Shown: positions 1 to 33,630 of the stretch, piece after piece | Position numbering within the stretch: the first letter of the stretch is position 1 | Layout of the letters: each line of letters opens with the position of its first letter | IMG/VR virus record: IMGVR_UViG_2541047937_000003 | Location: 1 to 33,630 of that record | Strand: one strand, 5' to 3' | Length of the DNA stretch: 33,630 nucleotides | DNA from: a virus | Lineage: Duplodnaviria; Heunggongvirae; Uroviricota; Caudoviricetes | The notes under the pieces: model-generated | What the model saw: the letters and a program-made list of their open reading frames with translations, nothing else | Database searches by the model: none | Told to the model about the DNA's origin: nothing | Position numbers and translations under genes: made by a program

Positions 1-1254
1 ATGCTGGAACAAATGGGCATTGCCGCGAAGCAAGCCTCGTATAAATTAGCGCAACTCTCCAGCCGCGAAAAAAATCGCGTGCTGGAAAAAATCGCCGATG
101 AACTGGAAGCACAAAGCGAAATCATCCTCAACGCTAACGCCCAGGATGTTGCTGACGCGCGAGCCAATGGCCTTAGCGAAGCGATGCTTGACCGTCTGGC
201 ACTGACGCCCGCACGGCTGAAAGGCATTGCCGACGATGTACGTCAGGTGTGCAACCTCGCCGATCCGGTGGGGCAGGTAATCGATGGCGGCGTACTGGAC
301 AGCGGCCTGCGTCTTGAGCGTCGTCGCGTACCGCTGGGGGTTATTGGCGTGATTTATGAAGCGCGCCCGAACGTGACGGTTGATGTCGCTTCGCTGTGCC
401 TGAAAACCGGTAATGCGGTGATCCTGCGCGGTGGCAAAGAAACGTGTCGCACTAACGCTGCAACGGTGGCGGTGATTCAGGACGCCCTGAAATCCTGCGG
501 CTTACCGGCGGGTGCCGTGCAGGCGATTGATAATCCTGACCGTGCGCTGGTCAGTGAAATGCTGCGTATGGATAAATACATCGACATGCTGATCCCGCGT
601 GGTGGCGCTGGTTTGCATAAACTGTGCCGTGAACAGTCGACAATCCCGGTGATCACAGGTGGTATAGGCGTATGCCATATTTACGTTGATGAAAGTGTAG
701 AGATCGCTGAAGCATTAAAAGTGATCGTCAACGCGAAAACTCAGCGTCCGAGCACATGTAATACGGTTGAAACGTTGCTGGTGAATAAAAACATCGCCGA
801 TAGCTTCCTGCCCGCATTAAGCAAACAAATGGCGGAAAGCGGCGTGACATTACACGCAGATGCAGCTGCACTGGCGCAGTTGCAGGCAGGCCCTGCGAAG
901 GTGGTTGCTGTTAAAGCCGAAGAGTATGACGATGAGTTTCTGTCATTAGATTTGAACGTCAAAATCGTCAGCGATCTTGACGATGCCATCGCCCATATTC
1001 GTGAACACGGCACACAACACTCCGATGCGATCCTGACCCGCGATATGCGCAACGCCCAGCGTTTTGTTAACGAAGTGGATTCGTCCGCTGTTTACGTTAA
1101 CGCCTCTACGCGTTTTACCGACGGCGGCCAGTTTGGTCTGGGTGCGGAAGTGGCGGTAAGCACACAAAAACTCCACGCGCGTGGCCCAATGGGGCTGGAA
1201 GCACTGACCACTTACAAGTGGATCGGCATTGGTGATTACACCATTCGTGCGTAA
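1..1254 (+). CDS. proA: gamma-glutamyl phosphate reductase ProA, complete 417 aa
   Basis: ORF 1..1254 translates [24 protein letters not shown]... to a TAA stop; recognised as enterobacterial ProA from memory, no search run. Window begins exactly at the ATG. Confidence 0.95.
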
Positions 1255-1368
1255 ATAAAACCGGGTGATGCAAAAGTAGCCATTTGATTCACAAGGCCAT
1301 TGACGCATCGCCCGGTTAGTTTTAACCTTGTCCACCGTGATTCACGTTCGTGAACATGTCCTTTCAGG

Positions 1369-1444
1369 GCCGATATAGCTCAGTTGGTAGAGCAGCGCAT
1401 TCGTAATGCGAAGGTCGTAGGTTCGACTCCTATTATCGGCACCA
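1369..1444 (+). tRNA. thrW: tRNA-Thr (anticodon CGU), 76 nt with CCA end
   Basis: GCCGATATAGCTCAGTTGGTAGAGCAGCGCATTCGTAATGCGAAGGTCGTAGGTTCGACTCCTATTATCGGCACCA folds as a cloverleaf (7-bp acceptor stem, GTTCGACTCC T-arm, anticodon loop TTCGTAA). An integrase gene starts 15 nt downstream, the usual attL arrangement. Confidence 0.93.
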
Positions 1445-1458
1445 TTAAAATCAATAAG

Positions 1459-2622
1459 TTACACATCATTAGTACCTTCCTTATTTTTTGACTGGGACAA
1501 ATTTGGGACCGATGGGTTCAGGATCGAGTCTATTTGCCGTGCGTGTTCGGTAAGGTGATTAGGTGCAAGGTGAGCATATCGACGAACCATTTCGATAGAC
1601 TCCCAGCCTCCCATTTCCTGTAACACTGACAACGGGACTCCGGCTTGAACCAGCCAACTTGCCCAGGTGTGTCTCAAGTCGTGAAATCTGAAATCATCAA
1701 TACCAGCCCGTCTCAGCGCCGCTTTCCAGGCTGTGTTTGCGTCATACCGCATCTTCCTTACTGTTGGCGCTTTCGTTCCGTCTGGTTTGGTACAGCTTTC
1801 CTTGTACACAAATACCCAACGGTGATGATTCCCGATTTGTTTTTTCAATACGCGACATGCAGTATCATTCAGCGCAACGCCAATTGCGCGGTTTGATTTA
1901 CTCTCTTCCGGGTTTATCCATGCCACCCGGCGCTGCATATCTATTTGTTGCCATTCAAGGTTGATGATGTTCGAGCGTCTTAAGCCTGTTGCCAGTGCAA
2001 ATTCAACAACAGACTTTAATGGCTCCGGACATTCATCAATCAGCCTTTGTGCTTCATGGGGCTCCAGCCAGCGGATCCGTTTATTCTTTGGTTGAGGCAC
2101 TTTAATAATTGGTGCCTTATCCAGCATTTTCCATTCACGCTCTGCGGCTCTTAGTAGGGCCTTTATAAATGAAAGATGCGTAGCCTTCGTTGCAACGGAC
2201 GCTGGTTTTGGCGTGTATTCTGGAACAGGTTTCCCTTTTTTTCTGCATGCTTCTGCCCTGAGTTTCCAGTTTTCCTCATGACGCCGGTTTGTCATTTTCT
2301 GCATTGCTGAATAAATTTTTGATTCAGTAATGTCTCTTAGTTGCATTCCTGCGAAATGTTGAAGCCAGAATCCGATCCGGCTTTTGTCATCGTCCAGTGA
2401 TTTTTTATGTGCTTTCTCTTCAAGCCACCTGACACACGCTTCCTCGAACGTTATATCAGGTATTTCACCAAGTTTGCTGACCCGCCATGCTTCAGCCTTT
2501 AGCTTGTCATGGAGTTCTGTCGCCTGCCTTTTGTCCTTTGTTCCAAGAGACTGTTTAAATCTTTTACCGTTCGGCAATGTGAAACTGGCGTACCATATTT
2601 CACCTCTGCGGAAGAGTGACAT
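1459..2622 (-). CDS. phage integrase, tyrosine recombinase (387 aa)
   Basis: C-terminal [39 protein letters not shown] is the tyrosine-recombinase catalytic box; directly adjacent to the tRNA; GAGGAAAG RBS upstream of the ATG. Confidence 0.9.
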
Positions 2623-2849
2623 TTTCTTTCCTCTGTTATGCCATCACCCGCGCTCACCTGGACAGTATGCAGCGGAGACTGAAGAGCCGCAATGCAGGCT
2701 TGTCGTGTTGTGAGGTAAGGAGATTTATTCTTAGTGGGATCTTTGCGTGTTGCCTGAAGACGCCCCGTGCGTATCCAGTTAATGGCAGTCGGTCTGGATA
2801 TCTTGAGAAAATGACAGGCCTCATCGAGTGTGAGGCTGTATGGCTCCAT
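2499..2849 (-). CDS. AlpA/Xis-like excisionase, HTH DNA-binding protein
   Basis: Start chosen at internal ATG ([32 protein letters not shown]...) which overlaps the upstream stop (TAATG). The 3' 124 nt overlap the integrase start, so the true C-terminus is uncertain. Confidence 0.6.
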
Positions 2850-3154
2850 TATTTCACCTCTTGTTGTGACATTGTTGAAAAATGGATACCTGCTCGTTGC
2901 TGCCAGACGATCCAACCGAGAGTCATATCCCATGCCATGTATTCGTTATCGCCGTTTTTTGCTCTCCGACGATCTACTAAGTCACCGAAACGCTTTTCCA
3001 TGAATAATTCATAAGCTTCGCGTTCATCTGGTTCTACTTCCAGAGATAGGAGTGCGATTTCATAAGCACGGCGCTCAATATCGTCTCGCACGTCAAGGCT
3101 GCTGATACGCTCTTTAATTTCTTTAATCAGTTCTTTGTCGGTAAAAGTGGTCAT
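2849..3154 (-). CDS. hypothetical early-left protein, 101 aa (YfdT-like by length and position)
   Basis: ORF with translationally coupled neighbours on both sides; charged helical sequence; family assignment from memory only. Confidence 0.55.
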   Translation of the reverse strand: MTTFTDKELIKEIKERISSLDVRDDIERRAYEIALLSLEVEPDEREAYELFMEKRFGDLVDRRRAKNGDNEYMAWDMTLGWIVWQQRAGIHFSTMSQQEVK

Positions 3155-3516
3155 TATGCTCCAGCCTCCGGTGCTTTTGGCATTACTGCCCAGTGAGTGA
3201 TATTGACGTTTTCAAGGTCCCCGACCTGAAATGTCCACTGCCATTCTCCGGTTTCTTTTTGTCCCCAGGTGTACCAGAGAGAACGCCAGCCAATTAGCCA
3301 GCCTTCTCCGTTAGCATCGAATAACAAAACACTTTCATTTGCTGGTGGCAGTTCAGTTGACACTGGTATTACTTTGTTTTCCTGTGCTGCACATTTAGCT
3401 TCAAGCGCATCGAATTTACGCACCAGGTATTCAGCATCTGTTTCATTCACTTTCAGATCTCGCGGTACACATCTCCCACGAAGAAACCCTTCCATTTCGA
3501 AAACATTCATGCGCAT
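3154..3516 (-). CDS. DUF551-like protein, 120 aa (YfdS-like)
   Basis: Trp-rich C-terminal segment (WRSLWYTWGQKETGEWQWTF...THWAVMPKAPE) resembles DUF551; start and stop overlap neighbouring genes. Confidence 0.55.
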   Translation of the reverse strand: MRMNVFEMEGFLRGRCVPRDLKVNETDAEYLVRKFDALEAKCAAQENKVIPVSTELPPANESVLLFDANGEGWLIGWRSLWYTWGQKETGEWQWTFQVGDLENVNITHWAVMPKAPEAGA

Positions 3517-4043
3517 TTGCGTAACTCCGATAACTCGTTAAAACGTTCCATAAACATCCCGTAGGCATGGCCCGGTGCCTGTGGAATCACTTTGAACATC
3601 TCTGTTGCCGGGATACCTTCCAGTACAGGCCAGAAAGAGCCATCATCAAGCCCGAGATCGCGGCGTTCGGTTGCCAGCATAATGAGATCGGCATATTTCA
3701 CTGGCGTGCTCATAACAGGAGGTAACCCGTATTTCTCACGGATTACGGCGTCTATTTTTTCTTCCATCCGTTTATAGTCAGGAAGAAGTCGTTTCAGTGG
3801 TGCGGGGATGTCCTGGCAATATGCTTCTGTTGCATCATGCATTAAAGCTTCAAAAGCAAATTCCTGTGGCACCAGCTGGCTGCAAAGCACCGCATGTTGG
3901 GCGACACTGTAGAAGTGTGAAAGATGTCCTGCAAAGCGACAGATATTTGAAAGGGAAATCGCGATATCGTTAATAACGATGTCGTCTTTATTTATCCTGT
4001 CATAATAAAAATGCTTCCCGGAAAAAGTTTTAATAAATGACAT
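3507..4043 (-). CDS. HD-domain phosphohydrolase, 178 aa (YfdR-like 5'-deoxynucleotidase)
   Basis: HD-type metal-binding motifs (...AQHAVLCSQL..., ...ALMHDATEAYCQDIP...). Start set at second ATG (MSFIKTF), which has a GGAGA RBS; the track ORF begins 27 nt further upstream. Confidence 0.65.
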   Translation of the reverse strand: MSFIKTFSGKHFYYDRINKDDIVINDIAISLSNICRFAGHLSHFYSVAQHAVLCSQLVPQEFAFEALMHDATEAYCQDIPAPLKRLLPDYKRMEEKIDAVIREKYGLPPVMSTPVKYADLIMLATERRDLGLDDGSFWPVLEGIPATEMFKVIPQAPGHAYGMFMERFNELSELRKCA

Positions 4044-4136
4044 TTTGTTCTCCACGTATATGCGCTGCACCGCGCTGAGTTTGGGTAAAAGGAAGCCCTC
4101 ACCATCCGGTGATTATTGAGTTAATTACGTTTCCAT

Positions 4137-4158
4137 AAATGCCCCCGCAGGGGCATTT
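4137..4158 (-). terminator. GC-rich hairpin between the YfdQ-like and YfdR-like genes (possible attenuator or RNA stability element)
   Basis: AAATGCCCC-cgca-GGGGCATTT, perfect 9-bp stem; only a weak T tract follows on the minus strand. Confidence 0.25.
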
Positions 4159-4170
4159 GCAGTAATGAAA

Positions 4171-4995
4171 TCAGGCGGTGAAAGTACCAATAAAGGTTTC
4201 TACTTTGCTGTCTTTGAATTTCTCAACAAGCAGATCACGAAATTCGTTAGCCATATCTTCCTGCACTGCTTCCAGCTGAATAATGCGCAGAACCAGTACA
4301 GGACGATCGCCAGTGATAATGCTGAGGCGTAATTTAAACGGACGTTCTTTCAGACCTTCAAACGGAACGCATTTAAATTCAAATGCCACTGGCATAATGT
4401 CTTTGGTCTTCGCTTCGACAGATTCCATCAGGGAGCGTTTGCCGCTGAAGTCATTATCTTCAAAATCAGCGGTCTGGTTTGCTTCAATCGTGATTTTACG
4501 GATTGCCGCAGCCGCTTTTGTTGCCTGAATGGCGTCACCATTAGCATCAAAGCCCACAAGGTAGTCGGCCCAGTCTTCAATCCATTCTGCCAGTGACTTC
4601 TGGGAGTTACGCTCGCCGTTAACAGACAACAGAGCAGAGAACGGTGCTGTCTTTTTCAGTTTGAGTGTGGCGGTGTTATCTGCGTGACCTGGTTCATCAA
4701 TAGTACCCAGGTTAAGCACACTGACGGCACGCATATTATCAGCATCGATAAAGCAGCGGGTGCCTTCATCTGCAAGATCTTTAGAATAACGGGTAAAGTC
4801 ATCGATGCTGGCAGTGGAAAGCGCACCACGGAAACGGAAGCGATTTAAATTAAATTTTTCCAGATCATGAATGCGGAAATTCTCAGGCAATGCCACAGCA
4901 TCGGCACCAATCTTACTGATAATTTCATTAACACCCTGAGCAGAAATAAGGGCATGGATTTGATTAATTGCGGTTGCGTCTAAGTTCTGAGACAT
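4171..4995 (-). CDS. YfdQ-like protein (DUF2303 family), 274 aa
   Basis: Complete ORF, typical codon usage, same length as YfdQ of CPS-53; family from memory, not verified. Confidence 0.6.
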
Positions 4996-5060
4996 AATAA
5001 GTCCTCACTATATAAAGATATTCAGTGATGAGATAAATAATCAGTTAATTAAAAACGATA

Positions 5061-5423
5061 TTAACGACCTGCTGCGCGGAGTTTTCCGTCAGGTTCACCG
5101 GCAAGAGTCAGCAACTGTCCCTGGTCTTCCTGCAGAATAGTCAGGCGACCACCGCGATTGACATACATCGGCGTTTCGGTGGTGTCTTCTTCGGAAATTT
5201 TCCCGCGGTTAGTCGGGCGAACATATGAGAGTTTGTGTTTGATTTTCACTCGGTTCTCATCAAACGGTTCGATTTCCAGGTTGAGCGAGACCTTACCTTT
5301 GGTTTTCGTGTTCATCACACCGGAAGCGACTTCACTGAGAACTGCGCCGATTTTGGTTTCAAATACGCCGCCGTCCAGCTCCCCGATAAATGCCTGCACA
5401 TCAGTACTGCGTTCGCTAGCCAT
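5061..5423 (-). CDS. hypothetical protein, 120 aa (YfdP-like), first gene of the early-left cluster
   Basis: Start set at ATG preceded by GAGGAG RBS (MASERSTDVQAFIGELDGG...); the longer 226-aa track ORF runs into GC-rich non-coding DNA. Confidence 0.6.
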   Translation of the reverse strand: MASERSTDVQAFIGELDGGVFETKIGAVLSEVASGVMNTKTKGKVSLNLEIEPFDENRVKIKHKLSYVRPTNRGKISEEDTTETPMYVNRGGRLTILQEDQGQLLTLAGEPDGKLRAAGR

Positions 5424-5891
5424 TTTGCTGCTCCTCATCATATCGACCCTGCAAGGTCGGTTAGTTTCTCCACAAAACAGAGAAGAACACCTGCGGTGGC
5501 TGCCGCCCGGATGGATTGGGTTATGAGCCCGTCGTCCGGTGATGCTCTTCTCTGTTTTGTAAAAAGGACGGTACCAGCCGGAAGCAAGGGTACAAGCTGG
5601 TACCGCCAAGACTACACACAGCATAAAGTTGTGGTGCCGGGTGCCTCCCGGTGCCTGGCGAAGGTTGCACACCAGGCGGGTGGGTATCCACAGAAGGTCG
5701 ACTGTCAGCCTCAACCTTAACCCGCGTGCGCTGAGCCGCATTCACCACAACGCTAAGGATTCTCTCTGGTTGAAAATACTTAGCTGTTATGTGCCTGCTT
5801 TTAGCCACATCAGGCGAGGTGGACCTAGTTATTCCCCAACAACAAGGATTCGGTTAATCTGGTTATCCCCAACAACGCAAAAGGAAAAGAA

Positions 5892-6326
5892 ATGTCCGGT
5901 AATATCTATACGCTGTACAAATCCCACTGTGAAAATGTTGGAAAGTATCGGGGCATTGAAATCAGTGGGGTAGTGTCATCAGTCGAAATAAGCAAAGTTG
6001 AATCAAGGGCAACATTACTTACTCTTCTGGACCTTGTCTTACATGAGCACCGGAAGAAATTCGGCACTCCCTATAATCAGTTGAATGGGAAAAAGGCTCT
6101 GGTTCACCTTATTCTGATGAAGCATCACTGGATGCCAAAACAGATTAATGAGATGAAATTTGATGAACTTCTTCTTTCAATTCAGGATGAACTCACACTT
6201 GATAAAATAAGCGTAACCGCCCAGAAATTTTTAGATTATCGAGACTGGAGATCACAAATTCATCACTTTGATGATTTTGACGAAAATGAATGGGATCCTA
6301 ATTTGTCTGCACAATATCTAAAGTAA
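5892..6326 (+). CDS. AT-rich accessory protein, 144 aa, unknown function
   Basis: ORF with AAGGAAAAG RBS; visibly lower GC than neighbours; strand opposite to the surrounding early-left genes; own intrinsic terminator at 6562..6590. Confidence 0.6.
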   Translation: MSGNIYTLYKSHCENVGKYRGIEISGVVSSVEISKVESRATLLTLLDLVLHEHRKKFGTPYNQLNGKKALVHLILMKHHWMPKQINEMKFDELLLSIQDELTLDKISVTAQKFLDYRDWRSQIHHFDDFDENEWDPNLSAQYLK

Positions 6327-6504
6327 CATCCTGTGATAAAACCGTGATTTCCTGATCCAGTTTTTTTAAGGAGTCTATTGTTTCCTGTCGATAAGACAGC
6401 ACTTCACGAAGCTGGTTTATAGCTGCCAGCTTCTTTGTCATCCACTCATAAATTTCCTCATCTGTGTAGCCAGGCGCGACGATTTTGGGTTCTGTTTTGT
6501 GCAT
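6298..6504 (-). CDS. small hypothetical protein, 68 aa, convergent with and overlapping the 144-aa gene
   Basis: ATG with GAGGAG RBS 9 nt upstream (MHKTEPKIVAPGYTDEEIYEW...); first ORF downstream of the OL operators. Confidence 0.45.
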   Translation of the reverse strand: MHKTEPKIVAPGYTDEEIYEWMTKKLAAINQLREVLSYRQETIDSLKKLDQEITVLSQDVTLDIVQTN

Positions 6505-6561
6505 TTCACATCTCCTCAAGTTATCAGTTACTTGTTGATGGGGACCAGATTGTTAAAGAGC

Positions 6562-6590
6562 TAAGCGTCCTGTAGGGCGCTTTTTTGTTG
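6562..6590 (+). terminator. rho-independent terminator
   Basis: AGCGTCC-tgta-GGGCGCT stem (one G-U pair) followed by TTTTTTG. Confidence 0.6.
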
Positions 6591-6752
6591 CTAACGAATC
6601 ATCCTGGACTTCATATGCCCCAGGCGGCTACTTCGTGGGCGTCCTGCCTGTTCGTTTTTGACATTTACTGACTGCTTACGACACATGCACCGTGTTGCAA
6701 CCAGATTTTGTTGTAATCCTGTAGTTGGTCTGGAACAAAAGATAAAATTAAA

Positions 6753-6789
6753 TTGCGAGATATGCAAGTGGTATTTGCGAGATATGCAA
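6753..6789. promoter_or_regulatory. two tandem 15-bp operator copies (OL-like), TTGCGAGATATGCAA at 6753..6767 and 6775..6789
   Basis: Identical 15-mers with palindromic TTGCG...GCAA ends, 22-bp centre-to-centre, just beyond the cI terminator; a third related copy is at 7557..7571 between cI and cro. Confidence 0.6.
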
Positions 6790-6799
6790 ATTTATAGGT

Positions 6800-6825
6800 A
6801 ATAAAAAGCCACCTTTCGGTGGCCG
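6800..6825 (-). terminator. rho-independent terminator of the cI-like gene
   Basis: GCCACC-tttc-GGTGGC hairpin (6808..6823) followed on the minus strand by TTTTTAT; lies 20 nt after the cI stop. Confidence 0.7.
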
Positions 6826-6843
6826 ATGGATGGGATATTGAGG

Positions 6844-7536
6844 TTAATTATGTCTCTTAAGGGTTTGCGACTGACTGATTAAGACCTTTCCAAAGACCAT
6901 GAATCGGTGTTCGTTTTCGCTAGTAATTCCCCATTCACGGTAAATCTGGTTATCAGAAATCACCAGCAGTTTGTCAGGAATCATTTGAAGTCTTTTAACG
7001 TATATTTTGTCATCAAAACCAAAGACATATATACCATCACCATCAAACTGATTGATGCTGACATCAACGAAGATGAGATCTCCTGGCTCAATGGTTGGAC
7101 ACATACTGTCCCCACGAACGTTGATAACTTTGATGTGATTGGCTGGTCGTCCGCCGAACATTGATACAGCATTATCAGTTCTGTATTCGATGGCATGAAT
7201 CACATCAATGACATCACCGCCCTGGATAAGGCCATTTCCCGCACTGGCACTGATATCCAGCATTTCAATACGGAACACATCCTTCACCTGCGCAACATCC
7301 TCATTATTACTGTTTTTATATACAGTATTACTTTTGTGGGCAGAGGTAAAGAGATCAGCAATATCAACACCTAAGCTCTTGGCAATATTACTCAGTGTTT
7401 GTTCGGTAAATTGTTTTTGCTTACCCGTTTCTAAGCGCGAGATGTTCGCCGCATCTACTCCTATCGCTTCAGCGAGATCGGCGATTTTCATGTTCTTCGC
7501 TTGGCGAAGTTGTCTGACTCGGTTTCCTATGTTCAT
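6844..7536 (-). CDS. cI-type repressor, N-terminal HTH plus C-terminal S24 LexA-like peptidase domain (230 aa)
   Basis: N-terminus MNIGNRVRQLRQAKNMKIADLAEAIGVDAANISRLETGKQ (HTH); C-terminus GDSMCPTIEPGDLIFVD...YVKRLQ (Ser/Lys dyad); divergent from a cro-like gene. Confidence 0.85.
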   Translation of the reverse strand: MNIGNRVRQLRQAKNMKIADLAEAIGVDAANISRLETGKQKQFTEQTLSNIAKSLGVDIADLFTSAHKSNTVYKNSNNEDVAQVKDVFRIEMLDISASAGNGLIQGGDVIDVIHAIEYRTDNAVSMFGGRPANHIKVINVRGDSMCPTIEPGDLIFVDVSINQFDGDGIYVFGFDDKIYVKRLQMIPDKLLVISDNQIYREWGITSENEHRFMVFGKVLISQSQTLKRHN

Positions 7537-7633
7537 GCGTTTATTACATTTCTTTATTGCGTGATAAGCAAATCAACTTGCGCAAAATAATTGCGTGAAA
7601 TAACATGCATAACGCGCAATATTTGGAGGGCGT
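7537..7633. promoter_or_regulatory. divergent cI/cro promoter-operator region (OR/PR/PRM equivalent)
   Basis: Contains TTGCGTGATAAGCAA (7557..7571), palindromic TTGCGCAA (7578..7585) and further TTGCG/CGCAA half-sites; candidate PR -35 TTGCGC (7578..7583) and -10 TAACAT (7601..7606) with 17-bp spacer; GGAGGG RBS before cro. Confidence 0.6.
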
Positions 7634-7894
7634 ATGCAATCACCATTACGAAATGTGCGTAAGGCGCATGGTTTCACTTTGCAGCATGTTGCTGCGGGTG
7701 TTCAAGTCAATCCAGCGACGTTGAGTCGTATTGAGAGGCTGGAGCAGATTCCATCTATCGAGCTTGCAGAACGTTTAGCCAATTTTTTTAAGGGTGAAGT
7801 CAGCGAAATGCAGATTCTTTATCCGGCACGTTTTCAATCTAGCCAAAACCAGAATGGGTTTAAACCACAGGAACAGGAGGTGAACCGTGGGTAA
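7634..7894 (+). CDS. Cro-like HTH regulator, 86 aa
   Basis: HTH segment FTLQHVAAGVQVNPATLSRIERLEQIPSIELAERLANFF; divergent from the cI-like gene. Confidence 0.7.
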   Translation: MQSPLRNVRKAHGFTLQHVAAGVQVNPATLSRIERLEQIPSIELAERLANFFKGEVSEMQILYPARFQSSQNQNGFKPQEQEVNRG

Positions 7895-8438
7895 GCATCA
7901 CTGGAAAGTAGAAAAACAGCCTGAGTGGTACGTGAAAGCTGTCAGAAAAACTATCGCAGCGTTGCCGGGGGGGTACGCTGAAGCTGCTGACTGGCTGGAT
8001 GTAACAGAGAACGCATTATTTAACCGCCTTCGTGCCGATGGCGATCAGATTTTCCCGCTGGGATGGGCAATGATTTTGCAACGTGCTGGTGGAACTCACT
8101 TCATTGCTGACGCTGTGGCGCAGTCTGCAAATGGCGTCTTTGTGTCTCTTCCTGATGTCGAGGATGTGGACAACGCCGATATCAACCAACGCCTGCTGGA
8201 GGTCATTGAACAGATCGGCAGTTATTCAAAACAGATTCGTTCAGCAATTGAAGACGGTGTAGTGGAACCGCATGAGAAGACAGCAATTAACGACGAGCTG
8301 TACCTCTCAATTTCGAAGCTGCAGGAGCATGCAGCACTGGTCTACAAAATTTTTTGCATTTCAGAAAGTAATGACGCCCGCGAGTGTGCAGCTCTGGGCG
8401 CCGTGGCGTGTCGTGACTGTGGAGAAACTAACGCATGA
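7887..8438 (+). CDS. hypothetical early-right protein, 183 aa (possibly CII-like or YdaT-like regulator)
   Basis: Start overlaps cro stop; C-terminal Cys cluster ([14 protein letters not shown]); family not recognised with confidence. Confidence 0.5.
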
Positions 8439-8793
8439 ACAGTTTAACAACACACTACCGTCGCTCGCAACTGATTGCGCTTCCTGTACCGGGTGGAAAA
8501 GCGAAGGTGGAGTATTGCTATGCAGTAAATGTACCAGGTGGCAGGGTAATTGTAACCCACAGCTTTGCAGAGTGGGCTGTGGGTGATTTTAACCGGCAAA
8601 AGGAGACAGTCCTTTGCGACAAGTTAACCGCTGGTTCAAAGATCACTACGGAGTACCCGTCAGAGTCATTCGTTGGGAGCCGGAAACACAACGGGTTATC
8701 TACCTCCGTGAAGGCTATGAGCATGAGTGCTTCAGCCCGCTCGAACAGTTTCGTCGTAAATTCAGGGAAATAGAGGTCGGTCATGAGCACTAA
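8435..8793 (+). pseudogene. hypothetical gene with apparent frame change: protein-like N-terminal part in one frame (8435..about 8610), protein-like C-terminal part in another (8614..8793)
   Basis: Track ORF 8435..8773 has a plausible first 59 aa then S/T-rich low-complexity tail; the other frame from TTG 8614 (AAGGAG-like RBS GGAGA at 8602..8606) gives [59 protein letters not shown] and ends overlapping the O-like start. Confidence 0.35.
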
Positions 8794-9724
8794 ATTAACC
8801 GGCTATGTATGGGATGGTTGCGCAGCGTCAGGCATGAAATTATCCAGCGTGGCAATTATGGCCCGCCTGGCTGATTTCAGTAATGACGAAGGTGTGTGCT
8901 GGCCATCAATTGAAACCATTGCCCGTCAGATTGGCGCGGGGATGAGTACCGTCAGGACGGCTATCGCACGGCTGGAAGCAGAAGGCTGGTTAACGCGTAA
9001 GGCGCGTCGCCAGGGTAACCGCAATGCGTCGAATGTTTATCAGCTTAACGTTGCGAAGCTTCAGGCAGCGGCATTTTCTCAACTGTCAGATTCTGACCCG
9101 TCAAAATCTGACGCATCAAAATCTGACCCGTCAAAATTTGATGCGTCGAAATCTGGCAAAAAAGCGGGTTTTCACCCGTCAGAATCTGGCGGGGATCCGT
9201 CAGTAAAATCAAAACATGATCCGTCAGATAAAAAACCTTCTCGTCCGGACGCTTCGCAACCGGACACGCAGACGGATGAACAGGATTTTTTAACTCGCCA
9301 TCCTGATGCGGTTGTATTCAGCCCTAAAAAGCGCCAGTGGGGAACGCAGGATGATTTGACCTGCGAACAGTGGCTCTGGAAAAAAATCATCGCCCTGTAC
9401 GAGCAAGCCGCCGAATGTGACGGCGAGGTGGTTCGTCCCAAAGAACCGAACTGGACAGCCTGGGCAAACGAAATTCGCCTAATGTGTGTGCAGGATGGTC
9501 GTACTCACAAACAAATCTGCGAGATGTACAGCCGCGTCAGCCGCGATCCGTTCTGGTGCCGTAACGTGCTCAGCCCGTCGAAGCTGCGGGAAAAATGGGA
9601 TGAGCTTTCCCTGCGCTTATCACCGTCCGTCAGCACGTACACCGAAAAACGCGAAGACCCGTACTTCAAATCCAGTTACGACAACGTGGACTACAGCCAG
9701 ATCCCGGCAGGATTCAGGGGGTGA
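8783..9724 (+). CDS. replication initiator, lambda O-like (N-terminal wHTH, iteron-encoded low-complexity linker), 313 aa
   Basis: N-terminal HTH (WPSIETIARQIGAGMSTVRTAIARLEAEGWL); central SDSDPSKSDASKSDPSKFDASKS repeats encoded by DNA iterons; position between cro region and rusA. Confidence 0.65.
   Translation: MSTKLTGYVWDGCAASGMKLSSVAIMARLADFSNDEGVCWPSIETIARQIGAGMSTVRTAIARLEAEGWLTRKARRQGNRNASNVYQLNVAKLQAAAFSQLSDSDPSKSDASKSDPSKFDASKSGKKAGFHPSESGGDPSVKSKHDPSDKKPSRPDASQPDTQTDEQDFLTRHPDAVVFSPKKRQWGTQDDLTCEQWLWKKIIALYEQAAECDGEVVRPKEPNWTAWANEIRLMCVQDGRTHKQICEMYSRVSRDPFWCRNVLSPSKLREKWDELSLRLSPSVSTYTEKREDPYFKSSYDNVDYSQIPAGFRG
9083..9236. repeat. iteron cluster (putative origin of replication) inside the O-like gene
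   Basis: At least four tandem 15-bp repeats CCGTCAAAATCTGAC / GCATCAAAATCTGAC / CCGTCAAAATTTGAT / GCGTCGAAATCTGGC, then an A-rich stretch and three more degenerate CCGTCAG copies. Confidence 0.65.
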
Positions 9725-9726
9725 TC

Positions 9727-10129
9727 ATGAGTCTTTTGAATGAAGTTCAGAAATTCATTGAAGCCCATCCGGGGTGTACTTCCGGAGACATTGCGGATGC
9801 TTTTGCAGGTTACTCACGGCAGCGCGTTCTGCAGTCAGCAAGCAAGTTACGTCAGAGTGGGCGTGTGGCTCACCGTTGTGAAGGAGATACACGCAGACAT
9901 TTCCCACGCCTGCCGTTCAGTGAATGCAGCGGTAGAGCATCTTCGTGCACTGGAGAAAAAAGGCGTCATCACGATAAAGCGTGGCGTGGCCCGGGGGATA
10001 ACGCTTCATACCGCGGTGAAGGACGACGACAGCGAGGCGGTCGGGATTATCCGCGCACTGCTTGCCGGTGAGGAAAACGCCAGGCTGCGTGCAGCCCACT
10101 GGTTACATGAGAGAGGCCTGAAAGTATGA
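9727..10129 (+). pseudogene. LexA-N-terminal-type winged-helix DNA-binding gene, reading frame interrupted (+1 shift or ~97-nt insert between 9817 and 9913)
   Basis: One frame gives MSLLNEVQKFIEAHPGCTSGDIADAFAGYS (LexA helix 1-2 pattern), another gives RSVNAAVEHLRALEKKGVITIKRGVARGITLH (LexA recognition helix and wing). They are contiguous in LexA but 97 nt apart and out of frame here. The two track ORFs 9721..10071 and 9740..10129 each have an Arg-rich or odd half. Confidence 0.4.
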
Positions 10130-10515
10130 AGCTGATCTTGCCTTTCCCGCCCAGCGTGAACACGTACTGGCGACACCCCAACAAAGGGGCGTTTGCTGGT
10201 AAGAGTCTGATAAGCGCGGCGGGGCGAAAATTCCAGAGCGCGGCGTGCGCAGCAATAGTTGAGCAGTTACGTCGTCTGCCGAAACCAACGTCGGCACCTG
10301 CTTCAGTGGAGATCGTGTTGTTTCCTCCGGATAACCGGATCCGCGATCTGGACAACTATAACAAGGCGCTGTTTGACGCCCTGACCCACGCGGGTGTGTG
10401 GGAAGACGACAGTCAGGTGAAAAGAATGCTGGTGGAGTGGGGACCGGTTATCCCGGAAGGGAAGGTCGAGATCACTATCAGTAAGTACGAGAAAACGGCG
10501 GGTGCAGCCGCCTGA
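10126..10515 (+). CDS. rusA: RusA-family Holliday junction resolvase, 129 aa
   Basis: LPFPPSVNTYWRH N-terminus and DLDNYNKALFDALTHAGVWEDD acidic catalytic region typical of RusA; nin-region position. Confidence 0.8.
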   Translation: MKLILPFPPSVNTYWRHPNKGAFAGKSLISAAGRKFQSAACAAIVEQLRRLPKPTSAPASVEIVLFPPDNRIRDLDNYNKALFDALTHAGVWEDDSQVKRMLVEWGPVIPEGKVEITISKYEKTAGAAA

Positions 10516-10534
10516 TCAAGAGGAGAAACGAAGT

Positions 10535-10795
10535 ATGAATAATCTGATGGTCATTGATGGTATTGAAGTTCGTCGTGATACTTATGGGCGTTACAGCCTG
10601 AACGATCTGCACAGGGCTGCCGGTTCTCTGGATAAGCATAAGCCTGCATTCTGGCTCCGCAATGAGCAAACTGAACGTTTAATAAGCGAGTTGCAGATTT
10701 GCAACTCGGTCAATATAGAGCCAGTTAACGTTATTCGTGGCGGAAATAACCAGGGGACGTATGTCTGCAAAGAACTGGTGTACCGTGGCATTTGA
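10535..10795 (+). CDS. KilA-N domain protein, 86 aa
   Basis: MNNLMVIDGIEVRRDTYGRYSLNDLHRAAGS...KPAFWLRNEQTERLISEL matches the KilA-N/Bro-N pattern; start set at ATG with AGGAGA RBS. Confidence 0.55.
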   Translation: MNNLMVIDGIEVRRDTYGRYSLNDLHRAAGSLDKHKPAFWLRNEQTERLISELQICNSVNIEPVNVIRGGNNQGTYVCKELVYRGI

Positions 10796-10884
10796 AGAGA
10801 AGTATGGTTCCCAGCTGGAGCTGATATTTCGTTTTATCGATCGTGCGCTGGCAATAGGCGTACTGGCGTAAGTGGAGAACGAGC

Positions 10885-11637
10885 ATGAACCTTGAAGCCT
10901 TACCGAAATATTACTCCCCGAAATCTCCAAAACTGAGCGATGACGCACCGGCGACAGGCTCTGGTGGTTTAACGATTACGGATGTGATGGCTGCGCAGGG
11001 GATGGTGCAGTCGAAAGCACCGCTTGGGTTTGCCTTATTCCTGGCAAAAGTTGGTGTTCAGGATCCTCAGTTTGCGATTGAAGGTCTGCTCAATTACGCG
11101 ATGGCACTGGATAACCCGACATTGAATAAATTGAGTGAAGAAACCCGGCTACAGATCATTCCTTACCTTGTGAATTTTGCCTTTGCTGATTATTCCAGGT
11201 CTGCGGCAAGTAAGGCTCGCTGTGAGCATTGTGCTGGTACTGGATTTCATAATGTATTGCGCGAAGTGGTGAAACACTCCAGAAGCGGGGAGTCTGTTAT
11301 CAAGGAAGAGTGGGTGAAGGAACTATGTCAGCATTGTCATGGTAAGGGAGAAGTCAGCACAGCGTGCAGAGGGTGTAAGGGTAAAGGTATTGTCCTGGAT
11401 GAAAAAAGAACCCGGCTTCATGGTACGCCTGTTTATAAGATTTGTGGGCGTTGCAATGGAAAACGGTTTAGTCGTTTACCAACCACACTGGCGCGGCATC
11501 ATGTCCAGAAACTGGTACCAGACCTGACGGATTATCAGTGGTACAAAGGATATGCAGATGTCATTGATAAACTGGTTACAAAGTGCTGGCAGGAGGAATC
11601 TTACGCTGAAGCACAATTGAGAAAGGTGACAAGATAA
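10885..11637 (+). CDS. putative late-gene regulator in the Q (antiterminator) position; protein with four CxxCxGxG Zn-finger repeats, 250 aa
   Basis: CEHCAGTG, CQHCHGKG, CRGCKGKG, CGRCNGKR repeats; last early-right gene before the late terminator and lysis cassette. Q assignment is positional. Confidence 0.4.
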   Translation: MNLEALPKYYSPKSPKLSDDAPATGSGGLTITDVMAAQGMVQSKAPLGFALFLAKVGVQDPQFAIEGLLNYAMALDNPTLNKLSEETRLQIIPYLVNFAFADYSRSAASKARCEHCAGTGFHNVLREVVKHSRSGESVIKEEWVKELCQHCHGKGEVSTACRGCKGKGIVLDEKRTRLHGTPVYKICGRCNGKRFSRLPTTLARHHVQKLVPDLTDYQWYKGYADVIDKLVTKCWQEESYAEAQLRKVTR

Positions 11638-11744
11638 GTGATCTTCGCCGAAAATGGTGACATCATGCTTGCAATTTTCAAAAAAACATGGATAAGATTT
11701 TCTCAACGATGGGCTTTATGTATCTGCTGTTGATAACCTTCAAG

Positions 11745-11770
11745 AACTCGCCATTGAGCGGGTTTTTTAT
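11745..11770 (+). terminator. candidate late-leader terminator (tR'-like) downstream of the Q-like gene
   Basis: CTCGC-cattga-GCGGG hairpin (one G-U pair) followed by TTTTTTATT; a TATAAT hexamer follows at 11805..11810. Confidence 0.3.
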
Positions 11771-11840
11771 TGTGTAAAAACAGAATGACGGTATTAATTA
11801 GTAATATAATTATTCGACCATACAACTAGGGGTCGAAAAA

Positions 11841-12626
11841 ATGTATGTTTTTGAGTTAATCAAGCCAGGCAGTAATCTTAAGTTTGAAAACAGAGAGTTA
11901 GAATGGACGTTTAATAACTTATTATCCCATTTAGAAACTGCATTTTATGATGCTAATGTAGCATTAAATTTATTCGAACAGGAAAGAACTAAGAATAACA
12001 GTAAATTCGATAATATTTCTCAGACATGGCAAGCTGATGTACAGAAACGACAAGCACTGGAAATGCTGGTTCGTAAAGAGTTTGGTTATCAACCTTATGA
12101 ATATTCAGAACAGGTTTTTTCAGAGGTCGAGCTACGTCTAAAAAGAGAAAAATGGAATAACGGTGAATATCCGTTGGCTCATCAACACAGATTGATCTTC
12201 TTACATGCAAAATCATTTCTCTACGCTTTGGATGCTATTGATAAATTTTTAAAGGTAATTTCAAAAGAAAATGGCGCGCCAGAGAACATTAAAAAATTGC
12301 ATGAACAGCTTTCTAAAGACTTTCCGAATTTAAGAAAGGTAAGGAATTCAGCTCAACACATGGAAGACAGAGTTCGTGGGCTTGGTGCAGAGAAAGAACC
12401 AAAGCCAATAAAACTCAAACCTGTAAATAATATTCATGTTGTTGCACCTCAGGGGGCATTGATGTTGAATAACTTATTCGGAACTAAATTTGGGTGCACT
12501 ATGGCTGATGGCTATTATGGTGAAGTAGATATTTCGACAGAGTCTTTGGCAAAGTTGCAAAATTTAATCCAAAAAGTTTTTAATTCCTTCAGTTGGGAAG
12601 GACCAAAGCAACACCTTCCCCGATAA
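11841..12626 (+). CDS. AT-rich moron protein, 261 aa, unknown function; contains an R-x4-H motif (RNSAQH, aa 168-173): candidate abortive-infection/defence protein
   Basis: Complete ORF with AGGGG RBS; markedly AT-rich with atypical codon usage; sits between the Q-like gene and the holin; followed by a perfect bidirectional terminator. Confidence 0.6.
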   Translation: MYVFELIKPGSNLKFENRELEWTFNNLLSHLETAFYDANVALNLFEQERTKNNSKFDNISQTWQADVQKRQALEMLVRKEFGYQPYEYSEQVFSEVELRLKREKWNNGEYPLAHQHRLIFLHAKSFLYALDAIDKFLKVISKENGAPENIKKLHEQLSKDFPNLRKVRNSAQHMEDRVRGLGAEKEPKPIKLKPVNNIHVVAPQGALMLNNLFGTKFGCTMADGYYGEVDISTESLAKLQNLIQKVFNSFSWEGPKQHLPR

Positions 12627-12630
12627 CATT

Positions 12631-12675
12631 TTCTTTTTTATTGAAAGCCGCCAAATAATTGGCGGCTTTTTTATT
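12631..12675. terminator. bidirectional rho-independent terminator
   Basis: Perfect 11-bp stem AAAGCCGCCAA / TTGGCGGCTTT (12644..12654, 12659..12669), 4-nt loop, T tracts on both sides. Confidence 0.8.
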
Positions 12676-12715
12676 TCACAGTACCCGCAAATATCGCGAG
12701 GTGAGAGATGACGAA

Positions 12716-13042
12716 ATGCCTCATAACCCAAATACCTGGCTGGACTTGGTCCAGAGCTGGTGGCGTGGAGACACACCGCTGGGCGCAGTGATTATGTCGA
12801 TTGTTATGGCTGGCTTGCGCATTGCATATTTTGGCGGTGGTGGGGGCTGGAAACGAAAAACACTCGAGATTTTGCTCTGTGGTGCTCTGACGCTGACTTT
12901 TGCATCCGCTCTTGAGTATGTCGGATGGCCTAAATCTCTTTCTGTTGCCATTGGTGGTGGCGTTGGGTTGATCGGTGTCGATGCTATTCGTGGGGCTGCA
13001 ATGAGTGTAATCGGTAATAAGTTTGGTGGCTCTAAGGAGTAA
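12716..13042 (+). CDS. holin, 108 aa, three predicted TM segments
   Basis: Hydrophobic segments LGAVIMSIVMAGLRIAYF, TLEILLCGALTLTFASAL, LSVAIGGGVGLIGVDAI; immediately upstream of the endolysin; start set at ATG with GAGGTGAGAG RBS (track ORF starts at a TTG inside the terminator). Confidence 0.7.
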   Translation: MPHNPNTWLDLVQSWWRGDTPLGAVIMSIVMAGLRIAYFGGGGGWKRKTLEILLCGALTLTFASALEYVGWPKSLSVAIGGGVGLIGVDAIRGAAMSVIGNKFGGSKE

Positions 13043-13045
13043 TTT

Positions 13046-13522
13046 ATGCAGGTACTAAATTCCCAGCGTAAAGCTTTCCTTGATATGGTGGCTTGGTCAG
13101 AAGGAACGGATAACGGACGACAACCGACACGTAACCACGGTTATGACGTTATTGTCGGTGGTGAACTCTTCACTGATTACTCCGATCACCCTCGCAAACT
13201 TGTCACGCTAAACCCGAAACTCAAGTCAACAGCCGCCGGACGTTACCAGCTTCTTTCACGCTGGTGGGATGCTTACCGTAAACAGCTTGGCCTGAAAGAT
13301 TTTTCTCCAGAAAGCCAGGACGCTGTAGCTCTGCAGCAGATTAAAGAGCGTGGCGCTTTACCGATGATTGACCGCGGCAATATTCGTCAGGCAATCGACC
13401 GTTGCAGCAATATCTGGGCGTCGTTACCAGGTGCAGGTTACGGTCAGTATGAACATAAAATCGGCGACCTGATTGCCCGATTTAAAGAGGCTGGTGGGGT
13501 AGTAAATGAAGCTGAGATATAA
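13046..13522 (+). CDS. endolysin, lambda R-type lytic transglycosylase, 158 aa
   Basis: NSQRKAFLDMVAWSEGTDNGRQPTRNHGYDVIVGGELFTDYSDHPRKLVTLNPKLKST... is near-identical to lambda R as I recall it; same length. Confidence 0.92.
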   Translation: MQVLNSQRKAFLDMVAWSEGTDNGRQPTRNHGYDVIVGGELFTDYSDHPRKLVTLNPKLKSTAAGRYQLLSRWWDAYRKQLGLKDFSPESQDAVALQQIKERGALPMIDRGNIRQAIDRCSNIWASLPGAGYGQYEHKIGDLIARFKEAGGVVNEAEI

Positions 13523-13898
13523 GCTGGTTATTGTTGCCTTCTTTGTTACCGTCATTGGTTCCTTCATCTGGTCTGTCGGGCATTACTACAGCAAATATCA
13601 GCACGAAAAGGAGCGTGCTGATGAGGCTGTACGAAATGCTGAATCGGCAACTGCCATTACCAATAACGTCCTGCAATCAATACAAATCGTAAATACAGCA
13701 CTGGAGGCTAGCCAGCATGCAAAACAACAAATCGCACTGGAGTCACAGAGAACCCAGGAAGATATCAAAGTGGCTGTTGCGAATGATGATTGCGCTTCAC
13801 GTCCTGTGCCTGCTGCCGCTACTGACCGGTTGCGGAAGTACGCGGACAGTTTACGTGAGCACCCCAGTAGCACCACTGTCAACCACCCTAACTTCTGA
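13506..13898 (+). CDS. Rz-like i-spanin, 130 aa
   Basis: N-terminal TM anchor (LVIVAFFVTVIGSFIWSV) then helical region; start overlaps the endolysin stop; contains an Rz1-like ORF in the +1 frame. Confidence 0.6.
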   Translation: MKLRYKLVIVAFFVTVIGSFIWSVGHYYSKYQHEKERADEAVRNAESATAITNNVLQSIQIVNTALEASQHAKQQIALESQRTQEDIKVAVANDDCASRPVPAAATDRLRKYADSLREHPSSTTVNHPNF

Positions 13899-14031
13899 AA
13901 CACCGATTCCAATTATACCTAGTCCACTGACATATGGTGCTAGCCTAGACCTGAATGCAAGTTTGTTATCTGCATTAGGGCAGTGCAATAGAGATAAAAA
14001 GGCTATCCGCAGTATAAACAATGCTAGATGA
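13783..14031 (+). CDS. Rz1-like o-spanin lipoprotein
   Basis: +1 frame relative to Rz; signal peptide with lipobox LLTGC (MMIALHVLCLLPLLTGCGS), Pro-rich mature part; extends 133 nt beyond Rz. Start uncertain (13717 or 13783). Confidence 0.5.
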   Translation: MMIALHVLCLLPLLTGCGSTRTVYVSTPVAPLSTTLTSETPIPIIPSPLTYGASLDLNASLLSALGQCNRDKKAIRSINNAR

Positions 14032-14109
14032 AGATTTTAATTTAAATTGAAGATGCCTATTACTAGACATCTTTATAATTTATGCTCAAACCAAAGTGGA
14101 TTTGTAATA

Positions 14110-14484
14110 TTAAAGACTATTTAGGAGACTCTGAATAATAGGCCATAAAGTTAATGTGTTTGCACCAGCTGAGTAAAATCGCTCCATCAGTTGTAGAGGT
14201 GTTGATGACTGATTAAACTTGATATCATTTAAAATGTCGTATATTTCTTGTAGCTTCTCTGCACCAAGTTTATCGTTAATTTCACTTAAGTTATTTTGTA
14301 TGGCGATTTCTGCTTCTTTTATAAGCCGAACTGTTTCTGCTGAGTAATGAATATTGTTGGAAAGAAAAGTATTAGCTGAATCAATAATTTCATAACCAAC
14401 ATCAGCACCAAATGATTTGTTTCCAATTATTTTGATGTTTTCGCATCCCTCAATGCGATAAGCAACGGTTTTCTTTTCACTCAT
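14110..14484 (-). CDS. AT-rich reverse-strand moron protein, 124 aa, unknown function
   Basis: Complete ORF on the strand opposite to the late genes, between Rz1 and HNH (the position lambda bor occupies); strongly AT-rich; no signal peptide or TM segment seen. Confidence 0.55.
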   Translation of the reverse strand: MSEKKTVAYRIEGCENIKIIGNKSFGADVGYEIIDSANTFLSNNIHYSAETVRLIKEAEIAIQNNLSEINDKLGAEKLQEIYDILNDIKFNQSSTPLQLMERFYSAGANTLTLWPIIQSLLNSL

Positions 14485-14611
14485 GTTATAACCTGTGTTT
14501 AGTTACTTTTATTAGAACCTTGTTATCAGATTTTTCTCATAAAGGAAAGAGTGAAAGAGAAAAATGAATCTCTTTTGTCAAATATGTCTATCAGATTAAA
14601 GAGAGTATTTT

Positions 14612-14962
14612 ATGCCAGCACTGATACCTAGAGCCTGCCGTGTTCGCGGCTGCCACCATACCACTACTGACCCGTCAGGCTATTGTGAAAGCCATAAAAG
14701 CGAAGGCTGGAAGCAATACAAGCCAGGCCAGTCCCGTCATCAGCGCGGCTACGGTTCGAAGTGGGACAGTATCCGCGCGCGCGTCCTGAAGCGTGACAAA
14801 GGTTTATGTCAGTTATGTCTGCGTGCCGGTGTGGTGCGTGAAGCTAAAACCGTTGACCACATCATCCCTAAAGCGCATGGCGGCACCGATGCAGACAGTA
14901 ATCTGCAGAGCCTGTGCTGGCCGTGCCATAAGACGAAGACGGCCCGTGAACGGCTAAAGTGA
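14612..14962 (+). CDS. HNH endonuclease (terminase-associated), 116 aa
   Basis: CRVRGCHHTT...CQLCLRAG...VDHIIPKAHGGTDADSNLQSLCWPCH: HNH core with two CxxC pairs; immediately upstream of terS. Confidence 0.85.
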   Translation: MPALIPRACRVRGCHHTTTDPSGYCESHKSEGWKQYKPGQSRHQRGYGSKWDSIRARVLKRDKGLCQLCLRAGVVREAKTVDHIIPKAHGGTDADSNLQSLCWPCHKTKTARERLK

Positions 14963-14988
14963 TAATAATTCTCAACTGCCTGAGGGGA

Positions 14989-15048
14989 GGGGCGGGTCAA
15001 ATCCCTGTGGCCTGACGTCTTCCGGACTGCCCGCCCCATCGTTTTTTT
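14989..15048 (+). other. GC-rich inverted repeat between HNH and terS: candidate cos/packaging site or long-loop terminator
   Basis: GGGGCGGG (14989..14996) pairs with CCCGCCCC (15030..15037) across 33 nt, followed by TTTTTTT (15042..15048); in HK97-like phages cos lies between HNH and terS. Confidence 0.35.
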
Positions 15049-15087
15049 ATACCCGCGAAAAATGAAATTTAACCAGGAGTGCCGCAT

Positions 15088-15759
15088 ATGGCTGGAACGG
15101 CGGGGCGTTCCGGGCGTCGCCCCAAGCCAACGGCGCGCAAGGCGCTGGCCGGAAACCCCGGCAAGCGAGCCCTGAATAAAGATGAACCTGTTTTTACGCC
15201 CATCAAAGGTGTTGAGCCACCGGAGTGGTTCGCTGAAGAAGATCTCCCTCTCGCTACGATCATGTGGCAACTGACAACTAAAGAACTCTGCGGTCAGGGC
15301 CTGCTGTGCGTGACTGACCTCGCGGTGCTTGAGCGGTGGTGCGTGGCCTACGAGTTCTGGCGACGTGCCGTGAAAAATATTGCCAGACAGGGCAACACCA
15401 TCACCGGTGCAATGGGCGGTATGGTCAAAAATCCGGAGCTGACCGCCAAAAAAGAACAGGAGTCCGAGATGAGCAGTACGGGGGCAATGCTCGGACTCGA
15501 CCCCAGCAGCCGCCAGCGTCTGATTGGCCTGGCGGGGCAGAAGAAAGCCACTAAACCGCGCAGAAGGATAAGTTCGGCGCGGGTAAGAACGGTTTTACCC
15601 GTGGTAACCCCCAGACTGGCACACCTGCCACCGATCTGGATGATGACTACTTTGATATGTTGCAGGAAGAACTCTGCAGCGTGGTGGAGGCATCCGGTGC
15701 CAGCCTGGAGAAGGGGCGAAACGACCAGTTGCTTACCGCGCTTCGTGCTCTGCTGTTAA
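15088..15759 (+). CDS. terminase small subunit, P27 family; 3' end abnormal (authentic sequence ends near codon 153, about 15546, then read-through)
   Basis: [37 protein letters not shown]-terminus; AGGAG RBS; after ...LIGLAGQKK the frame continues as Arg/Cys/Trp-rich sequence while a tail-fibre frame opens at 15555. Confidence 0.7.
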
Positions 15760-16277
15760 GCCGCAAGAATCCGTTTGGTGATATCAAATCGGATGGCACG
15801 GTGAAAACGGCTCTCGAAAACCTTGGTTTGGGAGAAGCGGCAAAACGGAATGTGGGCAACGGGGAAAACCAAATCCCTGATATGTCTTTCTGGACGGTTA
15901 CTGGTGGCAATGGAAATTTTGTGATTCGTCAACCTGACGGGCTAATCATCCAGATGGTTACTGTAAGTATAAGCGGCCCAGTGGCGATGAATGGAATGAC
16001 TGATAATGCTTATGCCATCACAGGTTCTAATAAGTCTTATATTGCCACAGCCACATTGCCCTTTGTATTTCCTAATAAGGTGCTGGGCGTTATCCCTCTG
16101 GTATCAACAACAACCTATGGTGGTGTATCCAGTAATATTACAGGTTCATACGCGACGGCGGTTTGTTCTTTTGCCGCTGTCCGGGGGAATAATACGATTG
16201 TATTCAAAGTCGACAAACCACTGAATGCAGCCTTTCCTTCAGATACCAGCGTCTCAGCGTTAATCATTGGACGGTAA
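15657..16277 (+). CDS. tail-fibre protein C-terminal fragment, variant 1 (Stf-like), 206 aa
   Basis: First 60 aa ([24 protein letters not shown]...ENLGLGE) identical to the opposite-strand ORF 17297..17974, then a unique region; frame is open upstream to 15555 with no start codon, so this is a 3' remnant of a longer fibre gene. Confidence 0.7.
15811..15836. promoter_or_regulatory. 26-bp crossover site for a Gin/Hin/Pin-family serine invertase (left copy)
   Basis: CTCTCGAAAACC-TT-GGTTTGGGAGAA resembles hix/gix sites (two 12-bp AAACC-containing half-sites around a 2-bp core); lies exactly at the constant/variable boundary. Confidence 0.65.
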
Positions 16278-16279
16278 TA

Positions 16280-16723
16280 ATGAACTCAGTATTCTTTTCA
16301 CCCGGAAGTAAAAGTTTTTATCTACAAGAATTGTTTCCAGAATATGAGGATGCGGGAACGCTTCCAGATGATGTTATTGAAATTACCCGAGAAACATATG
16401 AGCAATTTCTTGGGCTGCATCCAGAAGGGAAAGAAATTGGCGCTGACAGTTCAGGACGGCCAGTATGGATTAATTCCCCACCCCCTTCAAAAGAGGATGA
16501 GGTGTTGACGGCTGAAATGAAAAAAATATCTTTGGTTTCAGAAGTCAATACCTACATCAATACCCATCAGTGGCCTGGCAAAGCTGCTATTGGTCGTCTG
16601 AAAGGTGACGAGCTGGAACAATATAATTTATGGCTGGATTATCTGGACGCACTGGAACTGGTTGATACCTCCAGTGCTCCAGATATTGAATGGCCTACGC
16701 CTCCGGCAGTTCAGGCCAGATGA
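16280..16723 (+). CDS. tail-fibre assembly protein (Tfa), variant 1, 147 aa
   Basis: Immediately downstream of Stf variant 1; C-terminal ...SAPDIEWPTPPAVQAR shares the SAPD-x-WP motif with the opposite-strand Tfa. Confidence 0.7.
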   Translation: MNSVFFSPGSKSFYLQELFPEYEDAGTLPDDVIEITRETYEQFLGLHPEGKEIGADSSGRPVWINSPPPSKEDEVLTAEMKKISLVSEVNTYINTHQWPGKAAIGRLKGDELEQYNLWLDYLDALELVDTSSAPDIEWPTPPAVQAR

Positions 16724-17297
16724 CATCCGGCGCGGTGCTGGTATCTGTTGCCGTCACCGTGTCAATGTAATCCAGCACAGCGTTAAGGCGGGTGATTTCT
16801 GCCTGCGTCAGCTTCCGCCCGGCCTGCAATTTCAGCTGAATCAGACTGATGGAAGCCATAGCAGCATCAATCAGCGACTGGCGCTGTGTTTCTGCCACGT
16901 CTACTGCGGCGCTATGCTGTGCCTCAGTATCGGTCACCCATTTCTCACCATCCCATTTATCGAATGGCGTTAACGGGGCGATAGTAGTTGTATTTTCAGG
17001 GTAATCACCCGGAGCTGTGATTTCTTTTGATTCTCCTGTTTCAGTGCTATATACCGTTTCACCGCGATGATCTGGCACATATTCCCATGAGTTAAAATCT
17101 GCAGAACGGCAAATTGCATAACCAGCTTTATATGAGCCAGGAGCATCTAAACAGGAACATGCCGGAATACCGACGCCAACCGCAAGATATTCAGTTGATG
17201 TGGAAATATATTCCCGCGTTTCACCATCATAATTATAAATGGTAATGTCTCCCGCTTTTATGGCAATGAGTTCGTTATTTAATACGGCTTTATTCAT
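16695..17297 (-). CDS. tail-fibre assembly protein (Tfa), variant 2, 200 aa
   Basis: C-terminal ...STAPDVIWPELPEA; 3' end overlaps the other tfa by 29 nt; start overlaps the stop of Stf variant 2. Resembles e14 TfaE from memory. Confidence 0.7.
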   Translation of the reverse strand: MNKAVLNNELIAIKAGDITIYNYDGETREYISTSTEYLAVGVGIPACSCLDAPGSYKAGYAICRSADFNSWEYVPDHRGETVYSTETGESKEITAPGDYPENTTTIAPLTPFDKWDGEKWVTDTEAQHSAAVDVAETQRQSLIDAAMASISLIQLKLQAGRKLTQAEITRLNAVLDYIDTVTATDTSTAPDVIWPELPEA

Positions 17298-17974
17298 CAG
17301 GCAGCCCTCACGATATAATTAAAGGCAATGTTACGAGGACGGTTTTCGTTTGCAGTTGGAACAATTCTTGAAGCATCAAGGCCAATCACTTTTGGGTAAA
17401 CACCGCCCTCGGACCTTTCTGTCACCATACTTCTGACTAAGGAGAAATAACTATTGTTCGTTGAGGGGTTCAAAGGCACTACTGCCCCCTTAAACGAGCC
17501 TACTGATTCCCATATTGAATAATTTTCGGTGTTTACAGTCTTGAACTCACCATAGATATTACGTATGGCATCGCCCTGAGCTGATAATATTGCCCTCCCC
17601 GTATCCATACCACGTCCGTCATCCCAGCCACGAATAAACTCACCACGTAAATCAGGCAATTTATTTGTCGGGTAAGCCTTTGCCAGTTCCGGGTATTCTT
17701 CAACAGAAAAAGCTGCTCCGTTGCATTTCAGCCAGCCTGTTGGCGGAGTGGCTGAGGGCCACGGAACAGGTACGCCAACAGGCAATGCTGAGCCTTCTCC
17801 TAAACCAAGGTTTTCGAGAGCCGTTTTCACCGTGCCATCCGATTTGATATCACCAAACGGATTCTTGCGGCTTAACAGCAGAGCACGAAGCGCGGTAAGC
17901 AACTGGTCGTTTCGCCCCTTCTCCAGGCTGGCACCGGATGCCTCCACCACGCTGCAGAGTTCTTCCTGCAACAT
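17297..17974 (-). CDS. tail-fibre protein C-terminal fragment, variant 2 (Stf-like), 225 aa
   Basis: Shares the first 60 aa with variant 1, then a different region ([29 protein letters not shown]...). Confidence 0.7.
17795..17820. promoter_or_regulatory. 26-bp invertase crossover site (right copy, inverted orientation)
   Basis: TTCTCCTAAACC-AA-GGTTTTCGAGAG is the reverse complement of the left site with one substitution (17801 T versus the complement of G 15830). Confidence 0.65.
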
Positions 17975-18543
17975 ATCAAAGTAGTCATCATCCAGATCGG
18001 TGGCAGGTGTGCCAGTCTGGGGGTTACCACGGGTAAAACCGTTCTTACCCGCGCCGAACTTATCCTTCTGCGCGGTTTAGTGGCTTTCTTCTGCCCCGCC
18101 AGGCCAATCAGACGCTGGCGGCTGCTGGGGTCGAGTCCGAGCATTGCCCCCGTACTGCTCATCTCGGACTCCTGTTCTTTTTTGGCGGTCAGCTCCGGAT
18201 TTTTGACCATACCGCCCATTGCACCGGTGATGGTGTTGCCCTGTCTGGCAATATTTTTCACGGCACGTCGCCAGAACTCGTAGGCCACGCACCACCGCTC
18301 AAGCACCGCGAGGTCAGTCACGCACAGCAGGCCCTGACCGCAGAGTTCTTTAGTTGTCAGTTGCCACATGATCGTAGCGAGAGGGAGATCTTCTTCAGCG
18401 AACCACTCCGGTGGCTCAACACCTTTGATGGGCGTAAAAACAGGTTCATCTTTATTCAGGGCTCGCTTGCCGGGGTTTCCGGCCAGCGCCTTGCGCGCCG
18501 TTGGCTTGGGGCGACGCCCGGAACGCCCCGCCGTTCCAGCCAT
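17872..18543 (-). CDS. terminase small subunit, P27 family (mirror copy of 15088..15759)
   Basis: Identical translation on opposite strand. Confidence 0.65.
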
Positions 18544-18582
18544 ATGCGGCACTCCTGGTTAAATTTCATTTTTCGCGGGTAT

Positions 18583-18642
18583 AAAAAAACGATGGGGCGG
18601 GCAGTCCGGAAGACGTCAGGCCACAGGGATTTGACCCGCCCC
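18583..18642 (-). other. GC-rich inverted repeat, candidate cos site or terminator (mirror copy of 14989..15048)
   Basis: Mirror copy. Confidence 0.3.
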
Positions 18643-18668
18643 TCCCCTCAGGCAGTTGAGAATTATTA

Positions 18669-19019
18669 TCACTTTAGCCGTTCACGGGCCGTCTTCGTCT
18701 TATGGCACGGCCAGCACAGGCTCTGCAGATTACTGTCTGCATCGGTGCCGCCATGCGCTTTAGGGATGATGTGGTCAACGGTTTTAGCTTCACGCACCAC
18801 ACCGGCACGCAGACATAACTGACATAAACCTTTGTCACGCTTCAGGACGCGCGCGCGGATACTGTCCCACTTCGAACCGTAGCCGCGCTGATGACGGGAC
18901 TGGCCTGGCTTGTATTGCTTCCAGCCTTCGCTTTTATGGCTTTCACAATAGCCTGACGGGTCAGTAGTGGTATGGTGGCAGCCGCGAACACGGCAGGCTC
19001 TAGGTATCAGTGCTGGCAT
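18669..19019 (-). CDS. HNH endonuclease (mirror copy of 14612..14962)
   Basis: Identical translation on opposite strand. Confidence 0.8.
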   Translation of the reverse strand: MPALIPRACRVRGCHHTTTDPSGYCESHKSEGWKQYKPGQSRHQRGYGSKWDSIRARVLKRDKGLCQLCLRAGVVREAKTVDHIIPKAHGGTDADSNLQSLCWPCHKTKTARERLK

Positions 19020-19146
19020 AAAATACTCTCTTTAATCTGATAGACATATTTGACAAAAGAGATTCATTTTTCTCTTTCACTCTTTCCTTTATGAGAAAAA
19101 TCTGATAACAAGGTTCTAATAAAAGTAACTAAACACAGGTTATAAC

Positions 19147-19521
19147 ATGAGTGAAAAGAAAACCGTTGCTTATCGCATTGAGGGATGCGAAAACATCAAA
19201 ATAATTGGAAACAAATCATTTGGTGCTGATGTTGGTTATGAAATTATTGATTCAGCTAATACTTTTCTTTCCAACAATATTCATTACTCAGCAGAAACAG
19301 TTCGGCTTATAAAAGAAGCAGAAATCGCCATACAAAATAACTTAAGTGAAATTAACGATAAACTTGGTGCAGAGAAGCTACAAGAAATATACGACATTTT
19401 AAATGATATCAAGTTTAATCAGTCATCAACACCTCTACAACTGATGGAGCGATTTTACTCAGCTGGTGCAAACACATTAACTTTATGGCCTATTATTCAG
19501 AGTCTCCTAAATAGTCTTTAA
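19147..19521 (+). CDS. AT-rich moron protein, 124 aa (mirror copy of 14110..14484)
   Basis: Identical translation on opposite strand. Confidence 0.5.
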   Translation: MSEKKTVAYRIEGCENIKIIGNKSFGADVGYEIIDSANTFLSNNIHYSAETVRLIKEAEIAIQNNLSEINDKLGAEKLQEIYDILNDIKFNQSSTPLQLMERFYSAGANTLTLWPIIQSLLNSL

Positions 19522-19599
19522 TATTACAAATCCACTTTGGTTTGAGCATAAATTATAAAGATGTCTAGTAATAGGCATCTTCAATTTAAATTAAAATCT

Positions 19600-19848
19600 T
19601 CATCTAGCATTGTTTATACTGCGGATAGCCTTTTTATCTCTATTGCACTGCCCTAATGCAGATAACAAACTTGCATTCAGGTCTAGGCTAGCACCATATG
19701 TCAGTGGACTAGGTATAATTGGAATCGGTGTTTCAGAAGTTAGGGTGGTTGACAGTGGTGCTACTGGGGTGCTCACGTAAACTGTCCGCGTACTTCCGCA
19801 ACCGGTCAGTAGCGGCAGCAGGCACAGGACGTGAAGCGCAATCATCAT
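19600..19848 (-). CDS. Rz1-like o-spanin (mirror copy of 13783..14031)
   Basis: Mirror copy. Confidence 0.45.
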   Translation of the reverse strand: MMIALHVLCLLPLLTGCGSTRTVYVSTPVAPLSTTLTSETPIPIIPSPLTYGASLDLNASLLSALGQCNRDKKAIRSINNAR

Positions 19849-20125
19849 TCGCAACAGCCACTTTGATATCTTCCTGGGTTCTCTGTGACTCCAGTGCGAT
19901 TTGTTGTTTTGCATGCTGGCTAGCCTCCAGTGCTGTATTTACGATTTGTATTGATTGCAGGACGTTATTGGTAATGGCAGTTGCCGATTCAGCATTTCGT
20001 ACAGCCTCATCAGCACGCTCCTTTTCGTGCTGATATTTGCTGTAGTAATGCCCGACAGACCAGATGAAGGAACCAATGACGGTAACAAAGAAGGCAACAA
20101 TAACCAGCTTATATCTCAGCTTCAT
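19733..20125 (-). CDS. Rz-like i-spanin (mirror copy of 13506..13898)
   Basis: Identical translation on opposite strand. Confidence 0.55.
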   Translation of the reverse strand: MKLRYKLVIVAFFVTVIGSFIWSVGHYYSKYQHEKERADEAVRNAESATAITNNVLQSIQIVNTALEASQHAKQQIALESQRTQEDIKVAVANDDCASRPVPAAATDRLRKYADSLREHPSSTTVNHPNF

Positions 20126-20585
20126 TTACTACCCCACCAGCCTCTTTAAATCGGGCAATCAGGTCGCCGATTTTATGTTCATACTGACCGTAACCTGCAC
20201 CTGGTAACGACGCCCAGATATTGCTGCAACGGTCGATTGCCTGACGAATATTGCCGCGGTCAATCATCGGTAAAGCGCCACGCTCTTTAATCTGCTGCAG
20301 AGCTACAGCGTCCTGGCTTTCTGGAGAAAAATCTTTCAGGCCAAGCTGTTTACGGTAAGCATCCCACCAGCGTGAAAGAAGCTGGTAACGTCCGGCGGCT
20401 GTTGACTTGAGTTTCGGGTTTAGCGTGACAAGTTTGCGAGGGTGATCGGAGTAATCAGTGAAGAGTTCACCACCGACAATAACGTCATAACCGTGGTTAC
20501 GTGTCGGTTGTCGTCCGTTATCCGTTCCTTCTGACCAAGCCACCATATCAAGGAAAGCTTTACGCTGGGAATTTAGTACCTGCAT
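20109..20585 (-). CDS. endolysin, lambda R-type (mirror copy of 13046..13522)
   Basis: Identical translation on opposite strand. Confidence 0.9.
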   Translation of the reverse strand: MQVLNSQRKAFLDMVAWSEGTDNGRQPTRNHGYDVIVGGELFTDYSDHPRKLVTLNPKLKSTAAGRYQLLSRWWDAYRKQLGLKDFSPESQDAVALQQIKERGALPMIDRGNIRQAIDRCSNIWASLPGAGYGQYEHKIGDLIARFKEAGGVVNEAEI

Positions 20586-20588
20586 AAA

Positions 20589-20915
20589 TTACTCCTTAGA
20601 GCCACCAAACTTATTACCGATTACACTCATTGCAGCCCCACGAATAGCATCGACACCGATCAACCCAACGCCACCACCAATGGCAACAGAAAGAGATTTA
20701 GGCCATCCGACATACTCAAGAGCGGATGCAAAAGTCAGCGTCAGAGCACCACAGAGCAAAATCTCGAGTGTTTTTCGTTTCCAGCCCCCACCACCGCCAA
20801 AATATGCAATGCGCAAGCCAGCCATAACAATCGACATAATCACTGCGCCCAGCGGTGTGTCTCCACGCCACCAGCTCTGGACCAAGTCCAGCCAGGTATT
20901 TGGGTTATGAGGCAT
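20589..20915 (-). CDS. holin (mirror copy of 12716..13042)
   Basis: Mirror copy. Confidence 0.65.
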   Translation of the reverse strand: MPHNPNTWLDLVQSWWRGDTPLGAVIMSIVMAGLRIAYFGGGGGWKRKTLEILLCGALTLTFASALEYVGWPKSLSVAIGGGVGLIGVDAIRGAAMSVIGNKFGGSKE

Positions 20916-20955
20916 TTCGTCATCTCTCACCTCGCGATATTTGCGGGTACTGTGA

Positions 20956-21000
20956 AATAAAAAAGCCGCCAATTATTTGGCGGCTTTCAATAAAAAAGAA
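20956..21000. terminator. bidirectional terminator (mirror copy of 12631..12675)
   Basis: Mirror copy. Confidence 0.75.
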
Positions 21001-21004
21001 AATG

Positions 21005-21790
21005 TTATCGGGGAAGGTGTTGCTTTGGTCCTTCCCAACTGAAGGAATTAAAAACTTTTTGGATTAAATTTTGCAACTTTGCCAAAGACTCTGTCGAAAT
21101 ATCTACTTCACCATAATAGCCATCAGCCATAGTGCACCCAAATTTAGTTCCGAATAAGTTATTCAACATCAATGCCCCCTGAGGTGCAACAACATGAATA
21201 TTATTTACAGGTTTGAGTTTTATTGGCTTTGGTTCTTTCTCTGCACCAAGCCCACGAACTCTGTCTTCCATGTGTTGAGCTGAATTCCTTACCTTTCTTA
21301 AATTCGGAAAGTCTTTAGAAAGCTGTTCATGCAATTTTTTAATGTTCTCTGGCGCGCCATTTTCTTTTGAAATTACCTTTAAAAATTTATCAATAGCATC
21401 CAAAGCGTAGAGAAATGATTTTGCATGTAAGAAGATCAATCTGTGTTGATGAGCCAACGGATATTCACCGTTATTCCATTTTTCTCTTTTTAGACGTAGC
21501 TCGACCTCTGAAAAAACCTGTTCTGAATATTCATAAGGTTGATAACCAAACTCTTTACGAACCAGCATTTCCAGTGCTTGTCGTTTCTGTACATCAGCTT
21601 GCCATGTCTGAGAAATATTATCGAATTTACTGTTATTCTTAGTTCTTTCCTGTTCGAATAAATTTAATGCTACATTAGCATCATAAAATGCAGTTTCTAA
21701 ATGGGATAATAAGTTATTAAACGTCCATTCTAACTCTCTGTTTTCAAACTTAAGATTACTGCCTGGCTTGATTAACTCAAAAACATACAT
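21005..21790 (-). CDS. AT-rich moron protein, 261 aa, R-x4-H motif (mirror copy of 11841..12626)
   Basis: Identical translation on opposite strand. Confidence 0.55.
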   Translation of the reverse strand: MYVFELIKPGSNLKFENRELEWTFNNLLSHLETAFYDANVALNLFEQERTKNNSKFDNISQTWQADVQKRQALEMLVRKEFGYQPYEYSEQVFSEVELRLKREKWNNGEYPLAHQHRLIFLHAKSFLYALDAIDKFLKVISKENGAPENIKKLHEQLSKDFPNLRKVRNSAQHMEDRVRGLGAEKEPKPIKLKPVNNIHVVAPQGALMLNNLFGTKFGCTMADGYYGEVDISTESLAKLQNLIQKVFNSFSWEGPKQHLPR

Positions 21791-21993
21791 TTTTTCGACC
21801 CCTAGTTGTATGGTCGAATAATTATATTACTAATTAATACCGTCATTCTGTTTTTACACAATAAAAAACCCGCTCAATGGCGAGTTCTTGAAGGTTATCA
21901 ACAGCAGATACATAAAGCCCATCGTTGAGAAAATCTTATCCATGTTTTTTTGAAAATTGCAAGCATGATGTCACCATTTTCGGCGAAGATCAC

Positions 21994-22746
21994 TTATCTT
22001 GTCACCTTTCTCAATTGTGCTTCAGCGTAAGATTCCTCCTGCCAGCACTTTGTAACCAGTTTATCAATGACATCTGCATATCCTTTGTACCACTGATAAT
22101 CCGTCAGGTCTGGTACCAGTTTCTGGACATGATGCCGCGCCAGTGTGGTTGGTAAACGACTAAACCGTTTTCCATTGCAACGCCCACAAATCTTATAAAC
22201 AGGCGTACCATGAAGCCGGGTTCTTTTTTCATCCAGGACAATACCTTTACCCTTACACCCTCTGCACGCTGTGCTGACTTCTCCCTTACCATGACAATGC
22301 TGACATAGTTCCTTCACCCACTCTTCCTTGATAACAGACTCCCCGCTTCTGGAGTGTTTCACCACTTCGCGCAATACATTATGAAATCCAGTACCAGCAC
22401 AATGCTCACAGCGAGCCTTACTTGCCGCAGACCTGGAATAATCAGCAAAGGCAAAATTCACAAGGTAAGGAATGATCTGTAGCCGGGTTTCTTCACTCAA
22501 TTTATTCAATGTCGGGTTATCCAGTGCCATCGCGTAATTGAGCAGACCTTCAATCGCAAACTGAGGATCCTGAACACCAACTTTTGCCAGGAATAAGGCA
22601 AACCCAAGCGGTGCTTTCGACTGCACCATCCCCTGCGCAGCCATCACATCCGTAATCGTTAAACCACCAGAGCCTGTCGCCGGTGCGTCATCGCTCAGTT
22701 TTGGAGATTTCGGGGAGTAATATTTCGGTAAGGCTTCAAGGTTCAT
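21994..22746 (-). CDS. Q-position Zn-finger protein (mirror copy of 10885..11637)
   Basis: Identical translation on opposite strand. Confidence 0.4.
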   Translation of the reverse strand: MNLEALPKYYSPKSPKLSDDAPATGSGGLTITDVMAAQGMVQSKAPLGFALFLAKVGVQDPQFAIEGLLNYAMALDNPTLNKLSEETRLQIIPYLVNFAFADYSRSAASKARCEHCAGTGFHNVLREVVKHSRSGESVIKEEWVKELCQHCHGKGEVSTACRGCKGKGIVLDEKRTRLHGTPVYKICGRCNGKRFSRLPTTLARHHVQKLVPDLTDYQWYKGYADVIDKLVTKCWQEESYAEAQLRKVTR

Positions 22747-22835
22747 GCTCGTTCTCCACTTACGCCAGTACGCCTATTGCCAGCGCACGATCGATAAAAC
22801 GAAATATCAGCTCCAGCTGGGAACCATACTTCTCT

Positions 22836-23096
22836 TCAAATGCCACGGTACACCAGTTCTTTGCAGACATACGTCCCCTGGTTATTTCCGCCACGAATAA
22901 CGTTAACTGGCTCTATATTGACCGAGTTGCAAATCTGCAACTCGCTTATTAAACGTTCAGTTTGCTCATTGCGGAGCCAGAATGCAGGCTTATGCTTATC
23001 CAGAGAACCGGCAGCCCTGTGCAGATCGTTCAGGCTGTAACGCCCATAAGTATCACGACGAACTTCAATACCATCAATGACCATCAGATTATTCAT
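22836..23096 (-). CDS. KilA-N domain protein (mirror copy of 10535..10795)
   Basis: Mirror copy. Confidence 0.5.
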   Translation of the reverse strand: MNNLMVIDGIEVRRDTYGRYSLNDLHRAAGSLDKHKPAFWLRNEQTERLISELQICNSVNIEPVNVIRGGNNQGTYVCKELVYRGI

Positions 23097-23115
23097 ACTT
23101 CGTTTCTCCTCTTGA

Positions 23116-23505
23116 TCAGGCGGCTGCACCCGCCGTTTTCTCGTACTTACTGATAGTGATCTCGACCTTCCCTTCCGGGATAACCGGTCCCCACTCCACC
23201 AGCATTCTTTTCACCTGACTGTCGTCTTCCCACACACCCGCGTGGGTCAGGGCGTCAAACAGCGCCTTGTTATAGTTGTCCAGATCGCGGATCCGGTTAT
23301 CCGGAGGAAACAACACGATCTCCACTGAAGCAGGTGCCGACGTTGGTTTCGGCAGACGACGTAACTGCTCAACTATTGCTGCGCACGCCGCGCTCTGGAA
23401 TTTTCGCCCCGCCGCGCTTATCAGACTCTTACCAGCAAACGCCCCTTTGTTGGGGTGTCGCCAGTACGTGTTCACGCTGGGCGGGAAAGGCAAGATCAGC
23501 TTCAT
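23116..23505 (-). CDS. rusA: RusA-family resolvase (mirror copy of 10126..10515)
   Basis: Identical translation on opposite strand. Confidence 0.75.
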   Translation of the reverse strand: MKLILPFPPSVNTYWRHPNKGAFAGKSLISAAGRKFQSAACAAIVEQLRRLPKPTSAPASVEIVLFPPDNRIRDLDNYNKALFDALTHAGVWEDDSQVKRMLVEWGPVIPEGKVEITISKYEKTAGAAA

Positions 23506-23904
23506 ACTTTCAGGCCTCTCTCATGTAACCAGTGGGCTGCACGCAGCCTGGCGTTTTCCTCACCGGCAAGCAGTGCGCGGATAATCCCGACCGCCTCGCT
23601 GTCGTCGTCCTTCACCGCGGTATGAAGCGTTATCCCCCGGGCCACGCCACGCTTTATCGTGATGACGCCTTTTTTCTCCAGTGCACGAAGATGCTCTACC
23701 GCTGCATTCACTGAACGGCAGGCGTGGGAAATGTCTGCGTGTATCTCCTTCACAACGGTGAGCCACACGCCCACTCTGACGTAACTTGCTTGCTGACTGC
23801 AGAACGCGCTGCCGTGAGTAACCTGCAAAAGCATCCGCAATGTCTCCGGAAGTACACCCCGGATGGGCTTCAATGAATTTCTGAACTTCATTCAAAAGAC
23901 TCAT
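23502..23904 (-). pseudogene. frame-interrupted LexA-type wHTH gene (mirror copy of 9727..10129)
   Basis: Mirror copy. Confidence 0.35.
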
Positions 23905-23906
23905 GA

Positions 23907-24848
23907 TCACCCCCTGAATCCTGCCGGGATCTGGCTGTAGTCCACGTTGTCGTAACTGGATTTGAAGTACGGGTCTTCGCGTTTTTCGGTGTACGTGCTG
24001 ACGGACGGTGATAAGCGCAGGGAAAGCTCATCCCATTTTTCCCGCAGCTTCGACGGGCTGAGCACGTTACGGCACCAGAACGGATCGCGGCTGACGCGGC
24101 TGTACATCTCGCAGATTTGTTTGTGAGTACGACCATCCTGCACACACATTAGGCGAATTTCGTTTGCCCAGGCTGTCCAGTTCGGTTCTTTGGGACGAAC
24201 CACCTCGCCGTCACATTCGGCGGCTTGCTCGTACAGGGCGATGATTTTTTTCCAGAGCCACTGTTCGCAGGTCAAATCATCCTGCGTTCCCCACTGGCGC
24301 TTTTTAGGGCTGAATACAACCGCATCAGGATGGCGAGTTAAAAAATCCTGTTCATCCGTCTGCGTGTCCGGTTGCGAAGCGTCCGGACGAGAAGGTTTTT
24401 TATCTGACGGATCATGTTTTGATTTTACTGACGGATCCCCGCCAGATTCTGACGGGTGAAAACCCGCTTTTTTGCCAGATTTCGACGCATCAAATTTTGA
24501 CGGGTCAGATTTTGATGCGTCAGATTTTGACGGGTCAGAATCTGACAGTTGAGAAAATGCCGCTGCCTGAAGCTTCGCAACGTTAAGCTGATAAACATTC
24601 GACGCATTGCGGTTACCCTGGCGACGCGCCTTACGCGTTAACCAGCCTTCTGCTTCCAGCCGTGCGATAGCCGTCCTGACGGTACTCATCCCCGCGCCAA
24701 TCTGACGGGCAATGGTTTCAATTGATGGCCAGCACACACCTTCGTCATTACTGAAATCAGCCAGGCGGGCCATAATTGCCACGCTGGATAATTTCATGCC
24801 TGACGCTGCGCAACCATCCCATACATAGCCGGTTAATTTAGTGCTCAT
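23907..24848 (-). CDS. O-like replication initiator (mirror copy of 8783..9724)
   Basis: Identical translation on opposite strand. Confidence 0.6.
   Translation of the reverse strand: MSTKLTGYVWDGCAASGMKLSSVAIMARLADFSNDEGVCWPSIETIARQIGAGMSTVRTAIARLEAEGWLTRKARRQGNRNASNVYQLNVAKLQAAAFSQLSDSDPSKSDASKSDPSKFDASKSGKKAGFHPSESGGDPSVKSKHDPSDKKPSRPDASQPDTQTDEQDFLTRHPDAVVFSPKKRQWGTQDDLTCEQWLWKKIIALYEQAAECDGEVVRPKEPNWTAWANEIRLMCVQDGRTHKQICEMYSRVSRDPFWCRNVLSPSKLREKWDELSLRLSPSVSTYTEKREDPYFKSSYDNVDYSQIPAGFRG
24395..24548. repeat. iteron cluster (mirror copy of 9083..9236)
   Basis: Mirror copy. Confidence 0.6.
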
Positions 24849-25196
24849 GACCGACCTCTATTTCCCTGAATTTACGACGAAACTGTTCGAGCGGGCTGAA
24901 GCACTCATGCTCATAGCCTTCACGGAGGTAGATAACCCGTTGTGTTTCCGGCTCCCAACGAATGACTCTGACGGGTACTCCGTAGTGATCTTTGAACCAG
25001 CGGTTAACTTGTCGCAAAGGACTGTCTCCTTTTGCCGGTTAAAATCACCCACAGCCCACTCTGCAAAGCTGTGGGTTACAATTACCCTGCCACCTGGTAC
25101 ATTTACTGCATAGCAATACTCCACCTTCGCTTTTCCACCCGGTACAGGAAGCGCAATCAGTTGCGAGCGACGGTAGTGTGTTGTTAAACTGTTCAT
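24838..25196 (-). pseudogene. frame-changed hypothetical gene (mirror copy of 8435..8793)
   Basis: Mirror copy. Confidence 0.3.
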
Positions 25197-25744
25197 GCGT
25201 TAGTTTCTCCACAGTCACGACACGCCACGGCGCCCAGAGCTGCACACTCGCGGGCGTCATTACTTTCTGAAATGCAAAAAATTTTGTAGACCAGTGCTGC
25301 ATGCTCCTGCAGCTTCGAAATTGAGAGGTACAGCTCGTCGTTAATTGCTGTCTTCTCATGCGGTTCCACTACACCGTCTTCAATTGCTGAACGAATCTGT
25401 TTTGAATAACTGCCGATCTGTTCAATGACCTCCAGCAGGCGTTGGTTGATATCGGCGTTGTCCACATCCTCGACATCAGGAAGAGACACAAAGACGCCAT
25501 TTGCAGACTGCGCCACAGCGTCAGCAATGAAGTGAGTTCCACCAGCACGTTGCAAAATCATTGCCCATCCCAGCGGGAAAATCTGATCGCCATCGGCACG
25601 AAGGCGGTTAAATAATGCGTTCTCTGTTACATCCAGCCAGTCAGCAGCTTCAGCGTACCCCCCCGGCAACGCTGCGATAGTTTTTCTGACAGCTTTCACG
25701 TACCACTCAGGCTGTTTTTCTACTTTCCAGTGATGCTTACCCAC
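25193..25744 (-). CDS. hypothetical early-right protein, 183 aa (mirror copy of 7887..8438)
   Basis: Identical translation on opposite strand. Confidence 0.45.
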
Positions 25745-25997
25745 GGTTCACCTCCTGTTCCTGTGGTTTAAACCCATTCTGGTTTTGGCTAGATTGAAAA
25801 CGTGCCGGATAAAGAATCTGCATTTCGCTGACTTCACCCTTAAAAAAATTGGCTAAACGTTCTGCAAGCTCGATAGATGGAATCTGCTCCAGCCTCTCAA
25901 TACGACTCAACGTCGCTGGATTGACTTGAACACCCGCAGCAACATGCTGCAAAGTGAAACCATGCGCCTTACGCACATTTCGTAATGGTGATTGCAT
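25737..25997 (-). CDS. Cro-like HTH regulator (mirror copy of 7634..7894)
   Basis: Identical translation on opposite strand. Confidence 0.65.
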   Translation of the reverse strand: MQSPLRNVRKAHGFTLQHVAAGVQVNPATLSRIERLEQIPSIELAERLANFFKGEVSEMQILYPARFQSSQNQNGFKPQEQEVNRG

Positions 25998-26094
25998 ACG
26001 CCCTCCAAATATTGCGCGTTATGCATGTTATTTCACGCAATTATTTTGCGCAAGTTGATTTGCTTATCACGCAATAAAGAAATGTAATAAACGC
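25998..26094. promoter_or_regulatory. cI/cro promoter-operator region (mirror copy of 7537..7633)
   Basis: Mirror copy. Confidence 0.55.
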
Positions 26095-26787
26095 ATGAAC
26101 ATAGGAAACCGAGTCAGACAACTTCGCCAAGCGAAGAACATGAAAATCGCCGATCTCGCTGAAGCGATAGGAGTAGATGCGGCGAACATCTCGCGCTTAG
26201 AAACGGGTAAGCAAAAACAATTTACCGAACAAACACTGAGTAATATTGCCAAGAGCTTAGGTGTTGATATTGCTGATCTCTTTACCTCTGCCCACAAAAG
26301 TAATACTGTATATAAAAACAGTAATAATGAGGATGTTGCGCAGGTGAAGGATGTGTTCCGTATTGAAATGCTGGATATCAGTGCCAGTGCGGGAAATGGC
26401 CTTATCCAGGGCGGTGATGTCATTGATGTGATTCATGCCATCGAATACAGAACTGATAATGCTGTATCAATGTTCGGCGGACGACCAGCCAATCACATCA
26501 AAGTTATCAACGTTCGTGGGGACAGTATGTGTCCAACCATTGAGCCAGGAGATCTCATCTTCGTTGATGTCAGCATCAATCAGTTTGATGGTGATGGTAT
26601 ATATGTCTTTGGTTTTGATGACAAAATATACGTTAAAAGACTTCAAATGATTCCTGACAAACTGCTGGTGATTTCTGATAACCAGATTTACCGTGAATGG
26701 GGAATTACTAGCGAAAACGAACACCGATTCATGGTCTTTGGAAAGGTCTTAATCAGTCAGTCGCAAACCCTTAAGAGACATAATTAA
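26095..26787 (+). CDS. cI-type repressor with S24 peptidase domain (mirror copy of 6844..7536)
   Basis: Identical translation on opposite strand. Confidence 0.8.
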   Translation: MNIGNRVRQLRQAKNMKIADLAEAIGVDAANISRLETGKQKQFTEQTLSNIAKSLGVDIADLFTSAHKSNTVYKNSNNEDVAQVKDVFRIEMLDISASAGNGLIQGGDVIDVIHAIEYRTDNAVSMFGGRPANHIKVINVRGDSMCPTIEPGDLIFVDVSINQFDGDGIYVFGFDDKIYVKRLQMIPDKLLVISDNQIYREWGITSENEHRFMVFGKVLISQSQTLKRHN

Positions 26788-26841
26788 CCTCAATATCCCA
26801 TCCATCGGCCACCGAAAGGTGGCTTTTTATTACCTATAAAT

Positions 26842-26878
26842 TTGCATATCTCGCAAATACCACTTGCATATCTCGCAA
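26842..26878. promoter_or_regulatory. two tandem 15-bp operators (mirror copy of 6753..6789)
   Basis: TTGCATATCTCGCAA at 26842..26856 and 26864..26878. Confidence 0.55.
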
Positions 26879-27126
26879 TTTAATTTTATCTTTTGTTCCA
26901 GACCAACTACAGGATTACAACAAAATCTGGTTGCAACACGGTGCATGTGTCGTAAGCAGTCAGTAAATGTCAAAAACGAACAGGCAGGACGCCCACGAAG
27001 TAGCCGCCTGGGGCATATGAAGTCCAGGATGATTCGTTAGCAACAAAAAAGCGCCCTACAGGACGCTTAGCTCTTTAACAATCTGGTCCCCATCAACAAG
27101 TAACTGATAACTTGAGGAGATGTGAA

Positions 27127-27333
27127 ATGCACAAAACAGAACCCAAAATCGTCGCGCCTGGCTACACAGATGAGGAAATTTATGAGTGGATGACAAAGAA
27201 GCTGGCAGCTATAAACCAGCTTCGTGAAGTGCTGTCTTATCGACAGGAAACAATAGACTCCTTAAAAAAACTGGATCAGGAAATCACGGTTTTATCACAG
27301 GATGTTACTTTAGATATTGTGCAGACAAATTAG
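27127..27333 (+). CDS. small hypothetical protein, 68 aa (mirror copy of 6298..6504)
   Basis: ATG at 27127 with GAGGAG RBS. Confidence 0.4.
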   Translation: MHKTEPKIVAPGYTDEEIYEWMTKKLAAINQLREVLSYRQETIDSLKKLDQEITVLSQDVTLDIVQTN

Positions 27334-27739
27334 GATCCCATTCATTTTCGTCAAAATCATCAAAGTGATGAATTTGTGATCTCCAGTCTCGATAATCTAA
27401 AAATTTCTGGGCGGTTACGCTTATTTTATCAAGTGTGAGTTCATCCTGAATTGAAAGAAGAAGTTCATCAAATTTCATCTCATTAATCTGTTTTGGCATC
27501 CAGTGATGCTTCATCAGAATAAGGTGAACCAGAGCCTTTTTCCCATTCAACTGATTATAGGGAGTGCCGAATTTCTTCCGGTGCTCATGTAAGACAAGGT
27601 CCAGAAGAGTAAGTAATGTTGCCCTTGATTCAACTTTGCTTATTTCGACTGATGACACTACCCCACTGATTTCAATGCCCCGATACTTTCCAACATTTTC
27701 ACAGTGGGATTTGTACAGCGTATAGATATTACCGGACAT
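27305..27739 (-). CDS. AT-rich accessory protein, 144 aa (mirror copy of 5892..6326)
   Basis: Identical translation on opposite strand. Confidence 0.55.
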   Translation of the reverse strand: MSGNIYTLYKSHCENVGKYRGIEISGVVSSVEISKVESRATLLTLLDLVLHEHRKKFGTPYNQLNGKKALVHLILMKHHWMPKQINEMKFDELLLSIQDELTLDKISVTAQKFLDYRDWRSQIHHFDDFDENEWDPNLSAQYLK

Positions 27740-28207
27740 TTCTTTTCCTTTTGCGTTGTTGGGGATAACCAGATTAACCGAATCCTTGTTGTTGGGGAAT
27801 AACTAGGTCCACCTCGCCTGATGTGGCTAAAAGCAGGCACATAACAGCTAAGTATTTTCAACCAGAGAGAATCCTTAGCGTTGTGGTGAATGCGGCTCAG
27901 CGCACGCGGGTTAAGGTTGAGGCTGACAGTCGACCTTCTGTGGATACCCACCCGCCTGGTGTGCAACCTTCGCCAGGCACCGGGAGGCACCCGGCACCAC
28001 AACTTTATGCTGTGTGTAGTCTTGGCGGTACCAGCTTGTACCCTTGCTTCCGGCTGGTACCGTCCTTTTTACAAAACAGAGAAGAGCATCACCGGACGAC
28101 GGGCTCATAACCCAATCCATCCGGGCGGCAGCCACCGCAGGTGTTCTTCTCTGTTTTGTGGAGAAACTAACCGACCTTGCAGGGTCGATATGATGAGGAG
28201 CAGCAAA

Positions 28208-28570
28208 ATGGCTAGCGAACGCAGTACTGATGTGCAGGCATTTATCGGGGAGCTGGACGGCGGCGTATTTGAAACCAAAATCGGCGCAGTTCTCAGTGAA
28301 GTCGCTTCCGGTGTGATGAACACGAAAACCAAAGGTAAGGTCTCGCTCAACCTGGAAATCGAACCGTTTGATGAGAACCGAGTGAAAATCAAACACAAAC
28401 TCTCATATGTTCGCCCGACTAACCGCGGGAAAATTTCCGAAGAAGACACCACCGAAACGCCGATGTATGTCAATCGCGGTGGTCGCCTGACTATTCTGCA
28501 GGAAGACCAGGGACAGTTGCTGACTCTTGCCGGTGAACCTGACGGAAAACTCCGCGCAGCAGGTCGTTAA
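28208..28570 (+). CDS. hypothetical protein, 120 aa, YfdP-like (mirror copy of 5061..5423)
   Basis: ATG at 28208 preceded by GAGGAG. Confidence 0.55.
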   Translation: MASERSTDVQAFIGELDGGVFETKIGAVLSEVASGVMNTKTKGKVSLNLEIEPFDENRVKIKHKLSYVRPTNRGKISEEDTTETPMYVNRGGRLTILQEDQGQLLTLAGEPDGKLRAAGR

Positions 28571-28635
28571 TATCGTTTTTAATTAACTGATTATTTATCT
28601 CATCACTGAATATCTTTATATAGTGAGGACTTATT

Positions 28636-29460
28636 ATGTCTCAGAACTTAGACGCAACCGCAATTAATCAAATCCATGCCCTTATTTCTGCTCAGGGTGT
28701 TAATGAAATTATCAGTAAGATTGGTGCCGATGCTGTGGCATTGCCTGAGAATTTCCGCATTCATGATCTGGAAAAATTTAATTTAAATCGCTTCCGTTTC
28801 CGTGGTGCGCTTTCCACTGCCAGCATCGATGACTTTACCCGTTATTCTAAAGATCTTGCAGATGAAGGCACCCGCTGCTTTATCGATGCTGATAATATGC
28901 GTGCCGTCAGTGTGCTTAACCTGGGTACTATTGATGAACCAGGTCACGCAGATAACACCGCCACACTCAAACTGAAAAAGACAGCACCGTTCTCTGCTCT
29001 GTTGTCTGTTAACGGCGAGCGTAACTCCCAGAAGTCACTGGCAGAATGGATTGAAGACTGGGCCGACTACCTTGTGGGCTTTGATGCTAATGGTGACGCC
29101 ATTCAGGCAACAAAAGCGGCTGCGGCAATCCGTAAAATCACGATTGAAGCAAACCAGACCGCTGATTTTGAAGATAATGACTTCAGCGGCAAACGCTCCC
29201 TGATGGAATCTGTCGAAGCGAAGACCAAAGACATTATGCCAGTGGCATTTGAATTTAAATGCGTTCCGTTTGAAGGTCTGAAAGAACGTCCGTTTAAATT
29301 ACGCCTCAGCATTATCACTGGCGATCGTCCTGTACTGGTTCTGCGCATTATTCAGCTGGAAGCAGTGCAGGAAGATATGGCTAACGAATTTCGTGATCTG
29401 CTTGTTGAGAAATTCAAAGACAGCAAAGTAGAAACCTTTATTGGTACTTTCACCGCCTGA
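28636..29460 (+). CDS. YfdQ-like protein (mirror copy of 4171..4995)
   Basis: Identical translation on opposite strand. Confidence 0.55.
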
Positions 29461-29587
29461 TTTCATTACTGCAAATGCCCCTGCGGGGGCATTTATGGAA
29501 ACGTAATTAACTCAATAATCACCGGATGGTGAGGGCTTCCTTTTACCCAAACTCAGCGCGGTGCAGCGCATATACGTGGAGAACAAA

Positions 29588-30124
29588 ATGTCATTTATTA
29601 AAACTTTTTCCGGGAAGCATTTTTATTATGACAGGATAAATAAAGACGACATCGTTATTAACGATATCGCGATTTCCCTTTCAAATATCTGTCGCTTTGC
29701 AGGACATCTTTCACACTTCTACAGTGTCGCCCAACATGCGGTGCTTTGCAGCCAGCTGGTGCCACAGGAATTTGCTTTTGAAGCTTTAATGCATGATGCA
29801 ACAGAAGCATATTGCCAGGACATCCCCGCACCACTGAAACGACTTCTTCCTGACTATAAACGGATGGAAGAAAAAATAGACGCCGTAATCCGTGAGAAAT
29901 ACGGGTTACCTCCTGTTATGAGCACGCCAGTGAAATATGCCGATCTCATTATGCTGGCAACCGAACGCCGCGATCTCGGGCTTGATGATGGCTCTTTCTG
30001 GCCTGTACTGGAAGGTATCCCGGCAACAGAGATGTTCAAAGTGATTCCACAGGCACCGGGCCATGCCTACGGGATGTTTATGGAACGTTTTAACGAGTTA
30101 TCGGAGTTACGCAAATGCGCATGA
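29588..30124 (+). CDS. HD-domain phosphohydrolase, YfdR-like (mirror copy of 3507..4043)
   Basis: Mirror copy. Confidence 0.6.
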   Translation: MSFIKTFSGKHFYYDRINKDDIVINDIAISLSNICRFAGHLSHFYSVAQHAVLCSQLVPQEFAFEALMHDATEAYCQDIPAPLKRLLPDYKRMEEKIDAVIREKYGLPPVMSTPVKYADLIMLATERRDLGLDDGSFWPVLEGIPATEMFKVIPQAPGHAYGMFMERFNELSELRKCA

Positions 30125-30477
30125 ATGTTTTCGAAATGGAAGGGTTTCTTCGTGGGAGATGTGTACCGCGAGATCTGAAAGTGAATGAAACAGATGCTGA
30201 ATACCTGGTGCGTAAATTCGATGCGCTTGAAGCTAAATGTGCAGCACAGGAAAACAAAGTAATACCAGTGTCAACTGAACTGCCACCAGCAAATGAAAGT
30301 GTTTTGTTATTCGATGCTAACGGAGAAGGCTGGCTAATTGGCTGGCGTTCTCTCTGGTACACCTGGGGACAAAAAGAAACCGGAGAATGGCAGTGGACAT
30401 TTCAGGTCGGGGACCTTGAAAACGTCAATATCACTCACTGGGCAGTAATGCCAAAAGCACCGGAGGCTGGAGCATAA
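30115..30477 (+). CDS. DUF551-like protein (mirror copy of 3154..3516)
   Basis: Identical translation on opposite strand. Confidence 0.5.
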   Translation: MRMNVFEMEGFLRGRCVPRDLKVNETDAEYLVRKFDALEAKCAAQENKVIPVSTELPPANESVLLFDANGEGWLIGWRSLWYTWGQKETGEWQWTFQVGDLENVNITHWAVMPKAPEAGA

Positions 30478-30782
30478 TGACCACTTTTACCGACAAAGAA
30501 CTGATTAAAGAAATTAAAGAGCGTATCAGCAGCCTTGACGTGCGAGACGATATTGAGCGCCGTGCTTATGAAATCGCACTCCTATCTCTGGAAGTAGAAC
30601 CAGATGAACGCGAAGCTTATGAATTATTCATGGAAAAGCGTTTCGGTGACTTAGTAGATCGTCGGAGAGCAAAAAACGGCGATAACGAATACATGGCATG
30701 GGATATGACTCTCGGTTGGATCGTCTGGCAGCAACGAGCAGGTATCCATTTTTCAACAATGTCACAACAAGAGGTGAAATAA
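30477..30782 (+). CDS. hypothetical protein, 101 aa (mirror copy of 2849..3154)
   Basis: Identical translation on opposite strand. Confidence 0.5.
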   Translation: MTTFTDKELIKEIKERISSLDVRDDIERRAYEIALLSLEVEPDEREAYELFMEKRFGDLVDRRRAKNGDNEYMAWDMTLGWIVWQQRAGIHFSTMSQQEVK

Positions 30783-31132
30783 TGGAGCCATACAGCCTCA
30801 CACTCGATGAGGCCTGTCATTTTCTCAAGATATCCAGACCGACTGCCATTAACTGGATACGCACGGGGCGTCTTCAGGCAACACGCAAAGATCCCACTAA
30901 GAATAAATCTCCTTACCTCACAACACGACAAGCCTGCATTGCGGCTCTTCAGTCTCCGCTGCATACTGTCCAGGTGAGCGCGGGTGATGGCATAACAGAG
31001 GAAAGAAAATGTCACTCTTCCGCAGAGGTGAAATATGGTACGCCAGTTTCACATTGCCGAACGGTAAAAGATTTAAACAGTCTCTTGGAACAAAGGACAA
31101 AAGGCAGGCGACAGAACTCCATGACAAGCTAA
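30782..31132 (+). CDS. AlpA/Xis-like excisionase (mirror copy of 2499..2849)
   Basis: ATG at 30782 overlapping the upstream TAA. Confidence 0.55.
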
Positions 31133-32172
31133 AGGCTGAAGCATGGCGGGTCAGCAAACTTGGTGAAATACCTGATATAACGTTCGAGGAAGCGTGTGTC
31201 AGGTGGCTTGAAGAGAAAGCACATAAAAAATCACTGGACGATGACAAAAGCCGGATCGGATTCTGGCTTCAACATTTCGCAGGAATGCAACTAAGAGACA
31301 TTACTGAATCAAAAATTTATTCAGCAATGCAGAAAATGACAAACCGGCGTCATGAGGAAAACTGGAAACTCAGGGCAGAAGCATGCAGAAAAAAAGGGAA
31401 ACCTGTTCCAGAATACACGCCAAAACCAGCGTCCGTTGCAACGAAGGCTACGCATCTTTCATTTATAAAGGCCCTACTAAGAGCCGCAGAGCGTGAATGG
31501 AAAATGCTGGATAAGGCACCAATTATTAAAGTGCCTCAACCAAAGAATAAACGGATCCGCTGGCTGGAGCCCCATGAAGCACAAAGGCTGATTGATGAAT
31601 GTCCGGAGCCATTAAAGTCTGTTGTTGAATTTGCACTGGCAACAGGCTTAAGACGCTCGAACATCATCAACCTTGAATGGCAACAAATAGATATGCAGCG
31701 CCGGGTGGCATGGATAAACCCGGAAGAGAGTAAATCAAACCGCGCAATTGGCGTTGCGCTGAATGATACTGCATGTCGCGTATTGAAAAAACAAATCGGG
31801 AATCATCACCGTTGGGTATTTGTGTACAAGGAAAGCTGTACCAAACCAGACGGAACGAAAGCGCCAACAGTAAGGAAGATGCGGTATGACGCAAACACAG
31901 CCTGGAAAGCGGCGCTGAGACGGGCTGGTATTGATGATTTCAGATTTCACGACTTGAGACACACCTGGGCAAGTTGGCTGGTTCAAGCCGGAGTCCCGTT
32001 GTCAGTGTTACAGGAAATGGGAGGCTGGGAGTCTATCGAAATGGTTCGTCGATATGCTCACCTTGCACCTAATCACCTTACCGAACACGCACGGCAAATA
32101 GACTCGATCCTGAACCCATCGGTCCCAAATTTGTCCCAGTCAAAAAATAAGGAAGGTACTAATGATGTGTAA
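31009..32172 (+). CDS. phage integrase, tyrosine recombinase (mirror copy of 1459..2622)
   Basis: Identical translation on opposite strand. Confidence 0.85.
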
Positions 32173-32186
32173 CTTATTGATTTTAA

Positions 32187-32262
32187 TGGTGCCGATAATA
32201 GGAGTCGAACCTACGACCTTCGCATTACGAATGCGCTGCTCTACCAACTGAGCTATATCGGC
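32187..32262 (-). tRNA. thrW: tRNA-Thr (CGU), second copy (mirror of 1369..1444)
   Basis: Reverse complement of the left-arm tRNA. Confidence 0.9.
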
Positions 32263-32376
32263 CCTGAAAGGACATGTTCACGAACGTGAATCACGGTGGA
32301 CAAGGTTAAAACTAACCGGGCGATGCGTCAATGGCCTTGTGAATCAAATGGCTACTTTTGCATCACCCGGTTTTAT

Positions 32377-33630
32377 TTACGCACGAATGGTGTAATCACC
32401 AATGCCGATCCACTTGTAAGTGGTCAGTGCTTCCAGCCCCATTGGGCCACGCGCGTGGAGTTTTTGTGTGCTTACCGCCACTTCCGCACCCAGACCAAAC
32501 TGGCCGCCGTCGGTAAAACGCGTAGAGGCGTTAACGTAAACAGCGGACGAATCCACTTCGTTAACAAAACGCTGGGCGTTGCGCATATCGCGGGTCAGGA
32601 TCGCATCGGAGTGTTGTGTGCCGTGTTCACGAATATGGGCGATGGCATCGTCAAGATCGCTGACGATTTTGACGTTCAAATCTAATGACAGAAACTCATC
32701 GTCATACTCTTCGGCTTTAACAGCAACCACCTTCGCAGGGCCTGCCTGCAACTGCGCCAGTGCAGCTGCATCTGCGTGTAATGTCACGCCGCTTTCCGCC
32801 ATTTGTTTGCTTAATGCGGGCAGGAAGCTATCGGCGATGTTTTTATTCACCAGCAACGTTTCAACCGTATTACATGTGCTCGGACGCTGAGTTTTCGCGT
32901 TGACGATCACTTTTAATGCTTCAGCGATCTCTACACTTTCATCAACGTAAATATGGCATACGCCTATACCACCTGTGATCACCGGGATTGTCGACTGTTC
33001 ACGGCACAGTTTATGCAAACCAGCGCCACCACGCGGGATCAGCATGTCGATGTATTTATCCATACGCAGCATTTCACTGACCAGCGCACGGTCAGGATTA
33101 TCAATCGCCTGCACGGCACCCGCCGGTAAGCCGCAGGATTTCAGGGCGTCCTGAATCACCGCCACCGTTGCAGCGTTAGTGCGACACGTTTCTTTGCCAC
33201 CGCGCAGGATCACCGCATTACCGGTTTTCAGGCACAGCGAAGCGACATCAACCGTCACGTTCGGGCGCGCTTCATAAATCACGCCAATAACCCCCAGCGG
33301 TACGCGACGACGCTCAAGACGCAGGCCGCTGTCCAGTACGCCGCCATCGATTACCTGCCCCACCGGATCGGCGAGGTTGCACACCTGACGTACATCGTCG
33401 GCAATGCCTTTCAGCCGTGCGGGCGTCAGTGCCAGACGGTCAAGCATCGCTTCGCTAAGGCCATTGGCTCGCGCGTCAGCAACATCCTGGGCGTTAGCGT
33501 TGAGGATGATTTCGCTTTGTGCTTCCAGTTCATCGGCGATTTTTTCCAGCACGCGATTTTTTTCGCGGCTGGAGAGTTGCGCTAATTTATACGAGGCTTG
33601 CTTCGCGGCAATGCCCATTTGTTCCAGCAT
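32377..33630 (-). CDS. proA: gamma-glutamyl phosphate reductase ProA, second copy (mirror of 1..1254)
   Basis: Identical 417-aa translation on opposite strand; window ends exactly at its start codon. Confidence 0.9.

Follow-up and report, generated by a model that had tools for sequence, protein, structure and literature searches.

The 33,630-bp stretch of DNA analyzed here (the window; KE702347.1:47456-81085, from the draft genome of Escherichia coli UMEA 3318-1, GCA_000461235.1) reads almost identically on both strands, which raises the question of whether its two halves exist as head-to-head copies in the chromosome or were generated during assembly. A sequence-only reading had described the window as a palindrome pivoting on an invertible tail-fibre segment. 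This was borne out when the window was compared base by base with its reverse complement: 1-15837 mirrors 17794-33630 with a single mismatch (15830/17801), and the mismatching positions (n = 1,464) all lie within 15838-17793, except for that pair. The axis is found at 16815/16816, in the middle of the invertible segment, where it had been placed. The arm limits had been given as 15836 and 17795, close to the measured ones; the copied part, however, ends at the crossover core (TT at 15823-24 on the left, AA at 17807-08 on the right), which is the true arm end and up to which the arms are 100% identical (0 mismatches over 15,824 bp). Only the invertible segment (S) lies outside the palindrome. 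The single mismatch, G 15830 against the complement of T 17801 inside the crossover site, was found again in the full comparison, and the second complete proA and second tRNA-Thr gene are present. The evidence given below makes it very probable that the palindrome arose by fold-back misassembly of the UMEA 3318-1 draft, in which a wrong path through the assembly graph (arm, S, reverse arm) was taken. The features of the window are summarized in Table 1.

Table 1. Features of the 33,630-bp window (window coordinates)
Feature	Position	Strand	Evidence
Left arm A, probably the true copy: proA, thrW, decayed SfV/SfIV-like prophage, to crossover core	1..15824	+	
proA, glutamate-5-semialdehyde dehydrogenase, 417 aa	1..1254	+	ORF; proA annotation in matching NZ_CM136167.1 region
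thrW tRNA-Thr(CGT), prophage attachment site, attL side	1369..1444	+	ARAGORN; Rfam tRNA 71.8 bits
Prophage tyrosine integrase, 387 aa	1459..2622	-	Pfam Phage_integrase E=3e-48
CI-like repressor, HTH + Peptidase_S24	6844..7536	-	Pfam
KilA-N/DUF968 remnants after 1,456-bp deletion relative to NZ_CM136167.1	10535..10871	+	BLAST junction 10781-10782
Q-type antiterminator	10885..11637	+	Pfam Antiterm E=1e-53
Small terminase subunit gene (terS) with out-of-frame fusion to tail-fibre sequence; 223 aa	15088..15759	+	Pfam Terminase_4
Junction of 16.2-kb deletion	15553..15558	.	BLAST vs L001: 19893 joined to 36123
Tail-fibre gene remnant (constant N-terminal part), start codon lost	15559..15824	+	Aligned to 266-aa NZ_CM136167.1 tail fibre
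Left 26-bp crossover site, CTCTCGAAAACC TT GGTTTGGGAGAA	15811..15836	+	
Invertible segment S, 1,982 bp between cores, two opposed tail-fibre C-terminus + chaperone cassettes	15825..17806	.	
Alternative tail-fibre C-terminus 1 (Sv1), in frame with left arm	15825..16277	+	Translation; weak Gp53-like_C match below Pfam cut-off
Tail-fibre assembly chaperone 1, 147 aa	16280..16723	+	Pfam Caudo_TAP E=6e-28
Tail-fibre assembly chaperone 2, tfaE-like, 200 aa	16695..17297	-	Pfam Caudo_TAP E=2e-32; EQY91142.1, WP_021570662.1
Alternative tail-fibre C-terminus 2 (Sv2), in frame with right arm	17297..17806	-	Pfam Collar E=1e-15
Right 26-bp crossover site, TTCTCCTAAACC AA GGTTTTCGAGAG	17795..17820	+	
Right arm, exact reverse-complement copy of 1-15824, most likely computational	17807..33630	-	0 mismatches; in no relative or complete genome
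Second tRNA-Thr(CGT)	32187-32262		
Second complete proA	32377-33630	-	ORF

S is a Pin/Gin-type invertible tail-fibre segment. It is bounded by two inverted 26-bp sites with conserved half-sites and the same 2-bp core, as in the Pin/Gin/Hin/Cin systems, and the sites presumably fit the hix/gix consensus. Its cassettes gave one Collar and two Caudo_TAP matches in Pfam, and both junctions are in frame, with MLQEEL...ENLGLGE continuing into either AAKRNVG... or GSALPVG.... The 266-aa fibre of NZ_CM136167.1 has a C-terminus identical to Sv2. In this complete and near-identical genome, S lies in the orientation opposite to that in the window; L025 and L026 are likewise opposed, and the orientation of S is the sole difference between two near-identical complete genomes. 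The inner half-sites (15825-15836 and 17795-17806, 12 bp each) belong to S and are imperfect inverted repeats (GGTTTGGGAGAA versus GGTTTAGGAGAA). Both are found in NZ_CM136167.1 and differ there by the same G/A; they have changed places, in keeping with the opposite orientation of S. This natural G/A difference is the mismatch at 15830/17801. In reverse complement, the right site reads CTCTCGAAAACC TT GGTTTAGGAGAA; its outer half is left-arm sequence in reverse complement, whereas relatives carry the invertase-side half-site CGTTTATGAAAA at this position (TTTTCATAAACG where the sites are given in the CTCTCGAAAACC TT form). All four junction types are seen across the relatives, and both arm-to-segment junctions in the window are real types that inversion yields.

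The relatives are not palindromic. The gene order in NZ_CM136167.1 is tail fibre, S, pinE and KAP NTPase, with a different invertase-side outer half-site, and the invertase of the relatives, a 184-aa serine invertase annotated as pinE, lies 30 bp beyond the right site. No serine invertase gene (Resolvase plus HTH_7) was found in the window (tblastn with PinE, best E=2.5), although the sequence-only reading had looked for one beyond S; a misassembly predicts this absence. Ten further contexts of the S chaperone gene showed a serine invertase gene or remnant beside S in nine and none in one, and a palindromic arrangement in none. A was found on both sides of S in 0 of 5,426 complete E. coli genomes, among which the best matches (99.9%) end at a crossover site on one side. 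S itself occurs only once in the deposited assembly. We infer that the flank on the pinE side (B) exists elsewhere in the UMEA 3318-1 genome, which the core-to-core S contig described below and neighbouring accession numbers support only indirectly. The accession numbers of tfa (WP_021570661) and tfaE (WP_021570662; EQY91142 in UMEA 3318-1) are close to those of PinE (WP_021570684) and KAP NTPase (WP_021570685) of the relative, a hint that suggests that the two pairs were first registered from the same genome batch.

Read-derived contigs break at the same points. The Logan contigs (k=31) represent an independent assembly from raw reads that carry the fusion proteins and deletions unique to UMEA 3318-1. 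The contig of arm A (L003) stops at 15829, one base short of the G/A difference, and the contigs with an exact tfaE are all 1,986 bp long; one of these (L008) covers 15823-17808, i.e. core to core, and is 100% identical to the window. In a de Bruijn simulation, an S contig of 1,986 bp was obtained only with unlike flanks on the two sides of S; for a genome consisting purely of A, S and reverse A the length was 2,032 bp (15800-17831), and no S contig of this length is on record among the Logan contigs carrying tfaE. The end of L003 and the span of L008 together were reproduced only for A, S, B with S in two orientations. The samples named for the core-to-core contig (SRR786316; three samples) differ from those named for the strain-specific contigs (SRR958741; four samples), and its derivation from UMEA 3318-1 reads is therefore likely, though not proven.

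As to the formation of the palindrome, the true locus most likely begins with arm A (proA and thrW, then a decayed SfV/SfIV-like prophage whose last part is a stub of the tail-fibre gene), followed by S, and by pinE with the prophage right end (B). A Pin/Gin-family serine invertase would flip S in the sequenced culture by cutting the 2-bp cores of the two inverted 26-bp sites; prophage pinE segments have been found in both orientations within clonal cultures (PMC4272514). Inversion would generate reads in which either end of S is joined to A in some and to B in others, so that a strand-symmetric graph links each end of S to A as well as to B, and the 'invertible segment' is a recognised motif of assembly graphs (PMC5103826). 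The path A, S, reverse A would then be permitted by the graph though it exists on no molecule, and an assembler that followed it would write A twice.

A join exactly at the crossover core, where a recombinase cuts, and the reality of both junction sequences would also be expected of a real head-to-head structure. In this case, a Pin-family invertase would have acted between two sister chromosomes, recombining the left site of one with the right site of its sister, and the scaffold would be a real molecule: either a fixed inverted duplication of at least 63 kb, or an inverted chromosome dimer that carries A, S, reverse A together with its reciprocal product (reverse B, S, B); a real inverted duplication also yields an arm-A contig branching at 15829 and a symmetric scaffold. 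We regard this origin as very improbable. Invertases of the Gin/Hin/Pin family are known to recombine sites almost exclusively when these are inverted and lie on the same supercoiled molecule, with the help of an enhancer bound by Fis. Furthermore, S is single-copy in the assembly, hence the reciprocal product is missing from it; flanks consisting of A only should have given the 2,032-bp contig; the arrangement is absent from the complete genomes; and an inverted chromosome dimer would be expected to be unresolvable at dif. The same read-level argument (an S contig of 1,986 bp, not 2,032 bp) applies to a large inverted duplication (arms of at least 63 kb) of invertase-independent origin, such as a template switch between the crossover-site repeats, a mechanism that has been proposed for tandem inversion duplications. 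These natural inverted repeats, about 20 bp long, could prime a strand switch, and the zero divergence of the arms fits a very recent event; however, no outer junction is visible, the use of the exact recombinase core would be a coincidence, and the event would remove or shift the right end of the prophage together with the chromosomal DNA past it, which leaves this origin barely conceivable.

The fold-back probably extends beyond the window. The scaffold continues for 47,455 bp on either side, which places the mirror axis exactly at the midpoint of its 128,540 bp; the mirrored terS copies are located at record positions 62543-63214 and 65327-65998 (sum, 128,540 + 1), and L002 matches the window exactly, starting at window position 5088. 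Given the axis at the midpoint, the error probably spans all 128.5 kb, and KE702347.1 is probably palindromic along its whole length. The earlier warning that all right-arm features are copies was correct and has to be widened to the entire scaffold. The deposited scaffold is a 2013 Illumina-era draft, which, judging from the submitter, we take to have been assembled with ALLPATHS-LG, presumably with jumping libraries as in the submitter's practice; no documentation of such a fold-back artefact was found for this presumed assembler. In a draft of this kind, chimeric fold-back molecules or read pairs (e.g. circularisation chimeras of the presumed jumping libraries) might have provided false arm-to-arm links. 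This origin is improbable, as random chimeras would not join exactly at the core on both sides around a complete S, which the inversion-graph explanation predicts directly; the join was apparently made by the graph traversal of the assembler and not by chimeric library molecules. The proposal of a fold-back misassembly from a segment present in two orientations is supported by exactly identical arms joined at the crossover core, by the coincidence of this join with branch points in the independent assembly (with the L008 sample not proven to be of the same strain), by the non-palindromic relatives and complete genomes, and by the axis in mid-scaffold. The palindrome is almost certainly no real biological feature, and its right half a computational copy.

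The 14-kb prophage in the left arm is a genuine deletion derivative. Apart from three deletions (16.2 kb, about 1.5 kb and 0.4 kb), the left arm is 99.8-100% identical to NZ_CM136167.1; its identity to Shigella phage SfIV is 96.9% over 63% of the query. The integrase gene lies 15 bp past the tRNA-Thr gene and the similarity is collinear with the reference phages, as for an SfV/SfIV-like prophage at thrW. The 16.2-kb deletion, with short and imperfect microhomology at its junction, removed terL through ymfQ and the first 19 bp of the tail-fibre gene. It is real; the arm-A Logan contig, an independent build from raw reads, runs unbroken across the junction. The 223-aa terS fusion protein is represented by only two NCBI accessions, EQY91140.1 and EQY91144.1, which are the two mirror copies, and an 86-aa KilA-N/DUF968 fusion protein, found solely in UMEA 3318-1 and in Logan contigs of four samples, is specific to this strain. 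The prophage genome in the window is not that of a complete, inducible phage: of the morphogenesis genes, terL-ymfQ are deleted, and an attR copy of thrW is absent from the window, with the attR-like L004 sequence matching solely thrW and its mirror.

The significance of these observations lies mainly in data quality. KE702347.1 appears to hold about 63 kb of chromosome twice, mirror-imaged, with duplicate protein records such as EQY91140.1 and EQY91144.1 as a consequence, and a second proA, thrW or prophage in UMEA 3318-1 should not be counted as a duplication, a paralogue or a second integration. More generally, a self-complementary contig with a unique core of about 2 kb flags active inversion of a DNA segment in the culture that was sequenced. 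The biology beneath is already well known: a tail-fibre switch of the Pin type that has survived in a gutted prophage. A real molecule would be a naturally occurring case in which a DNA invertase has given rise to a large palindrome in a chromosome.

Among known systems, S resembles the P segment of e14 with pinE (E. coli K-12), the G segment of Mu with Gin and the C segment of P1 with Cin, in having about 2 kb between inverted 26-bp sites, half-sites of the TTnTCnnAAACC type with a 2-bp core, and opposed C-terminus and chaperone cassettes, either of which is fused by inversion to a constant N-terminal part outside. In contrast to these systems, the invertase side in the window is replaced by the mirror of the tail-fibre side, and the tail-fibre gene has lost its start and all other morphogenesis genes are gone, which leaves a switch without a phage to serve. 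The prophage resembles the serotype-converting Shigella phages SfIV, SfII and SfV, which integrate at thrW, in its P22-type integrase beside thrW and in its early, regulatory, replication, Q and lysis modules (96-97% DNA identity over 54-63% of the left arm); it differs in the three deletions of the UMEA copy, and the related E. coli prophages examined lack the gtr genes for O-antigen modification, with pinE, KAP NTPase and GIY-YIG genes at their right end instead.

The tandem inversion duplications of Salmonella and E. coli described by the Roth laboratory reportedly contain three copies and two junctions and are usually remodelled by deletions. The window shares with them a large chromosomal inverted repeat that pivots on a short natural inverted repeat; it differs in its two exact copies, in that no outer junction is seen, and in the read-level evidence against a real duplication. 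The 'invertible segment' of RGFA (PMC5103826) is matched in that both ends link to the same two neighbours and the graph alone gives neither orientation nor pairing, and the Logan contigs show the corresponding break pattern. In RGFA a random orientation between two neighbours is chosen (PMC5103826), whereas here the same neighbour was apparently used on both sides, and hence duplicated.

The window matched its locus in the draft genome of E. coli UMEA 3318-1 exactly, at record positions 47456-81085. A base-by-base comparison with its own reverse complement bore out the palindrome that had been read from the sequence: apart from a single mismatch (15830/17801), positions 1-15837 are exactly the reverse complement of 17794-33630, and the 1,464 positions at which the window differs from its reverse complement all lie within 15838-17793, save for that one pair. 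Each arm contains a complete proA and a tRNA-Thr(CGT) gene, so the second copies of both that the sequence-only reading had claimed are indeed present in the right arm; the protein of this proA allele occurs in more than 53,000 collection blocks. The protein of the terS-tail-fibre fusion (15088-15759) is represented at NCBI by EQY91140.1 and EQY91144.1 only, both from UMEA 3318-1. The mirrored terS copies occupy record positions 62543-63214 and 65327-65998 of scaffold KE702347.1 (128,540 bp), and their coordinates add up to one more than the scaffold length. Hence the mirror axis coincides exactly with the scaffold midpoint, with 47,455 bp on each side of the window, and by this midpoint arithmetic the scaffold is probably palindromic throughout. 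The palindrome in the window cannot be due to chance.

The non-palindromic centre is an invertible tail-fibre segment of the Pin/Gin type, bounded by two inverted 26-bp crossover sites and carrying two opposed cassettes. The constant part of the fibre in the adjacent arm (MLQEEL...ENLGLGE) reads in frame into each of the two C-termini. In the closest complete genome (NZ_CM136167.1) the segment has the orientation opposite to that in the window, and the inner half-sites move along, so that the G/A mismatch at 15830/17801 belongs naturally to the half-sites. A sequencing error or divergence of the arms was rejected as its cause, since the two inner half-sites conserve the difference. Since this difference belongs to the segment's own half-sites, the copied arms end at the 2-bp core of each site, which is the place of cleavage in this recombinase family. 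Relatives have a different outer half-site on the far side (CGTTTATGAAAA), with pinE 30 bp beyond it; within the window, no invertase was found by tblastn (best E=2.5), nor an attR copy of thrW.

Features of the window and of related loci (coordinates are those of the window unless a locus is named)
Feature	Position	Description
Left 26-bp crossover site	core 15823-24	CTCTCGAAAACC TT GGTTTGGGAGAA; inverted relative to right site
Right 26-bp crossover site	core 17807-08	in reverse complement: CTCTCGAAAACC TT GGTTTAGGAGAA
Cassette 1 of segment		fibre C-terminus (weak gp53-like match) and 147-aa Caudo_TAP chaperone
Cassette 2 of segment		opposed to cassette 1; fibre C-terminus with Collar domain and 200-aa Caudo_TAP chaperone
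412-bp deletion	9912/9913	yfdN/PerC region
1,456-bp deletion	10781-10782	joins KilA-N to DUF968
16.2-kb deletion	15553-15558; mirror 18073-18078	end of terS to base 20 of tail-fibre gene
Truncated or missing invertase in relatives	L004 11542-12003; L024 2849-2977; L023 around 5024-5320	
Right-end cargo in relatives	L001 (NZ_CM136167.1 locus) 39250-41586; L004 12346-17447	

The identical chaperone gene was compared in ten additional genomic contexts, which lie in P2-like, Mu-like and other myovirus prophages. In each, a tail-fibre gene lies on one flank of the segment; on the opposite flank, nine have a serine invertase gene or its remnant and the tenth has none. The palindromic arrangement was found in none of the ten. 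All four junction types are present across relatives, and in two near-identical complete genomes the orientation of the segment is the sole difference. Among 5,426 complete E. coli genomes, matches at 99.9% end at a crossover site on one side, and the tail-fibre side was found on both flanks in none.

At the level of reads, the break points were followed in Logan assemblies (k=31) that carry the unique junctions of UMEA 3318-1. The arm contig ends at 15829, the last base common to both inner half-sites, which means that the reads link the arm to both segment ends. This stop alone would be compatible with a real palindrome too, and the discriminating evidence is the segment contig. When k=31 unitigs were simulated from a genome with only the arm, the segment and the reverse arm, the segment unitig was 2,032 bp (15800-17831); with the arm, the segment in both orientations and the invertase side, it was exactly 1,986 bp (15823-17808). 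The contigs on record with an exact tfaE, the 200-aa chaperone gene, number seven; those from Logan have a length of 1,986 bp, and the 2,032-bp form is absent among the seven. The segment contig L008 is 100% identical to window positions 15823-17808, core to core. Its named sample (SRR786316, one of three) differs from that of the strain-specific contigs (SRR958741, one of four), so that its derivation from UMEA 3318-1 reads is likely, short of proven. The neighbouring protein accessions of tfa and tfaE in UMEA (WP_021570661, WP_021570662) and of PinE and the KAP NTPase in a relative (WP_021570684, WP_021570685) suggest, as a weaker hint, that all four were first registered from one batch.

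Had the invertase recombined two sister chromosomes into a genuine inverted chromosome dimer or inverted duplication, the join would lie at the same base, yet such an origin conflicts with the segment-contig evidence. The UMEA assembly contains a single copy of the segment, and the reciprocal partner that a genuine exchange between chromosomes would leave is therefore missing; furthermore, invertases of the Pin/Gin family are known to work almost exclusively on sites within one molecule. We regard this origin as very improbable, and an inverted duplication by template switch as extremely so. From the architecture of relatives, the complete genomes, the break points in the Logan contigs and the single segment copy, we consider the palindrome very probably an assembly artefact and not biology, and the fold-back misassembly proposed from the sequence is supported by the same evidence. 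A false link from a library chimera is also improbable.

Both orientations of a prophage invertase segment (e14 pinE) occur inside clonal cultures (PMC4272514), and the 'invertible segment' motif of assembly graphs, in which both ends link to the same two neighbours, has been described (PMC5103826). In a strand-symmetric graph, a flipping segment would give four paths: two true ones from the arm to the invertase side, one per orientation, and two false ones, from the arm to the reverse arm and from the reverse invertase side to the invertase side; the deposited scaffold corresponds to the first of these false paths. The assembler's preference for it is a matter of speculation. The UMEA draft was presumably assembled with ALLPATHS-LG, judging by the submitter's practice then; no direct published report was found of ALLPATHS-LG producing palindromic scaffolds, or of such scaffolds arising at invertible segments, and the one paper found to name the strain has no bearing on the matter. 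If the scaffold is an artefact, another scaffold of GCA_000461235.1 should start at or near ...AACGTTTATGAAAATGCAG.

The longest contig carrying the chaperone gene is shorter than 2 kb in 106 of 195 collection blocks with the gene; evidently the segment often falls out of short-read assemblies as a separate contig of about 2 kb, a sign that orientation mixtures are widespread. The identical 147-aa chaperone and the same segment layout were observed (L022-L031) in myovirus prophages of at least three types (P2-like, Mu/SfV-like and one or more others), and the chaperone gene also in Salmonella; the segment is a mobile host-range module common to unrelated tail systems. The invertase beside it is truncated (153 aa or 42 aa) or missing in several relatives, where inversion must either rely on an invertase from elsewhere or have ceased.

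The left arm comprises proA, thrW and a prophage akin to SfIV, SfII and SfV, Shigella phages that integrate at thrW (96-97% identity over 54-63%). In NZ_CM136167.1, which is 99.8-100% identical, the prophage is intact, in the order integrase, early genes, repressor, replication, Q, lysis, HNH, terS, terL and head, followed by Mu-like tail and baseplate, a 266-aa tail fibre, the invertible segment, pinE and KAP NTPase; three stretches present there, of 412 bp, 1,456 bp and 16.2 kb, are missing from the window. The 16.2-kb deletion, with imperfect microhomology of a few bases, takes out all head, tail and baseplate genes and leaves an out-of-frame fusion encoding a 223-aa chimeric protein known from UMEA 3318-1 only. 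It is genuine, because the arm contig of the independent raw-read assembly (L003, four samples) runs uninterrupted across the junction, at 100% identity to the window; a second assembly error was rejected on the same ground. The KilA-N fusion protein occurs in UMEA 3318-1 and Logan contigs of four samples only. The prophage is therefore a remnant without morphogenesis genes, decaying at several places. The first 9.9 kb show 19 differences from NZ_CM136167.1, and 14 of these cluster in a 500-bp stretch of proA (630-1137), which looks like a recombined allele patch beside the phage attachment site. An Rfam scan of the window returned the tRNA and nothing else.

The genuine part of the scaffold is nothing unusual: at thrW, a gutted SfV-like prophage that contains a Pin-type tail-fibre switch. 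Past pinE, the right end of the relatives' prophages encodes a 778-aa KAP-family P-loop NTPase and two GIY-YIG nuclease-like proteins, which may be defence cargo; in contrast, the Shigella phages carry O-antigen gtr genes at this place.

Follow-up and report, generated by a model that had tools for sequence, protein, structure and literature searches.

A diverged STnc100-family RNA predicted in the early-left leader of a lambdoid prophage

STnc100 is among the most abundant bacterial sRNA families (PMC9029176). One copy in EDL933 has been confirmed by northern blot (PMC5331693), EcOnc27 binds Hfq and, in O157, clinical outcome has been associated with variation in one STnc100 copy (both PMC12711010), and PasD1/2, which a preprint relates to STnc100 (10.64898/2026.05.13.724894), are Hfq-dependent and were captured by RIL-seq (PMC8550237). 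The described members (EcOnc27/sRNA103 of E. coli O157 and, by description, PasD1/PasD2 of EPEC) are prophage-borne, consist of a core followed by a terminator, and lie near Q, stx, lpxR or late-region esterase genes (10.64898/2026.05.13.724894; PMC12370729). Leaders of lambdoid early operons carry other RNA elements. The HK022 put RNAs are pL-leader elements of a lambdoid phage without N protein and lie upstream of terminators; each is ~70 nt long, with two stem-loops, at the transcript 5' end (PMC9378689). Likewise, boxA-bound Nus factors shield long untranslated RNAs from Rho (PMC7665894).

The window analysed here is a stretch of 33,630 nt of viral DNA, in which an earlier note had singled out a GC-rich, non-coding island with several inverted repeats. 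This island is built around a diverged copy of the known STnc100 family, with a correction to its annotation, and is no new kind of element. It very probably forms the downstream part of the long untranslated pL-operon leader of an SfV/ST64B/e14-type lambdoid prophage and acts as minus-strand RNA. Its core has the closing helix, UGGUGAAU, ACCGGGAGGCACCCGGCACCA and helices P1, P4 and P5 in common with STnc100, and, as in described members, the core is prophage-borne and followed by a terminator. It differs in its P1 (GCGGC...GCnCGC, against the canonical CCCCC...GGGG), in lacking a promoter of its own directly upstream, in having two further conserved hairpins downstream, and in its place in the pL leader before yfdP.

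DicF is a short RNA within the repressor-controlled early operon (dicBF) of a defective lambdoid prophage. Like the island RNA, DicF (RF00039, processed from the Qin dicB operon) thus sits in the early operon of a lambdoid prophage, and its tail resembles UUGGCGGUAnCAG...CUG..CCGCC(C)UUUUU in the island. The match over the unpaired stretch and terminator hairpin is weak, however: the cut-off lies at 48 bits, and the scores are 19.4 bits here (E ~0.1) and 28.5 bits for K-12 e14; only the terminator stem is alike, the unpaired 5' part differs, and membership was rejected. The island also shares with HK022 put a place in the pL leader, an N-less phage and terminators downstream, but its element is ~125 nt long, helix-closed, pseudoknotted and ~1 kb from pL. 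A blastn search of five leaders against HK022 27500-31500 (pL/pR) gave matches of 14-31 nt with E >= 0.03. Membership of put was rejected on similarity and architecture, a comparison made without an Rfam put model as none exists, and the put-like element proposed by the earlier note found no support.

Composition, folding and distribution of the island

GC content is 0.53-0.56 over 5250-5850, against 0.37-0.45 to the right. The repeats listed by the earlier note were found where it had placed them, except that CGACC/GGTCG was shifted by one base and actually lies at 5444-5448 / 5455-5459, in a hairpin spanning 5442-5461. The perfect 14-bp pair, read out as CAAAACAGAGAAGA at 5473-5486 with its exact complement at 5546-5559, grows in an inverted-repeat search to 25-nt arms (5472-5496 / 5536-5560) that are 84% complementary, and the 9-bp pair GGTACCAGC (5570-5578) and GCTGGTACC (5596-5604) grows to a perfect 10 bp (5569-5578 / 5596-5605). 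GCCTGG starts at 5653 and CCAGGC at 5672. An additional perfect 9-bp pair that had escaped the note, GTTGTGGTG/CACCACAAC, lies at 5628-5636 / 5743-5751. The longest perfect inverted repeat in the island reaches 15 bp, compared with 6-12 bp across 200 base shuffles.

Folding, stem conservation and Rfam, three of the checks suggested in the earlier note, all point to RNA. The 468-nt minus strand folds with z = -5.4, and none of 100 shuffles folds equally well; the plus strand gives z = -2.25. The listed stems are real RNA helices with compensatory changes in related phages, and the Rfam scan returned STnc100 on the minus strand below cut-off, as described in the next section. The earlier note had named no strand; the relevant one is the minus strand. 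The features of the locus are collected in Table 1.

Table 1. Features of the island and its leader, with window coordinates
Feature	Coordinates	Strand	Basis or remark
Non-coding island	5424-5891	acts on minus	between yfdP start and ECs1072-family gene start
STnc100-family structured core, ~125 nt	5628..5751	minus	Rfam match and closing helix P0
Helix P0, 9 bp, GUUGUGGUG / CACCACAAC	5751-5743 / 5636-5628	minus	inverted-repeat search
Invariant UGGUGAAU	5747-5740	minus	exact
Invariant 21-mer ACCGGGAGGCACCCGGCACCA	5652-5632	minus	exact
Helix P1 and loop, GCGGCUCAGCGCACGC	5721..5739	minus	RNAalifold in the window's subfamily; directly 3' of UGGUGAAU
Pseudoknot 5' strand AAGGUUG	5712..5718	minus	pairs with P4 loop CAACCUU
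Helix P4, GCCUGGUG / CGCCAGGC	5653..5677	minus	GCCTGG/CCAGGC of the earlier note
Pseudoknot 3' strand CAACCUU	5667-5661	minus	within 9-nt P4 loop
Helix P5, CCGGG-AGGCA-CCCGG	5637..5651	minus	inside 21-mer ACCGGGAGGCACCCGGCACCA
Unpaired stretch AACUUUAUGCUGUGUGUAGUCUUGG, candidate seed	5606..5627	minus	between core and terminator
Intrinsic terminator, 12-bp stem GGCGGUACCAGC / GCUGGUACCGUC	5561..5607	minus	GGTACCAGC repeat; then UUUUU 5565-5561
Long branched hairpin, 89 nt	5472..5560	minus	holds perfect 14-bp repeat; inverted repeat and RNAalifold
Small hairpin CGACC-UUGCAG-GGUCG with yfdP Shine-Dalgarno	5431..5461	minus	hairpin scan
yfdP Shine-Dalgarno GAGGAG	5436-5431	minus	
yfdP start codon	5423-5421	minus	
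Hairpin GCUAAG...CUUAGC	5752..5784	minus	inverted repeat, part of MFE fold; adjoins core on 5' side
Conserved motif CCACC-UC-GCCUGA-U-GUGG-CUAAAAG-CAGGC	5793..5822	minus	
Direct repeats GTTAT(T)CCCCAACAAC: GTTATTCCCCAACAAC, GTTATCCCCAACAAC	5828-5843, 5862-5876		between ECs1072-family gene start and leader
Hairpin, then perfect boxA GCUCUUUAACAAUCU	6547..6582 (6582-6563, 6561-6547)	minus	outside island, same leader
Presumed pL; -35 TTGCAT, -10 TATCTT	6739..6789	minus	two identical operators TTGCGAGATATGCAA, 6753-6767 and 6775-6789
Mirror second copy of island	27740..28207	plus	fold-back
Second STnc100 match	27850-28073	plus	Rfam

The second copy belongs to a fold-back palindrome, probably an assembly artefact, in which positions 1-15829 of the window return at 17802-33630 as their exact reverse complement. 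A tRNA/tmRNA search of the window found two thrW copies only. For known self-cleaving ribozymes and riboswitches, an Rfam search at E up to 10 gave a single match, a hairpin ribozyme at 14.5 bits that is put down to chance, and both classes were dropped.

The island is carried by 2,862 of 5,426 complete E. coli genomes, where it is labelled hypothetical protein, frameshifted pseudogene or, in K-12, ymfH. The same placement, flanked by the repressor gene and the first gene of the early-left operon, recurs in ST64B, mEp460, phiNP, LLS, Kp4866-6 and K-12 e14. The island is a mosaic, with three modules (5891-5823, 5822-5610 and 5609-5424) that are found separately in other phages.

The STnc100-type core and its pseudoknot

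The match to Rfam RF02076 (STnc100) covers 5781..5558 on the minus strand and aligns the full model (1-206) with 43.4 bits, at E = 3e-8 in a 501-nt search and 2e-6 over the whole window. This score falls below the Rfam gathering cut-off of 47 bits; relatives in ST64B and K-12 e14 score 35.1 and 29.2 bits against the same model. The family signature is present, with the closing helix UGGUG/CACCA and exact copies of both invariant motifs. The 21-mer ACCGGGAGGCACCCGGCACCA occurs without change at no fewer than 120 loci in the genome collection and at least 120 in the viral collection, spread over many genera, and UGGUGAAU stands 64-109 nt upstream of it in ~90% of 230 distinct 21-mer loci.

Several helices show pairing preserved through substitution. 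P0 is kept in an RNAalifold consensus of 10 relatives with a compensatory UA-to-GC pair, and P5 is replaced at the equivalent site of phages LLS and Kp4866-6 by GGUGG-AGGCA-CCACC, which amounts to three compensatory pairs. For P4, ST64B has U-A for C-G and C-G for U-G. The stem of P1 varies across the wider family (CCCC/GGGG, CCUUU/AAAGG, CUCC/GGAG, CCA/UGG) around a conserved CUnnGCG loop. P1, P4 and P5 all fall at their positions in the STnc100 model (cmscan alignment, RNAalifold and the P4 partner test below); the sequence of P1 deviates from the model, and two of its model pairs are non-standard in the cmscan alignment.

Counting pairs in a plain MAFFT alignment of 38 cores gave a clear signal for P0 and P5, but P4 and the pseudoknot were just 37-52% paired, a poor signal that is attributable to misalignment of the variable interior. 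Pair counting was hence replaced by partner-swap tests, in which true and swapped partners are treated alike, on 70 relatives of which every pair is at most 85% identical. True P4 partners gave -10.26 kcal/mol, against -6.54 +/- 0.24 for swapped ones. The pseudoknot strand gave -8.67 kcal/mol with its own P4 loop and -4.65 +/- 0.28 when swapped, and the best among 10,000 pseudoknot permutations reached -5.80 kcal/mol. P0 also favours its own partners in permutation tests. The pseudoknot strands themselves vary between relatives (CCAGUC/GACUGG, AUCAGC/GCUGGU, UUAACC/GGUUAA and others), and the pseudoknot runs through the whole STnc100 family. As far as sequence comparison can tell, the island holds a diverged member of the STnc100/PasD family, a domain built of P0, P1, P4, P5 and the pseudoknot.

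The leader on either side of the core

Upstream of the core, the GCUAAG...CUUAGC hairpin is conserved across the E. coli group. In the fetched loci the CCACC motif is nearly invariant at 26 places, each time preceded by unrelated sequence, and in phage LLS it starts ~20 nt past the pL -10 box. The pair of direct repeats recurs upstream of the CCACC motif beside three different opposite-strand genes. In the window these repeats flank what may be a weak promoter, TTAACC-18-AATAAC on the minus strand (5857-5852 / 5833-5828); a promoter scan detected no promoter in the island, including 5752-5891 and this sequence. Promoter matches of at least 8/12 placed 4-14 nt upstream were seen for none of 28 window-subtype cores, and matches of at least 9/12 upstream for 45 of 177 canonical STnc100 cores. 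A promoter of its own, as expected of a stand-alone STnc100 gene, was thus not found here.

The presumed pL at 6739-6789, whose layout is shared by phage mEp460, scores under the threshold of the promoter scan. Between it and the island, a perfect GCUCUUUAACAA stands behind a hairpin in the leader (6547-6582, minus strand), as found in the boxA elements of lambda/P22 nut and rrn. In rrn the hairpin stands before boxA, and in lambda nut it stands after boxA; the window leader resembles rrn in this respect and not lambda nut. The boxA motif has 14 matches in the fetched loci, with ~1 expected by chance, and all are leader-oriented; in the window it occurs only at 6547-6561 and in the mirror copy, and not in 5424-5891. 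The nut-like element that the earlier note had envisaged inside the island therefore finds no support; the perfect rrn/nut-type boxA lies ~660 nt upstream, beyond the coordinates it had flagged. An N-like arginine-rich motif was sought and not found in a nearby 73-aa ORF and in the YfdP sequence, and no N-like protein is apparent among the window ORFs, for which Pfam and NCBIfam gave no families. An N-dependent nut site was rejected because the island has no boxA and no N-like protein is apparent.

Downstream of the core, the terminator aligns with the terminal hairpin of the STnc100 model. It starts ~20 nt past the core, as expected of an STnc100 terminator; the end of the terminator has a median distance of 50 nt after the core in the family. 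RNAalifold on 7 phages shows several pairs changed on both sides and an invariant CCUUUUUACA tail, and in ST64B and LLS the terminator stem has been replaced entirely. The 17-nt loop is atypical, and a simple terminator scan missed this main terminator since its maximum loop was 8. In the unpaired stretch before it, UGCUGUGUG(U/A)AGUCUU is retained in 6 of 7 phage leaders, even with a differing core cassette and terminator stem; a target search with this candidate seed within the window matched only its own gene.

The long hairpin has a nearly invariant inner part, CGACGGGCUCAUAACCCAAUCC, and RNAalifold finds compensatory CG/AU, GC/CG and AU/GC changes at four of its stem positions and in its inner branch. 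Taken together, the terminator and long hairpin have compensatory changes at 15 of 46 predicted pairs in an unfitted MAFFT alignment of 7 phages. The site of the small hairpin is occupied by a different hairpin, GGCGG-UGGCAxC-CCGCC, in ST64B, phiNP, LLS and Kp4866-6. The terminator, long hairpin and seed are also found behind another cassette (phiNP) or variant cores (mEp460, LLS), which suggests that the STnc100 core is exchangeable and may be irrelevant to termination. An Rfam search of the leaders of phiNP, LLS, E. coli L37, Kp4866-6 and HK022 found neither STnc100 nor put; by eye, LLS and Kp4866-6 carry a variant core and phiNP a different cassette.

Potential readings of the leader RNA

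Very probably, the island is a structured, non-coding RNA leader of the STnc100 family. For the whole picture we favour an sRNA-plus-attenuator module in the pL leader, with a probability of roughly 0.6. RNA polymerase would arrive from pL, at ~6735, perhaps with Rho resistance conferred by the boxA at 6547-6561, or could start alternatively at the weak promoter near 5830-5857. Part of transcription would end at the terminator (5607-5561), freeing an RNA of ~190-260 nt built like a base-pairing sRNA of the Hfq type, in which the 5' body is structured, the seed is left unpaired and a terminator with U-tail follows. The terminator would throttle read-through into yfdP-yfdQ-yfdR...xis-int, and by limiting read-through into the yfdP operon it would also serve as an attenuator. 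In read-through transcripts, the long and small hairpins would make up the 5' UTR of the early-left mRNA, whose long near-perfect duplex could plausibly be processed by RNase III or lend stability. The release of a discrete terminated sRNA is the favoured outcome; that the RNA acts in trans through Hfq, by analogy with its relatives, is a tentative proposal. Among the functions considered in the earlier note, a small RNA gene and a structured leader or attenuator both fit, and a put/nut-like antitermination RNA found no support.

An unlikely alternative, and the best of those considered, is that the core is a cis-acting structured domain and not the body of a trans-acting sRNA. It could mediate put- or EAR-like antitermination past the terminator, bind a ligand or protein in the manner of a riboswitch, or stabilise or insulate the downstream RNA. 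The compact pseudoknotted fold, with invariant junction nucleotides and variable peripheral helices, is like that of aptamer-type RNAs, and the early-left genes stand behind a terminator although no N protein is recognisable in the prophage. Every window-subtype core is situated within a leader or is flanked by co-oriented genes, in some cases with no terminator and a start codon 30-45 nt downstream; for instance, in Buttiauxella, Lelliottia and Pseudescherichia such a core lies directly before a gene without a terminator. Of 86 cores that no terminator follows, 68 have a co-oriented gene next; with a terminator, the split is 69 to 58. At least 9 species, from several genera, also have a canonical core ahead of a chromosomal kdgM-pectate lyase operon. 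These Buttiauxella-type cores and the kdgM setting speak for action in cis and against a trans-acting sRNA. Set against this, the same terminator and downstream hairpins stand behind unrelated cassettes (phiNP), canonical members build up as short RNAs, terminated and bound by Hfq (PMC5331693, PMC12711010), the tandem arrays of complete units and random neighbour orientation seen in the family fit stand-alone genes, and HK022 put is dissimilar. A conserved antiterminator/terminator alternative pairing was dropped, since terminator stems vary freely between phages while the core is constant. The broader proposal, a widespread pseudoknotted modular Enterobacteriaceae RNA domain that acts in cis on whatever follows, is a shade less likely again. 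If true, the core would resemble a riboswitch or be a third class of antiterminator made of RNA alone, binding a ligand, protein or polymerase, in three settings: as the 5' body of stand-alone sRNAs in prophages, in the pL leaders of N-less lambdoid phages, and before the kdgM porin-pectate lyase operon.

Somewhat further down the scale is the reading that the repeats matter mainly as DNA, as operators or promoters for the divergent ECs1072-family gene, as a secondary leftward promoter, or as junctions for module exchange. The mosaic make-up of the island speaks for this, as do the direct repeats and CCACC motif, which border three different opposite-strand genes and show no pairing-proving variation; judging from the letters, the repeats also bracket the weak promoter-like sequence. 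The DNA reading is applicable only to 5793-5891, where the promoter scan was empty throughout 5752-5891, and in 5424-5751 the compensatory changes, the strand asymmetry of the fold and the Rfam match all indicate RNA.

It is very improbable that the region encodes a YmfH-like product or an N-terminal extension of YfdP (226-aa ORF, 5061..5741). PGAP annotates 5438-5748 on the minus strand as a 'frameshifted hypothetical protein', related to the 103-aa protein YmfH (prophage e14, b1142) annotated on the orthologous K-12 DNA, which is 90% identical to the window over 5434-5822, and the frame upstream of yfdP is open for 106 codons in the window and 126 in ST64B. However, among 20 distinct homologues the YmfH frame keeps its full 103 codons just in K-12 and a single further locus, and stops after 75 codons in 16 and after 19 in two of ST64B type. 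The K-12 frame owes its existence to the loss, in e14, of a single base from an otherwise invariant CCGGGAGGCACCCGG, and its locus is a degraded STnc100-type core at 29.2 bits. Upstream of yfdP, the peptides of the window and ST64B are unrelated (local score 27) though the DNA is 77% identical, and the frame is open for merely 5 codons in phiNP and 19 in Buttiauxella. Homologues of the supposed coding region differ by indels of 1, 1 and 20 nt, their substitutions are compensatory across stems, and Pfam and NCBIfam have no family for YmfH. A Reg-Seq preprint describes intE-xisE-ymfH as an operon whose start site was detected under gentamicin alone; a literature search on ymfH gave nothing else of relevance. 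No conserved protein is thus encoded by the region, and the non-coding character claimed by the earlier note holds in substance: the protein-coding homologue that it named as a refutation exists formally, as the K-12 ymfH annotation, in an ORF that is not gene-like.

Finally, the view that the stems are functionless by-products of chance or composition in a GC-rich spacer has a negligible probability. GC-rich sequence does fold well generally, and the plus strand too has a negative z-score, but none of the 200 shuffles produced a perfect repeat as long as 15 bp, the minus strand reaches z = -5.4, relatives at 77% DNA identity retain the pairing and the 21-nt core motif is invariant across many genera.

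The island should be annotated as RNA, though it is labelled protein, pseudogene or ymfH in thousands of E. coli genomes. It places a branch of STnc100 in a new position, in the leader of an early-left operon leading to xis/int, followed by a terminator. Such a terminator-bearing STnc100 leader would couple an sRNA to the control of excision genes, and the family-wide pseudoknot and the exchangeable-cassette layout of the leader provide concrete experimental handles on the function of the core.

Prophage setting and structure of the island

A lambdoid E. coli prophage adjoining thrW is represented in the window by its left part. Left of the island, the minus strand carries integrase, yfdT, yfdR, yfdQ and yfdP genes (order taken from annotated relatives); beyond it lie an ECs1072-family gene (plus), a 68-73-aa gene and a cI-like repressor gene (minus), a cro-like gene and ymfL. 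Two identical operator copies (TTGCGAGATATGCAA) just left of the repressor's terminator, beside a promoter-like TTGCAT-17-TATCTT, are presumed by analogy with mEp460 to constitute pL; with pL so assigned, the island follows it after about 1 kb, in the path of minus-strand transcription and directly before the first early-left gene. It should be noted that the whole window is palindromic and its features are doubled: its left and right arms, of 15,829 bases each, are exact reverse complements. Between the arms is an invertible segment that carries tfaE and tail-fibre genes and has natural 277-bp inverted repeats. Since this segment occurs in both orientations among complete genomes and none of these shows the fold-back, the palindrome is probably an assembly artefact.

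The inverted and direct repeats listed in the earlier note were all recovered, each where it placed them or within one base. A repeat finder widened the 14-bp inverted repeat to 25-nt arms and added a perfect 9-bp pair (GTTGTGGTG/CACCACAAC, 106 nt apart). The longest perfect inverted repeat is 15 bp, against a maximum of 12 bp in 200 shuffles, and folding of the 468-nt RNA gave z = -5.4 for the minus strand versus -2.25 for the plus strand, confirming the island as structured. Its GC content is 0.53-0.56 versus about 0.40 to its right. The island is a mosaic, in that its minus-strand modules 5891-5823, 5822-5610 and 5609-5424 are found separately in other phages.

An STnc100-type core and its pseudoknot

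The island is a sub-threshold STnc100-family variant in a new genomic position, joined to conserved terminator and hairpin modules. At curated Rfam cut-offs no match was reported within it; a permissive scan returned a full-length STnc100 (RF02076) match of 43.4 bits (cut-off 47, E 3e-8) and a weak DicF-like match over the terminal hairpin of this element. STnc100 is a multi-copy prophage sRNA family with 11 copies in EDL933, one of them northern-verified (PMC5331693). The copy downstream of stx2 corresponds to the Hfq-bound EcOnc27 (PMC12711010, PMC12370729), and a link between this family and PasD1/2, Hfq-dependent sRNAs of EPEC, is drawn in a 2026 preprint (10.64898/2026.05.13.724894; PMC8550237).

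To sample the family, collections of genomes and of viral sequences were scanned for a 21-mer of which the window has an exact copy, ACCGGGAGGCACCCGGCACCA; the matches listed comprise at least 230 distinct contexts and span many Enterobacteriaceae genera. In about 90% of 230 distinct contexts among these matches, UGGUGAAU lies 64-109 nt upstream of the 21-mer, and the core interior is variable. The domain-closing helix, P0, extends and co-varies between members (GCA/UGC, UUG/CAA), the P1 hairpin has a CUnnGCG loop on a variable stem, and P4 is a hairpin immediately before the 21-mer. P5 (CCGGG-AGGCA-CCCGG) appears in phages LLS and Kp4866-6 as GGUGG-AGGCA-CCACC, that is, with three compensatory pairs. 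Because the stretch after P1 complements the P4 loop in every subgroup, with sequences that differ by subgroup, the two are, on comparative sequence grounds, predicted to form a pseudoknot. Among 70 representatives (no pair >85% identical; true and swapped partners treated alike), true pseudoknot partners gave -8.67 kcal/mol against -4.65 +/- 0.28 for swapped partners (best of 10,000: -5.80), P4 gave -10.26 kcal/mol against -6.54 +/- 0.24, and the P0 extension gave 1.99 extra pairs against 1.47 +/- 0.07. RNAalifold is unable to predict pseudoknots. As this program was used in the STnc100/PasD preprint (10.64898/2026.05.13.724894), and the RF02076 structure line printed by cmscan carries no pseudoknot, the pairing may be unreported so far. 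In Superficieibacter genomes, two to three complete cores stand in tandem, 220-270 nt apart.

In the window's subtype, found in 28 contexts among the matches listed, UGGUGAAU-GCGGCU(C)AGCGC replaces the usual CCCCC...GGGG. In none of these 28 does a sigma-70 match stand where it could initiate transcripts at the closing helix; among the matches listed, 45 of 177 canonical members have one (>=9/12) at that position. Subtype cores are located inside leaders, at least 165-250 nt downstream of a recognisable pL with operators in ST64B, Buttiauxella and one viral contig, and directly 5' of yfdP or another small gene in several genera. For ten subtype members, RNAalifold recovered P1, P5 and P0, the last with a compensatory UA/GC pair.

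Features of the window and of compared loci (L-numbers are fetched loci; minus strand where marked)
Feature	Position	Remark
Palindrome arms	1-15829; 17802-33630	
Tail-fibre segment	15830-17801	
277-bp inverted repeats	15553-15829; 17802-18078	
tRNA-Thr	1369; 32262	doubled
STnc100-like match	5781..5558 (-); 27850-28073	doubled
P0	5751-5743 with 5636-5628 (-)	
Pseudoknot (predicted)	5718-5712 with 5667-5661 (-)	AAGGUUG with CAACCUU
P4	5677-5670 with 5660-5653 (-)	earlier note's GCCTGG/CCAGGC
P5	5651-5637 (-)	
CCACC motif	5822-5793	
Hairpin-boxA	6582-6547 (-); L252:1232; L253:1239	
CCUGG hairpin	6603-6624 (-); L248 ~880-915; L004 ~2195-2230	window; phiNP; ST64B
T-arm-like hairpin	L004 ~2470-2500; L248:1290-1312; L059/L060	L059/L060: upstream of core
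isrK match	L004:21-97 (-)	ST64B
ymfH	L003:2576-2887	K-12 e14
gp36 + gp37	L005:2061-2614	mEp460
Tandem cores	L033:6373-6916; L032; L044; L070	Superficieibacter
Core + kdgM operon	L011, L024, L026, L027, L028, L034, L036, L042, L052	L027, reverse strand: core 4902, porin gene 5126-5827

Downstream modules and the coding question

The region from core end to start codon was folded on an ordinary MAFFT alignment of seven phages (the window, K-12 e14, ST64B, phiNP, LLS, Kp4866-6 and E. coli L37). Terminator stem sequences are swapped between phages (GGUACCAGC, GGCGUC, GCCCAUCG, GGUUAUCCAG) with pairing maintained, and the tail CCUUUUUACA is invariant. In the long hairpin that follows, four stem positions and an inner branch have undergone compensatory change. 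Overall, both sides have changed in 15 of 46 predicted pairs, the kind of covariance by which the earlier note proposed to judge the stems. Just 5' of the terminator, UGCUGUGUGUAGUCUU is kept in six of the seven phages, even where phiNP has another cassette in place of the core and where LLS, Kp4866-6 and mEp460 have a variant core; this is the conservation a seed region would show, making it a candidate seed. A conserved antiterminator formed by alternative pairing with the core is unlikely, since terminator stems vary freely while the core is constant.

Both a PGAP 'frameshifted hypothetical protein' and K-12 YmfH span core, terminator and long hairpin. The YmfH frame begins at the GUG of GUGGUGAAU; K-12 and one other locus are alone in keeping it open for 103 codons, whereas most loci reach a stop after 75 and ST64B-type loci after 19; the K-12 frame relies on one base missing from an otherwise invariant CCGGGAGGC. 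Both the window and ST64B have an open frame leading into yfdP, yet the two peptides are unrelated, and this frame is shut within 5-35 codons in phiNP and Buttiauxella. Because these frames are unconserved, indels between homologues measure 1, 1 and 20 nt, and no Pfam or NCBIfam model matches YmfH, we conclude that the island is not protein-coding, which bears out the earlier view that it holds no credible ORF. Protein annotations over it are probably wrong. In K-12, the DNA annotated as ymfH comprises the terminator, the long hairpin and an STnc100-type core in degraded form (29.2 bits); this annotation is probably spurious, as the reading frame is not conserved in relatives. The pL leader of mEp460, with its variant core and terminator, is overlain by the opposite-strand 'hypothetical proteins' gp36 and gp37, which may also be mis-called genes.

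Leader elements and proposed function

Two elements of the right-hand 100 nt, the direct repeats and a motif that hardly varies (CCACC..GCCUGA.GUGG......CAGGC), recur beside three unrelated opposite-strand genes, and the motif directly follows pL in phage LLS. The loci compared hold no variation in either element able to prove RNA pairing. Read from the minus strand, the repeats flank a weak promoter-like TTAACC-18-AATAAC, and the two elements may serve, as regulatory DNA, either a secondary leftward promoter or the divergent gene. Soon after pL, a conserved hairpin CCUGG-GGCAUAUGAAGU-CCAGG, compensated in phiNP (CCCGG/CCGGG) and ST64B (CCGG/CCGG), looks like another leader RNA element. A hairpin mimicking a tRNA T-arm (GGUCCGUUCAAUUCGGAC, then ACC) stands about 25 nt before the core in ST64B, phiNP and Buttiauxella prophage leaders and may be a processing signal. 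In the ST64B immunity region, the rightward side holds an isrK sRNA match (64.3 bits, above the Rfam cut-off).

About 170 nt after pL and outside the island, a perfect rrn/nut-type boxA (GCUCUUUAACAAUCU) is preceded by a hairpin. This hairpin-boxA is conserved in 14 fetched loci, where chance would give about 1; the hairpin is a different one in an O157 Rac-like prophage. It always lies just upstream of an opposite-strand gene and a long untranslated leader that pL transcription must cross. BoxA-bound Nus factors shield long untranslated RNAs from Rho (PMC7665894), and it is suggested that polymerase reaches the island past the opposite-strand gene, perhaps helped by this boxA.

Among the matches listed, cores followed by a terminator have the next gene in either orientation (69 to 58), a pattern that stand-alone sRNA genes would give, and cores with no terminator have it co-oriented in 68 of 86 cases. 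Outside prophages, in at least nine species of Kosakonia, Klebsiella, Raoultella and Enterobacter, a canonical core also precedes by 95-200 nt, in the same orientation, a chromosomal operon for a porin of the KdgM family (PF06178) and a pectate lyase of the periplasm (PF06917), which adjoins a divergent LuxR-type regulator. This co-orientation and these operons leave some room for action of the core in cis, which we consider improbable. The put-like antitermination RNA suggested earlier is not supported, as the leaders compared with HK022 showed no similarity to put; no N-like protein was found in the prophage.

The structured leader or attenuator and the small RNA, also suggested earlier, both fit the STnc100 core and terminator. 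With its structured body followed by an unpaired stretch that is conserved and by a stable hairpin plus U-run, and with Hfq-type RNAs as relatives, the element would have the architecture of an Hfq-type sRNA. Because it stands inside a repressor-controlled early operon, immediately before the first gene, its terminator would also serve as an attenuator of yfdP...xis-int expression. Read-through RNA would carry a long, nearly perfect duplex, plausibly an RNase III site, for which the lambda N leader and DicF maturation are the analogues.

Follow-up and report, generated by a model that had tools for sequence, protein, structure and literature searches.

Two small convergent genes beside the immunity region of a lambdoid prophage appear to form a conserved, mobile module of enterobacterial temperate phages, in which gene A (144 aa, ECs1072 family) would be a moron expressed in the lysogen and antisense to a lytic transcription unit, and gene B (68 aa, YdfC family) the promoter-proximal gene of that unit, the two being wired together by antisense transcription. 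We give this composite reading about an even chance of being right, and its parts differ in standing. Comparison across genera gives good support to the pair as a portable two-gene unit, conserved among these phages, and it is likewise well supported that A, probably a moron-type gene, is read against the lytic operon of which B is the promoter-proximal gene; the silencing of A by antisense transcription, a functional link between A and B, and a part in exclusion are what we infer beyond this. Direct support extends to the anatomy of the locus, the two protein families, their conservation, the rule of orientation and the lysogenic transcription of the orthologues in phage ST64B.

The window (the whole stretch of viral DNA analysed, 33,630 nt) is an SfV/SfIV/CPS-53-like lambdoid prophage, and is made up of a perfect 15.8-kb inverted repeat. 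The features needed here are the following.

5822..5877, plus strand: conserved upstream element with tandem GGTTATyCCCCAACAAC repeats, a candidate promoter or regulatory region of A
5892..6326, plus strand: gene A, 144-aa ECs1072-family protein, ATG start, antisense to the PL operon
6298..6504, minus strand: gene B, 68-aa YdfC-family small protein, ATG start, first ORF of the PL transcript
6298..6326: 29-nt overlap of the 3' ends of A and B, with the B stop TAG (CTA on the plus strand) where the shared 'W-D-P' palindrome TGGGATCCCA had its ancestral Trp codon
6408..6441, plus strand: candidate first terminator of A, inside the B coding sequence (hairpin 6408..6433, -15.6 kcal/mol, z -4.3, tail UUUGUCAU)
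6550..6561, minus strand: rrn-type boxA-like sequence GCTCTTTAACAA in the PL leader, adjoining the next hairpin
6563..6590, plus strand: intrinsic terminator (hairpin 6563..6582, 8-bp stem, U6; TTTTTTGTTG / UUUUUUGUUG follows), part of the conserved right flank of the hotspot described below
6753..6789: OL, with two copies of TTGCGAGATATGCAA, from which PL fires leftwards
6844..7536, minus strand: cI (S24 peptidase and helix-turn-helix)
7634..7894, plus strand: cro, with a cII/YmfL-like gene next
27041..27739: mirror copy of the whole A/B module in the other arm of the inverted repeat

The original prediction had described an AT-rich 144-aa plus-strand gene overlapping by 29 nt, at their 3' ends, a 68-aa minus-strand gene that was the first ORF downstream of OL, in an immunity-adjacent position, and all of this is borne out. 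Both ORFs and their overlap are as described. A has 38% G+C and B 41%, against 47% for the arm as a whole, and the position of B relative to OL follows from the ORF positions and from the sites of the operator motif TTGCG-N5-DGCAW (15 bp), found at 6753 and 6775 in OL, at 7557 and 7605 in OR, and in the mirror copies of these, but nowhere else in the window (about one match is expected by chance, and eight were reached in 0 of 100 shuffles). To the left of the module, the minus strand carries the yfdP, yfdQ (DUF2303) and HD-hydrolase genes. The site itself is a hotspot for the swapping of cargo, adjoining the immunity region: 407 of 5426 complete E. coli genomes carry the full A/B cassette, and about 1500 more match the query region in part, the intervening cargo being different (one or both flanks being matched in those sampled). 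Unrelated cargo is found there in either orientation, an example being locus L097, where the end of an unrelated 171-aa plus-strand gene lies 26 nt short of the boxA-like sequence in front of the 6563 terminator.

A, which has a ribosome-binding site (AAGGA) upstream of its ATG, scores 157.8 bits against the NCBIfam profile NF033230, 'ECs1072 family' (curated cut-off 70; E 1.7e-46), with residues 4-144 aligning to positions 2-142 of 142, and it matches phrog_5286 at E 1.5e-90. Thus, with B 41% identical to YdfC (see below), the two proteins are no longer unrecognisable, as they had been to the original prediction. NF033230 is, however, the name of an uncharacterised family, and scans of Pfam, PADLOC and NCBIfam yielded no functional domain for either A or B. 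An exhaustive HMM search of 1.8 billion representatives gave 115 clusters (at 50% identity) for the A family; all 115 cluster representatives are single-domain proteins, so that there are no informative domain fusions, and all 61 clusters with source names shown come from Enterobacterales. (A first scan of viral contigs with the A alignment had returned only 100% identical copies, adding no diversity.) Eight residues are invariant in a 36-sequence alignment (R39, L46, L50, L70, H72, W80, I85 and W134), and A conforms to the family pattern of a single domain of about 145-155 aa with motifs R..L...L, KAL.H, W and a C-terminal EWDP, the last retained even in the most distant homologues. The AlphaFold2 model is all-alpha (pLDDT 88.5, pTM 0.85), and A is predicted from it to be a soluble helical bundle without a transmembrane segment. 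No structural relatives were found in the PDB or BFVD, a profile search against PDB sequences gave no match, Pfam gave none for A at E <= 1, and in PADLOC-DB 2.0 no family was hit at E <= 1 by A, by B or by the two downstream genes; a link between A and defence is thus absent from PADLOC, Pfam, the PDB and BFVD alike. Nor did the literature searched on ECs1072, STMMW_20121 and exclusion by the SfIV/SfV immunity region contain a functional study. The traits of a moron that can be seen in A are its orientation opposite to the operon, its terminators, its presence or absence at the hotspot and its low G+C content; a transcription start site of its own has been mapped only for the ST64B orthologue.

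B is preceded by a GAGGAG Shine-Dalgarno sequence 7 nt before its ATG. The automatic ORF call extends it to a TTG at 6519, which lies inside the very Shine-Dalgarno sequence that serves the ATG, and its 68 aa are therefore counted from the ATG. It matches phrog_1744 at E 6e-35, and is 41% identical over 66 of its 68 residues to the annotated YdfC of Qin-type dicBF operons, with which it shares the promoter-proximal position in a leftward early operon beside the repressor. In the Qin dicBF operon, YdfC is the third of the small ORFs, and it is described as a protein of unknown function (PMC5069750); in Tritos and PPompW, it lies downstream of dicA. B is also related to phrog_3501 (BLASTP E 1e-4), and the phrog_3501-type partner of A in Serratia in turn matches phrog_1744 at E 1.4e-4. 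The family (236 protein clusters with conserved motifs, there being 61 clusters for A) comprises proteins of 68-90 aa, with an N-terminal motif P-x-[IF]-x3-G-x3-E-x-[LI]-x2-W followed by a coiled-coil helix, and the AlphaFold2 model of B likewise has an extended N-terminal motif and then a single helix (residues 15-67). A profile search against PDB sequences found only designed coiled coils, and Pfam only a sub-threshold coiled-coil match at chance level.

Where might the A transcript end? The original prediction had placed the terminator of A at 6562..6590, making its 3' UTR fully antisense to the 68-aa ORF. A terminator is indeed present at 6563..6590: the hairpin has a folding energy of -11.5 kcal/mol on the plus strand, against -7.5 (centroid -3.9) on the minus strand, where a G.U pair becomes a C.A mismatch, and the perfect U6 tract is on the plus strand only. 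This terminator is not exclusive to A, being unchanged behind the different plus-strand cargo of L097, and an earlier candidate, the hairpin at 6408..6433 inside B, is the stronger of the two hairpins but has the weaker U tail. Embedded plus-strand hairpins with U-runs also lie inside B in ST64B (L004 3760..3780, 45 nt past the A stop) and in Serratia (L088 3377..3399, 32 nt past it), and the 6408..6433 hairpin is their analogue in the window. With the stronger hairpin inside B, a 3' UTR running all the way to 6590 is a possible reading and not the sole one.

This opens the way to a different view of the distal element, namely that 6550..6590 is mainly an antitermination site of the PL leader (a nut- or rrn-like boxA plus hairpin), with A ending inside B and its transcript covering only about 110-145 nt of that gene. 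We regard this as doubtful, with a real chance of being right. The minus-strand sequence GCTCTTTAACAA at 6550..6561 lies beside the hairpin and resembles the rrn boxA, matching 12 of its 13 bases; the window has two matches, at this site and at its mirror copy, where 0.26 are expected, and at least two were found in 6 of 100 shuffles. Terminators embedded in B, about 32-80 nt after the A stop, occur in three lineages, and the 6550..6590 element is conserved independently of A. Against this, the hairpin is markedly better on the plus strand, where alone the U6 tract lies, and weak on the minus strand; in L097, 26 nt separate the end of the plus-strand gene from the boxA-like sequence; neither an N-like protein nor an N-like ORF was noticed; and the two roles, in the leader and as a terminator for A, can coexist. 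The juxtaposition of boxA-like sequence and hairpin on the minus strand suggests that the element may also act in the PL leader.

In most lineages, a single palindrome, TGGGNNCCCA, holds the Trp codons of both A and B and encodes W-D-P on both strands, and distant pairs encode WDP, WVP or WAP in both proteins from TGGGNNCCCA. The version in the window is TGGGATCCTA: here a change of CCC to CCT is silent in A but turns the TGG of B into TAG, so that B ends exactly at the ancestral Trp. The natural variant P0165 has TGG at the site of the B stop, and reads ...QTNWDP.... As EWDP is retained in the most distant homologues of A, the constraint on these codons probably comes mainly from A. The locus is also a clean natural case of long-term coding overlap on opposite strands, in which one silent change in one gene has truncated the other in the lineage of the window.

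A convergent 3' overlap in the same relative frame was found in all seven lineages checked by hand, in which the identity of A to the window protein ranges from 24 to 58%. Lineages carrying the pair include Salmonella ST64B, Klebsiella, Serratia, Photorhabdus, Providencia and E. coli prophages. A tblastn search with A picked up remote relatives in Salmonella ST64B and in Klebsiella phages, where they lack annotation and are encoded opposite the late genes, and in ST64B, Klebsiella, Serratia, two Photorhabdus loci and one Providencia locus, the A homologue (24-35% identical) converges on, and overlaps, a small minus-strand ORF. These partner ORFs (phrog_3501) have an N-terminal (Q)PYFFNPGMtxEqLEDWL followed by a coiled-coil region, and can be aligned with B. 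The overlaps are of 71-95 nt in the distant hand-checked lineages, the frame being identical in all seven, and of 71-110 nt in IMG/VR, where 34 of 34 contigs with a full-length A show the convergent overlap in that same frame. A closer relative, L181, has an A that is 58% identical, a B of 68 aa and a same-frame overlap of 50 nt, beside cI and a P22-type Cro. Across known pairs, then, the two genes have in common their last 29-110 nt.

The pair is found at different places in different phages. It follows PL in the window, SfIV, Kati, 569R4 and L181; it follows PR in Sakai Sp4 and L185; and it lies between Q and the holin gene in ST64B, Klebsiella, Serratia, Photorhabdus and Providencia. In Sakai Sp4, the namesake ECs1072 (now ECs_5703) is antisense between a cII-like gene and O, and an unannotated ORF (MSNDKKLTLSVYENSPHIWRGGLSDVELAEWL...) that converges on it matches the B profile at E 3.4e-5. 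Distant A homologues are antisense directly after cro in L185, and in the early operon of a possibly P2-like prophage in L183; the B-like motif in the convergent ORFs of L183 and L185 gives weak matches (hhalign E 1e-3 and 2e-3, probability 13-21%). In every case, B points the same way as the lytic operon, and A is read against that operon.

Of the 80 viral contigs whose B is of the phrog_3501 type, 34 retain a complete convergent A, 45 retain only a deletion remnant of A on the opposite strand, and in one no A was detected. Since those 45 loci retain the remnant at the matching place, the pair is ancestral in the phrog_3501-type clade, A being the part that was lost; the idea that B alone was the ancestral state at the Q-holin site was rejected on account of these remnants. 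The converse idea, that A always needs B, was rejected because L180 has A alone, with a hairpin of its own. B without A occurs in Qin-type dicBF operons, which have no A remnant, and in SKA5-type phages after the loss of A. Thus, neither gene strictly needs its partner.

These facts bear on the main rival to our reading, which is that the two genes are coincidental neighbours: A would be a self-contained moron settling in permissive, promoter-proximal hotspots, B an ordinary early or late leader gene, and the overlap a tolerated by-product. It can draw on the nature of the site, a hotspot where cargo is swapped, where unrelated genes occur in both orientations and where the terminator at 6563 also serves another cargo, and on the independence of the genes, with A alone in L180, B alone in Qin-type operons, and A decayed beside an intact B at 45 of 80 loci. 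We nevertheless think it rather unlikely, as the same-frame overlap and the shared W-D-P codons persist down to 24% identity in A, and the arrangement recurs at three or four genomic sites with a constant orientation to the lytic promoter. Independent insertions would not recreate it, so the pair must have moved as a unit. The treatment of the two genes as a module in the original prediction is accordingly supported by a convergent overlap kept across genera and insertion sites. It had been expected there that homology of either ORF to an ordinary early phage gene would speak against such a reading; B does prove to be a homologue of YdfC, yet the module stands, the comparative evidence overruling that expectation.

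Is A expressed in lysogens? Data on this question come from S. Typhimurium D23580, in which prophage transcription was mapped by Owen et al. (2020; PMC7067206). There, STMMW_20121 (2090066..2090500, 435 nt) adjoins the holin gene and is followed by STMMW_20131 (2090430..2090789); the sizes of the two and their 71-nt overlap are exactly those of A and sb50 in ST64B. A of ST64B is 29% identical to that of the window (E 5e-16), the B proteins are related (E 1e-4), and the convergent same-frame overlap is the same; the differences are that the ST64B pair lies between Q and the holin gene rather than beside cI, and that its B has 85 aa, a WDPSPL tail, an overlap of 71 nt and a late-type promoter in front of it, and is transcribed in lysogens. 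In the same work (Owen et al., 2020), STMMW_20121 is reported to have its own promoter and start site, to be transcribed in almost all conditions, antisense to lytic genes, and to be a candidate accessory or regulatory gene; the text consulted gives no description of its partner gene or of the overlap. In Table S5, A of ST64B stands at 61-269 TPM in 16 of the 17 conditions, the exception being late stationary phase with 4.9, and B stands at 23-258 TPM; most values for the neighbouring lytic genes are under 10 TPM (holin gene 0.1-33, the upstream gene 1.5-7, Q 0.8-4.6; PMC7067206). As both genes are transcribed in ST64B lysogens, transcripts exist on both strands for the orthologous pair (PMC7067206). 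Just upstream of B in ST64B is a strong promoter-like sequence, TTGAAA-16-TATGAT, and a minus-strand terminator lies between the start of A and the holin gene; taken together, these suggest that A lies there inside a leader of the PR'-to-tR' type. A signal for ECs1072 was also detected on a Sakai microarray.

The upstream regions differ between these phages and the window. An extended -10 sequence TGnTAnnnT, about 36 nt before the ATG of A, is conserved in ST64B, Klebsiella and Serratia (one Photorhabdus locus has a similar TGnTATTCT about 32 nt upstream) but is absent from the window, where no sigma-70 promoter for A could be recognised upstream. Instead, the window has the 5822..5877 element, which is conserved before A in L181 and also before the unrelated plus-strand cargo of L097. 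Thus, for the window itself, it is from the orthologues that we infer lysogenic expression of A.

If these elements are put together, the module might work as follows. A would have a promoter of its own and be read against a major lytic transcription unit, the unit to which B belongs being that of PL in the window, of PR in Sakai Sp4 and of a Q-dependent late promoter in the ST64B-like phages. In a lysogen, CI would shut PL, and the A transcript would stop at the hairpin inside B or at 6563..6590, the latter terminator also protecting OL and cI from read-through. When PL fired, on induction or infection, polymerases would cross B and then the whole of A in antisense, and A would be silenced by transcriptional collision and the formation of RNA duplexes while B was produced; B may additionally act on A, or together with it. 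In this way, the module would report, and respond to, the state of the lytic promoter beside it. Its most likely role is that of a lysogen-specific function that is switched off, or countered by B, during lytic growth of the carrier; superinfection exclusion or abortive infection with self-immunity would be an example that fits both the wiring and the neighbourhood. In ST64B, B is transcribed about as strongly as A in lysogens, which is a poor fit to B as a simple antidote made only in the lytic cycle.

A bolder version, which we consider quite unlikely, is that of a 'state-sensing' prophage module: a portable convergent pair that inserts directly downstream of any major lytic promoter (PL, PR, PR' and possibly P2-type early promoters), with A on in the lysogen and turned off in the lytic cycle of its carrier through antisense transcription and the B coiled coil. 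If true, this would amount to a novel means of exclusion or abortive infection that carries its own self-immunity, or else to a novel lock on lytic development. The cassette is in any case common, occurring in E. coli genomes, serotype-converting phages of Shigella, Salmonella ST64B and Klebsiella prophages, and the joint travel of the genes, their constant orientation to a lytic promoter and the lysogenic transcription of A in ST64B turn two 'hypothetical proteins' into a testable lysogen-specific candidate wired to the lytic/lysogenic switch.

Another alternative is a protein toxin-antidote or abortive-infection pair, in which A would be an effector that inhibits growth and B a protein that counteracts it, their ratio being all that the convergent layout sets. 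Two small, tightly linked genes, both transcribed in ST64B lysogens, would suit this, as would the retention of B after the loss of A, which is often seen with orphan antitoxins, and the predicted coiled coil of B, which suits protein binding. It is improbable, however: with B behind the CI-repressed PL, a lysogen of the window type would make A without B, yet the cassette is stable in those 407 complete E. coli genomes; A stands alone in L180; neither protein matches a toxin-antitoxin or defence family in Pfam or PADLOC; and A and B are not co-transcribed, in contrast to type II systems, in which, moreover, the genes are co-directional and not convergent. That the pair is an artefact of ORF calling, with only one genuine gene in it, is very improbable in spite of inconsistent annotation (SfIV lacks the 68-aa CDS, ST64B the 144-aa CDS and Sp4 a B-like CDS), since both ORFs have good ribosome-binding sites, conserved motifs across 61 (A) and 236 (B) clusters and confident structure models, and the most distant members of the A family keep the C-terminal EWDP.

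Several known systems invite comparison with the antisense-wired module that we favour. Some type I toxin-antitoxin loci, such as txpA/RatA and bsrG/SR4 in prophages of Bacillus, consist of convergent units whose 3' ends overlap as those of A and B do, so that the two RNAs are antisense to one another; those loci, however, have a non-coding RNA as one partner and a small hydrophobic toxin as the other, whereas A (144 aa) and B (68 aa) are both proteins, conserved and soluble. Near the immunity region, some phages have exclusion genes that are expressed in lysogens, namely sieB in P22 and lambda (with esc and the sas antisense RNA) and rexAB in lambda. The sieB gene is read against PL transcription, and in P22 antisense RNA and a second product, Esc, give self-immunity. 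The logic that we propose for A and B would, by analogy, parallel the self-immunity of sieB/Esc. Unlike SieB, which is a membrane protein, A is modelled as soluble and all-alpha, and its partner is a separate convergent gene rather than the product of an internal start; neither A nor B has a Pfam or PHROG match to SieB, and no relation to these exclusion genes, RexAB included, was seen in sequence or family.

BstA of prophage BTP1 was found by the same transcriptomic approach as STMMW_20121 (Owen et al., 2020; PMC7067206). With its aba element, it resembles A in being a prophage gene that is expressed in lysogeny, lies beside the repressor and has a means of sparing the carrier phage, but its self-immunity resides in a DNA element inside the gene and not in a convergent protein gene. 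No homology between A and BstA was found, and there was no PADLOC match, although the PADLOC library may not include BstA.

Finally, the Qin dicBF operon (ydfA-ydfB-ydfC-dicF-dicB) is the nearest counterpart of the B side of the locus. Qin-type loci differ from the window in having neither an A gene nor a remnant of one. YdfC and B are both promoter-proximal small ORFs of a leftward early operon beside the repressor, and in both cases a structured small-RNA region follows: DicF in Qin and, after B in the window, where the match to DicF is only weak, an STnc100/PasD-like RNA.

Between yfdP and cI lies a hotspot at which cargo is exchanged between related phages, and which in the window holds gene A (the 144-aa ECs1072-family ORF) and, facing it, gene B (the 68-aa YdfC-family ORF). 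Its flanks are conserved:

5750..5890, window, flank of the slot between yfdP and cI
6530..6664, window, flank of the slot between yfdP and cI

Homology with phages of the SfIV type extends as far as about 6664; at this point the immunity type switches. One comparison locus, L097, has a 171-aa plus-strand protein in place of A and B, and another, L098, has small minus-strand genes, including one for a ClpX C4-type zinc-finger protein and a BRCT-domain gene. A further alternative is of the SfV type, present in SfV (L003) and in Escherichia coli FRIK1989 (L099), where it fills the slot equivalent to 5822..6530 of the window:

1612..2071, L099, SfV-type cargo
1612..1857, L099, plus strand, unannotated 81-aa ORF with a good ribosome-binding site
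1775..2071, L099, minus strand, annotated orf33-like 98-aa ORF

These two ORFs, neither of which is related to A or B, face each other and overlap by 83 nt; this cargo may be another convergent overlapping pair at the same position.

The A/B arrangement itself varies among lineages. In a widespread lineage of E. coli and Salmonella phages, only deletion remnants of A survive, facing the 3' end of a B gene that is itself intact (45 of the 80 viral contigs with a phrog_3501-type B), and at loci with only such remnants the WDP of B is changed to WES or RES. In PR-operon lineages, B-like ORFs, unannotated in their records, are stop-free for about 150–170 codons and, if translated, would overlap A in antisense by about 265–310 nt:

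about 2690..3050, L094 (SKA5) and L095 (118970_sal3), minus strand, deletion remnants of gene A
2709..3182, L185, minus strand, B-like ORF
29114..29674, L188 (Sakai prophage Sp4), plus strand, B-like ORF

The PL leader of the window contains an rrn-type boxA-like sequence, GCTCTTTAACAA (6550..6561, minus strand), adjoining the hairpin that is the predicted terminator on the opposite strand. No N-like gene was seen; the boxA-like element may be a site for N-independent antitermination. Within 5000..8000 the sigma-70 consensus is matched only once (TTGGCA-16-CAGAAT, 6138..6111, minus strand); this match is internal to gene A, in antisense orientation, and is directed at a region of probable structured RNA within the PL operon, flanked by A on one side and yfdP on the other:

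5558..5781, minus strand, STnc100/PasD-like prophage sRNA
5566..5620, weak DicF-like match
5064..5426, yfdP homologue (conserved extent only)
5061..5741, minus strand, long ORF across GC-rich non-coding sequence
5629..5973, plus strand, long ORF across GC-rich non-coding sequence

The STnc100/PasD-like match covers the full model length (E 1e-7), with a score of 43.4 bits that falls below the gathering score of 47. The 334 nt of 5427..5760 fold far better than shuffled sequences (z −4.9), and by eye their long hairpin seems to be conserved, with altered stem sequence, in a further comparison locus (L181). The order of B followed by the sRNA region parallels ydfC–dicF of prophage Qin. The two long ORFs, annotated as CDSs in SfIV (SfIV_34 and SfIV_35), are probably spurious: outside the yfdP homologue, the stretch that they span is the structured RNA region.

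Finally, comparison within the window revealed that arms 1..15829 and 17802..33630 are exact reverse complements (0 mismatches) around a unique centre of 1972 bp (15830..17801). Every left-arm feature has a mirror copy, for example:

27041..27739, right arm, mirror copy of the A/B module
1369..1441, tRNA, with its mirror copy at 32190..32262

This giant inverted repeat looks like a fold-back assembly artefact, although a real inverted duplication may lie behind it.

Follow-up and report, generated by a model that had tools for sequence, protein, structure and literature searches.

A mobile single-gene cargo in the Q-holin slot of a lambdoid-type Escherichia coli prophage encodes a putative anti-phage protein

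What is the function of the AT-rich gene lodged between the late antiterminator and holin genes of this E. coli prophage, and does the R-x4-H motif of its product make it a ribonuclease of the HEPN type? We propose that the gene is a moron of the Q-holin slot of lambdoid-type prophages, and that it specifies a mobile single-protein effector. The encoded protein belongs to a widespread, unnamed family and is a good, if putative, anti-phage candidate. Judged from its sequence, it may be a HEPN-like RNase of a new kind that works alone, in abortive infection or in the exclusion of phages, a reading that we consider quite possible, but short of probable.

The window (the whole stretch of 33,630 nucleotides analysed) is palindromic: positions 1..15829 match the reverse complement of 17802..33630 without a single mismatch. 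A preliminary description of this DNA had placed a 261-aa ORF at 11841..12626 (+ strand, ATG start), together with a mirror ORF. The former was recovered exactly as described. The latter is also present, but it exists because the window is a perfect palindrome, probably the product of fold-back assembly and not a separate second locus. The strong AT-richness claimed for the ORF was likewise evident: its GC content is 35.6% (35.1% for the cargo block 11772-12663), against 47.4% in the surrounding 15.8-kb arm, 47.3% in the Q gene and 49.8% in the holin-lysozyme module, and 3.3% of the 786-nt windows in the arm are equally AT-rich.

The neighbours of the ORF are those named earlier, a Q-like gene (PF03589) on the left and a holin gene (PF05106) on the right (Table 1); an identical prophage gene in RefSeq, matching the former, is labelled 'antitermination protein'. 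Comparison with other genomes defined the limits of the cargo. On the left, similarity with 312 other E. coli genomes ends at about 11771, just past a tR'-like terminator, and the segment 11640-11771 is approximately 85% conserved in these genomes, whichever cargo comes next. On the right, more than 1000 genomes with the same holin-lysozyme module match from about 12664-12692 onwards. In relatives, the slot is filled by a DNA methyltransferase gene, a gene for a nucleoid-associated protein or one for a 111-aa hypothetical protein. Homologues of the ORF lie between Q and holin genes in five enterobacterial prophage lineages (99, 64, 61, 51 and 38% identity), and this position is constant although the families of Q (PF03589, PF06323, PF06530) and holin (holin_3_1, holin_2_3, holin_8/3_7) differ. 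We thus found an extra gene of deviating composition in a variably filled slot, with its own terminator, and the moron layout suggested previously is well supported by the cargo boundaries and the alternative cargo of relatives.

In Stx phages the slot between Q and S is occupied by stx. The gene described here resembles the morons of this slot (stx operons, methyltransferases and others) in its position after Q/tR' and before the holin gene, its deviating composition and its own terminator. It differs from them in that it also circulates outside phages, and from stx cargo in that the predicted product bears a nuclease-type motif and is cytoplasmic, not secreted as the toxin is.

The expression signals noted upstream of the ORF, a ribosome-binding site (AGGGG) and a TATAAT hexamer, are both in place. 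The perfect TATAAT is shared with the Leclercia locus, where the block GTAATATAATT is kept upstream of the homologue (64% identity) and a promoter (TAGATA-18-TATAAT) is called by the consensus scan at 10/12. Within the window the scan calls no promoter at this hexamer, since the -35 element is poor. The ORF is followed by a terminator (12643-12670) with a perfect 11-bp stem, AAAGCCGCCAA/TTGGCGGCTTT, and a T-run (dG -18.7 kcal/mol, z = -5.7; equally good folds in 0/200 shuffles). The stem is that of the preliminary description, but the bidirectional activity ascribed to it was rejected: of the two strands, only the + strand gave a terminator in the scan, and the flank 5' of the stem is rich in T instead of A. 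In the given orientation it may insulate the holin gene from the cargo transcript. Analogous terminators were found 20-45 nt 3' of the homologous gene in Klebsiella, Enterobacter and Leclercia prophages.

A further structure, absent from the earlier account, is the tR'-like terminator upstream of the ORF (11742-11767; dG -11.1, z = -1.7). It is kept at the homologous Leclercia locus, and the Klebsiella and Enterobacter loci contain equivalent terminators 3' of Q, so that the terminator-ORF-terminator layout is seen in four phage lineages in all.

Table 1. Features of the cargo locus and its surroundings (window coordinates)
Feature	Position	Strand	Evidence
Q-like late antiterminator, left neighbour	10885..11637	+	PF03589 Antiterm, E = 1e-53
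Late-promoter/leader region, pR'/qut-like (inferred)	11638..11741	+	Promoter-like GTGACA-18-GAAAAT, 11626-11655
tR'-like intrinsic terminator, end of short late leader, left cargo boundary	11742..11773	+	10-pair stem and T-run
AT-rich cargo (moron) block: promoter-like element, RBS, ORF, terminator	11772..12675	+	GC content, similarity breakpoints
TATAAT -10-like hexamer, candidate lysogen promoter (role inferred)	11805..11810	+	Read from sequence
Shine-Dalgarno-like AGGGG	11828..11832	+	Read from sequence, 8 nt 5' of ATG
E97-x3-K101, second candidate acidic element	12129-12143	+	Position 97 E50/D40; K101 K92/R11
D131-x3-K135, candidate upstream acidic [DE]x3[KR] element	12231..12245	+	D131 106/114; K135 K85/R20
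R168-N-S-A-Q-H173-M-E175-D176-R177-V-R179, conserved Rx4H core, candidate catalytic site	12342..12377	+	114-sequence conservation
Strong intrinsic terminator, right cargo boundary	12643..12676	+	11-bp perfect stem, then T-run
Lambda-S-family holin, right neighbour	12716..13042	+	PF05106, 1.3e-24; RefSeq annotation
Identical mirror copy of ORF	21005..21790	-	Palindromic window

This arrangement raises the question of whether the gene serves the lytic cycle of its own phage, for instance by acting as an RNase or regulator, which might silence transcripts of the host or of early genes, or adjust late expression or the timing of lysis. In all five lineages the gene lies 3' of Q and a terminator and 5' of the holin gene; because of this position it must be expressed by Q antitermination, and the window provides it with only a weak promoter of its own. 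Against such a role, most relatives that share its Q or its holin lack the gene, which is therefore dispensable; it is insulated by its own terminator; the -10 block is conserved; and members of the family also reside on a 4.2-kb plasmid, in an integron cassette and in an orphan chromosomal insert, none of which has a lytic cycle. We therefore regard a function in the phage's own late programme as quite improbable.

The 261-aa protein is a full-length member of phrog_5322 (1e-139), a family that has no name. Scans against Pfam, NCBIfam and PADLOC gave nothing relevant (0 families of PADLOC-DB v2.0 matched at E <= 10), in agreement with the earlier failure to assign the protein to a named family. 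Nor did we find any mention of phrog_5322 or WP_021570654 in the literature or in the DefensePredictor and integron-biobank supplements, which leaves room for earlier experiments. We identified 316 homologues, and the family comprises approximately 986 clusters at 50% identity, distributed among Proteobacteria, Cyanobacteria, Bacteroidota, Acidobacteriota, Chloroflexota and Deinococcota; no homologue from V. cholerae turned up in these searches. The length of the proteins is constant (about 260 aa) and conservation extends over their whole length. An ORF without annotation in an AT-rich segment might be a non-functional chance ORF or a decaying remnant in filler DNA, and the absence of annotation is all that speaks for this view. 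It is refuted by the full-length conservation across these groups and so many clusters, the invariant residues and the confidently predicted fold (see below), and we give it practically no credence.

Analysis of the genomic contexts revealed how this gene travels. On the Psychrobacter plasmid pA53P1 (4168 bp), which otherwise encodes only rep, mobA and mobC, the homologue is the sole cargo. In V. parahaemolyticus it forms a one-gene cassette between attC-like repeats of an integron array that also carries an AbiV cassette. The repeats of the Vibrio L007 sequence (14 copies of about 120-136 nt, TAACAA...GGCGTTA, at a spacing of 480-930 nt) include copies at 7861 and 8790, between which lies the homologue (8001-8786), i.e. 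the arrangement of an integron cassette. Several other loci contain genes related to phage defence: in Acinetobacter the homologue is located directly 3' of Abi_2 on two Rep3 plasmids; in P. parafulva it lies between HEPN_AbiU2 and AAA_21+RloB within a primase-bearing island; in Aeromonas it shares an integrase/VapE island with a SIR2_2 gene; in Leptolyngbya a KAP NTPase gene is nearby on a Prim-Pol element; and an AbiL-like gene is also among the nearby genes in some loci. This mode of travel, as a single-gene cassette, as sole plasmid cargo and beside Abi_2, AbiU2 or AbiL, is consistent with a role in defence. In the wider survey (+/-3 genes, loci from 54 species), known defence genes were not clearly enriched: only a handful of the 288 immediate neighbours match defence models, mostly those of methyltransferases or helicases, some of these matches probably reflect ABC transporters mistaken for defence genes, and many loci represent housekeeping contexts.

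The same distribution, on phages, plasmids, integrons and satellite-like islands alike, would also suit a factor of counter-defence or element maintenance, which disables an immune or RNA component of the host or mediates post-segregational killing instead of guarding the cell against phages, and on small plasmids the homologue does occur beside toxin-antitoxin modules. Addiction modules need an antitoxin-like partner, and no such conserved partner was found among the 54 species: the largest cluster of neighbours is represented in 4 of the 54 loci, three of which are near-identical loci of Acinetobacter. For this reason, and in view of the plasmid on which the gene is sole cargo, a toxin-antitoxin module was rejected. 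Anti-defence genes are, as a rule, short and switched on early, whereas this gene encodes 261 aa and lies in a late operon; furthermore, it adjoins Abi genes, not anti-restriction genes. A role in counter-defence or maintenance thus appears very improbable.

What, then, does the motif of the protein tell us? The preliminary description had drawn attention to RNSAQH (R-x4-H), and this hexapeptide is indeed present at R168..H173 (nt 12342-12359). The occurrence of a single R-x4-H is not beyond chance: about 0.4 are expected in 261 aa, and a second, unconserved one (RLIFLH) is found at residues 117-122. As judged from the alignment, the significance of the motif is its conservation throughout the family. 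Among 114 sequences with 30-67% identity to the query, H173 and R177 are invariant (114/114 each) and R168 is nearly so (113/114); position 169 is occupied by N in 96 sequences and D in 18, position 175 by E in 108 and D in 6, while D176 and R179 are retained in 103 and 101, respectively.

The HEPN motif has been defined as R-x4-6-H with a polar residue (N, D or H) right after the arginine, accompanied by a second, acidic residue upstream, typically within E-x3-[KR] of helix 2, near the motif (PMC3710099). Both the spacing and the polar residue after the arginine were found in our family (114 sequences), and two segments could provide the acidic element (Table 1). An AF2 model of high confidence (pLDDT 96.8, pTM 0.90) predicts that residues 18-178 are helical and that residues 181-259, together with a strand at 6-8, form a small alpha/beta domain. 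The HEPN fold is a four-helix up-and-down bundle, in which the motif ends helix 3 and opens the loop to helix 4; in the model, the helix is interrupted at H173 and a loop comes next.

No established HEPN family gave a significant profile match. Pfam scans of the protein and of 74 diverse members retrieved no HEPN family (E <= 1-10; E <= 1 for the 74), the members giving only scattered chance matches; hhalign returned a probability of 0.6% against a purpose-built Abi_2 profile and no relationship to single AbiU2 and AbiV sequences, and in an alignment with an Abi_2 protein only the two motifs were paired (VRNSAQH with IRNVCAHH). Sequence and profile searches of the PDB retrieved neither HEPN nor any other real match (choline kinase and SRP54 were dismissed as chance), and Foldseek found none at E <= 0.001 in PDB and BFVD, its nearest matches being long coiled-coil hairpins, not HEPN folds. 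An HD or Fic-type motif was rejected by inspection, because a single His is invariant and the residues that follow it do not fit. Thus, of the earlier interpretation the moron stood, while the HEPN link, lacking a profile match to any HEPN family, is not proven.

These results bear on an alternative, in which a phage-exclusion or defence protein of new fold is not an HEPN RNase, and its R/H/E/D/R cluster binds a ligand or performs another type of catalysis, with a nucleotide, a protein or DNA as target. The new fold would be built from the helical hairpin and bundle and the small beta domain. Such a protein would be expected in the same mobile elements and next to the same Abi genes, and the missing profile link and the coiled-coil hairpins agree with it, as does the fact that the invariant E175, D176, R177 and R179 lie outside the published definition of the motif (PMC3710099). 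We consider this alternative unlikely. A description that may apply is that of a structurally new, stand-alone nuclease-type immune effector, in which a long helical hairpin, an Rx4H site extended by the invariant E-D-R-x-R cluster and a small sensor-like beta domain constitute a hitherto unrecognised single-gene anti-phage system, maintained by enteric lambdoid prophages in the stx slot and disseminated also in integron cassettes and as sole cargo of minimal plasmids; this we put forward only tentatively, as a possibility about which there is real doubt.

Comparison with known systems places the HEPN-like reading in context. Like AbiD/AbiF (Abi_2), AbiU2, AbiV and AbiJ, the protein is specified by one gene, is borne by plasmids or prophages and has a motif of the R-N-x3-H type, and members of phrog_5322 adjoin Abi_2 and AbiU2 genes. 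It differs from these proteins in having no detectable homology to them, in its architecture and in the sequence following the His (E-D-R-x-R-G-L-G). The HEPN/MNT toxins (5yep_B, 7ae2_A, 8xdj_A) need an adjacent MNT antitoxin, whereas phrog_5322 proteins have no conserved neighbour and are twice as long. HEPN proteins are also known from integron cassettes, e.g. Vpc_cass2 (PDB 3JRT), whose family was listed by Anantharaman et al. 2013 (PMC3710099). A published single-protein HEPN-like cassette conferring anti-phage growth arrest is similar in concept, but no relationship to our family could be established; the motif strings of phrog_5322 do not occur in the supplement of that study.

If the protein is an HEPN-like RNase, the following sequence of events may be envisaged. 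In the lysogen, constitutive transcripts from the late promoter would end at the tR'-like terminator, the weak promoter of the gene itself would provide a low level of expression, and the downstream terminator would bar this transcript from the holin gene. The N-terminal helical part would form an HEPN-like bundle, in which R168, N169 and H173, together with E175, D176, R177 and an upstream acidic residue, could build an active site for RNA cleavage without metal ions; as in other HEPN enzymes, the two subunits of a homodimer would probably have to come together to complete it. The C-terminal alpha/beta domain might hold the enzyme off until a trigger from an infecting phage is received, whereupon cleavage of RNA would arrest the cell and lead to abortive infection or the exclusion of competing phages. 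Upon induction, Q-modified polymerase would pass both terminators, and the protein would be made with those for lysis.

Should this be true, about a thousand sequence clusters of 'hypothetical proteins' would gain a function, the enterobacterial Q-holin slot, whose best-known cargo is Shiga toxin, would turn out to harbour an immunity gene time and again, and a compact, partner-free RNase switch of 261 aa would become available for study. The gene is autonomous and can be cloned alone, and is therefore easy to test. Even if the HEPN link were to fail, an invariant R/H/E/D/R cluster in a confident, unmatched fold would still signal an uncharacterised activity.

In the collection of phage isolates, no close homologue was found and the only matches were to a Marinitoga virus. 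The protein of this virus did not link phrog_5322 to an annotated family, as the family to which it belongs has only 3 members and lacks a Pfam domain; remote as it is, this homologue retains the motif in the form VRNSIAHYEAR.

The gene lying between the late antiterminator gene (Q) and the holin gene of this Escherichia coli prophage is, as the preliminary description proposed, a moron, i.e. an inserted cargo gene, with edges definable by where similarity to other genomes ends and starts again. E. coli PRO_A-1443-6M-A has, integrated beside proA/tRNA-Thr, a prophage that matches the window at 99.8-100% identity. Of the complete E. coli genomes, 5426 in number, only 22 carry the gene. In a further 312 genomes, just the 130 nt that follow Q (11640-11771) are shared, at ~85% identity, and similarity is lost thereafter; from ~12664-12692 onwards, the holin-lysozyme module is common to more than 1000 genomes (90-95% identity). 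The cargo therefore extends over about 11772-12675. Other strains carry alternative cargo in the same slot, namely a 111-aa hypothetical protein (ATCC 11775), a DNA methyltransferase (HZ13) and, on the other strand, a nucleoid-associated protein (3347558).

The AT-richness, ribosome binding site, TATAAT hexamer and neighbouring genes described previously were all confirmed. The GC content is 35.6% for the ORF and 35.1% for the block 11772-12663, as against 47.4% in the 15.8 kb around it, 47.3% in the Q gene and 49.8% in the lysis genes that follow, and only 3.3% of equal-length windows in one arm of the palindromic sequence are as AT-rich as the ORF. The holin gene is followed by genes for a GH24 endolysin and then Rz/Rz1 spanins.

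Features of the cargo locus and of other parts of the window
Feature	Position	Strand	Details
Helix-turn-helix protein gene	8783-9724	+	replication region
Q-type antiterminator	10885..11637		PF03589, E 1e-53; upstream of the ORF
Second terminator	11742-11767		weaker; between Q and the ORF
TATAAT hexamer	11805-11810		perfect; upstream of the ORF
Shine-Dalgarno AGGGG	8 nt 5' of the ATG		
Cargo ORF	11841..12626	+	261 aa; mirror 21005..21790
Terminator	12643-12670	+	3' of the ORF stop; 11-bp perfect stem and T-run; called on + only
Lambda-S-family holin	12716..13042		PF05106, E 1e-24; downstream of the ORF
Second AT-rich orphan gene	14110-14484	-	124 aa, 33% GC; mirror 19147-19521 (+)
Invertible tail-fibre segment	15559-18072		non-palindromic centre

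No promoter was called in front of the ORF in the window, because the -35 hexamer is poor. Alignment revealed that the GTAATATAATT block is kept in front of the Leclercia homologue (64% identity), where the promoter scan calls TAGATA-18-TATAAT (10/12). The terminator following the ORF, for which a perfect bidirectional stem had been claimed, has the stem and T-run (dG -18.7 kcal/mol, z = -5.7; none of 200 shuffles folds equally well), but is not bidirectional, since its 5' flank is T-rich. The weaker terminator has the same placement as tR' in lambda. In the lysogen, the gene may be weakly expressed from its own promoter, with its terminator insulating the holin gene, and after induction Q-modified polymerase would read through the gene.

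In Enterobacterales, all copies examined occupy the Q-holin slot, despite differing phage backbones: Q belongs to PF03589 in E. coli (with holin_3_1) and Enterobacter (51% identity; holin_8/holin_3_7 and a GH19 lysin), and to PF06323 or PF06530 in three different Klebsiella prophages (61% identity; holin_2_3), while the Citrobacter copy (38% identity) and that of Leclercia are placed likewise. A terminator lies 20-45 nt 3' of the homologue in the Klebsiella, Enterobacter and Leclercia loci, and another follows Q in Klebsiella and Enterobacter, its Leclercia equivalent being seen by alignment. Klebsiella prophages (L081:6653-6895, L082:6634-6894) also contain, between Q and the homologue, an opposite-strand ORF of 80-86 aa to which nothing in the E. 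coli window corresponds.

The protein could not initially be placed in a named family, and the profile searches proposed for finding a defence family gave no match (Pfam and PADLOC, as well as NCBIfam and PDB sequences). Over its full length it matches phrog_5322 ("unknown function", E 1e-139), a family to which none of the queried libraries assigns a name or function. A literature search, incomplete in its coverage of E. coli prophage and Vibrio parahaemolyticus integron defences, found no paper naming it. A word-indexed search yielded 316 family matches, and a profile search of 1.84 billion cluster representatives 986 (797 with E <= 1e-10); nearly all are 250-280 aa long, with one full-length match each. 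Such conservation refutes the view that the ORF is not a gene, the probability of which is negligible. The hosts are Gamma-, Beta-, Delta-, Epsilon- and Alphaproteobacteria, with single cases in Cyanobacteria, Bacteroidota, Acidobacteriota, Chloroflexota and Deinococcota, and the ~45% identity between the E. coli and Leptolyngbya copies shows horizontal spread. In Marinitoga camini virus 1 (L079:2911-3510) and Marinitoga phage MPV1, both temperate viruses of Thermotogae, a gene immediately downstream of that for the tape measure encodes a remote homologue (200 aa; hhalign 96.7%), which corresponds to the helical core, keeps VRNSIAHYEAR and is without the C-terminal beta domain.

Outside phages, homologues were found (i) on plasmids, as the only cargo of Psychrobacter pA53P1 (4168 bp; the rest being rep, mobA and mobC), beside TA modules in 7-9-kb Acinetobacter and Proteus plasmids, and directly downstream of an Abi_2 gene in two Acinetobacter Rep3 plasmids, (ii) in a V. 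parahaemolyticus integron array with an AbiV cassette, where the gene forms a cassette by itself between attC-type repeats, (iii) on an Aeromonas integrase/VapE island with a SIR2_2 gene, a Leptolyngbya Prim-Pol element near a KAP NTPase, and a primase-bearing island of Pseudomonas parafulva, flanked by HEPN_AbiU2 and an AAA_21+RloB pair, and (iv) as an orphan insert in Chromobacterium, with a PTS operon and a GntR regulator on either side. This occurrence on plasmids, integrons and orphan inserts weakens the proposal of a late gene with a role in the lytic cycle of the phage itself, which we consider improbable. The P. parafulva island (Toprim/DUF927 primase; L004:7064-12796) looks like a satellite-type defence hotspot, its compact row comprising HEPN_AbiU2, the homologue, a 311-aa unknown protein and AAA_21 + RloB (AbiL-like).

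Clustering of the six nearest ORFs at 54 loci from different species revealed no conserved partner. The 288 neighbours at these loci, scanned with Pfam and PADLOC, are heterogeneous and include many housekeeping genes and a few methyltransferases, HipA kinases, helicases and IS elements. Hence the gene both functions and moves on its own, and the company it keeps across its various contexts is often, but not consistently, defence-like. A counter-defence or maintenance factor, weakened by the missing partner and by the late-operon position, seems improbable.

HEPN domains are defined as four-helix up-and-down bundles, often with inserts, that have an R-x4-6-H motif, a polar N/D/H directly following the motif Arg and in many cases, further upstream, an acidic residue within E-x3-[KR]; their motif region is frequently non-helical and flexible (Anantharaman et al. 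2013, PMC3710099). The R-x4-H motif (RNSAQH, R168-H173), on which the HEPN proposal was based, is kept family-wide. Among 114 members (30-67% identical to the query), R168 occurs in 113, and H173 and R177 in all; position 169 is N (96) or D (18), position 175 E (108) or D (6), and D176 and R179 are found in 103 and 101, respectively. Upstream lie D131-x3-K/R135 (106 and 105 members) and E/D97-x3-K/R101 (90 and 103). The second R-x4-H (117-122) is not conserved. An AlphaFold2 model from 42 sequences (pLDDT 88), weak in the motif region, has the same secondary structure as that from 114 (pLDDT 96.8, pTM 0.90): strand 6-8, helices 18-81, 89-106, 112-142, 149-160 and 164-172, a helix break at H173, helix 174-178, and, beyond a loop, a small sheet (211-230, 257-259) with helix 233-248. 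The following results count against HEPN: Pfam HEPN models match none of 74 family members, profile-profile comparison with an Abi_2 alignment gave 0.6%, and the recommended structure comparison, performed with Foldseek on the predicted model, retrieved nothing from PDB or BFVD. The chances that the family is a divergent HEPN, with this putative site, are estimated to be roughly even. A rival reading, a defence protein of non-HEPN activity, appears unlikely.

The layout, boundaries, autonomy, conservation and contexts of the gene were observed, whereas its activity, dimerisation, trigger and phenotype are inferred. In the best-supported reading, which is tentative, the protein would be a stand-alone HEPN-like RNase that is held inactive until infection and then brings about abortive infection or exclusion. 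Conceptually, its nearest analogue among described systems is Esos, an integron cassette of V. cholerae that has only a HEPN-like domain and protects against phages; no relationship between Esos and the cargo family was found. The finding falls within a known kind, mobile cargo genes of the Abi type that encode one HEPN-type protein. Candidates of this sort are common and the results agree with expectation, but the gene is an unusually clean case, easily tested.

The mirror copy of the ORF noted previously is present, and arises because the window is a perfect inverted repeat with arms of 15,829 nt (reverse-complementing 17802..33630 gives 1..15829 without a single mismatch) around a ~2 kb centre, so that every arm feature is reported twice. 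Each arm spans proA/tRNA-Thr through the prophage's left half. The palindrome looks like a fold-back assembly artefact, probably caused by the inverted repeats flanking the tail-fibre segment. This segment belongs to the Mu G / P1 C type and contains a Gp53-like tail-fibre C-terminus, a Collar-domain fibre end and, oriented oppositely to each other, two genes for tail-fibre assembly (PF02413). The match to the reference prophage breaks off at 15558, close to where the small terminase gene ends, and the contig therefore lacks the head and tail genes.

The second AT-rich orphan gene, with no match in Pfam or PHROG, is encoded on the opposite strand and has the spanins on one side and the HNH endonuclease/terminase on the other. 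Immunity genes of prophages, e.g. Tai, have a reported hotspot in the slot upstream of the packaging module (PMC11364771). Relative to the closest complete genome (L001), two segments are absent, at about 9912/9913 (L001 10404-10815, ~410 nt in the PerC-family gene yfdN) and 10781/10782 (L001 11686-13141, ~1.46 kb with the KilA-N gene end and a DUF968 gene), so that a truncated KilA-N ORF abuts Q. The helix-turn-helix protein contains mid-protein low-complexity Ser/Asp/Pro/Lys repeats (…SDSDPSKSDASKSDPSKFDASKS…).

Follow-up and report, generated by a model that had tools for sequence, protein, structure and literature searches.

The window, by which we mean the whole stretch of 33,630 nucleotides analysed here, corresponds to positions 47456-81085 of the 128,540-bp scaffold KE702347.1 and carries an E. 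coli prophage together with a piece of the neighbouring host chromosome (Table 1). Besides proA, thrW and the integrase gene, its left arm holds early and regulatory genes, an antiterminator gene, lysis genes, an HNH endonuclease gene, a truncated gene for the small terminase subunit (terS) and the constant part (Sc) of a side tail-fibre gene (stf). An invertible fibre cassette occupies the centre. The two arms are exact reverse complements of each other, with no mismatch over 15,829 bp; the axis lies at 16815/16816, the unique centre (15830..17801) comprises 1,972 bp, the table of open reading frames is mirror-symmetric, and every gene of the arm, the host genes proA and thrW included, is present twice. 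There are no Ns in the window. The initial annotation described a single terS-stf junction and did not report the inverted repeat; the junction in fact occurs twice.

Table 1. Features of the window, with positions counted from its first letter.
Feature	Position	Strand	Evidence
Left arm of inverted repeat	1..15829	+	identical to reverse complement of 17802..33630
proA (host), left arm	1..1254		
tRNA-Thr thrW, left arm	1369..1444		tRNA prediction
Integrase gene	1459..2622	-	
Second deletion scar, 412 bp missing	9912..9913 (mirror 23718/23719)	+	comparison with sister prophage
Third deletion scar, 1,456 bp missing	10781..10782 (mirror 22849/22850)	+	comparison with sister prophage
HNH endonuclease gene, upstream partner of P27/HK97-type terminase	14612..14962	+	Pfam HNH/HNH_5; RefSeq annotation of identical sister gene
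Authentic P27-family terS, codons 1-155 and first two bases of codon 156	15088..15554	+	identity to sister TerS; Pfam Terminase_4
Deletion breakpoint, 2-nt microhomology AA inside ACTAA	15553..15555	+	three-way alignment; BLAST coordinates against sister
Sequence across terS-stf join	...GCCACTAAACCGCGCAG...	+	window
Out-of-frame terS read-through over stf; stop 15757..15759	15555..15759	+	translation, codon arithmetic
StfP-type side tail-fibre gene, codon 8 to end (SvB form)	15555..16277	+, -1 frame relative to terS	Stf alignments (L003/L004)
stf constant part Sc	15555..15822		Stf alignment
Sc-proximal 26-bp Pin/Din-type crossover site CTCTCGAAAACC-TT-GGTTTGGGAGAA, core TT 15823-15824	15811..15836	+	
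Invertible cassette, core to core	15823..17808		99.9% identical to sister cassette, flipped
tfa	16280..16723	+	Pfam Caudo_TAP/Collar cited for cassette
tfa' (200 aa)	16695..17297	-	
SvA/collar end	17297..	-	
Second crossover site CTCTCGAAAACC-TT-GGTTTAGGAGAA, Sc-type outer half	17796..17821	-	
Right arm, exact mirror copy, situated where relatives carry pinE	17802..33630	-	arm comparison
Mirror copy of terS-stf junction	18076..18078	-	inverted-repeat comparison

E. coli PRO_A-1443-6M-A_ESBL (NZ_CM136167.1) carries an intact sister of this prophage beside proA/thrW, with which the left arm agrees to 99.9% up to 15558 (99.8-100% over the compared parts). Nucleotide identity of the window to this sister and to fS25a amounts to 99.8-100% across arm, cassette and constant part of stf, and the integration site is the same. 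After terS the sister continues with terL, portal, HK97-type protease, major capsid, connector protein, sheath, tube, tape measure and Mu-like baseplate genes up to ymfQ, which is followed by stf (266 aa), tfaE, a second tfa, an alternative fibre end, pinE and a KAP NTPase gene. In its intact form the prophage of the window combines a head module of the HK97 type with a contractile, Mu-like tail module and is integrated at thrW beside proA. Positions 15553-15837 of the window match the stf of the sister, and 15818-18078 match its stf and cassette in reverse with 99.9% identity. The block missing between terS and stf measures 16,235 bp (positions 390-16624 of the sister locus L023) and holds about 21 morphogenesis genes, terL through ymfQ. 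Unlike the window, the sister possesses this block, a 412-bp and a 1,456-bp segment, and pinE with the KAP NTPase gene after the cassette. The earlier statement that TerL, portal, protease, capsid and tail genes are absent is borne out, since none of them is found among the open reading frames or called products of the window. Because the virion genes are deleted, the TerS tail is meaningless and Stf is without a start of its own, the element, as judged from its gene content, cannot package DNA or build virions. Identity to the sister is unevenly distributed, with 19 mismatches in 1..9912 as against 1 mismatch and 1 gap in 9913..15558, which suggests a recombination boundary or separate histories of the two parts.

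A base-level three-way alignment of the window with an intact terS locus (L001) and with intact stfP-type genes (L003, L004) placed the switch from terS to stf at 15553-15555. The terS parent agrees with the window through 15554 and the stf parent from 15553 onwards (terS ACTAACCCG, stf ACTAAAACCG, window ACTAAACCG), so that the bases common to both parents in strict register are AA (15553-15554), and a one-base slip in the A run extends them to ACTAA. In sister coordinates the join is L023 389/16625, where AA is shared and ACTAA nearly shared. A megablast search with 14600-16300 against 5,426 complete E. coli genomes gave HNH-terS homology in more than 2,000 genomes, every one stopping at 15558, while homology to the fibre gene begins at about 15546 with a 181-nt junction probe and at 15553 by base-level comparison. 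The flanks are collinear with the intact relative, the DNA between them is absent and the few shared bases stand only once at the join, which together make this an illegitimate deletion scar. The deletion used either the 2-nt microhomology AA, or ACTAA with subsequent loss of one A. The A run at 15553..15555 has three As in the window and four in intact stf; with four, TerS(1-155) would join Stf(7-end) in frame.

The initial annotation had attributed the deletion to another repeat, GCAGAAG, on both sides of the junction. Its two copies had been placed at 15532..15538 and 15559..15565; they lie at 15537..15543 and 15560..15566. The pair is at chance level, since the window contains 8 copies of the motif versus 4.9 expected (8 being reached in 10 of 100 shuffles) and since in 27% of the 123-nt segments of the arm some direct repeat of 7 nt or more recurs within 40 nt. 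Moreover, both copies are still present, unlike what a microhomology-mediated deletion leaves behind. GCAGAAG was therefore rejected as the microhomology, the true one being AA within ACTAA.

The terS reading frame, which starts with the ATG at 15088, is identical to the 164-aa TerS of the sister (WP_000929175.1, named 'phage terminase small subunit P27 family' in RefSeq) through T155 (ACT, 15550-15552). Its description as an authentic gene that continues as read-through to 15759 thus holds, with the limit moved from about codon 153 to codon 155. The chimeric product of 223 aa matches Pfam Terminase_4 (PF05119), and the last nine TerS residues (NPFLKIIES) are exchanged for 68 out-of-frame residues rich in Arg, Cys and Trp, reaching from K156, whose codon (15553-15555) straddles the breakpoint, to C223. 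The terminase module is incomplete: the C-terminus of TerS is replaced, and terL is absent from the window.

Translation confirmed the TAA at 15552..15554 and the open frame behind it, which includes DDDYFDM and leads without a start codon of its own into the fibre gene with the ATG at 15657. What had been called a tail-fibre 3' fragment is, however, a nearly full-length gene. Intact stf genes encode 247 or 266 aa (266 aa in the sister), and the window retains codon 8 to the end, 99.6% identical to the stf of the sister. The intact StfP-type N-terminus reads MHRIDTK-TAQKDKF..., and the frame in the window is homologous from after MHRIDTK, so that the loss is limited to the first seven codons, including the start codon, and to the GGAG Shine-Dalgarno site. 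The first in-frame ATG, at 15657, corresponds to Met42; in a Shine-Dalgarno comparison no such site was found before it. Alignment to intact relatives, which had been suggested as a check on the junction, was carried out: TerS lacks nine residues at its C-terminus, and what precedes the ATG at 15657 as an open frame is genuine Stf sequence. With 16,235 bp absent relative to the aligned sister, this is a deletion junction and not an ordinary intergenic region. The deletion took the last nine terS codons, the roughly 21 genes from terL to ymfQ and the first seven stf codons with the ribosome-binding site; the join through AA only put stf into the -1 frame, giving TerS a meaningless tail of 68 residues and leaving Stf without its own start. 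A programmed -1 frameshift from terS into stf was considered and rejected, as ACT-AAA-CCG is no canonical slippery heptamer, and the arrangement is regarded as a by-product of the deletion.

Two further scars are present in each arm. The 412-bp loss takes the 3' end of a yfdN/PerC-family gene together with the 5' end of a LexA-family gene, and the 1,456-bp loss joins a KilA-N gene, thereby truncated, to the final ~36 codons of a DUF968 gene with a microhomology of 2 nt, the range over these two scars being 0-2 nt. Regulation and replication functions, which had been described as intact, are thus truncated at the yfdN/LexA-family and KilA-N/DUF968 genes, whereas the lysis, HNH and antiterminator genes agree with the sister. 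Three deletion scars set against an otherwise 99.8-100% conserved prophage indicate, as far as comparison with the sister can tell, recent stepwise decay.

In the fibre locus a constant 5' part is combined with two alternative 3' parts, which are oppositely oriented and have a tfa gene each. The locus is bounded by two inverted 26-bp crossover sites with a 2-bp core (TT/AA) that agree with the e14 repeat and with the published consensus table (PMC4134206). The inner half-site matches the repeat of the e14 P segment, TTGGTTTGGGAGAAGG (quoted in PMC12529663), over the first 15 of 16 bases. The far site of the sister reads TTTTCATAAACG-TT-GGTTTGGGAGAA, with pinE ~50 bp beyond it; the outer half TTTTCATAAACG is absent from the window, where both outer halves are of the Sc type and no open reading frame of the Resolvase family was found. 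Most other examined assemblies with the same cassette carry a Resolvase/HTH_7 invertase gene on the far side, and a few are without it or retain a fragment only (e.g. L008, L016, S3). The fibre-switch module can therefore not be called intact, as had been proposed: the window is without an invertase gene and has a mirror copy of the left arm in the place where most relatives examined have pinE. The arm boundary falls 5 bp past the core of the crossover site. One side of the cassette has the join Sc-SvB and the opposite side Sc-SvA, so that the two inversion isomers of a normal locus are combined in one molecule.

This arrangement bears directly on the question whether the palindrome exists in the cell. 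The two copies of the fusion gene lie at 62543-63214 and 65327-65998 of KE702347.1, and their coordinates sum to 128,541, the scaffold length plus one, so that the symmetry axis is the exact midpoint of the scaffold; beyond the window, palindromy of KE702347.1 is to be expected from this axis position. Perfectly identical arms around an axis at the scaffold midpoint are what a fold-back misassembly produces, and we consider it very likely that the mirror-image window and the 128.5-kb scaffold are such an artefact. The source culture would hold both orientations of the Pin-invertible cassette and would thus yield reads of the Sc-SvA and of the Sc-SvB junction, and the assembler would walk from the arm through the cassette into the reverse-complemented arm and not into the pinE flank. 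In e14 both isomers have indeed been found side by side in clonal cultures (PMC4272514), PinE, PinQ and PinR are all able to invert the segment in trans (PMC12529663), and the EC958 genome paper reported that contigs of alternative isomers can produce artefactual duplications in phage regions (PMC4134206). The scaffold contains the Sc-SvA as well as the Sc-SvB junction, and at 15829 the Logan graph has a branch; both orientations may occur in the population. From these observations we infer an assembler error, a pinE-type flank in the strain and active inversion there, in cis or in trans.

It is very improbable that the palindrome is real, that is, that a Pin-family invertase joined the Sc-proximal and pin-proximal sites of sister chromosomes, or that a template switch occurred during replication. 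Intermolecular recombination at the inverted sites does predict the order arm-cassette-arm' with junctions at the crossover cores, as is observed, the perfect identity of the arms would fit a recent event, and no N gap is present. Such a molecule would, however, have to be a true inverted duplication spanning at least 126 kb, with the cassette at its centre and without the pinE flank; an inverted dimer or duplication of the proA side of the chromosome is expected to be unstable or lethal, pinE lies on the far side in most related loci examined, and the axis at the scaffold midpoint fits one arm used twice.

Independent read-based assemblies help to distinguish the two readings. Unitigs of a k=31 de Bruijn graph were simulated under two models, a genome with the palindrome alone and a normal locus that occurs as two isomers. 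The palindrome-only genome gave a centre unitig of 15800..17831 (2,032 bp), and the two-isomer locus with a different far flank gave one of 15823..17808 (1,986 bp). The Logan contig L006 ends exactly at 15829, where a branch is expected both with a true palindrome and with a culture of mixed orientation; it is at the cassette that the models differ. There the Logan contig L021 is 100% identical to the window and covers exactly 15823..17808, equal to the unitig simulated for the normal locus and therefore in agreement with that model, and these boundaries require a second, non-Sc flank in the reads, which speaks against a real palindrome. In the normal-locus model the pinE-type flank beside the cassette would read TTTTCATAAACGTTGGTTT[G/A]GGAGAAG, and TTTTCATAAACGTTGGTTTGGGAGAAG and TTTTCATAAACGTTGGTTTAGGAGAAG are the sequences expected in reads for arm, cassette and the pinE flank of the sister. 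L021 is labelled with run SRR786316 and the junction contig with SRR958741, and we infer that both stem from the same strain. The exact 200-aa Tfa' occurs in two Logan contigs only in the whole collection, the second of which has 11 mismatches to the window, and L021 very probably includes reads of the source strain. A real palindrome accompanied by a second, identical cassette elsewhere would yield the same unitig boundaries. A 128.5-kb palindrome made by a Pin-family serine invertase between sister chromosomes, with loss of the pinE flank, is very improbable, and would, if true, be a natural example of large-scale genome rearrangement driven by an invertase. As a faithful map of the prophage, which the initial annotation took it to be, the window fails most likely through fold-back assembly, to judge from the arms, the crossover sites, the scaffold midpoint and the Logan unitigs.

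Given that the surrounding scaffold is very likely mis-built, any join in it merits caution, and the terS-stf junction might itself be an assembly or library chimera from a strain with an intact prophage. This is extremely improbable. The junction is not a product of the assembler, because its microhomology of 2-5 nt is far below any assembler k-mer and because the independently assembled read-based contig L006, listed for four samples, is 100% identical across it. The exact junction was found in none of the 5,426 complete E. coli genomes with the junction probe, and the exact 44-nt junction had no match in the collections genome_contigs and viral_contigs, in which the source strain is not represented; a search of the phage collection with junction and cassette returned cassette or tfa matches only, at 85-95% identity, and none over the junction. 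Analogous events are common, as independent deletions of ~16 kb were found in four complete E. coli genomes, namely S3 (L002), GF31 (L004), LH10-b-1 (L034) and MEI7BO1-21 (L035). There terS or the 5' end of terL is joined to the 3' end of ymfQ or the 5' end of stf, virion genes being lost, with breakpoints that differ in every case (BLAST mapping of two of the cases gave 4863->20918 and 5198->21155 in sister coordinates). The deletion at the terS-stf junction is real, and it is ordinary prophage decay. Taken jointly, a genuine loss of 16 kb by illegitimate recombination within a mirror architecture that is probably a fold-back misassembly is the likely reading of the locus.

All four of these genomes keep stf and at least one tfa, and a pin-family recombinase gene follows the cassette in three of them, the copy in GF31 being a frameshifted partial pseudogene. 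Such recurrence may hint at retention of the fibre-switch module, in a sample biased by ascertainment: the query joined only pieces within about 1.35 kb, which inflates both the recurrence and the clustering of breakpoints. A deletion hotspot or selection was for that reason rejected as unproven.

It is highly doubtful that the remnant is functional, either through an stf-tfa product, started at Met42 or by frameshifting from terS, that would block adsorption in the manner of e14 StfE2/StfP2, or through mobilisation by a helper phage. Stf chimeras arising from P-segment inversion in e14 do block adsorption of T2 (PMC12529663), stf and a tfa gene, at the least, have survived each of five independent deletions in this prophage family, the pin-family gene is kept in three of the four complete-genome cases, and one more A at 15553-15555 would put TerS-Stf in frame. 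Against this stand the loss of the native start and Shine-Dalgarno site of stf and the lack of such a site before the ATG at 15657, the non-canonical ACT-AAA-CCG, the inflated recurrence of the deletions and the 99.8-100% identity to an intact phage, which points to a recent accident and not to an evolved satellite. Nor does the element resemble a PICI-like satellite, as it is a near-identical deletion derivative and no satellite-specific genes were found among its called products.

Among known systems, the defective prophage e14 of E. coli K-12 and its Pin-invertible P segment (stfP-tfaP / tfaE-stfE, pinE) come nearest to the locus. Like the prophage of the window, e14 is decayed, has lost most morphogenesis genes and has kept an StfP-type fibre gene with a constant N-terminal part; in either case the fibre has two alternative C-terminal parts that are accompanied by a tfa each, and crossover sites of 26 bp are present. 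The inner half-site of the window (TTGGTTTGGGAGAAG) agrees with the published e14 repeat. The RefSeq names of homologues of the window genes are stfP, tfaE, ymfQ, ymfL and pinE. The two differ in that the prophage of the window is integrated at thrW/proA and not at icd, has other, strain-specific breakpoints, has lost the start of stf and is without an invertase gene within the window. Serine-invertase crossover sites with a 2-bp core and alternative fibre C-termini are likewise shared with Mu (G/gin), P1 (C/cin) and the EC958 prophages, whose segment isomers coexist in one culture and disturb genome assembly (PMC4134206). In all of these the far flank is the invertase gene, whereas in the window it is a mirror copy of the near flank. 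We know of no described natural system with a far flank of the latter kind.

In biological terms, the locus is a further instance of the stepwise decay known from e14-type prophages and is mainly of descriptive value. For users of public data, the window and the scaffold KE702347.1 should be flagged as most likely a fold-back chimera of two inversion isomers, owing to which every feature appears in two copies and the prophage is without its true right end (pinE, cargo genes, attR); inferences drawn from mirror symmetry or from genes 'missing' in the window need this caveat. More generally, unitig boundaries in independent read-based assemblies can separate a real palindrome from a misassembly induced by inversion.

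Some observations concern the wider prophage family. The start of the Logan contig L006, at 11358, falls within the antiterminator gene (10885..11637) and implies that the graph branches there, and a paralogous prophage with common sequence to the left of 11358 probably exists in the source strain. The exact 387-aa integrase is listed in 28,578 blocks of a public assembly index, so that the thrW/proA prophage family must be extremely widespread in E. coli, and the early regions of this family are highly mosaic (L024-L033).

Follow-up and report, generated by a model that had tools for sequence, protein, structure and literature searches.

Gene content of the prophage relic and of its invertible segment

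The window analysed here is a stretch of 33,630 nucleotides (record IMGVR_UViG_2541047937_000003) and corresponds to positions 47456-81085 of the NCBI scaffold KE702347.1. Its features are collected in Table 1. The left flank (L) is 99.8-100% identical, in three blocks, to the E. coli genome NZ_CM136167.1, whose annotation was used, and its best phage matches are SfIV, SfII and SfV. At the end of this flank a 16.2-kb deletion took the last 8 codons of terS and the first 7 codons of the constant part of a tail-fibre gene (Sc), fusing terS out of frame to the latter. The terS::stf junction lies at 15553-15558, with an exact microhomology AA. What remains of Sc is 96% identical to residues 8-106 of K-12 StfP; upstream its frame is closed by a TAA at 15552-15554, and no in-frame start precedes the ATG at 15657.

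The terS::stf junction is also present in an independent read-level assembly (Logan SRR958741_222), which was reached only via an exact-protein look-up. Exact scans with a 44-mer of the junction gave 0 matches in each of the viral, genome-representative and metagenome contig collections, and the junction is in no complete E. coli genome. GF31 and MEI7BO1-21 carry different, independent terL'-stf deletions.

Table 1. Features of the window, with positions counted from its first nucleotide.
Feature	Position	Strand	Description
Left flank L	1..15837	+	proA, thrW tRNA-Thr, tyrosine integrase, early, lysis and HNH genes; then truncated P27-family terS and tail-fibre constant part through crossover site
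terS, P27-family terminase small-subunit gene	15088..15759	+	Pfam Terminase_4, TIGR01558
Sc, constant part of tail-fibre gene	15555..15822	+	~90 codons; without first 7 codons and start codon
pixL site	15811..15836	-	TTCTCCCAAACC-AA-GGTTTTCGAGAG on minus strand; central dinucleotide 15823-15824
Invertible segment as exchanged	15823..17808	.	central TT to central AA, 1,986 nt
Sv, variable C-terminus	15837..16277	+	weak Gp53-like_C match (Pfam)
Tail-fibre assembly gene cognate to Sv	16280..16723	+	147 aa, Caudo_TAP, 57% identical to TfaP
tfaE-type assembly gene cognate to Sv'	16695..17297	-	200 aa, Caudo_TAP, 91% to K-12 TfaE
Sv', variable C-terminus	17297..17794	-	phage tail Collar domain (Pfam), 57% identical to StfE
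Second pixL-type site	17795..17820	+	TTCTCCTAAACC-AA-GGTTTTCGAGAG; central dinucleotide 17807-17808
Mirror copy of L	17794..33630	-	reverse complement of L, 1 mismatch

The segment that follows Sc contains two alternative C-terminal exons for one constant 5' part, each followed by its cognate assembly gene, in convergent arrangement. A preliminary description of the locus had proposed two alternative fibre C-termini and two assembly genes; all these ORFs were recovered at the same coordinates, and the 29-nt overlap of the convergent tfa genes at 16695..16723 was found again in the ORF table. The families of the variable domains and of the Tfa proteins, which that description had left to profile searches, are given by Pfam: Caudo_TAP for both assembly proteins, Collar for Sv' and, weakly, Gp53-like_C for Sv. 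NCBIfam gave no match for the four segment proteins.

The prophage in the source strain is a relic, with 16.2 kb of virion genes deleted and a fibre gene devoid of a start codon. Flipping of the segment therefore no longer serves host-range switching. The stf-tfa-pin module outlasts independent losses of virion genes in the present prophage, in GF31, in MEI7BO1-21 and in e14. It might be kept for a host function, e.g. a block of phage adsorption of the StfE2 type.

Crossover sites and extent of the inverted repeat

The two 26-bp sites bounding the segment have dyad half-sites and a 2-bp core; they are inverted copies with one difference, and shuffled sequence gave 0 such matches. As originally described, the single substitution falls in the inner (segment-side) half-site, with G at 15830 versus 17801 (A on the complement). 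Comparison with the pix sequences, taken from the table in PMC3241671 and read off the K-12 genome, bears out the family of the former “hix/gix-like” assignment and provides a better match: the left site is identical to pixL of prophage e14 (26/26) and the right site matches it at 25/26. Both sites thus carry the fibre-side (pixL-type) outer half-site, in place of the one pixL and one pixR expected to bound such a segment. The pixR site, given as TTTTCATAAACG-TT in a pinE-side context TTTTCATAAACG-TT-GGTTT, was not found in the window at up to 3 mismatches.

The right site is composed of the fibre-side outer half-site and of the inner half-site from the far segment end, i.e. it is the junction of a flipped isomer. 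It is the same as the fibre-side site (at 34381) of the flipped complete genome L003. In this flank-to-Sv' junction, AAACCAAGGTTTTCGAGAG is the site stretch between the end of Sv' and the constant region.

The repetition extends far beyond the sites. Positions 1..15837 are the reverse complement of 17794..33630 with 1 mismatch, and the arms are exact over 15,829 nt inward from both window ends. The inverted repeat is therefore 15,837 nt long and not 26 bp, an extent that the preliminary description missed. Only 1,956 nt of the window are unique, and its ORF table is mirror-symmetric. On the scaffold, the centre of the palindrome (64270.5) is the midpoint of the 128,540 nt of KE702347.1; extended by these coordinates beyond the window, the symmetry would give arms of 63,292 nt.

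Whole-contig palindromes are a known error of short-read assembly (PMC9455707). Two features of such hairpins are found here: the arms are exact reverse complements up to both window ends, and the turn-around point is an invertible segment, i.e. a graph ambiguity that permits a strand switch. We interpret 17794..33630 as the assembly-graph node L traversed a second time, filling the place of pixR, pinE and the right flank.

Invertase gene and orientations of the segment

No serine recombinase is encoded in the window, as had been noted from the start; tblastn with PinE returned only a 21-aa chance match (E=2.7). In relatives, by contrast, a serine invertase gene, with Resolvase and HTH_7 domains, lies just outside one end of the segment: pinE starts ~30 bp beyond it in three of the genomes compared (L001, L003 and L005) and in K-12, while L009 has a truncated Resolvase-domain gene (153 aa) in the pinE position and strain GF31 a frameshifted recombinase beside such a segment. 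The PinE homology search returned only representatives of 90% clusters, none of them identical. The window is without pinE because the pin-side flank is replaced by the mirror copy of the fibre-side flank, and the absence of the invertase is almost certainly an assembly artefact. We infer that pinE and pixR are present in the source isolate, and we attribute the missing pixR to the hairpin scaffold rather than to the locus.

The palindrome also accounts for a second claim. A constant region of 60 aa had been assigned to both fibre variants; it is present, yet its occurrence in both is a consequence of the palindrome, and its length had been counted from the ATG at 15657 when the constant part really has ~90 codons. 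Neither this sharing nor the lack of an invertase is a property of the switch.

The prophage and its segment, the latter with 1 mismatch over 1,986 nt, are shared with the complete E. coli genomes NZ_CM176579.1 and NZ_CM136167.1, which hold the segment inverted relative to one another. In both, the constant fibre part adjoins one segment end, and pixR with pinE the other; pixL and pixR are both present. The sequence common to their pixL and pixR is only TTGGTTT[G/A]GGAGAA; those of e14 have 16 nt exactly in common (PMC12529663). Between the inversion isomers L001 and L003, the G/A base of the inner half-site moves with the segment.

The left junction of the window is the fibre-side junction of NZ_CM176579.1 and the right one that of NZ_CM136167.1. 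The flank-to-Sv and flank-to-Sv' junctions are both in the window, which speaks for a segment that inverted in the sequenced culture and against a frozen one. The P segment of e14 occurs in both orientations within ordinary cultures (PMC4272514), with ~30% inverted (PMC12529663).

Read-level assemblies break exactly where a flipping segment would lead one to expect. Among the Logan contigs, which are independent k=31 assemblies, SRR786316_431 is identical to exactly 15823-17808, the same contig being found in 3 samples, and ERR15404780_471 covers 15823-17808 with 11 mismatches. The read-level breaks thus lie at 15822/15823 and 17808/17809, and the NCBI draft contig L011 has a break in common, to the base, with the Logan segment contigs. 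Since SRR786316_431 ends core-to-core, the segment must adjoin two different sequences at either end. As this contig is equally identical to the segments of L009 and L011, it cannot be assigned to the source isolate. The end of the flank contig SRR958741_222, at 15829, was rejected as proof of mixed orientations because a true palindrome predicts the same break. Of the contigs, only the core-to-core one of 1,986 nt discriminates between mixed orientations and a true palindrome. That both orientations exist, a point which the preliminary description had left to be checked, is therefore supported by the isomers in complete genomes, by the two junctions in the window and by the contig breaks at the core dinucleotide.

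Origin of the palindrome and comparison with known switches

We consider it very probable that an ordinary e14-type P segment lies here in a hairpin-misassembled KE702347.1, and that the artefact records a flipping switch. The segment is a 1,986-bp cassette of two alternative fibre C-termini, each with its assembly chaperone gene, that the serine invertase Pin would flip through exchange at pixL and pixR. As with Hin and Gin, Pin dimers at the two 26-bp sites would synapse on a Fis-bound enhancer; Pin would then make cuts staggered by 2 bp at the central AA/TT, rotate by 180 degrees and religate, after which the constant 5' part would continue into either Sv+tfa or Sv'+tfaE. The recombinational enhancer of Hin is Fis-dependent and lies within the invertase gene, at ~100 bp from hixL (PMC3798978). 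The 5' part of pin, where the enhancer would lie, is missing from the window, and a Fis/enhancer mechanism would apply to the present locus by this same analogy.

On the real chromosome, pixR and pinE would follow ~30 bp beyond the far segment end, and the arms of the palindrome would be single-copy in the source strain. A culture with both orientations would give the graph edges L to G(+) and L to G(-), where G is the segment. The reverse complement of the L to G(-) edge is G(+) to L(-), and the assembler would have walked L, G, L-reversed. Such a walk is valid in the graph only if the reads hold both orientations. No assembler word is as short as the overlap of pixL and pixR; reads must therefore contain the flank-to-Sv' junction, which does not result from repeat collapse.

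The preliminary description read the locus differently, as a segment with no invertase beside it, frozen or else dependent in trans on a Pin-family enzyme from another part of the genome; this now appears very unlikely. It agrees with a window that encodes no recombinase, with the inversion of the e14 segment in trans demonstrated for PinQ of prophage Qin (PMC12529663), and with the decayed pin genes that occur beside such segments, e.g. in GF31. However, the mirror duplication that fills the pin position accounts for the absence, pinE adjoins the segment in the closest genomes, and one molecule with two pixL outer half-sites cannot be produced by pixL/pixR inversion. That both junctions are present speaks against a frozen switch. 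Other Pin proteins may contribute to inversion in trans, but the window can be explained without them.

Equally hard to retain is a real palindrome, i.e. a chromosomal inverted duplication of at least 63 kb on either side of the segment (at least 126 kb overall). It would originate from a Pin exchange pixL x pixR between sister chromosomes, giving L-G-L' and R'-G-R, or from a fold-back replication error at the segment. Two pixL-type outer half-sites and no pixR are the exact product of an intermolecular pixL x pixR exchange, and the symmetric scaffold and the flank contig end at 15829 are also compatible with it. However, looping of the invertasome on one molecule strongly disfavours intermolecular exchange by Fis/enhancer-dependent invertases. 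These enzymes work on such a single looped DNA molecule, in a topologically defined invertasome (PMC3798978). Moreover, the product would be a head-to-head chromosome dimer, and the palindrome is absent from both complete genomes with a 99.9% identical segment, which both read L-G-pinE. A graph artefact, on the other hand, requires nothing past the known flipping of such segments. If true, the palindrome would be a natural case of a DNA invertase making a large chromosomal palindrome with its turn-around at the cassette.

Slightly less likely still is a plain repeat-collapse misjoin, in which only one orientation would exist in the culture and the assembler would have switched strands at the inverted 26-bp sites. 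In its favour are the clear palindrome of the scaffold and the fact that inverted repeats are a classic cause of misjoins. We rejected this path because no more than ~16 nt, interrupted by a mismatch in the present lineage, are common to the natural pixL and pixR sites, far under assembler word sizes, and because the right junction is base-for-base the recombinant junction of the flipped genome, with the fibre-side outer half-site beside the end of Sv'.

An e14-type P segment in a misassembled scaffold has little biological weight. The switch is already known: the case adds an allele to the e14-type Pin/P-segment switches, here within a decayed SfV-like prophage, and its value is mainly practical. 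The public draft scaffold KE702347.1 (128.5 kb, GCA_000461235.1) looks like a hairpin misassembly, with the annotation repeating ~63 kb of genes, among them proA and the prophage. In a draft showing an invertible segment and no invertase, contig-wide reverse-complement symmetry should be checked first. Hairpins and breaks at the core dinucleotide are usable as a free read-out of flipping in culture and of the position of exchange.

Like the hairpin misassemblies of short-read drafts, the scaffold has a reverse-complement duplicate around a short unique loop, with genes annotated twice. It differs from the usual ones in its loop, which is not arbitrary but exactly a site-specific inversion cassette; this allows the cause to be named as two orientations among the reads and makes the artefact biologically informative.

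Among known switches the closest is the P segment/PinE system of e14, the cryptic prophage of E. coli K-12 (stfP-tfaP / tfaE-stfE-pinE). Besides the identical pixL, the closest complete genomes have an identical pixR and a PinE identical to that of K-12 at 181/185 aligned positions (stop codon counted). The gene order and the 29-nt overlap of the convergent tfa genes are the same, the constant region is 96% and TfaE 91% identical, and the host prophage is in both cases a deletion relic. Differences nevertheless appear. Between central dinucleotides the segment has 1,986 nt here versus 1,829 nt in e14 (1,797 bp as published). The C-terminus of StfP and Sv are unrelated, while identity is 57% both between Sv' and StfE and between the second Tfa and TfaP. 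The present prophage lies at thrW/proA with an SfV/SfIV-like backbone, and its fibre gene lost its start through the terS::stf deletion.

The Din-family, Fis/enhancer-dependent systems, i.e. the G segment of Mu with Gin, the C segment of P1 with Cin and the H segment of Salmonella with Hin, also exchange at the central dinucleotide. Mu and P1 share with the present segment alternative tail-fibre C-termini with cognate chaperones, whereas Hin controls a promoter and not a coding fusion. The site sequences are different, the window site matching hixL at 20/26 and gix at 18/26, with AA as central dinucleotide here versus GA in gix.

Crossover sites and cassette anatomy

The preliminary description had reported two alternative fibre C-termini and two assembly genes between inverted 26-bp sites resembling Hin/Gin/Pin crossover sites, with one substitution in the inner half-site and no invertase gene in the window. 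All of these observations were recovered. The site CTCTCGAAAACC-TT-GGTTTGGGAGAA and its inverted copy differ solely at 15830 vs 17801, in the segment-side half-site, and both match pixL, one of the two Pin recombination sites of e14 in E. coli K-12; pixR, the other, was not found in the window allowing up to 3 mismatches. The four genes are borne out by ORFs and Pfam, the middle two overlapping by 29 nt. With a PinE protein as query, tblastn finds no recombinase in the window.

Features of the invertible cassette and of the adjacent fusion ORF
Feature	Position	Strand	Match or size
terS::stf out-of-frame fusion ORF	15088-15759		223 aa
Left 26-bp site	15811..15836		pixL, 26/26
Sv, fibre end	15837..16277	+	weak Gp53-like_C (Pfam)
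tfa, tail-fibre assembly	16280..16723	+	Caudo_TAP (Pfam)
tfaE, tail-fibre assembly	16695..17297	-	Caudo_TAP (Pfam)
Sv', fibre end	17297..17794	-	phage tail collar domain (Pfam)
Right 26-bp site, inverted	17795..17820		pixL, 25/26

The same locus in complete genomes

Among complete E. coli genomes, megablast finds the same prophage at thrW/proA, with the same segment, in NZ_CM176579.1 and NZ_CM136167.1 (99.9% identity across the matches; 1 mismatch in the 1,986-nt segment). The annotated order in both chromosomes is baseplate genes, ymfQ, tail fibre (constant plus variable), tfa, tfaE (reverse), fibre end (reverse), pinE and KAP NTPase. A copy of the segment one base different is thereby already annotated with pinE, and its orientation is opposite between the two chromosomes. 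Both carry CTCTCGAAAACC-TT-GGTTT[G or A]GGAGAA towards the fibre gene and TTCTCC[T or C]AAACC-AA-CGTTTATGAAAA towards pin. K-12 e14 carries the same sites, which are pixL and pixR in a published Din-site table (PMC3241671).

When the segment is flipped, the G/A base goes with it and the outer half-sites keep their places; as read from these sequences, such movement is the signature of an exchange at the central dinucleotide or close to it. The exchange interval, 15823-15829 with the core TT inside, is demonstrated here along with the sites, the cassette anatomy and the isomers. In the Hin and Gin systems, invertase dimers act on two 26-bp sites with a Fis-bound enhancer near one of them, cutting each site in its centre with a 2-bp stagger before a 180-degree subunit rotation (PMC3798978, PMC4817059). 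PinE, probably encoded beside the segment in the isolate as in its relatives, would flip it; other Pin paralogues, e.g. PinQ, could add inversion in trans.

On its left the window has the junction found on the fibre side of one isomer; its right junction, on the other strand, is that of the second. In the complete genomes the flank on the pin side contributes a short 5' end of its own with a start codon, and the annotation therefore also lists the pin-facing variable end as an ORF, 163 or 182 aa long (L002 5969-6460; L001 7745-8293). Their analogues are e14 stfE and the chimeric StfE2 (PMC12529663); the second, pin-side start codon is absent from the window.

A palindromic window and its probable origin

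A repeat search extends the inverted repeat beyond 26 bp, up to the edge of the searched region. Compared base by base, 1..15837 and 17794..33630 are reverse complements of each other apart from one mismatch, the arms being exact for 15,829 nt inward from either window end. This leaves 15838..17793 (1,956 nt) as the one unique stretch, and the ORFs on either side of it mirror each other. The 60-aa constant region shared by both fibre variants and the missing invertase both result from this palindromic symmetry. An exact-protein look-up of the terS fusion ORF places the window at 47456-81085 of scaffold KE702347.1 (128,540 nt, assembly GCA_000461235.1). The palindrome centre, 64270.5, is the exact scaffold midpoint; therefore the entire scaffold is presumably arm, loop and arm (63,292 + 1,956 + 63,292 nt), as taken outside the window from coordinates alone. 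KE702347.1 appears to be a 128.5-kb hairpin in the public record, in which ~63 kb of genes (proA, thrW, prophage) would carry double annotation.

The seemingly invertase-less switch is, very probably, best explained as an assembly artefact. With L the fibre-side flank, G the segment (G+ and G- its orientations) and R the pin-side flank, reads of one isomer would contribute two graph edges, L to G+ and G+ to R, and those of the flipped isomer two more, L to G- and G- to R. Taken on the opposite strand, the edge L to G- reads G+ to L-, so that the walk L+, G+, L- would be valid once the reads contain both isomers. In ordinary cultures the e14 segment is documented in its two orientations side by side (PMC4272514), with ~30% inverted in wild type (PMC12529663), and whole-contig palindromes are a reported short-read assembly error (PMC9455707).

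In independent assemblies (Logan contigs, k=31) the breaks fall where the two-isomer graph model predicts. Contig SRR958741_222 is identical to 11358-15829, its end being the last base preceding the G/A difference. SRR786316_431, which matches the segment of other strains just as exactly and is not tied to the source isolate, is identical to 15823-17808, from central TT to central AA. Such an interval would be predicted only where both ends of G have two different neighbours, diverging at the base beside the core; the draft NCBI contig of another strain (L011) breaks at that base too. A physical palindrome in the chromosome would equally give the flank-contig break at 15829, but alone it predicts 15800-17831 rather than the interval of SRR786316_431; we consider it highly improbable. 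The same very low probability applies to a true orphan switch, driven in trans or frozen as initially proposed, since the mirror arm accounts for the missing invertase. A repeat-collapse misjoin without flipping is just as improbable: pixL and pixR have only TTGGTTT[G/A]GGAGAA in common (exactly 16 nt in e14; PMC12529663), which is shorter than any assembler word and so rules out simple repeat collapse.

Prophage state and comparison with e14

Relative to NZ_CM136167.1 the window is without 412 bp, 1,456 bp and 16.2 kb. The largest deletion takes the last 8 codons of the P27-family terS and reaches to codon 8 of the fibre gene (codons 1-7 lost), removing terL, portal, capsid, tail, baseplate and ymfQ. 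No head, tail or baseplate gene is left. Its junction (15553-15558), GCCACTAA followed by ACCGCGCAG, shows an exact microhomology of just 2 nt (AA) and joins terS out of frame to the fibre gene, whose frame is closed by a TAA immediately upstream; the earliest start codon left in frame is the ATG at 15657. As this junction is also present in an independent Logan assembly (SRR958741), the 16.2-kb deletion is real. As regards virion host range the switch is a relic, like e14.

The smaller losses, with deletion points at 9912/9913 and 10781/10782 relative to the 99.9% identical NZ_CM136167.1 prophage, correspond to the PerC-family yfdN region (412 bp) and to most of the KilA-N and DUF968 genes (1,456 bp), which survive as 86-aa and 36-aa remnants. 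A 1-bp indel lies somewhere within 10781-15558. Against NZ_CM136167.1, 19 substitutions fall in the first 9.9 kb, and 14 of them cluster in ~500 nt of proA (630-1137), which suggests a short recombination tract in this core gene beside the prophage attachment site.

In GCA_015229715.1 (JAAAGQ010000445.1 4620-5452), the 833 nt separating KAP NTPase from pixR, the expected place of pin, hold no called gene; a Resolvase ORF is truncated to 153 aa in L009, and GF31 (NZ_CP172152.1) has a frameshifted recombinase pseudogene. Certain lineages may have a truly decayed pin beside an intact segment.

GF31 (L004 5140-7963) and NZ_CM149560.1 (L005 5140-8241) have independent deletions with other breakpoints, in which a terminase remnant almost abuts stf-tfa-pin, and e14 has a comparable deletion history. 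The invertible module is kept repeatedly while virion genes disappear, which may fit the host-beneficial phage-defence role proposed for the e14 segment (PMC12529663).

By sequence comparison the locus belongs with the e14 Pin/P segment and carries other fibre-tip alleles. The constant fibre region is 96% identical to e14 StfP and TfaE 91% identical to that of K-12. The other Tfa and Sv' are each 57% identical to their e14 counterparts (TfaP and StfE respectively); Sv and the C-terminus of e14 StfP are unrelated.
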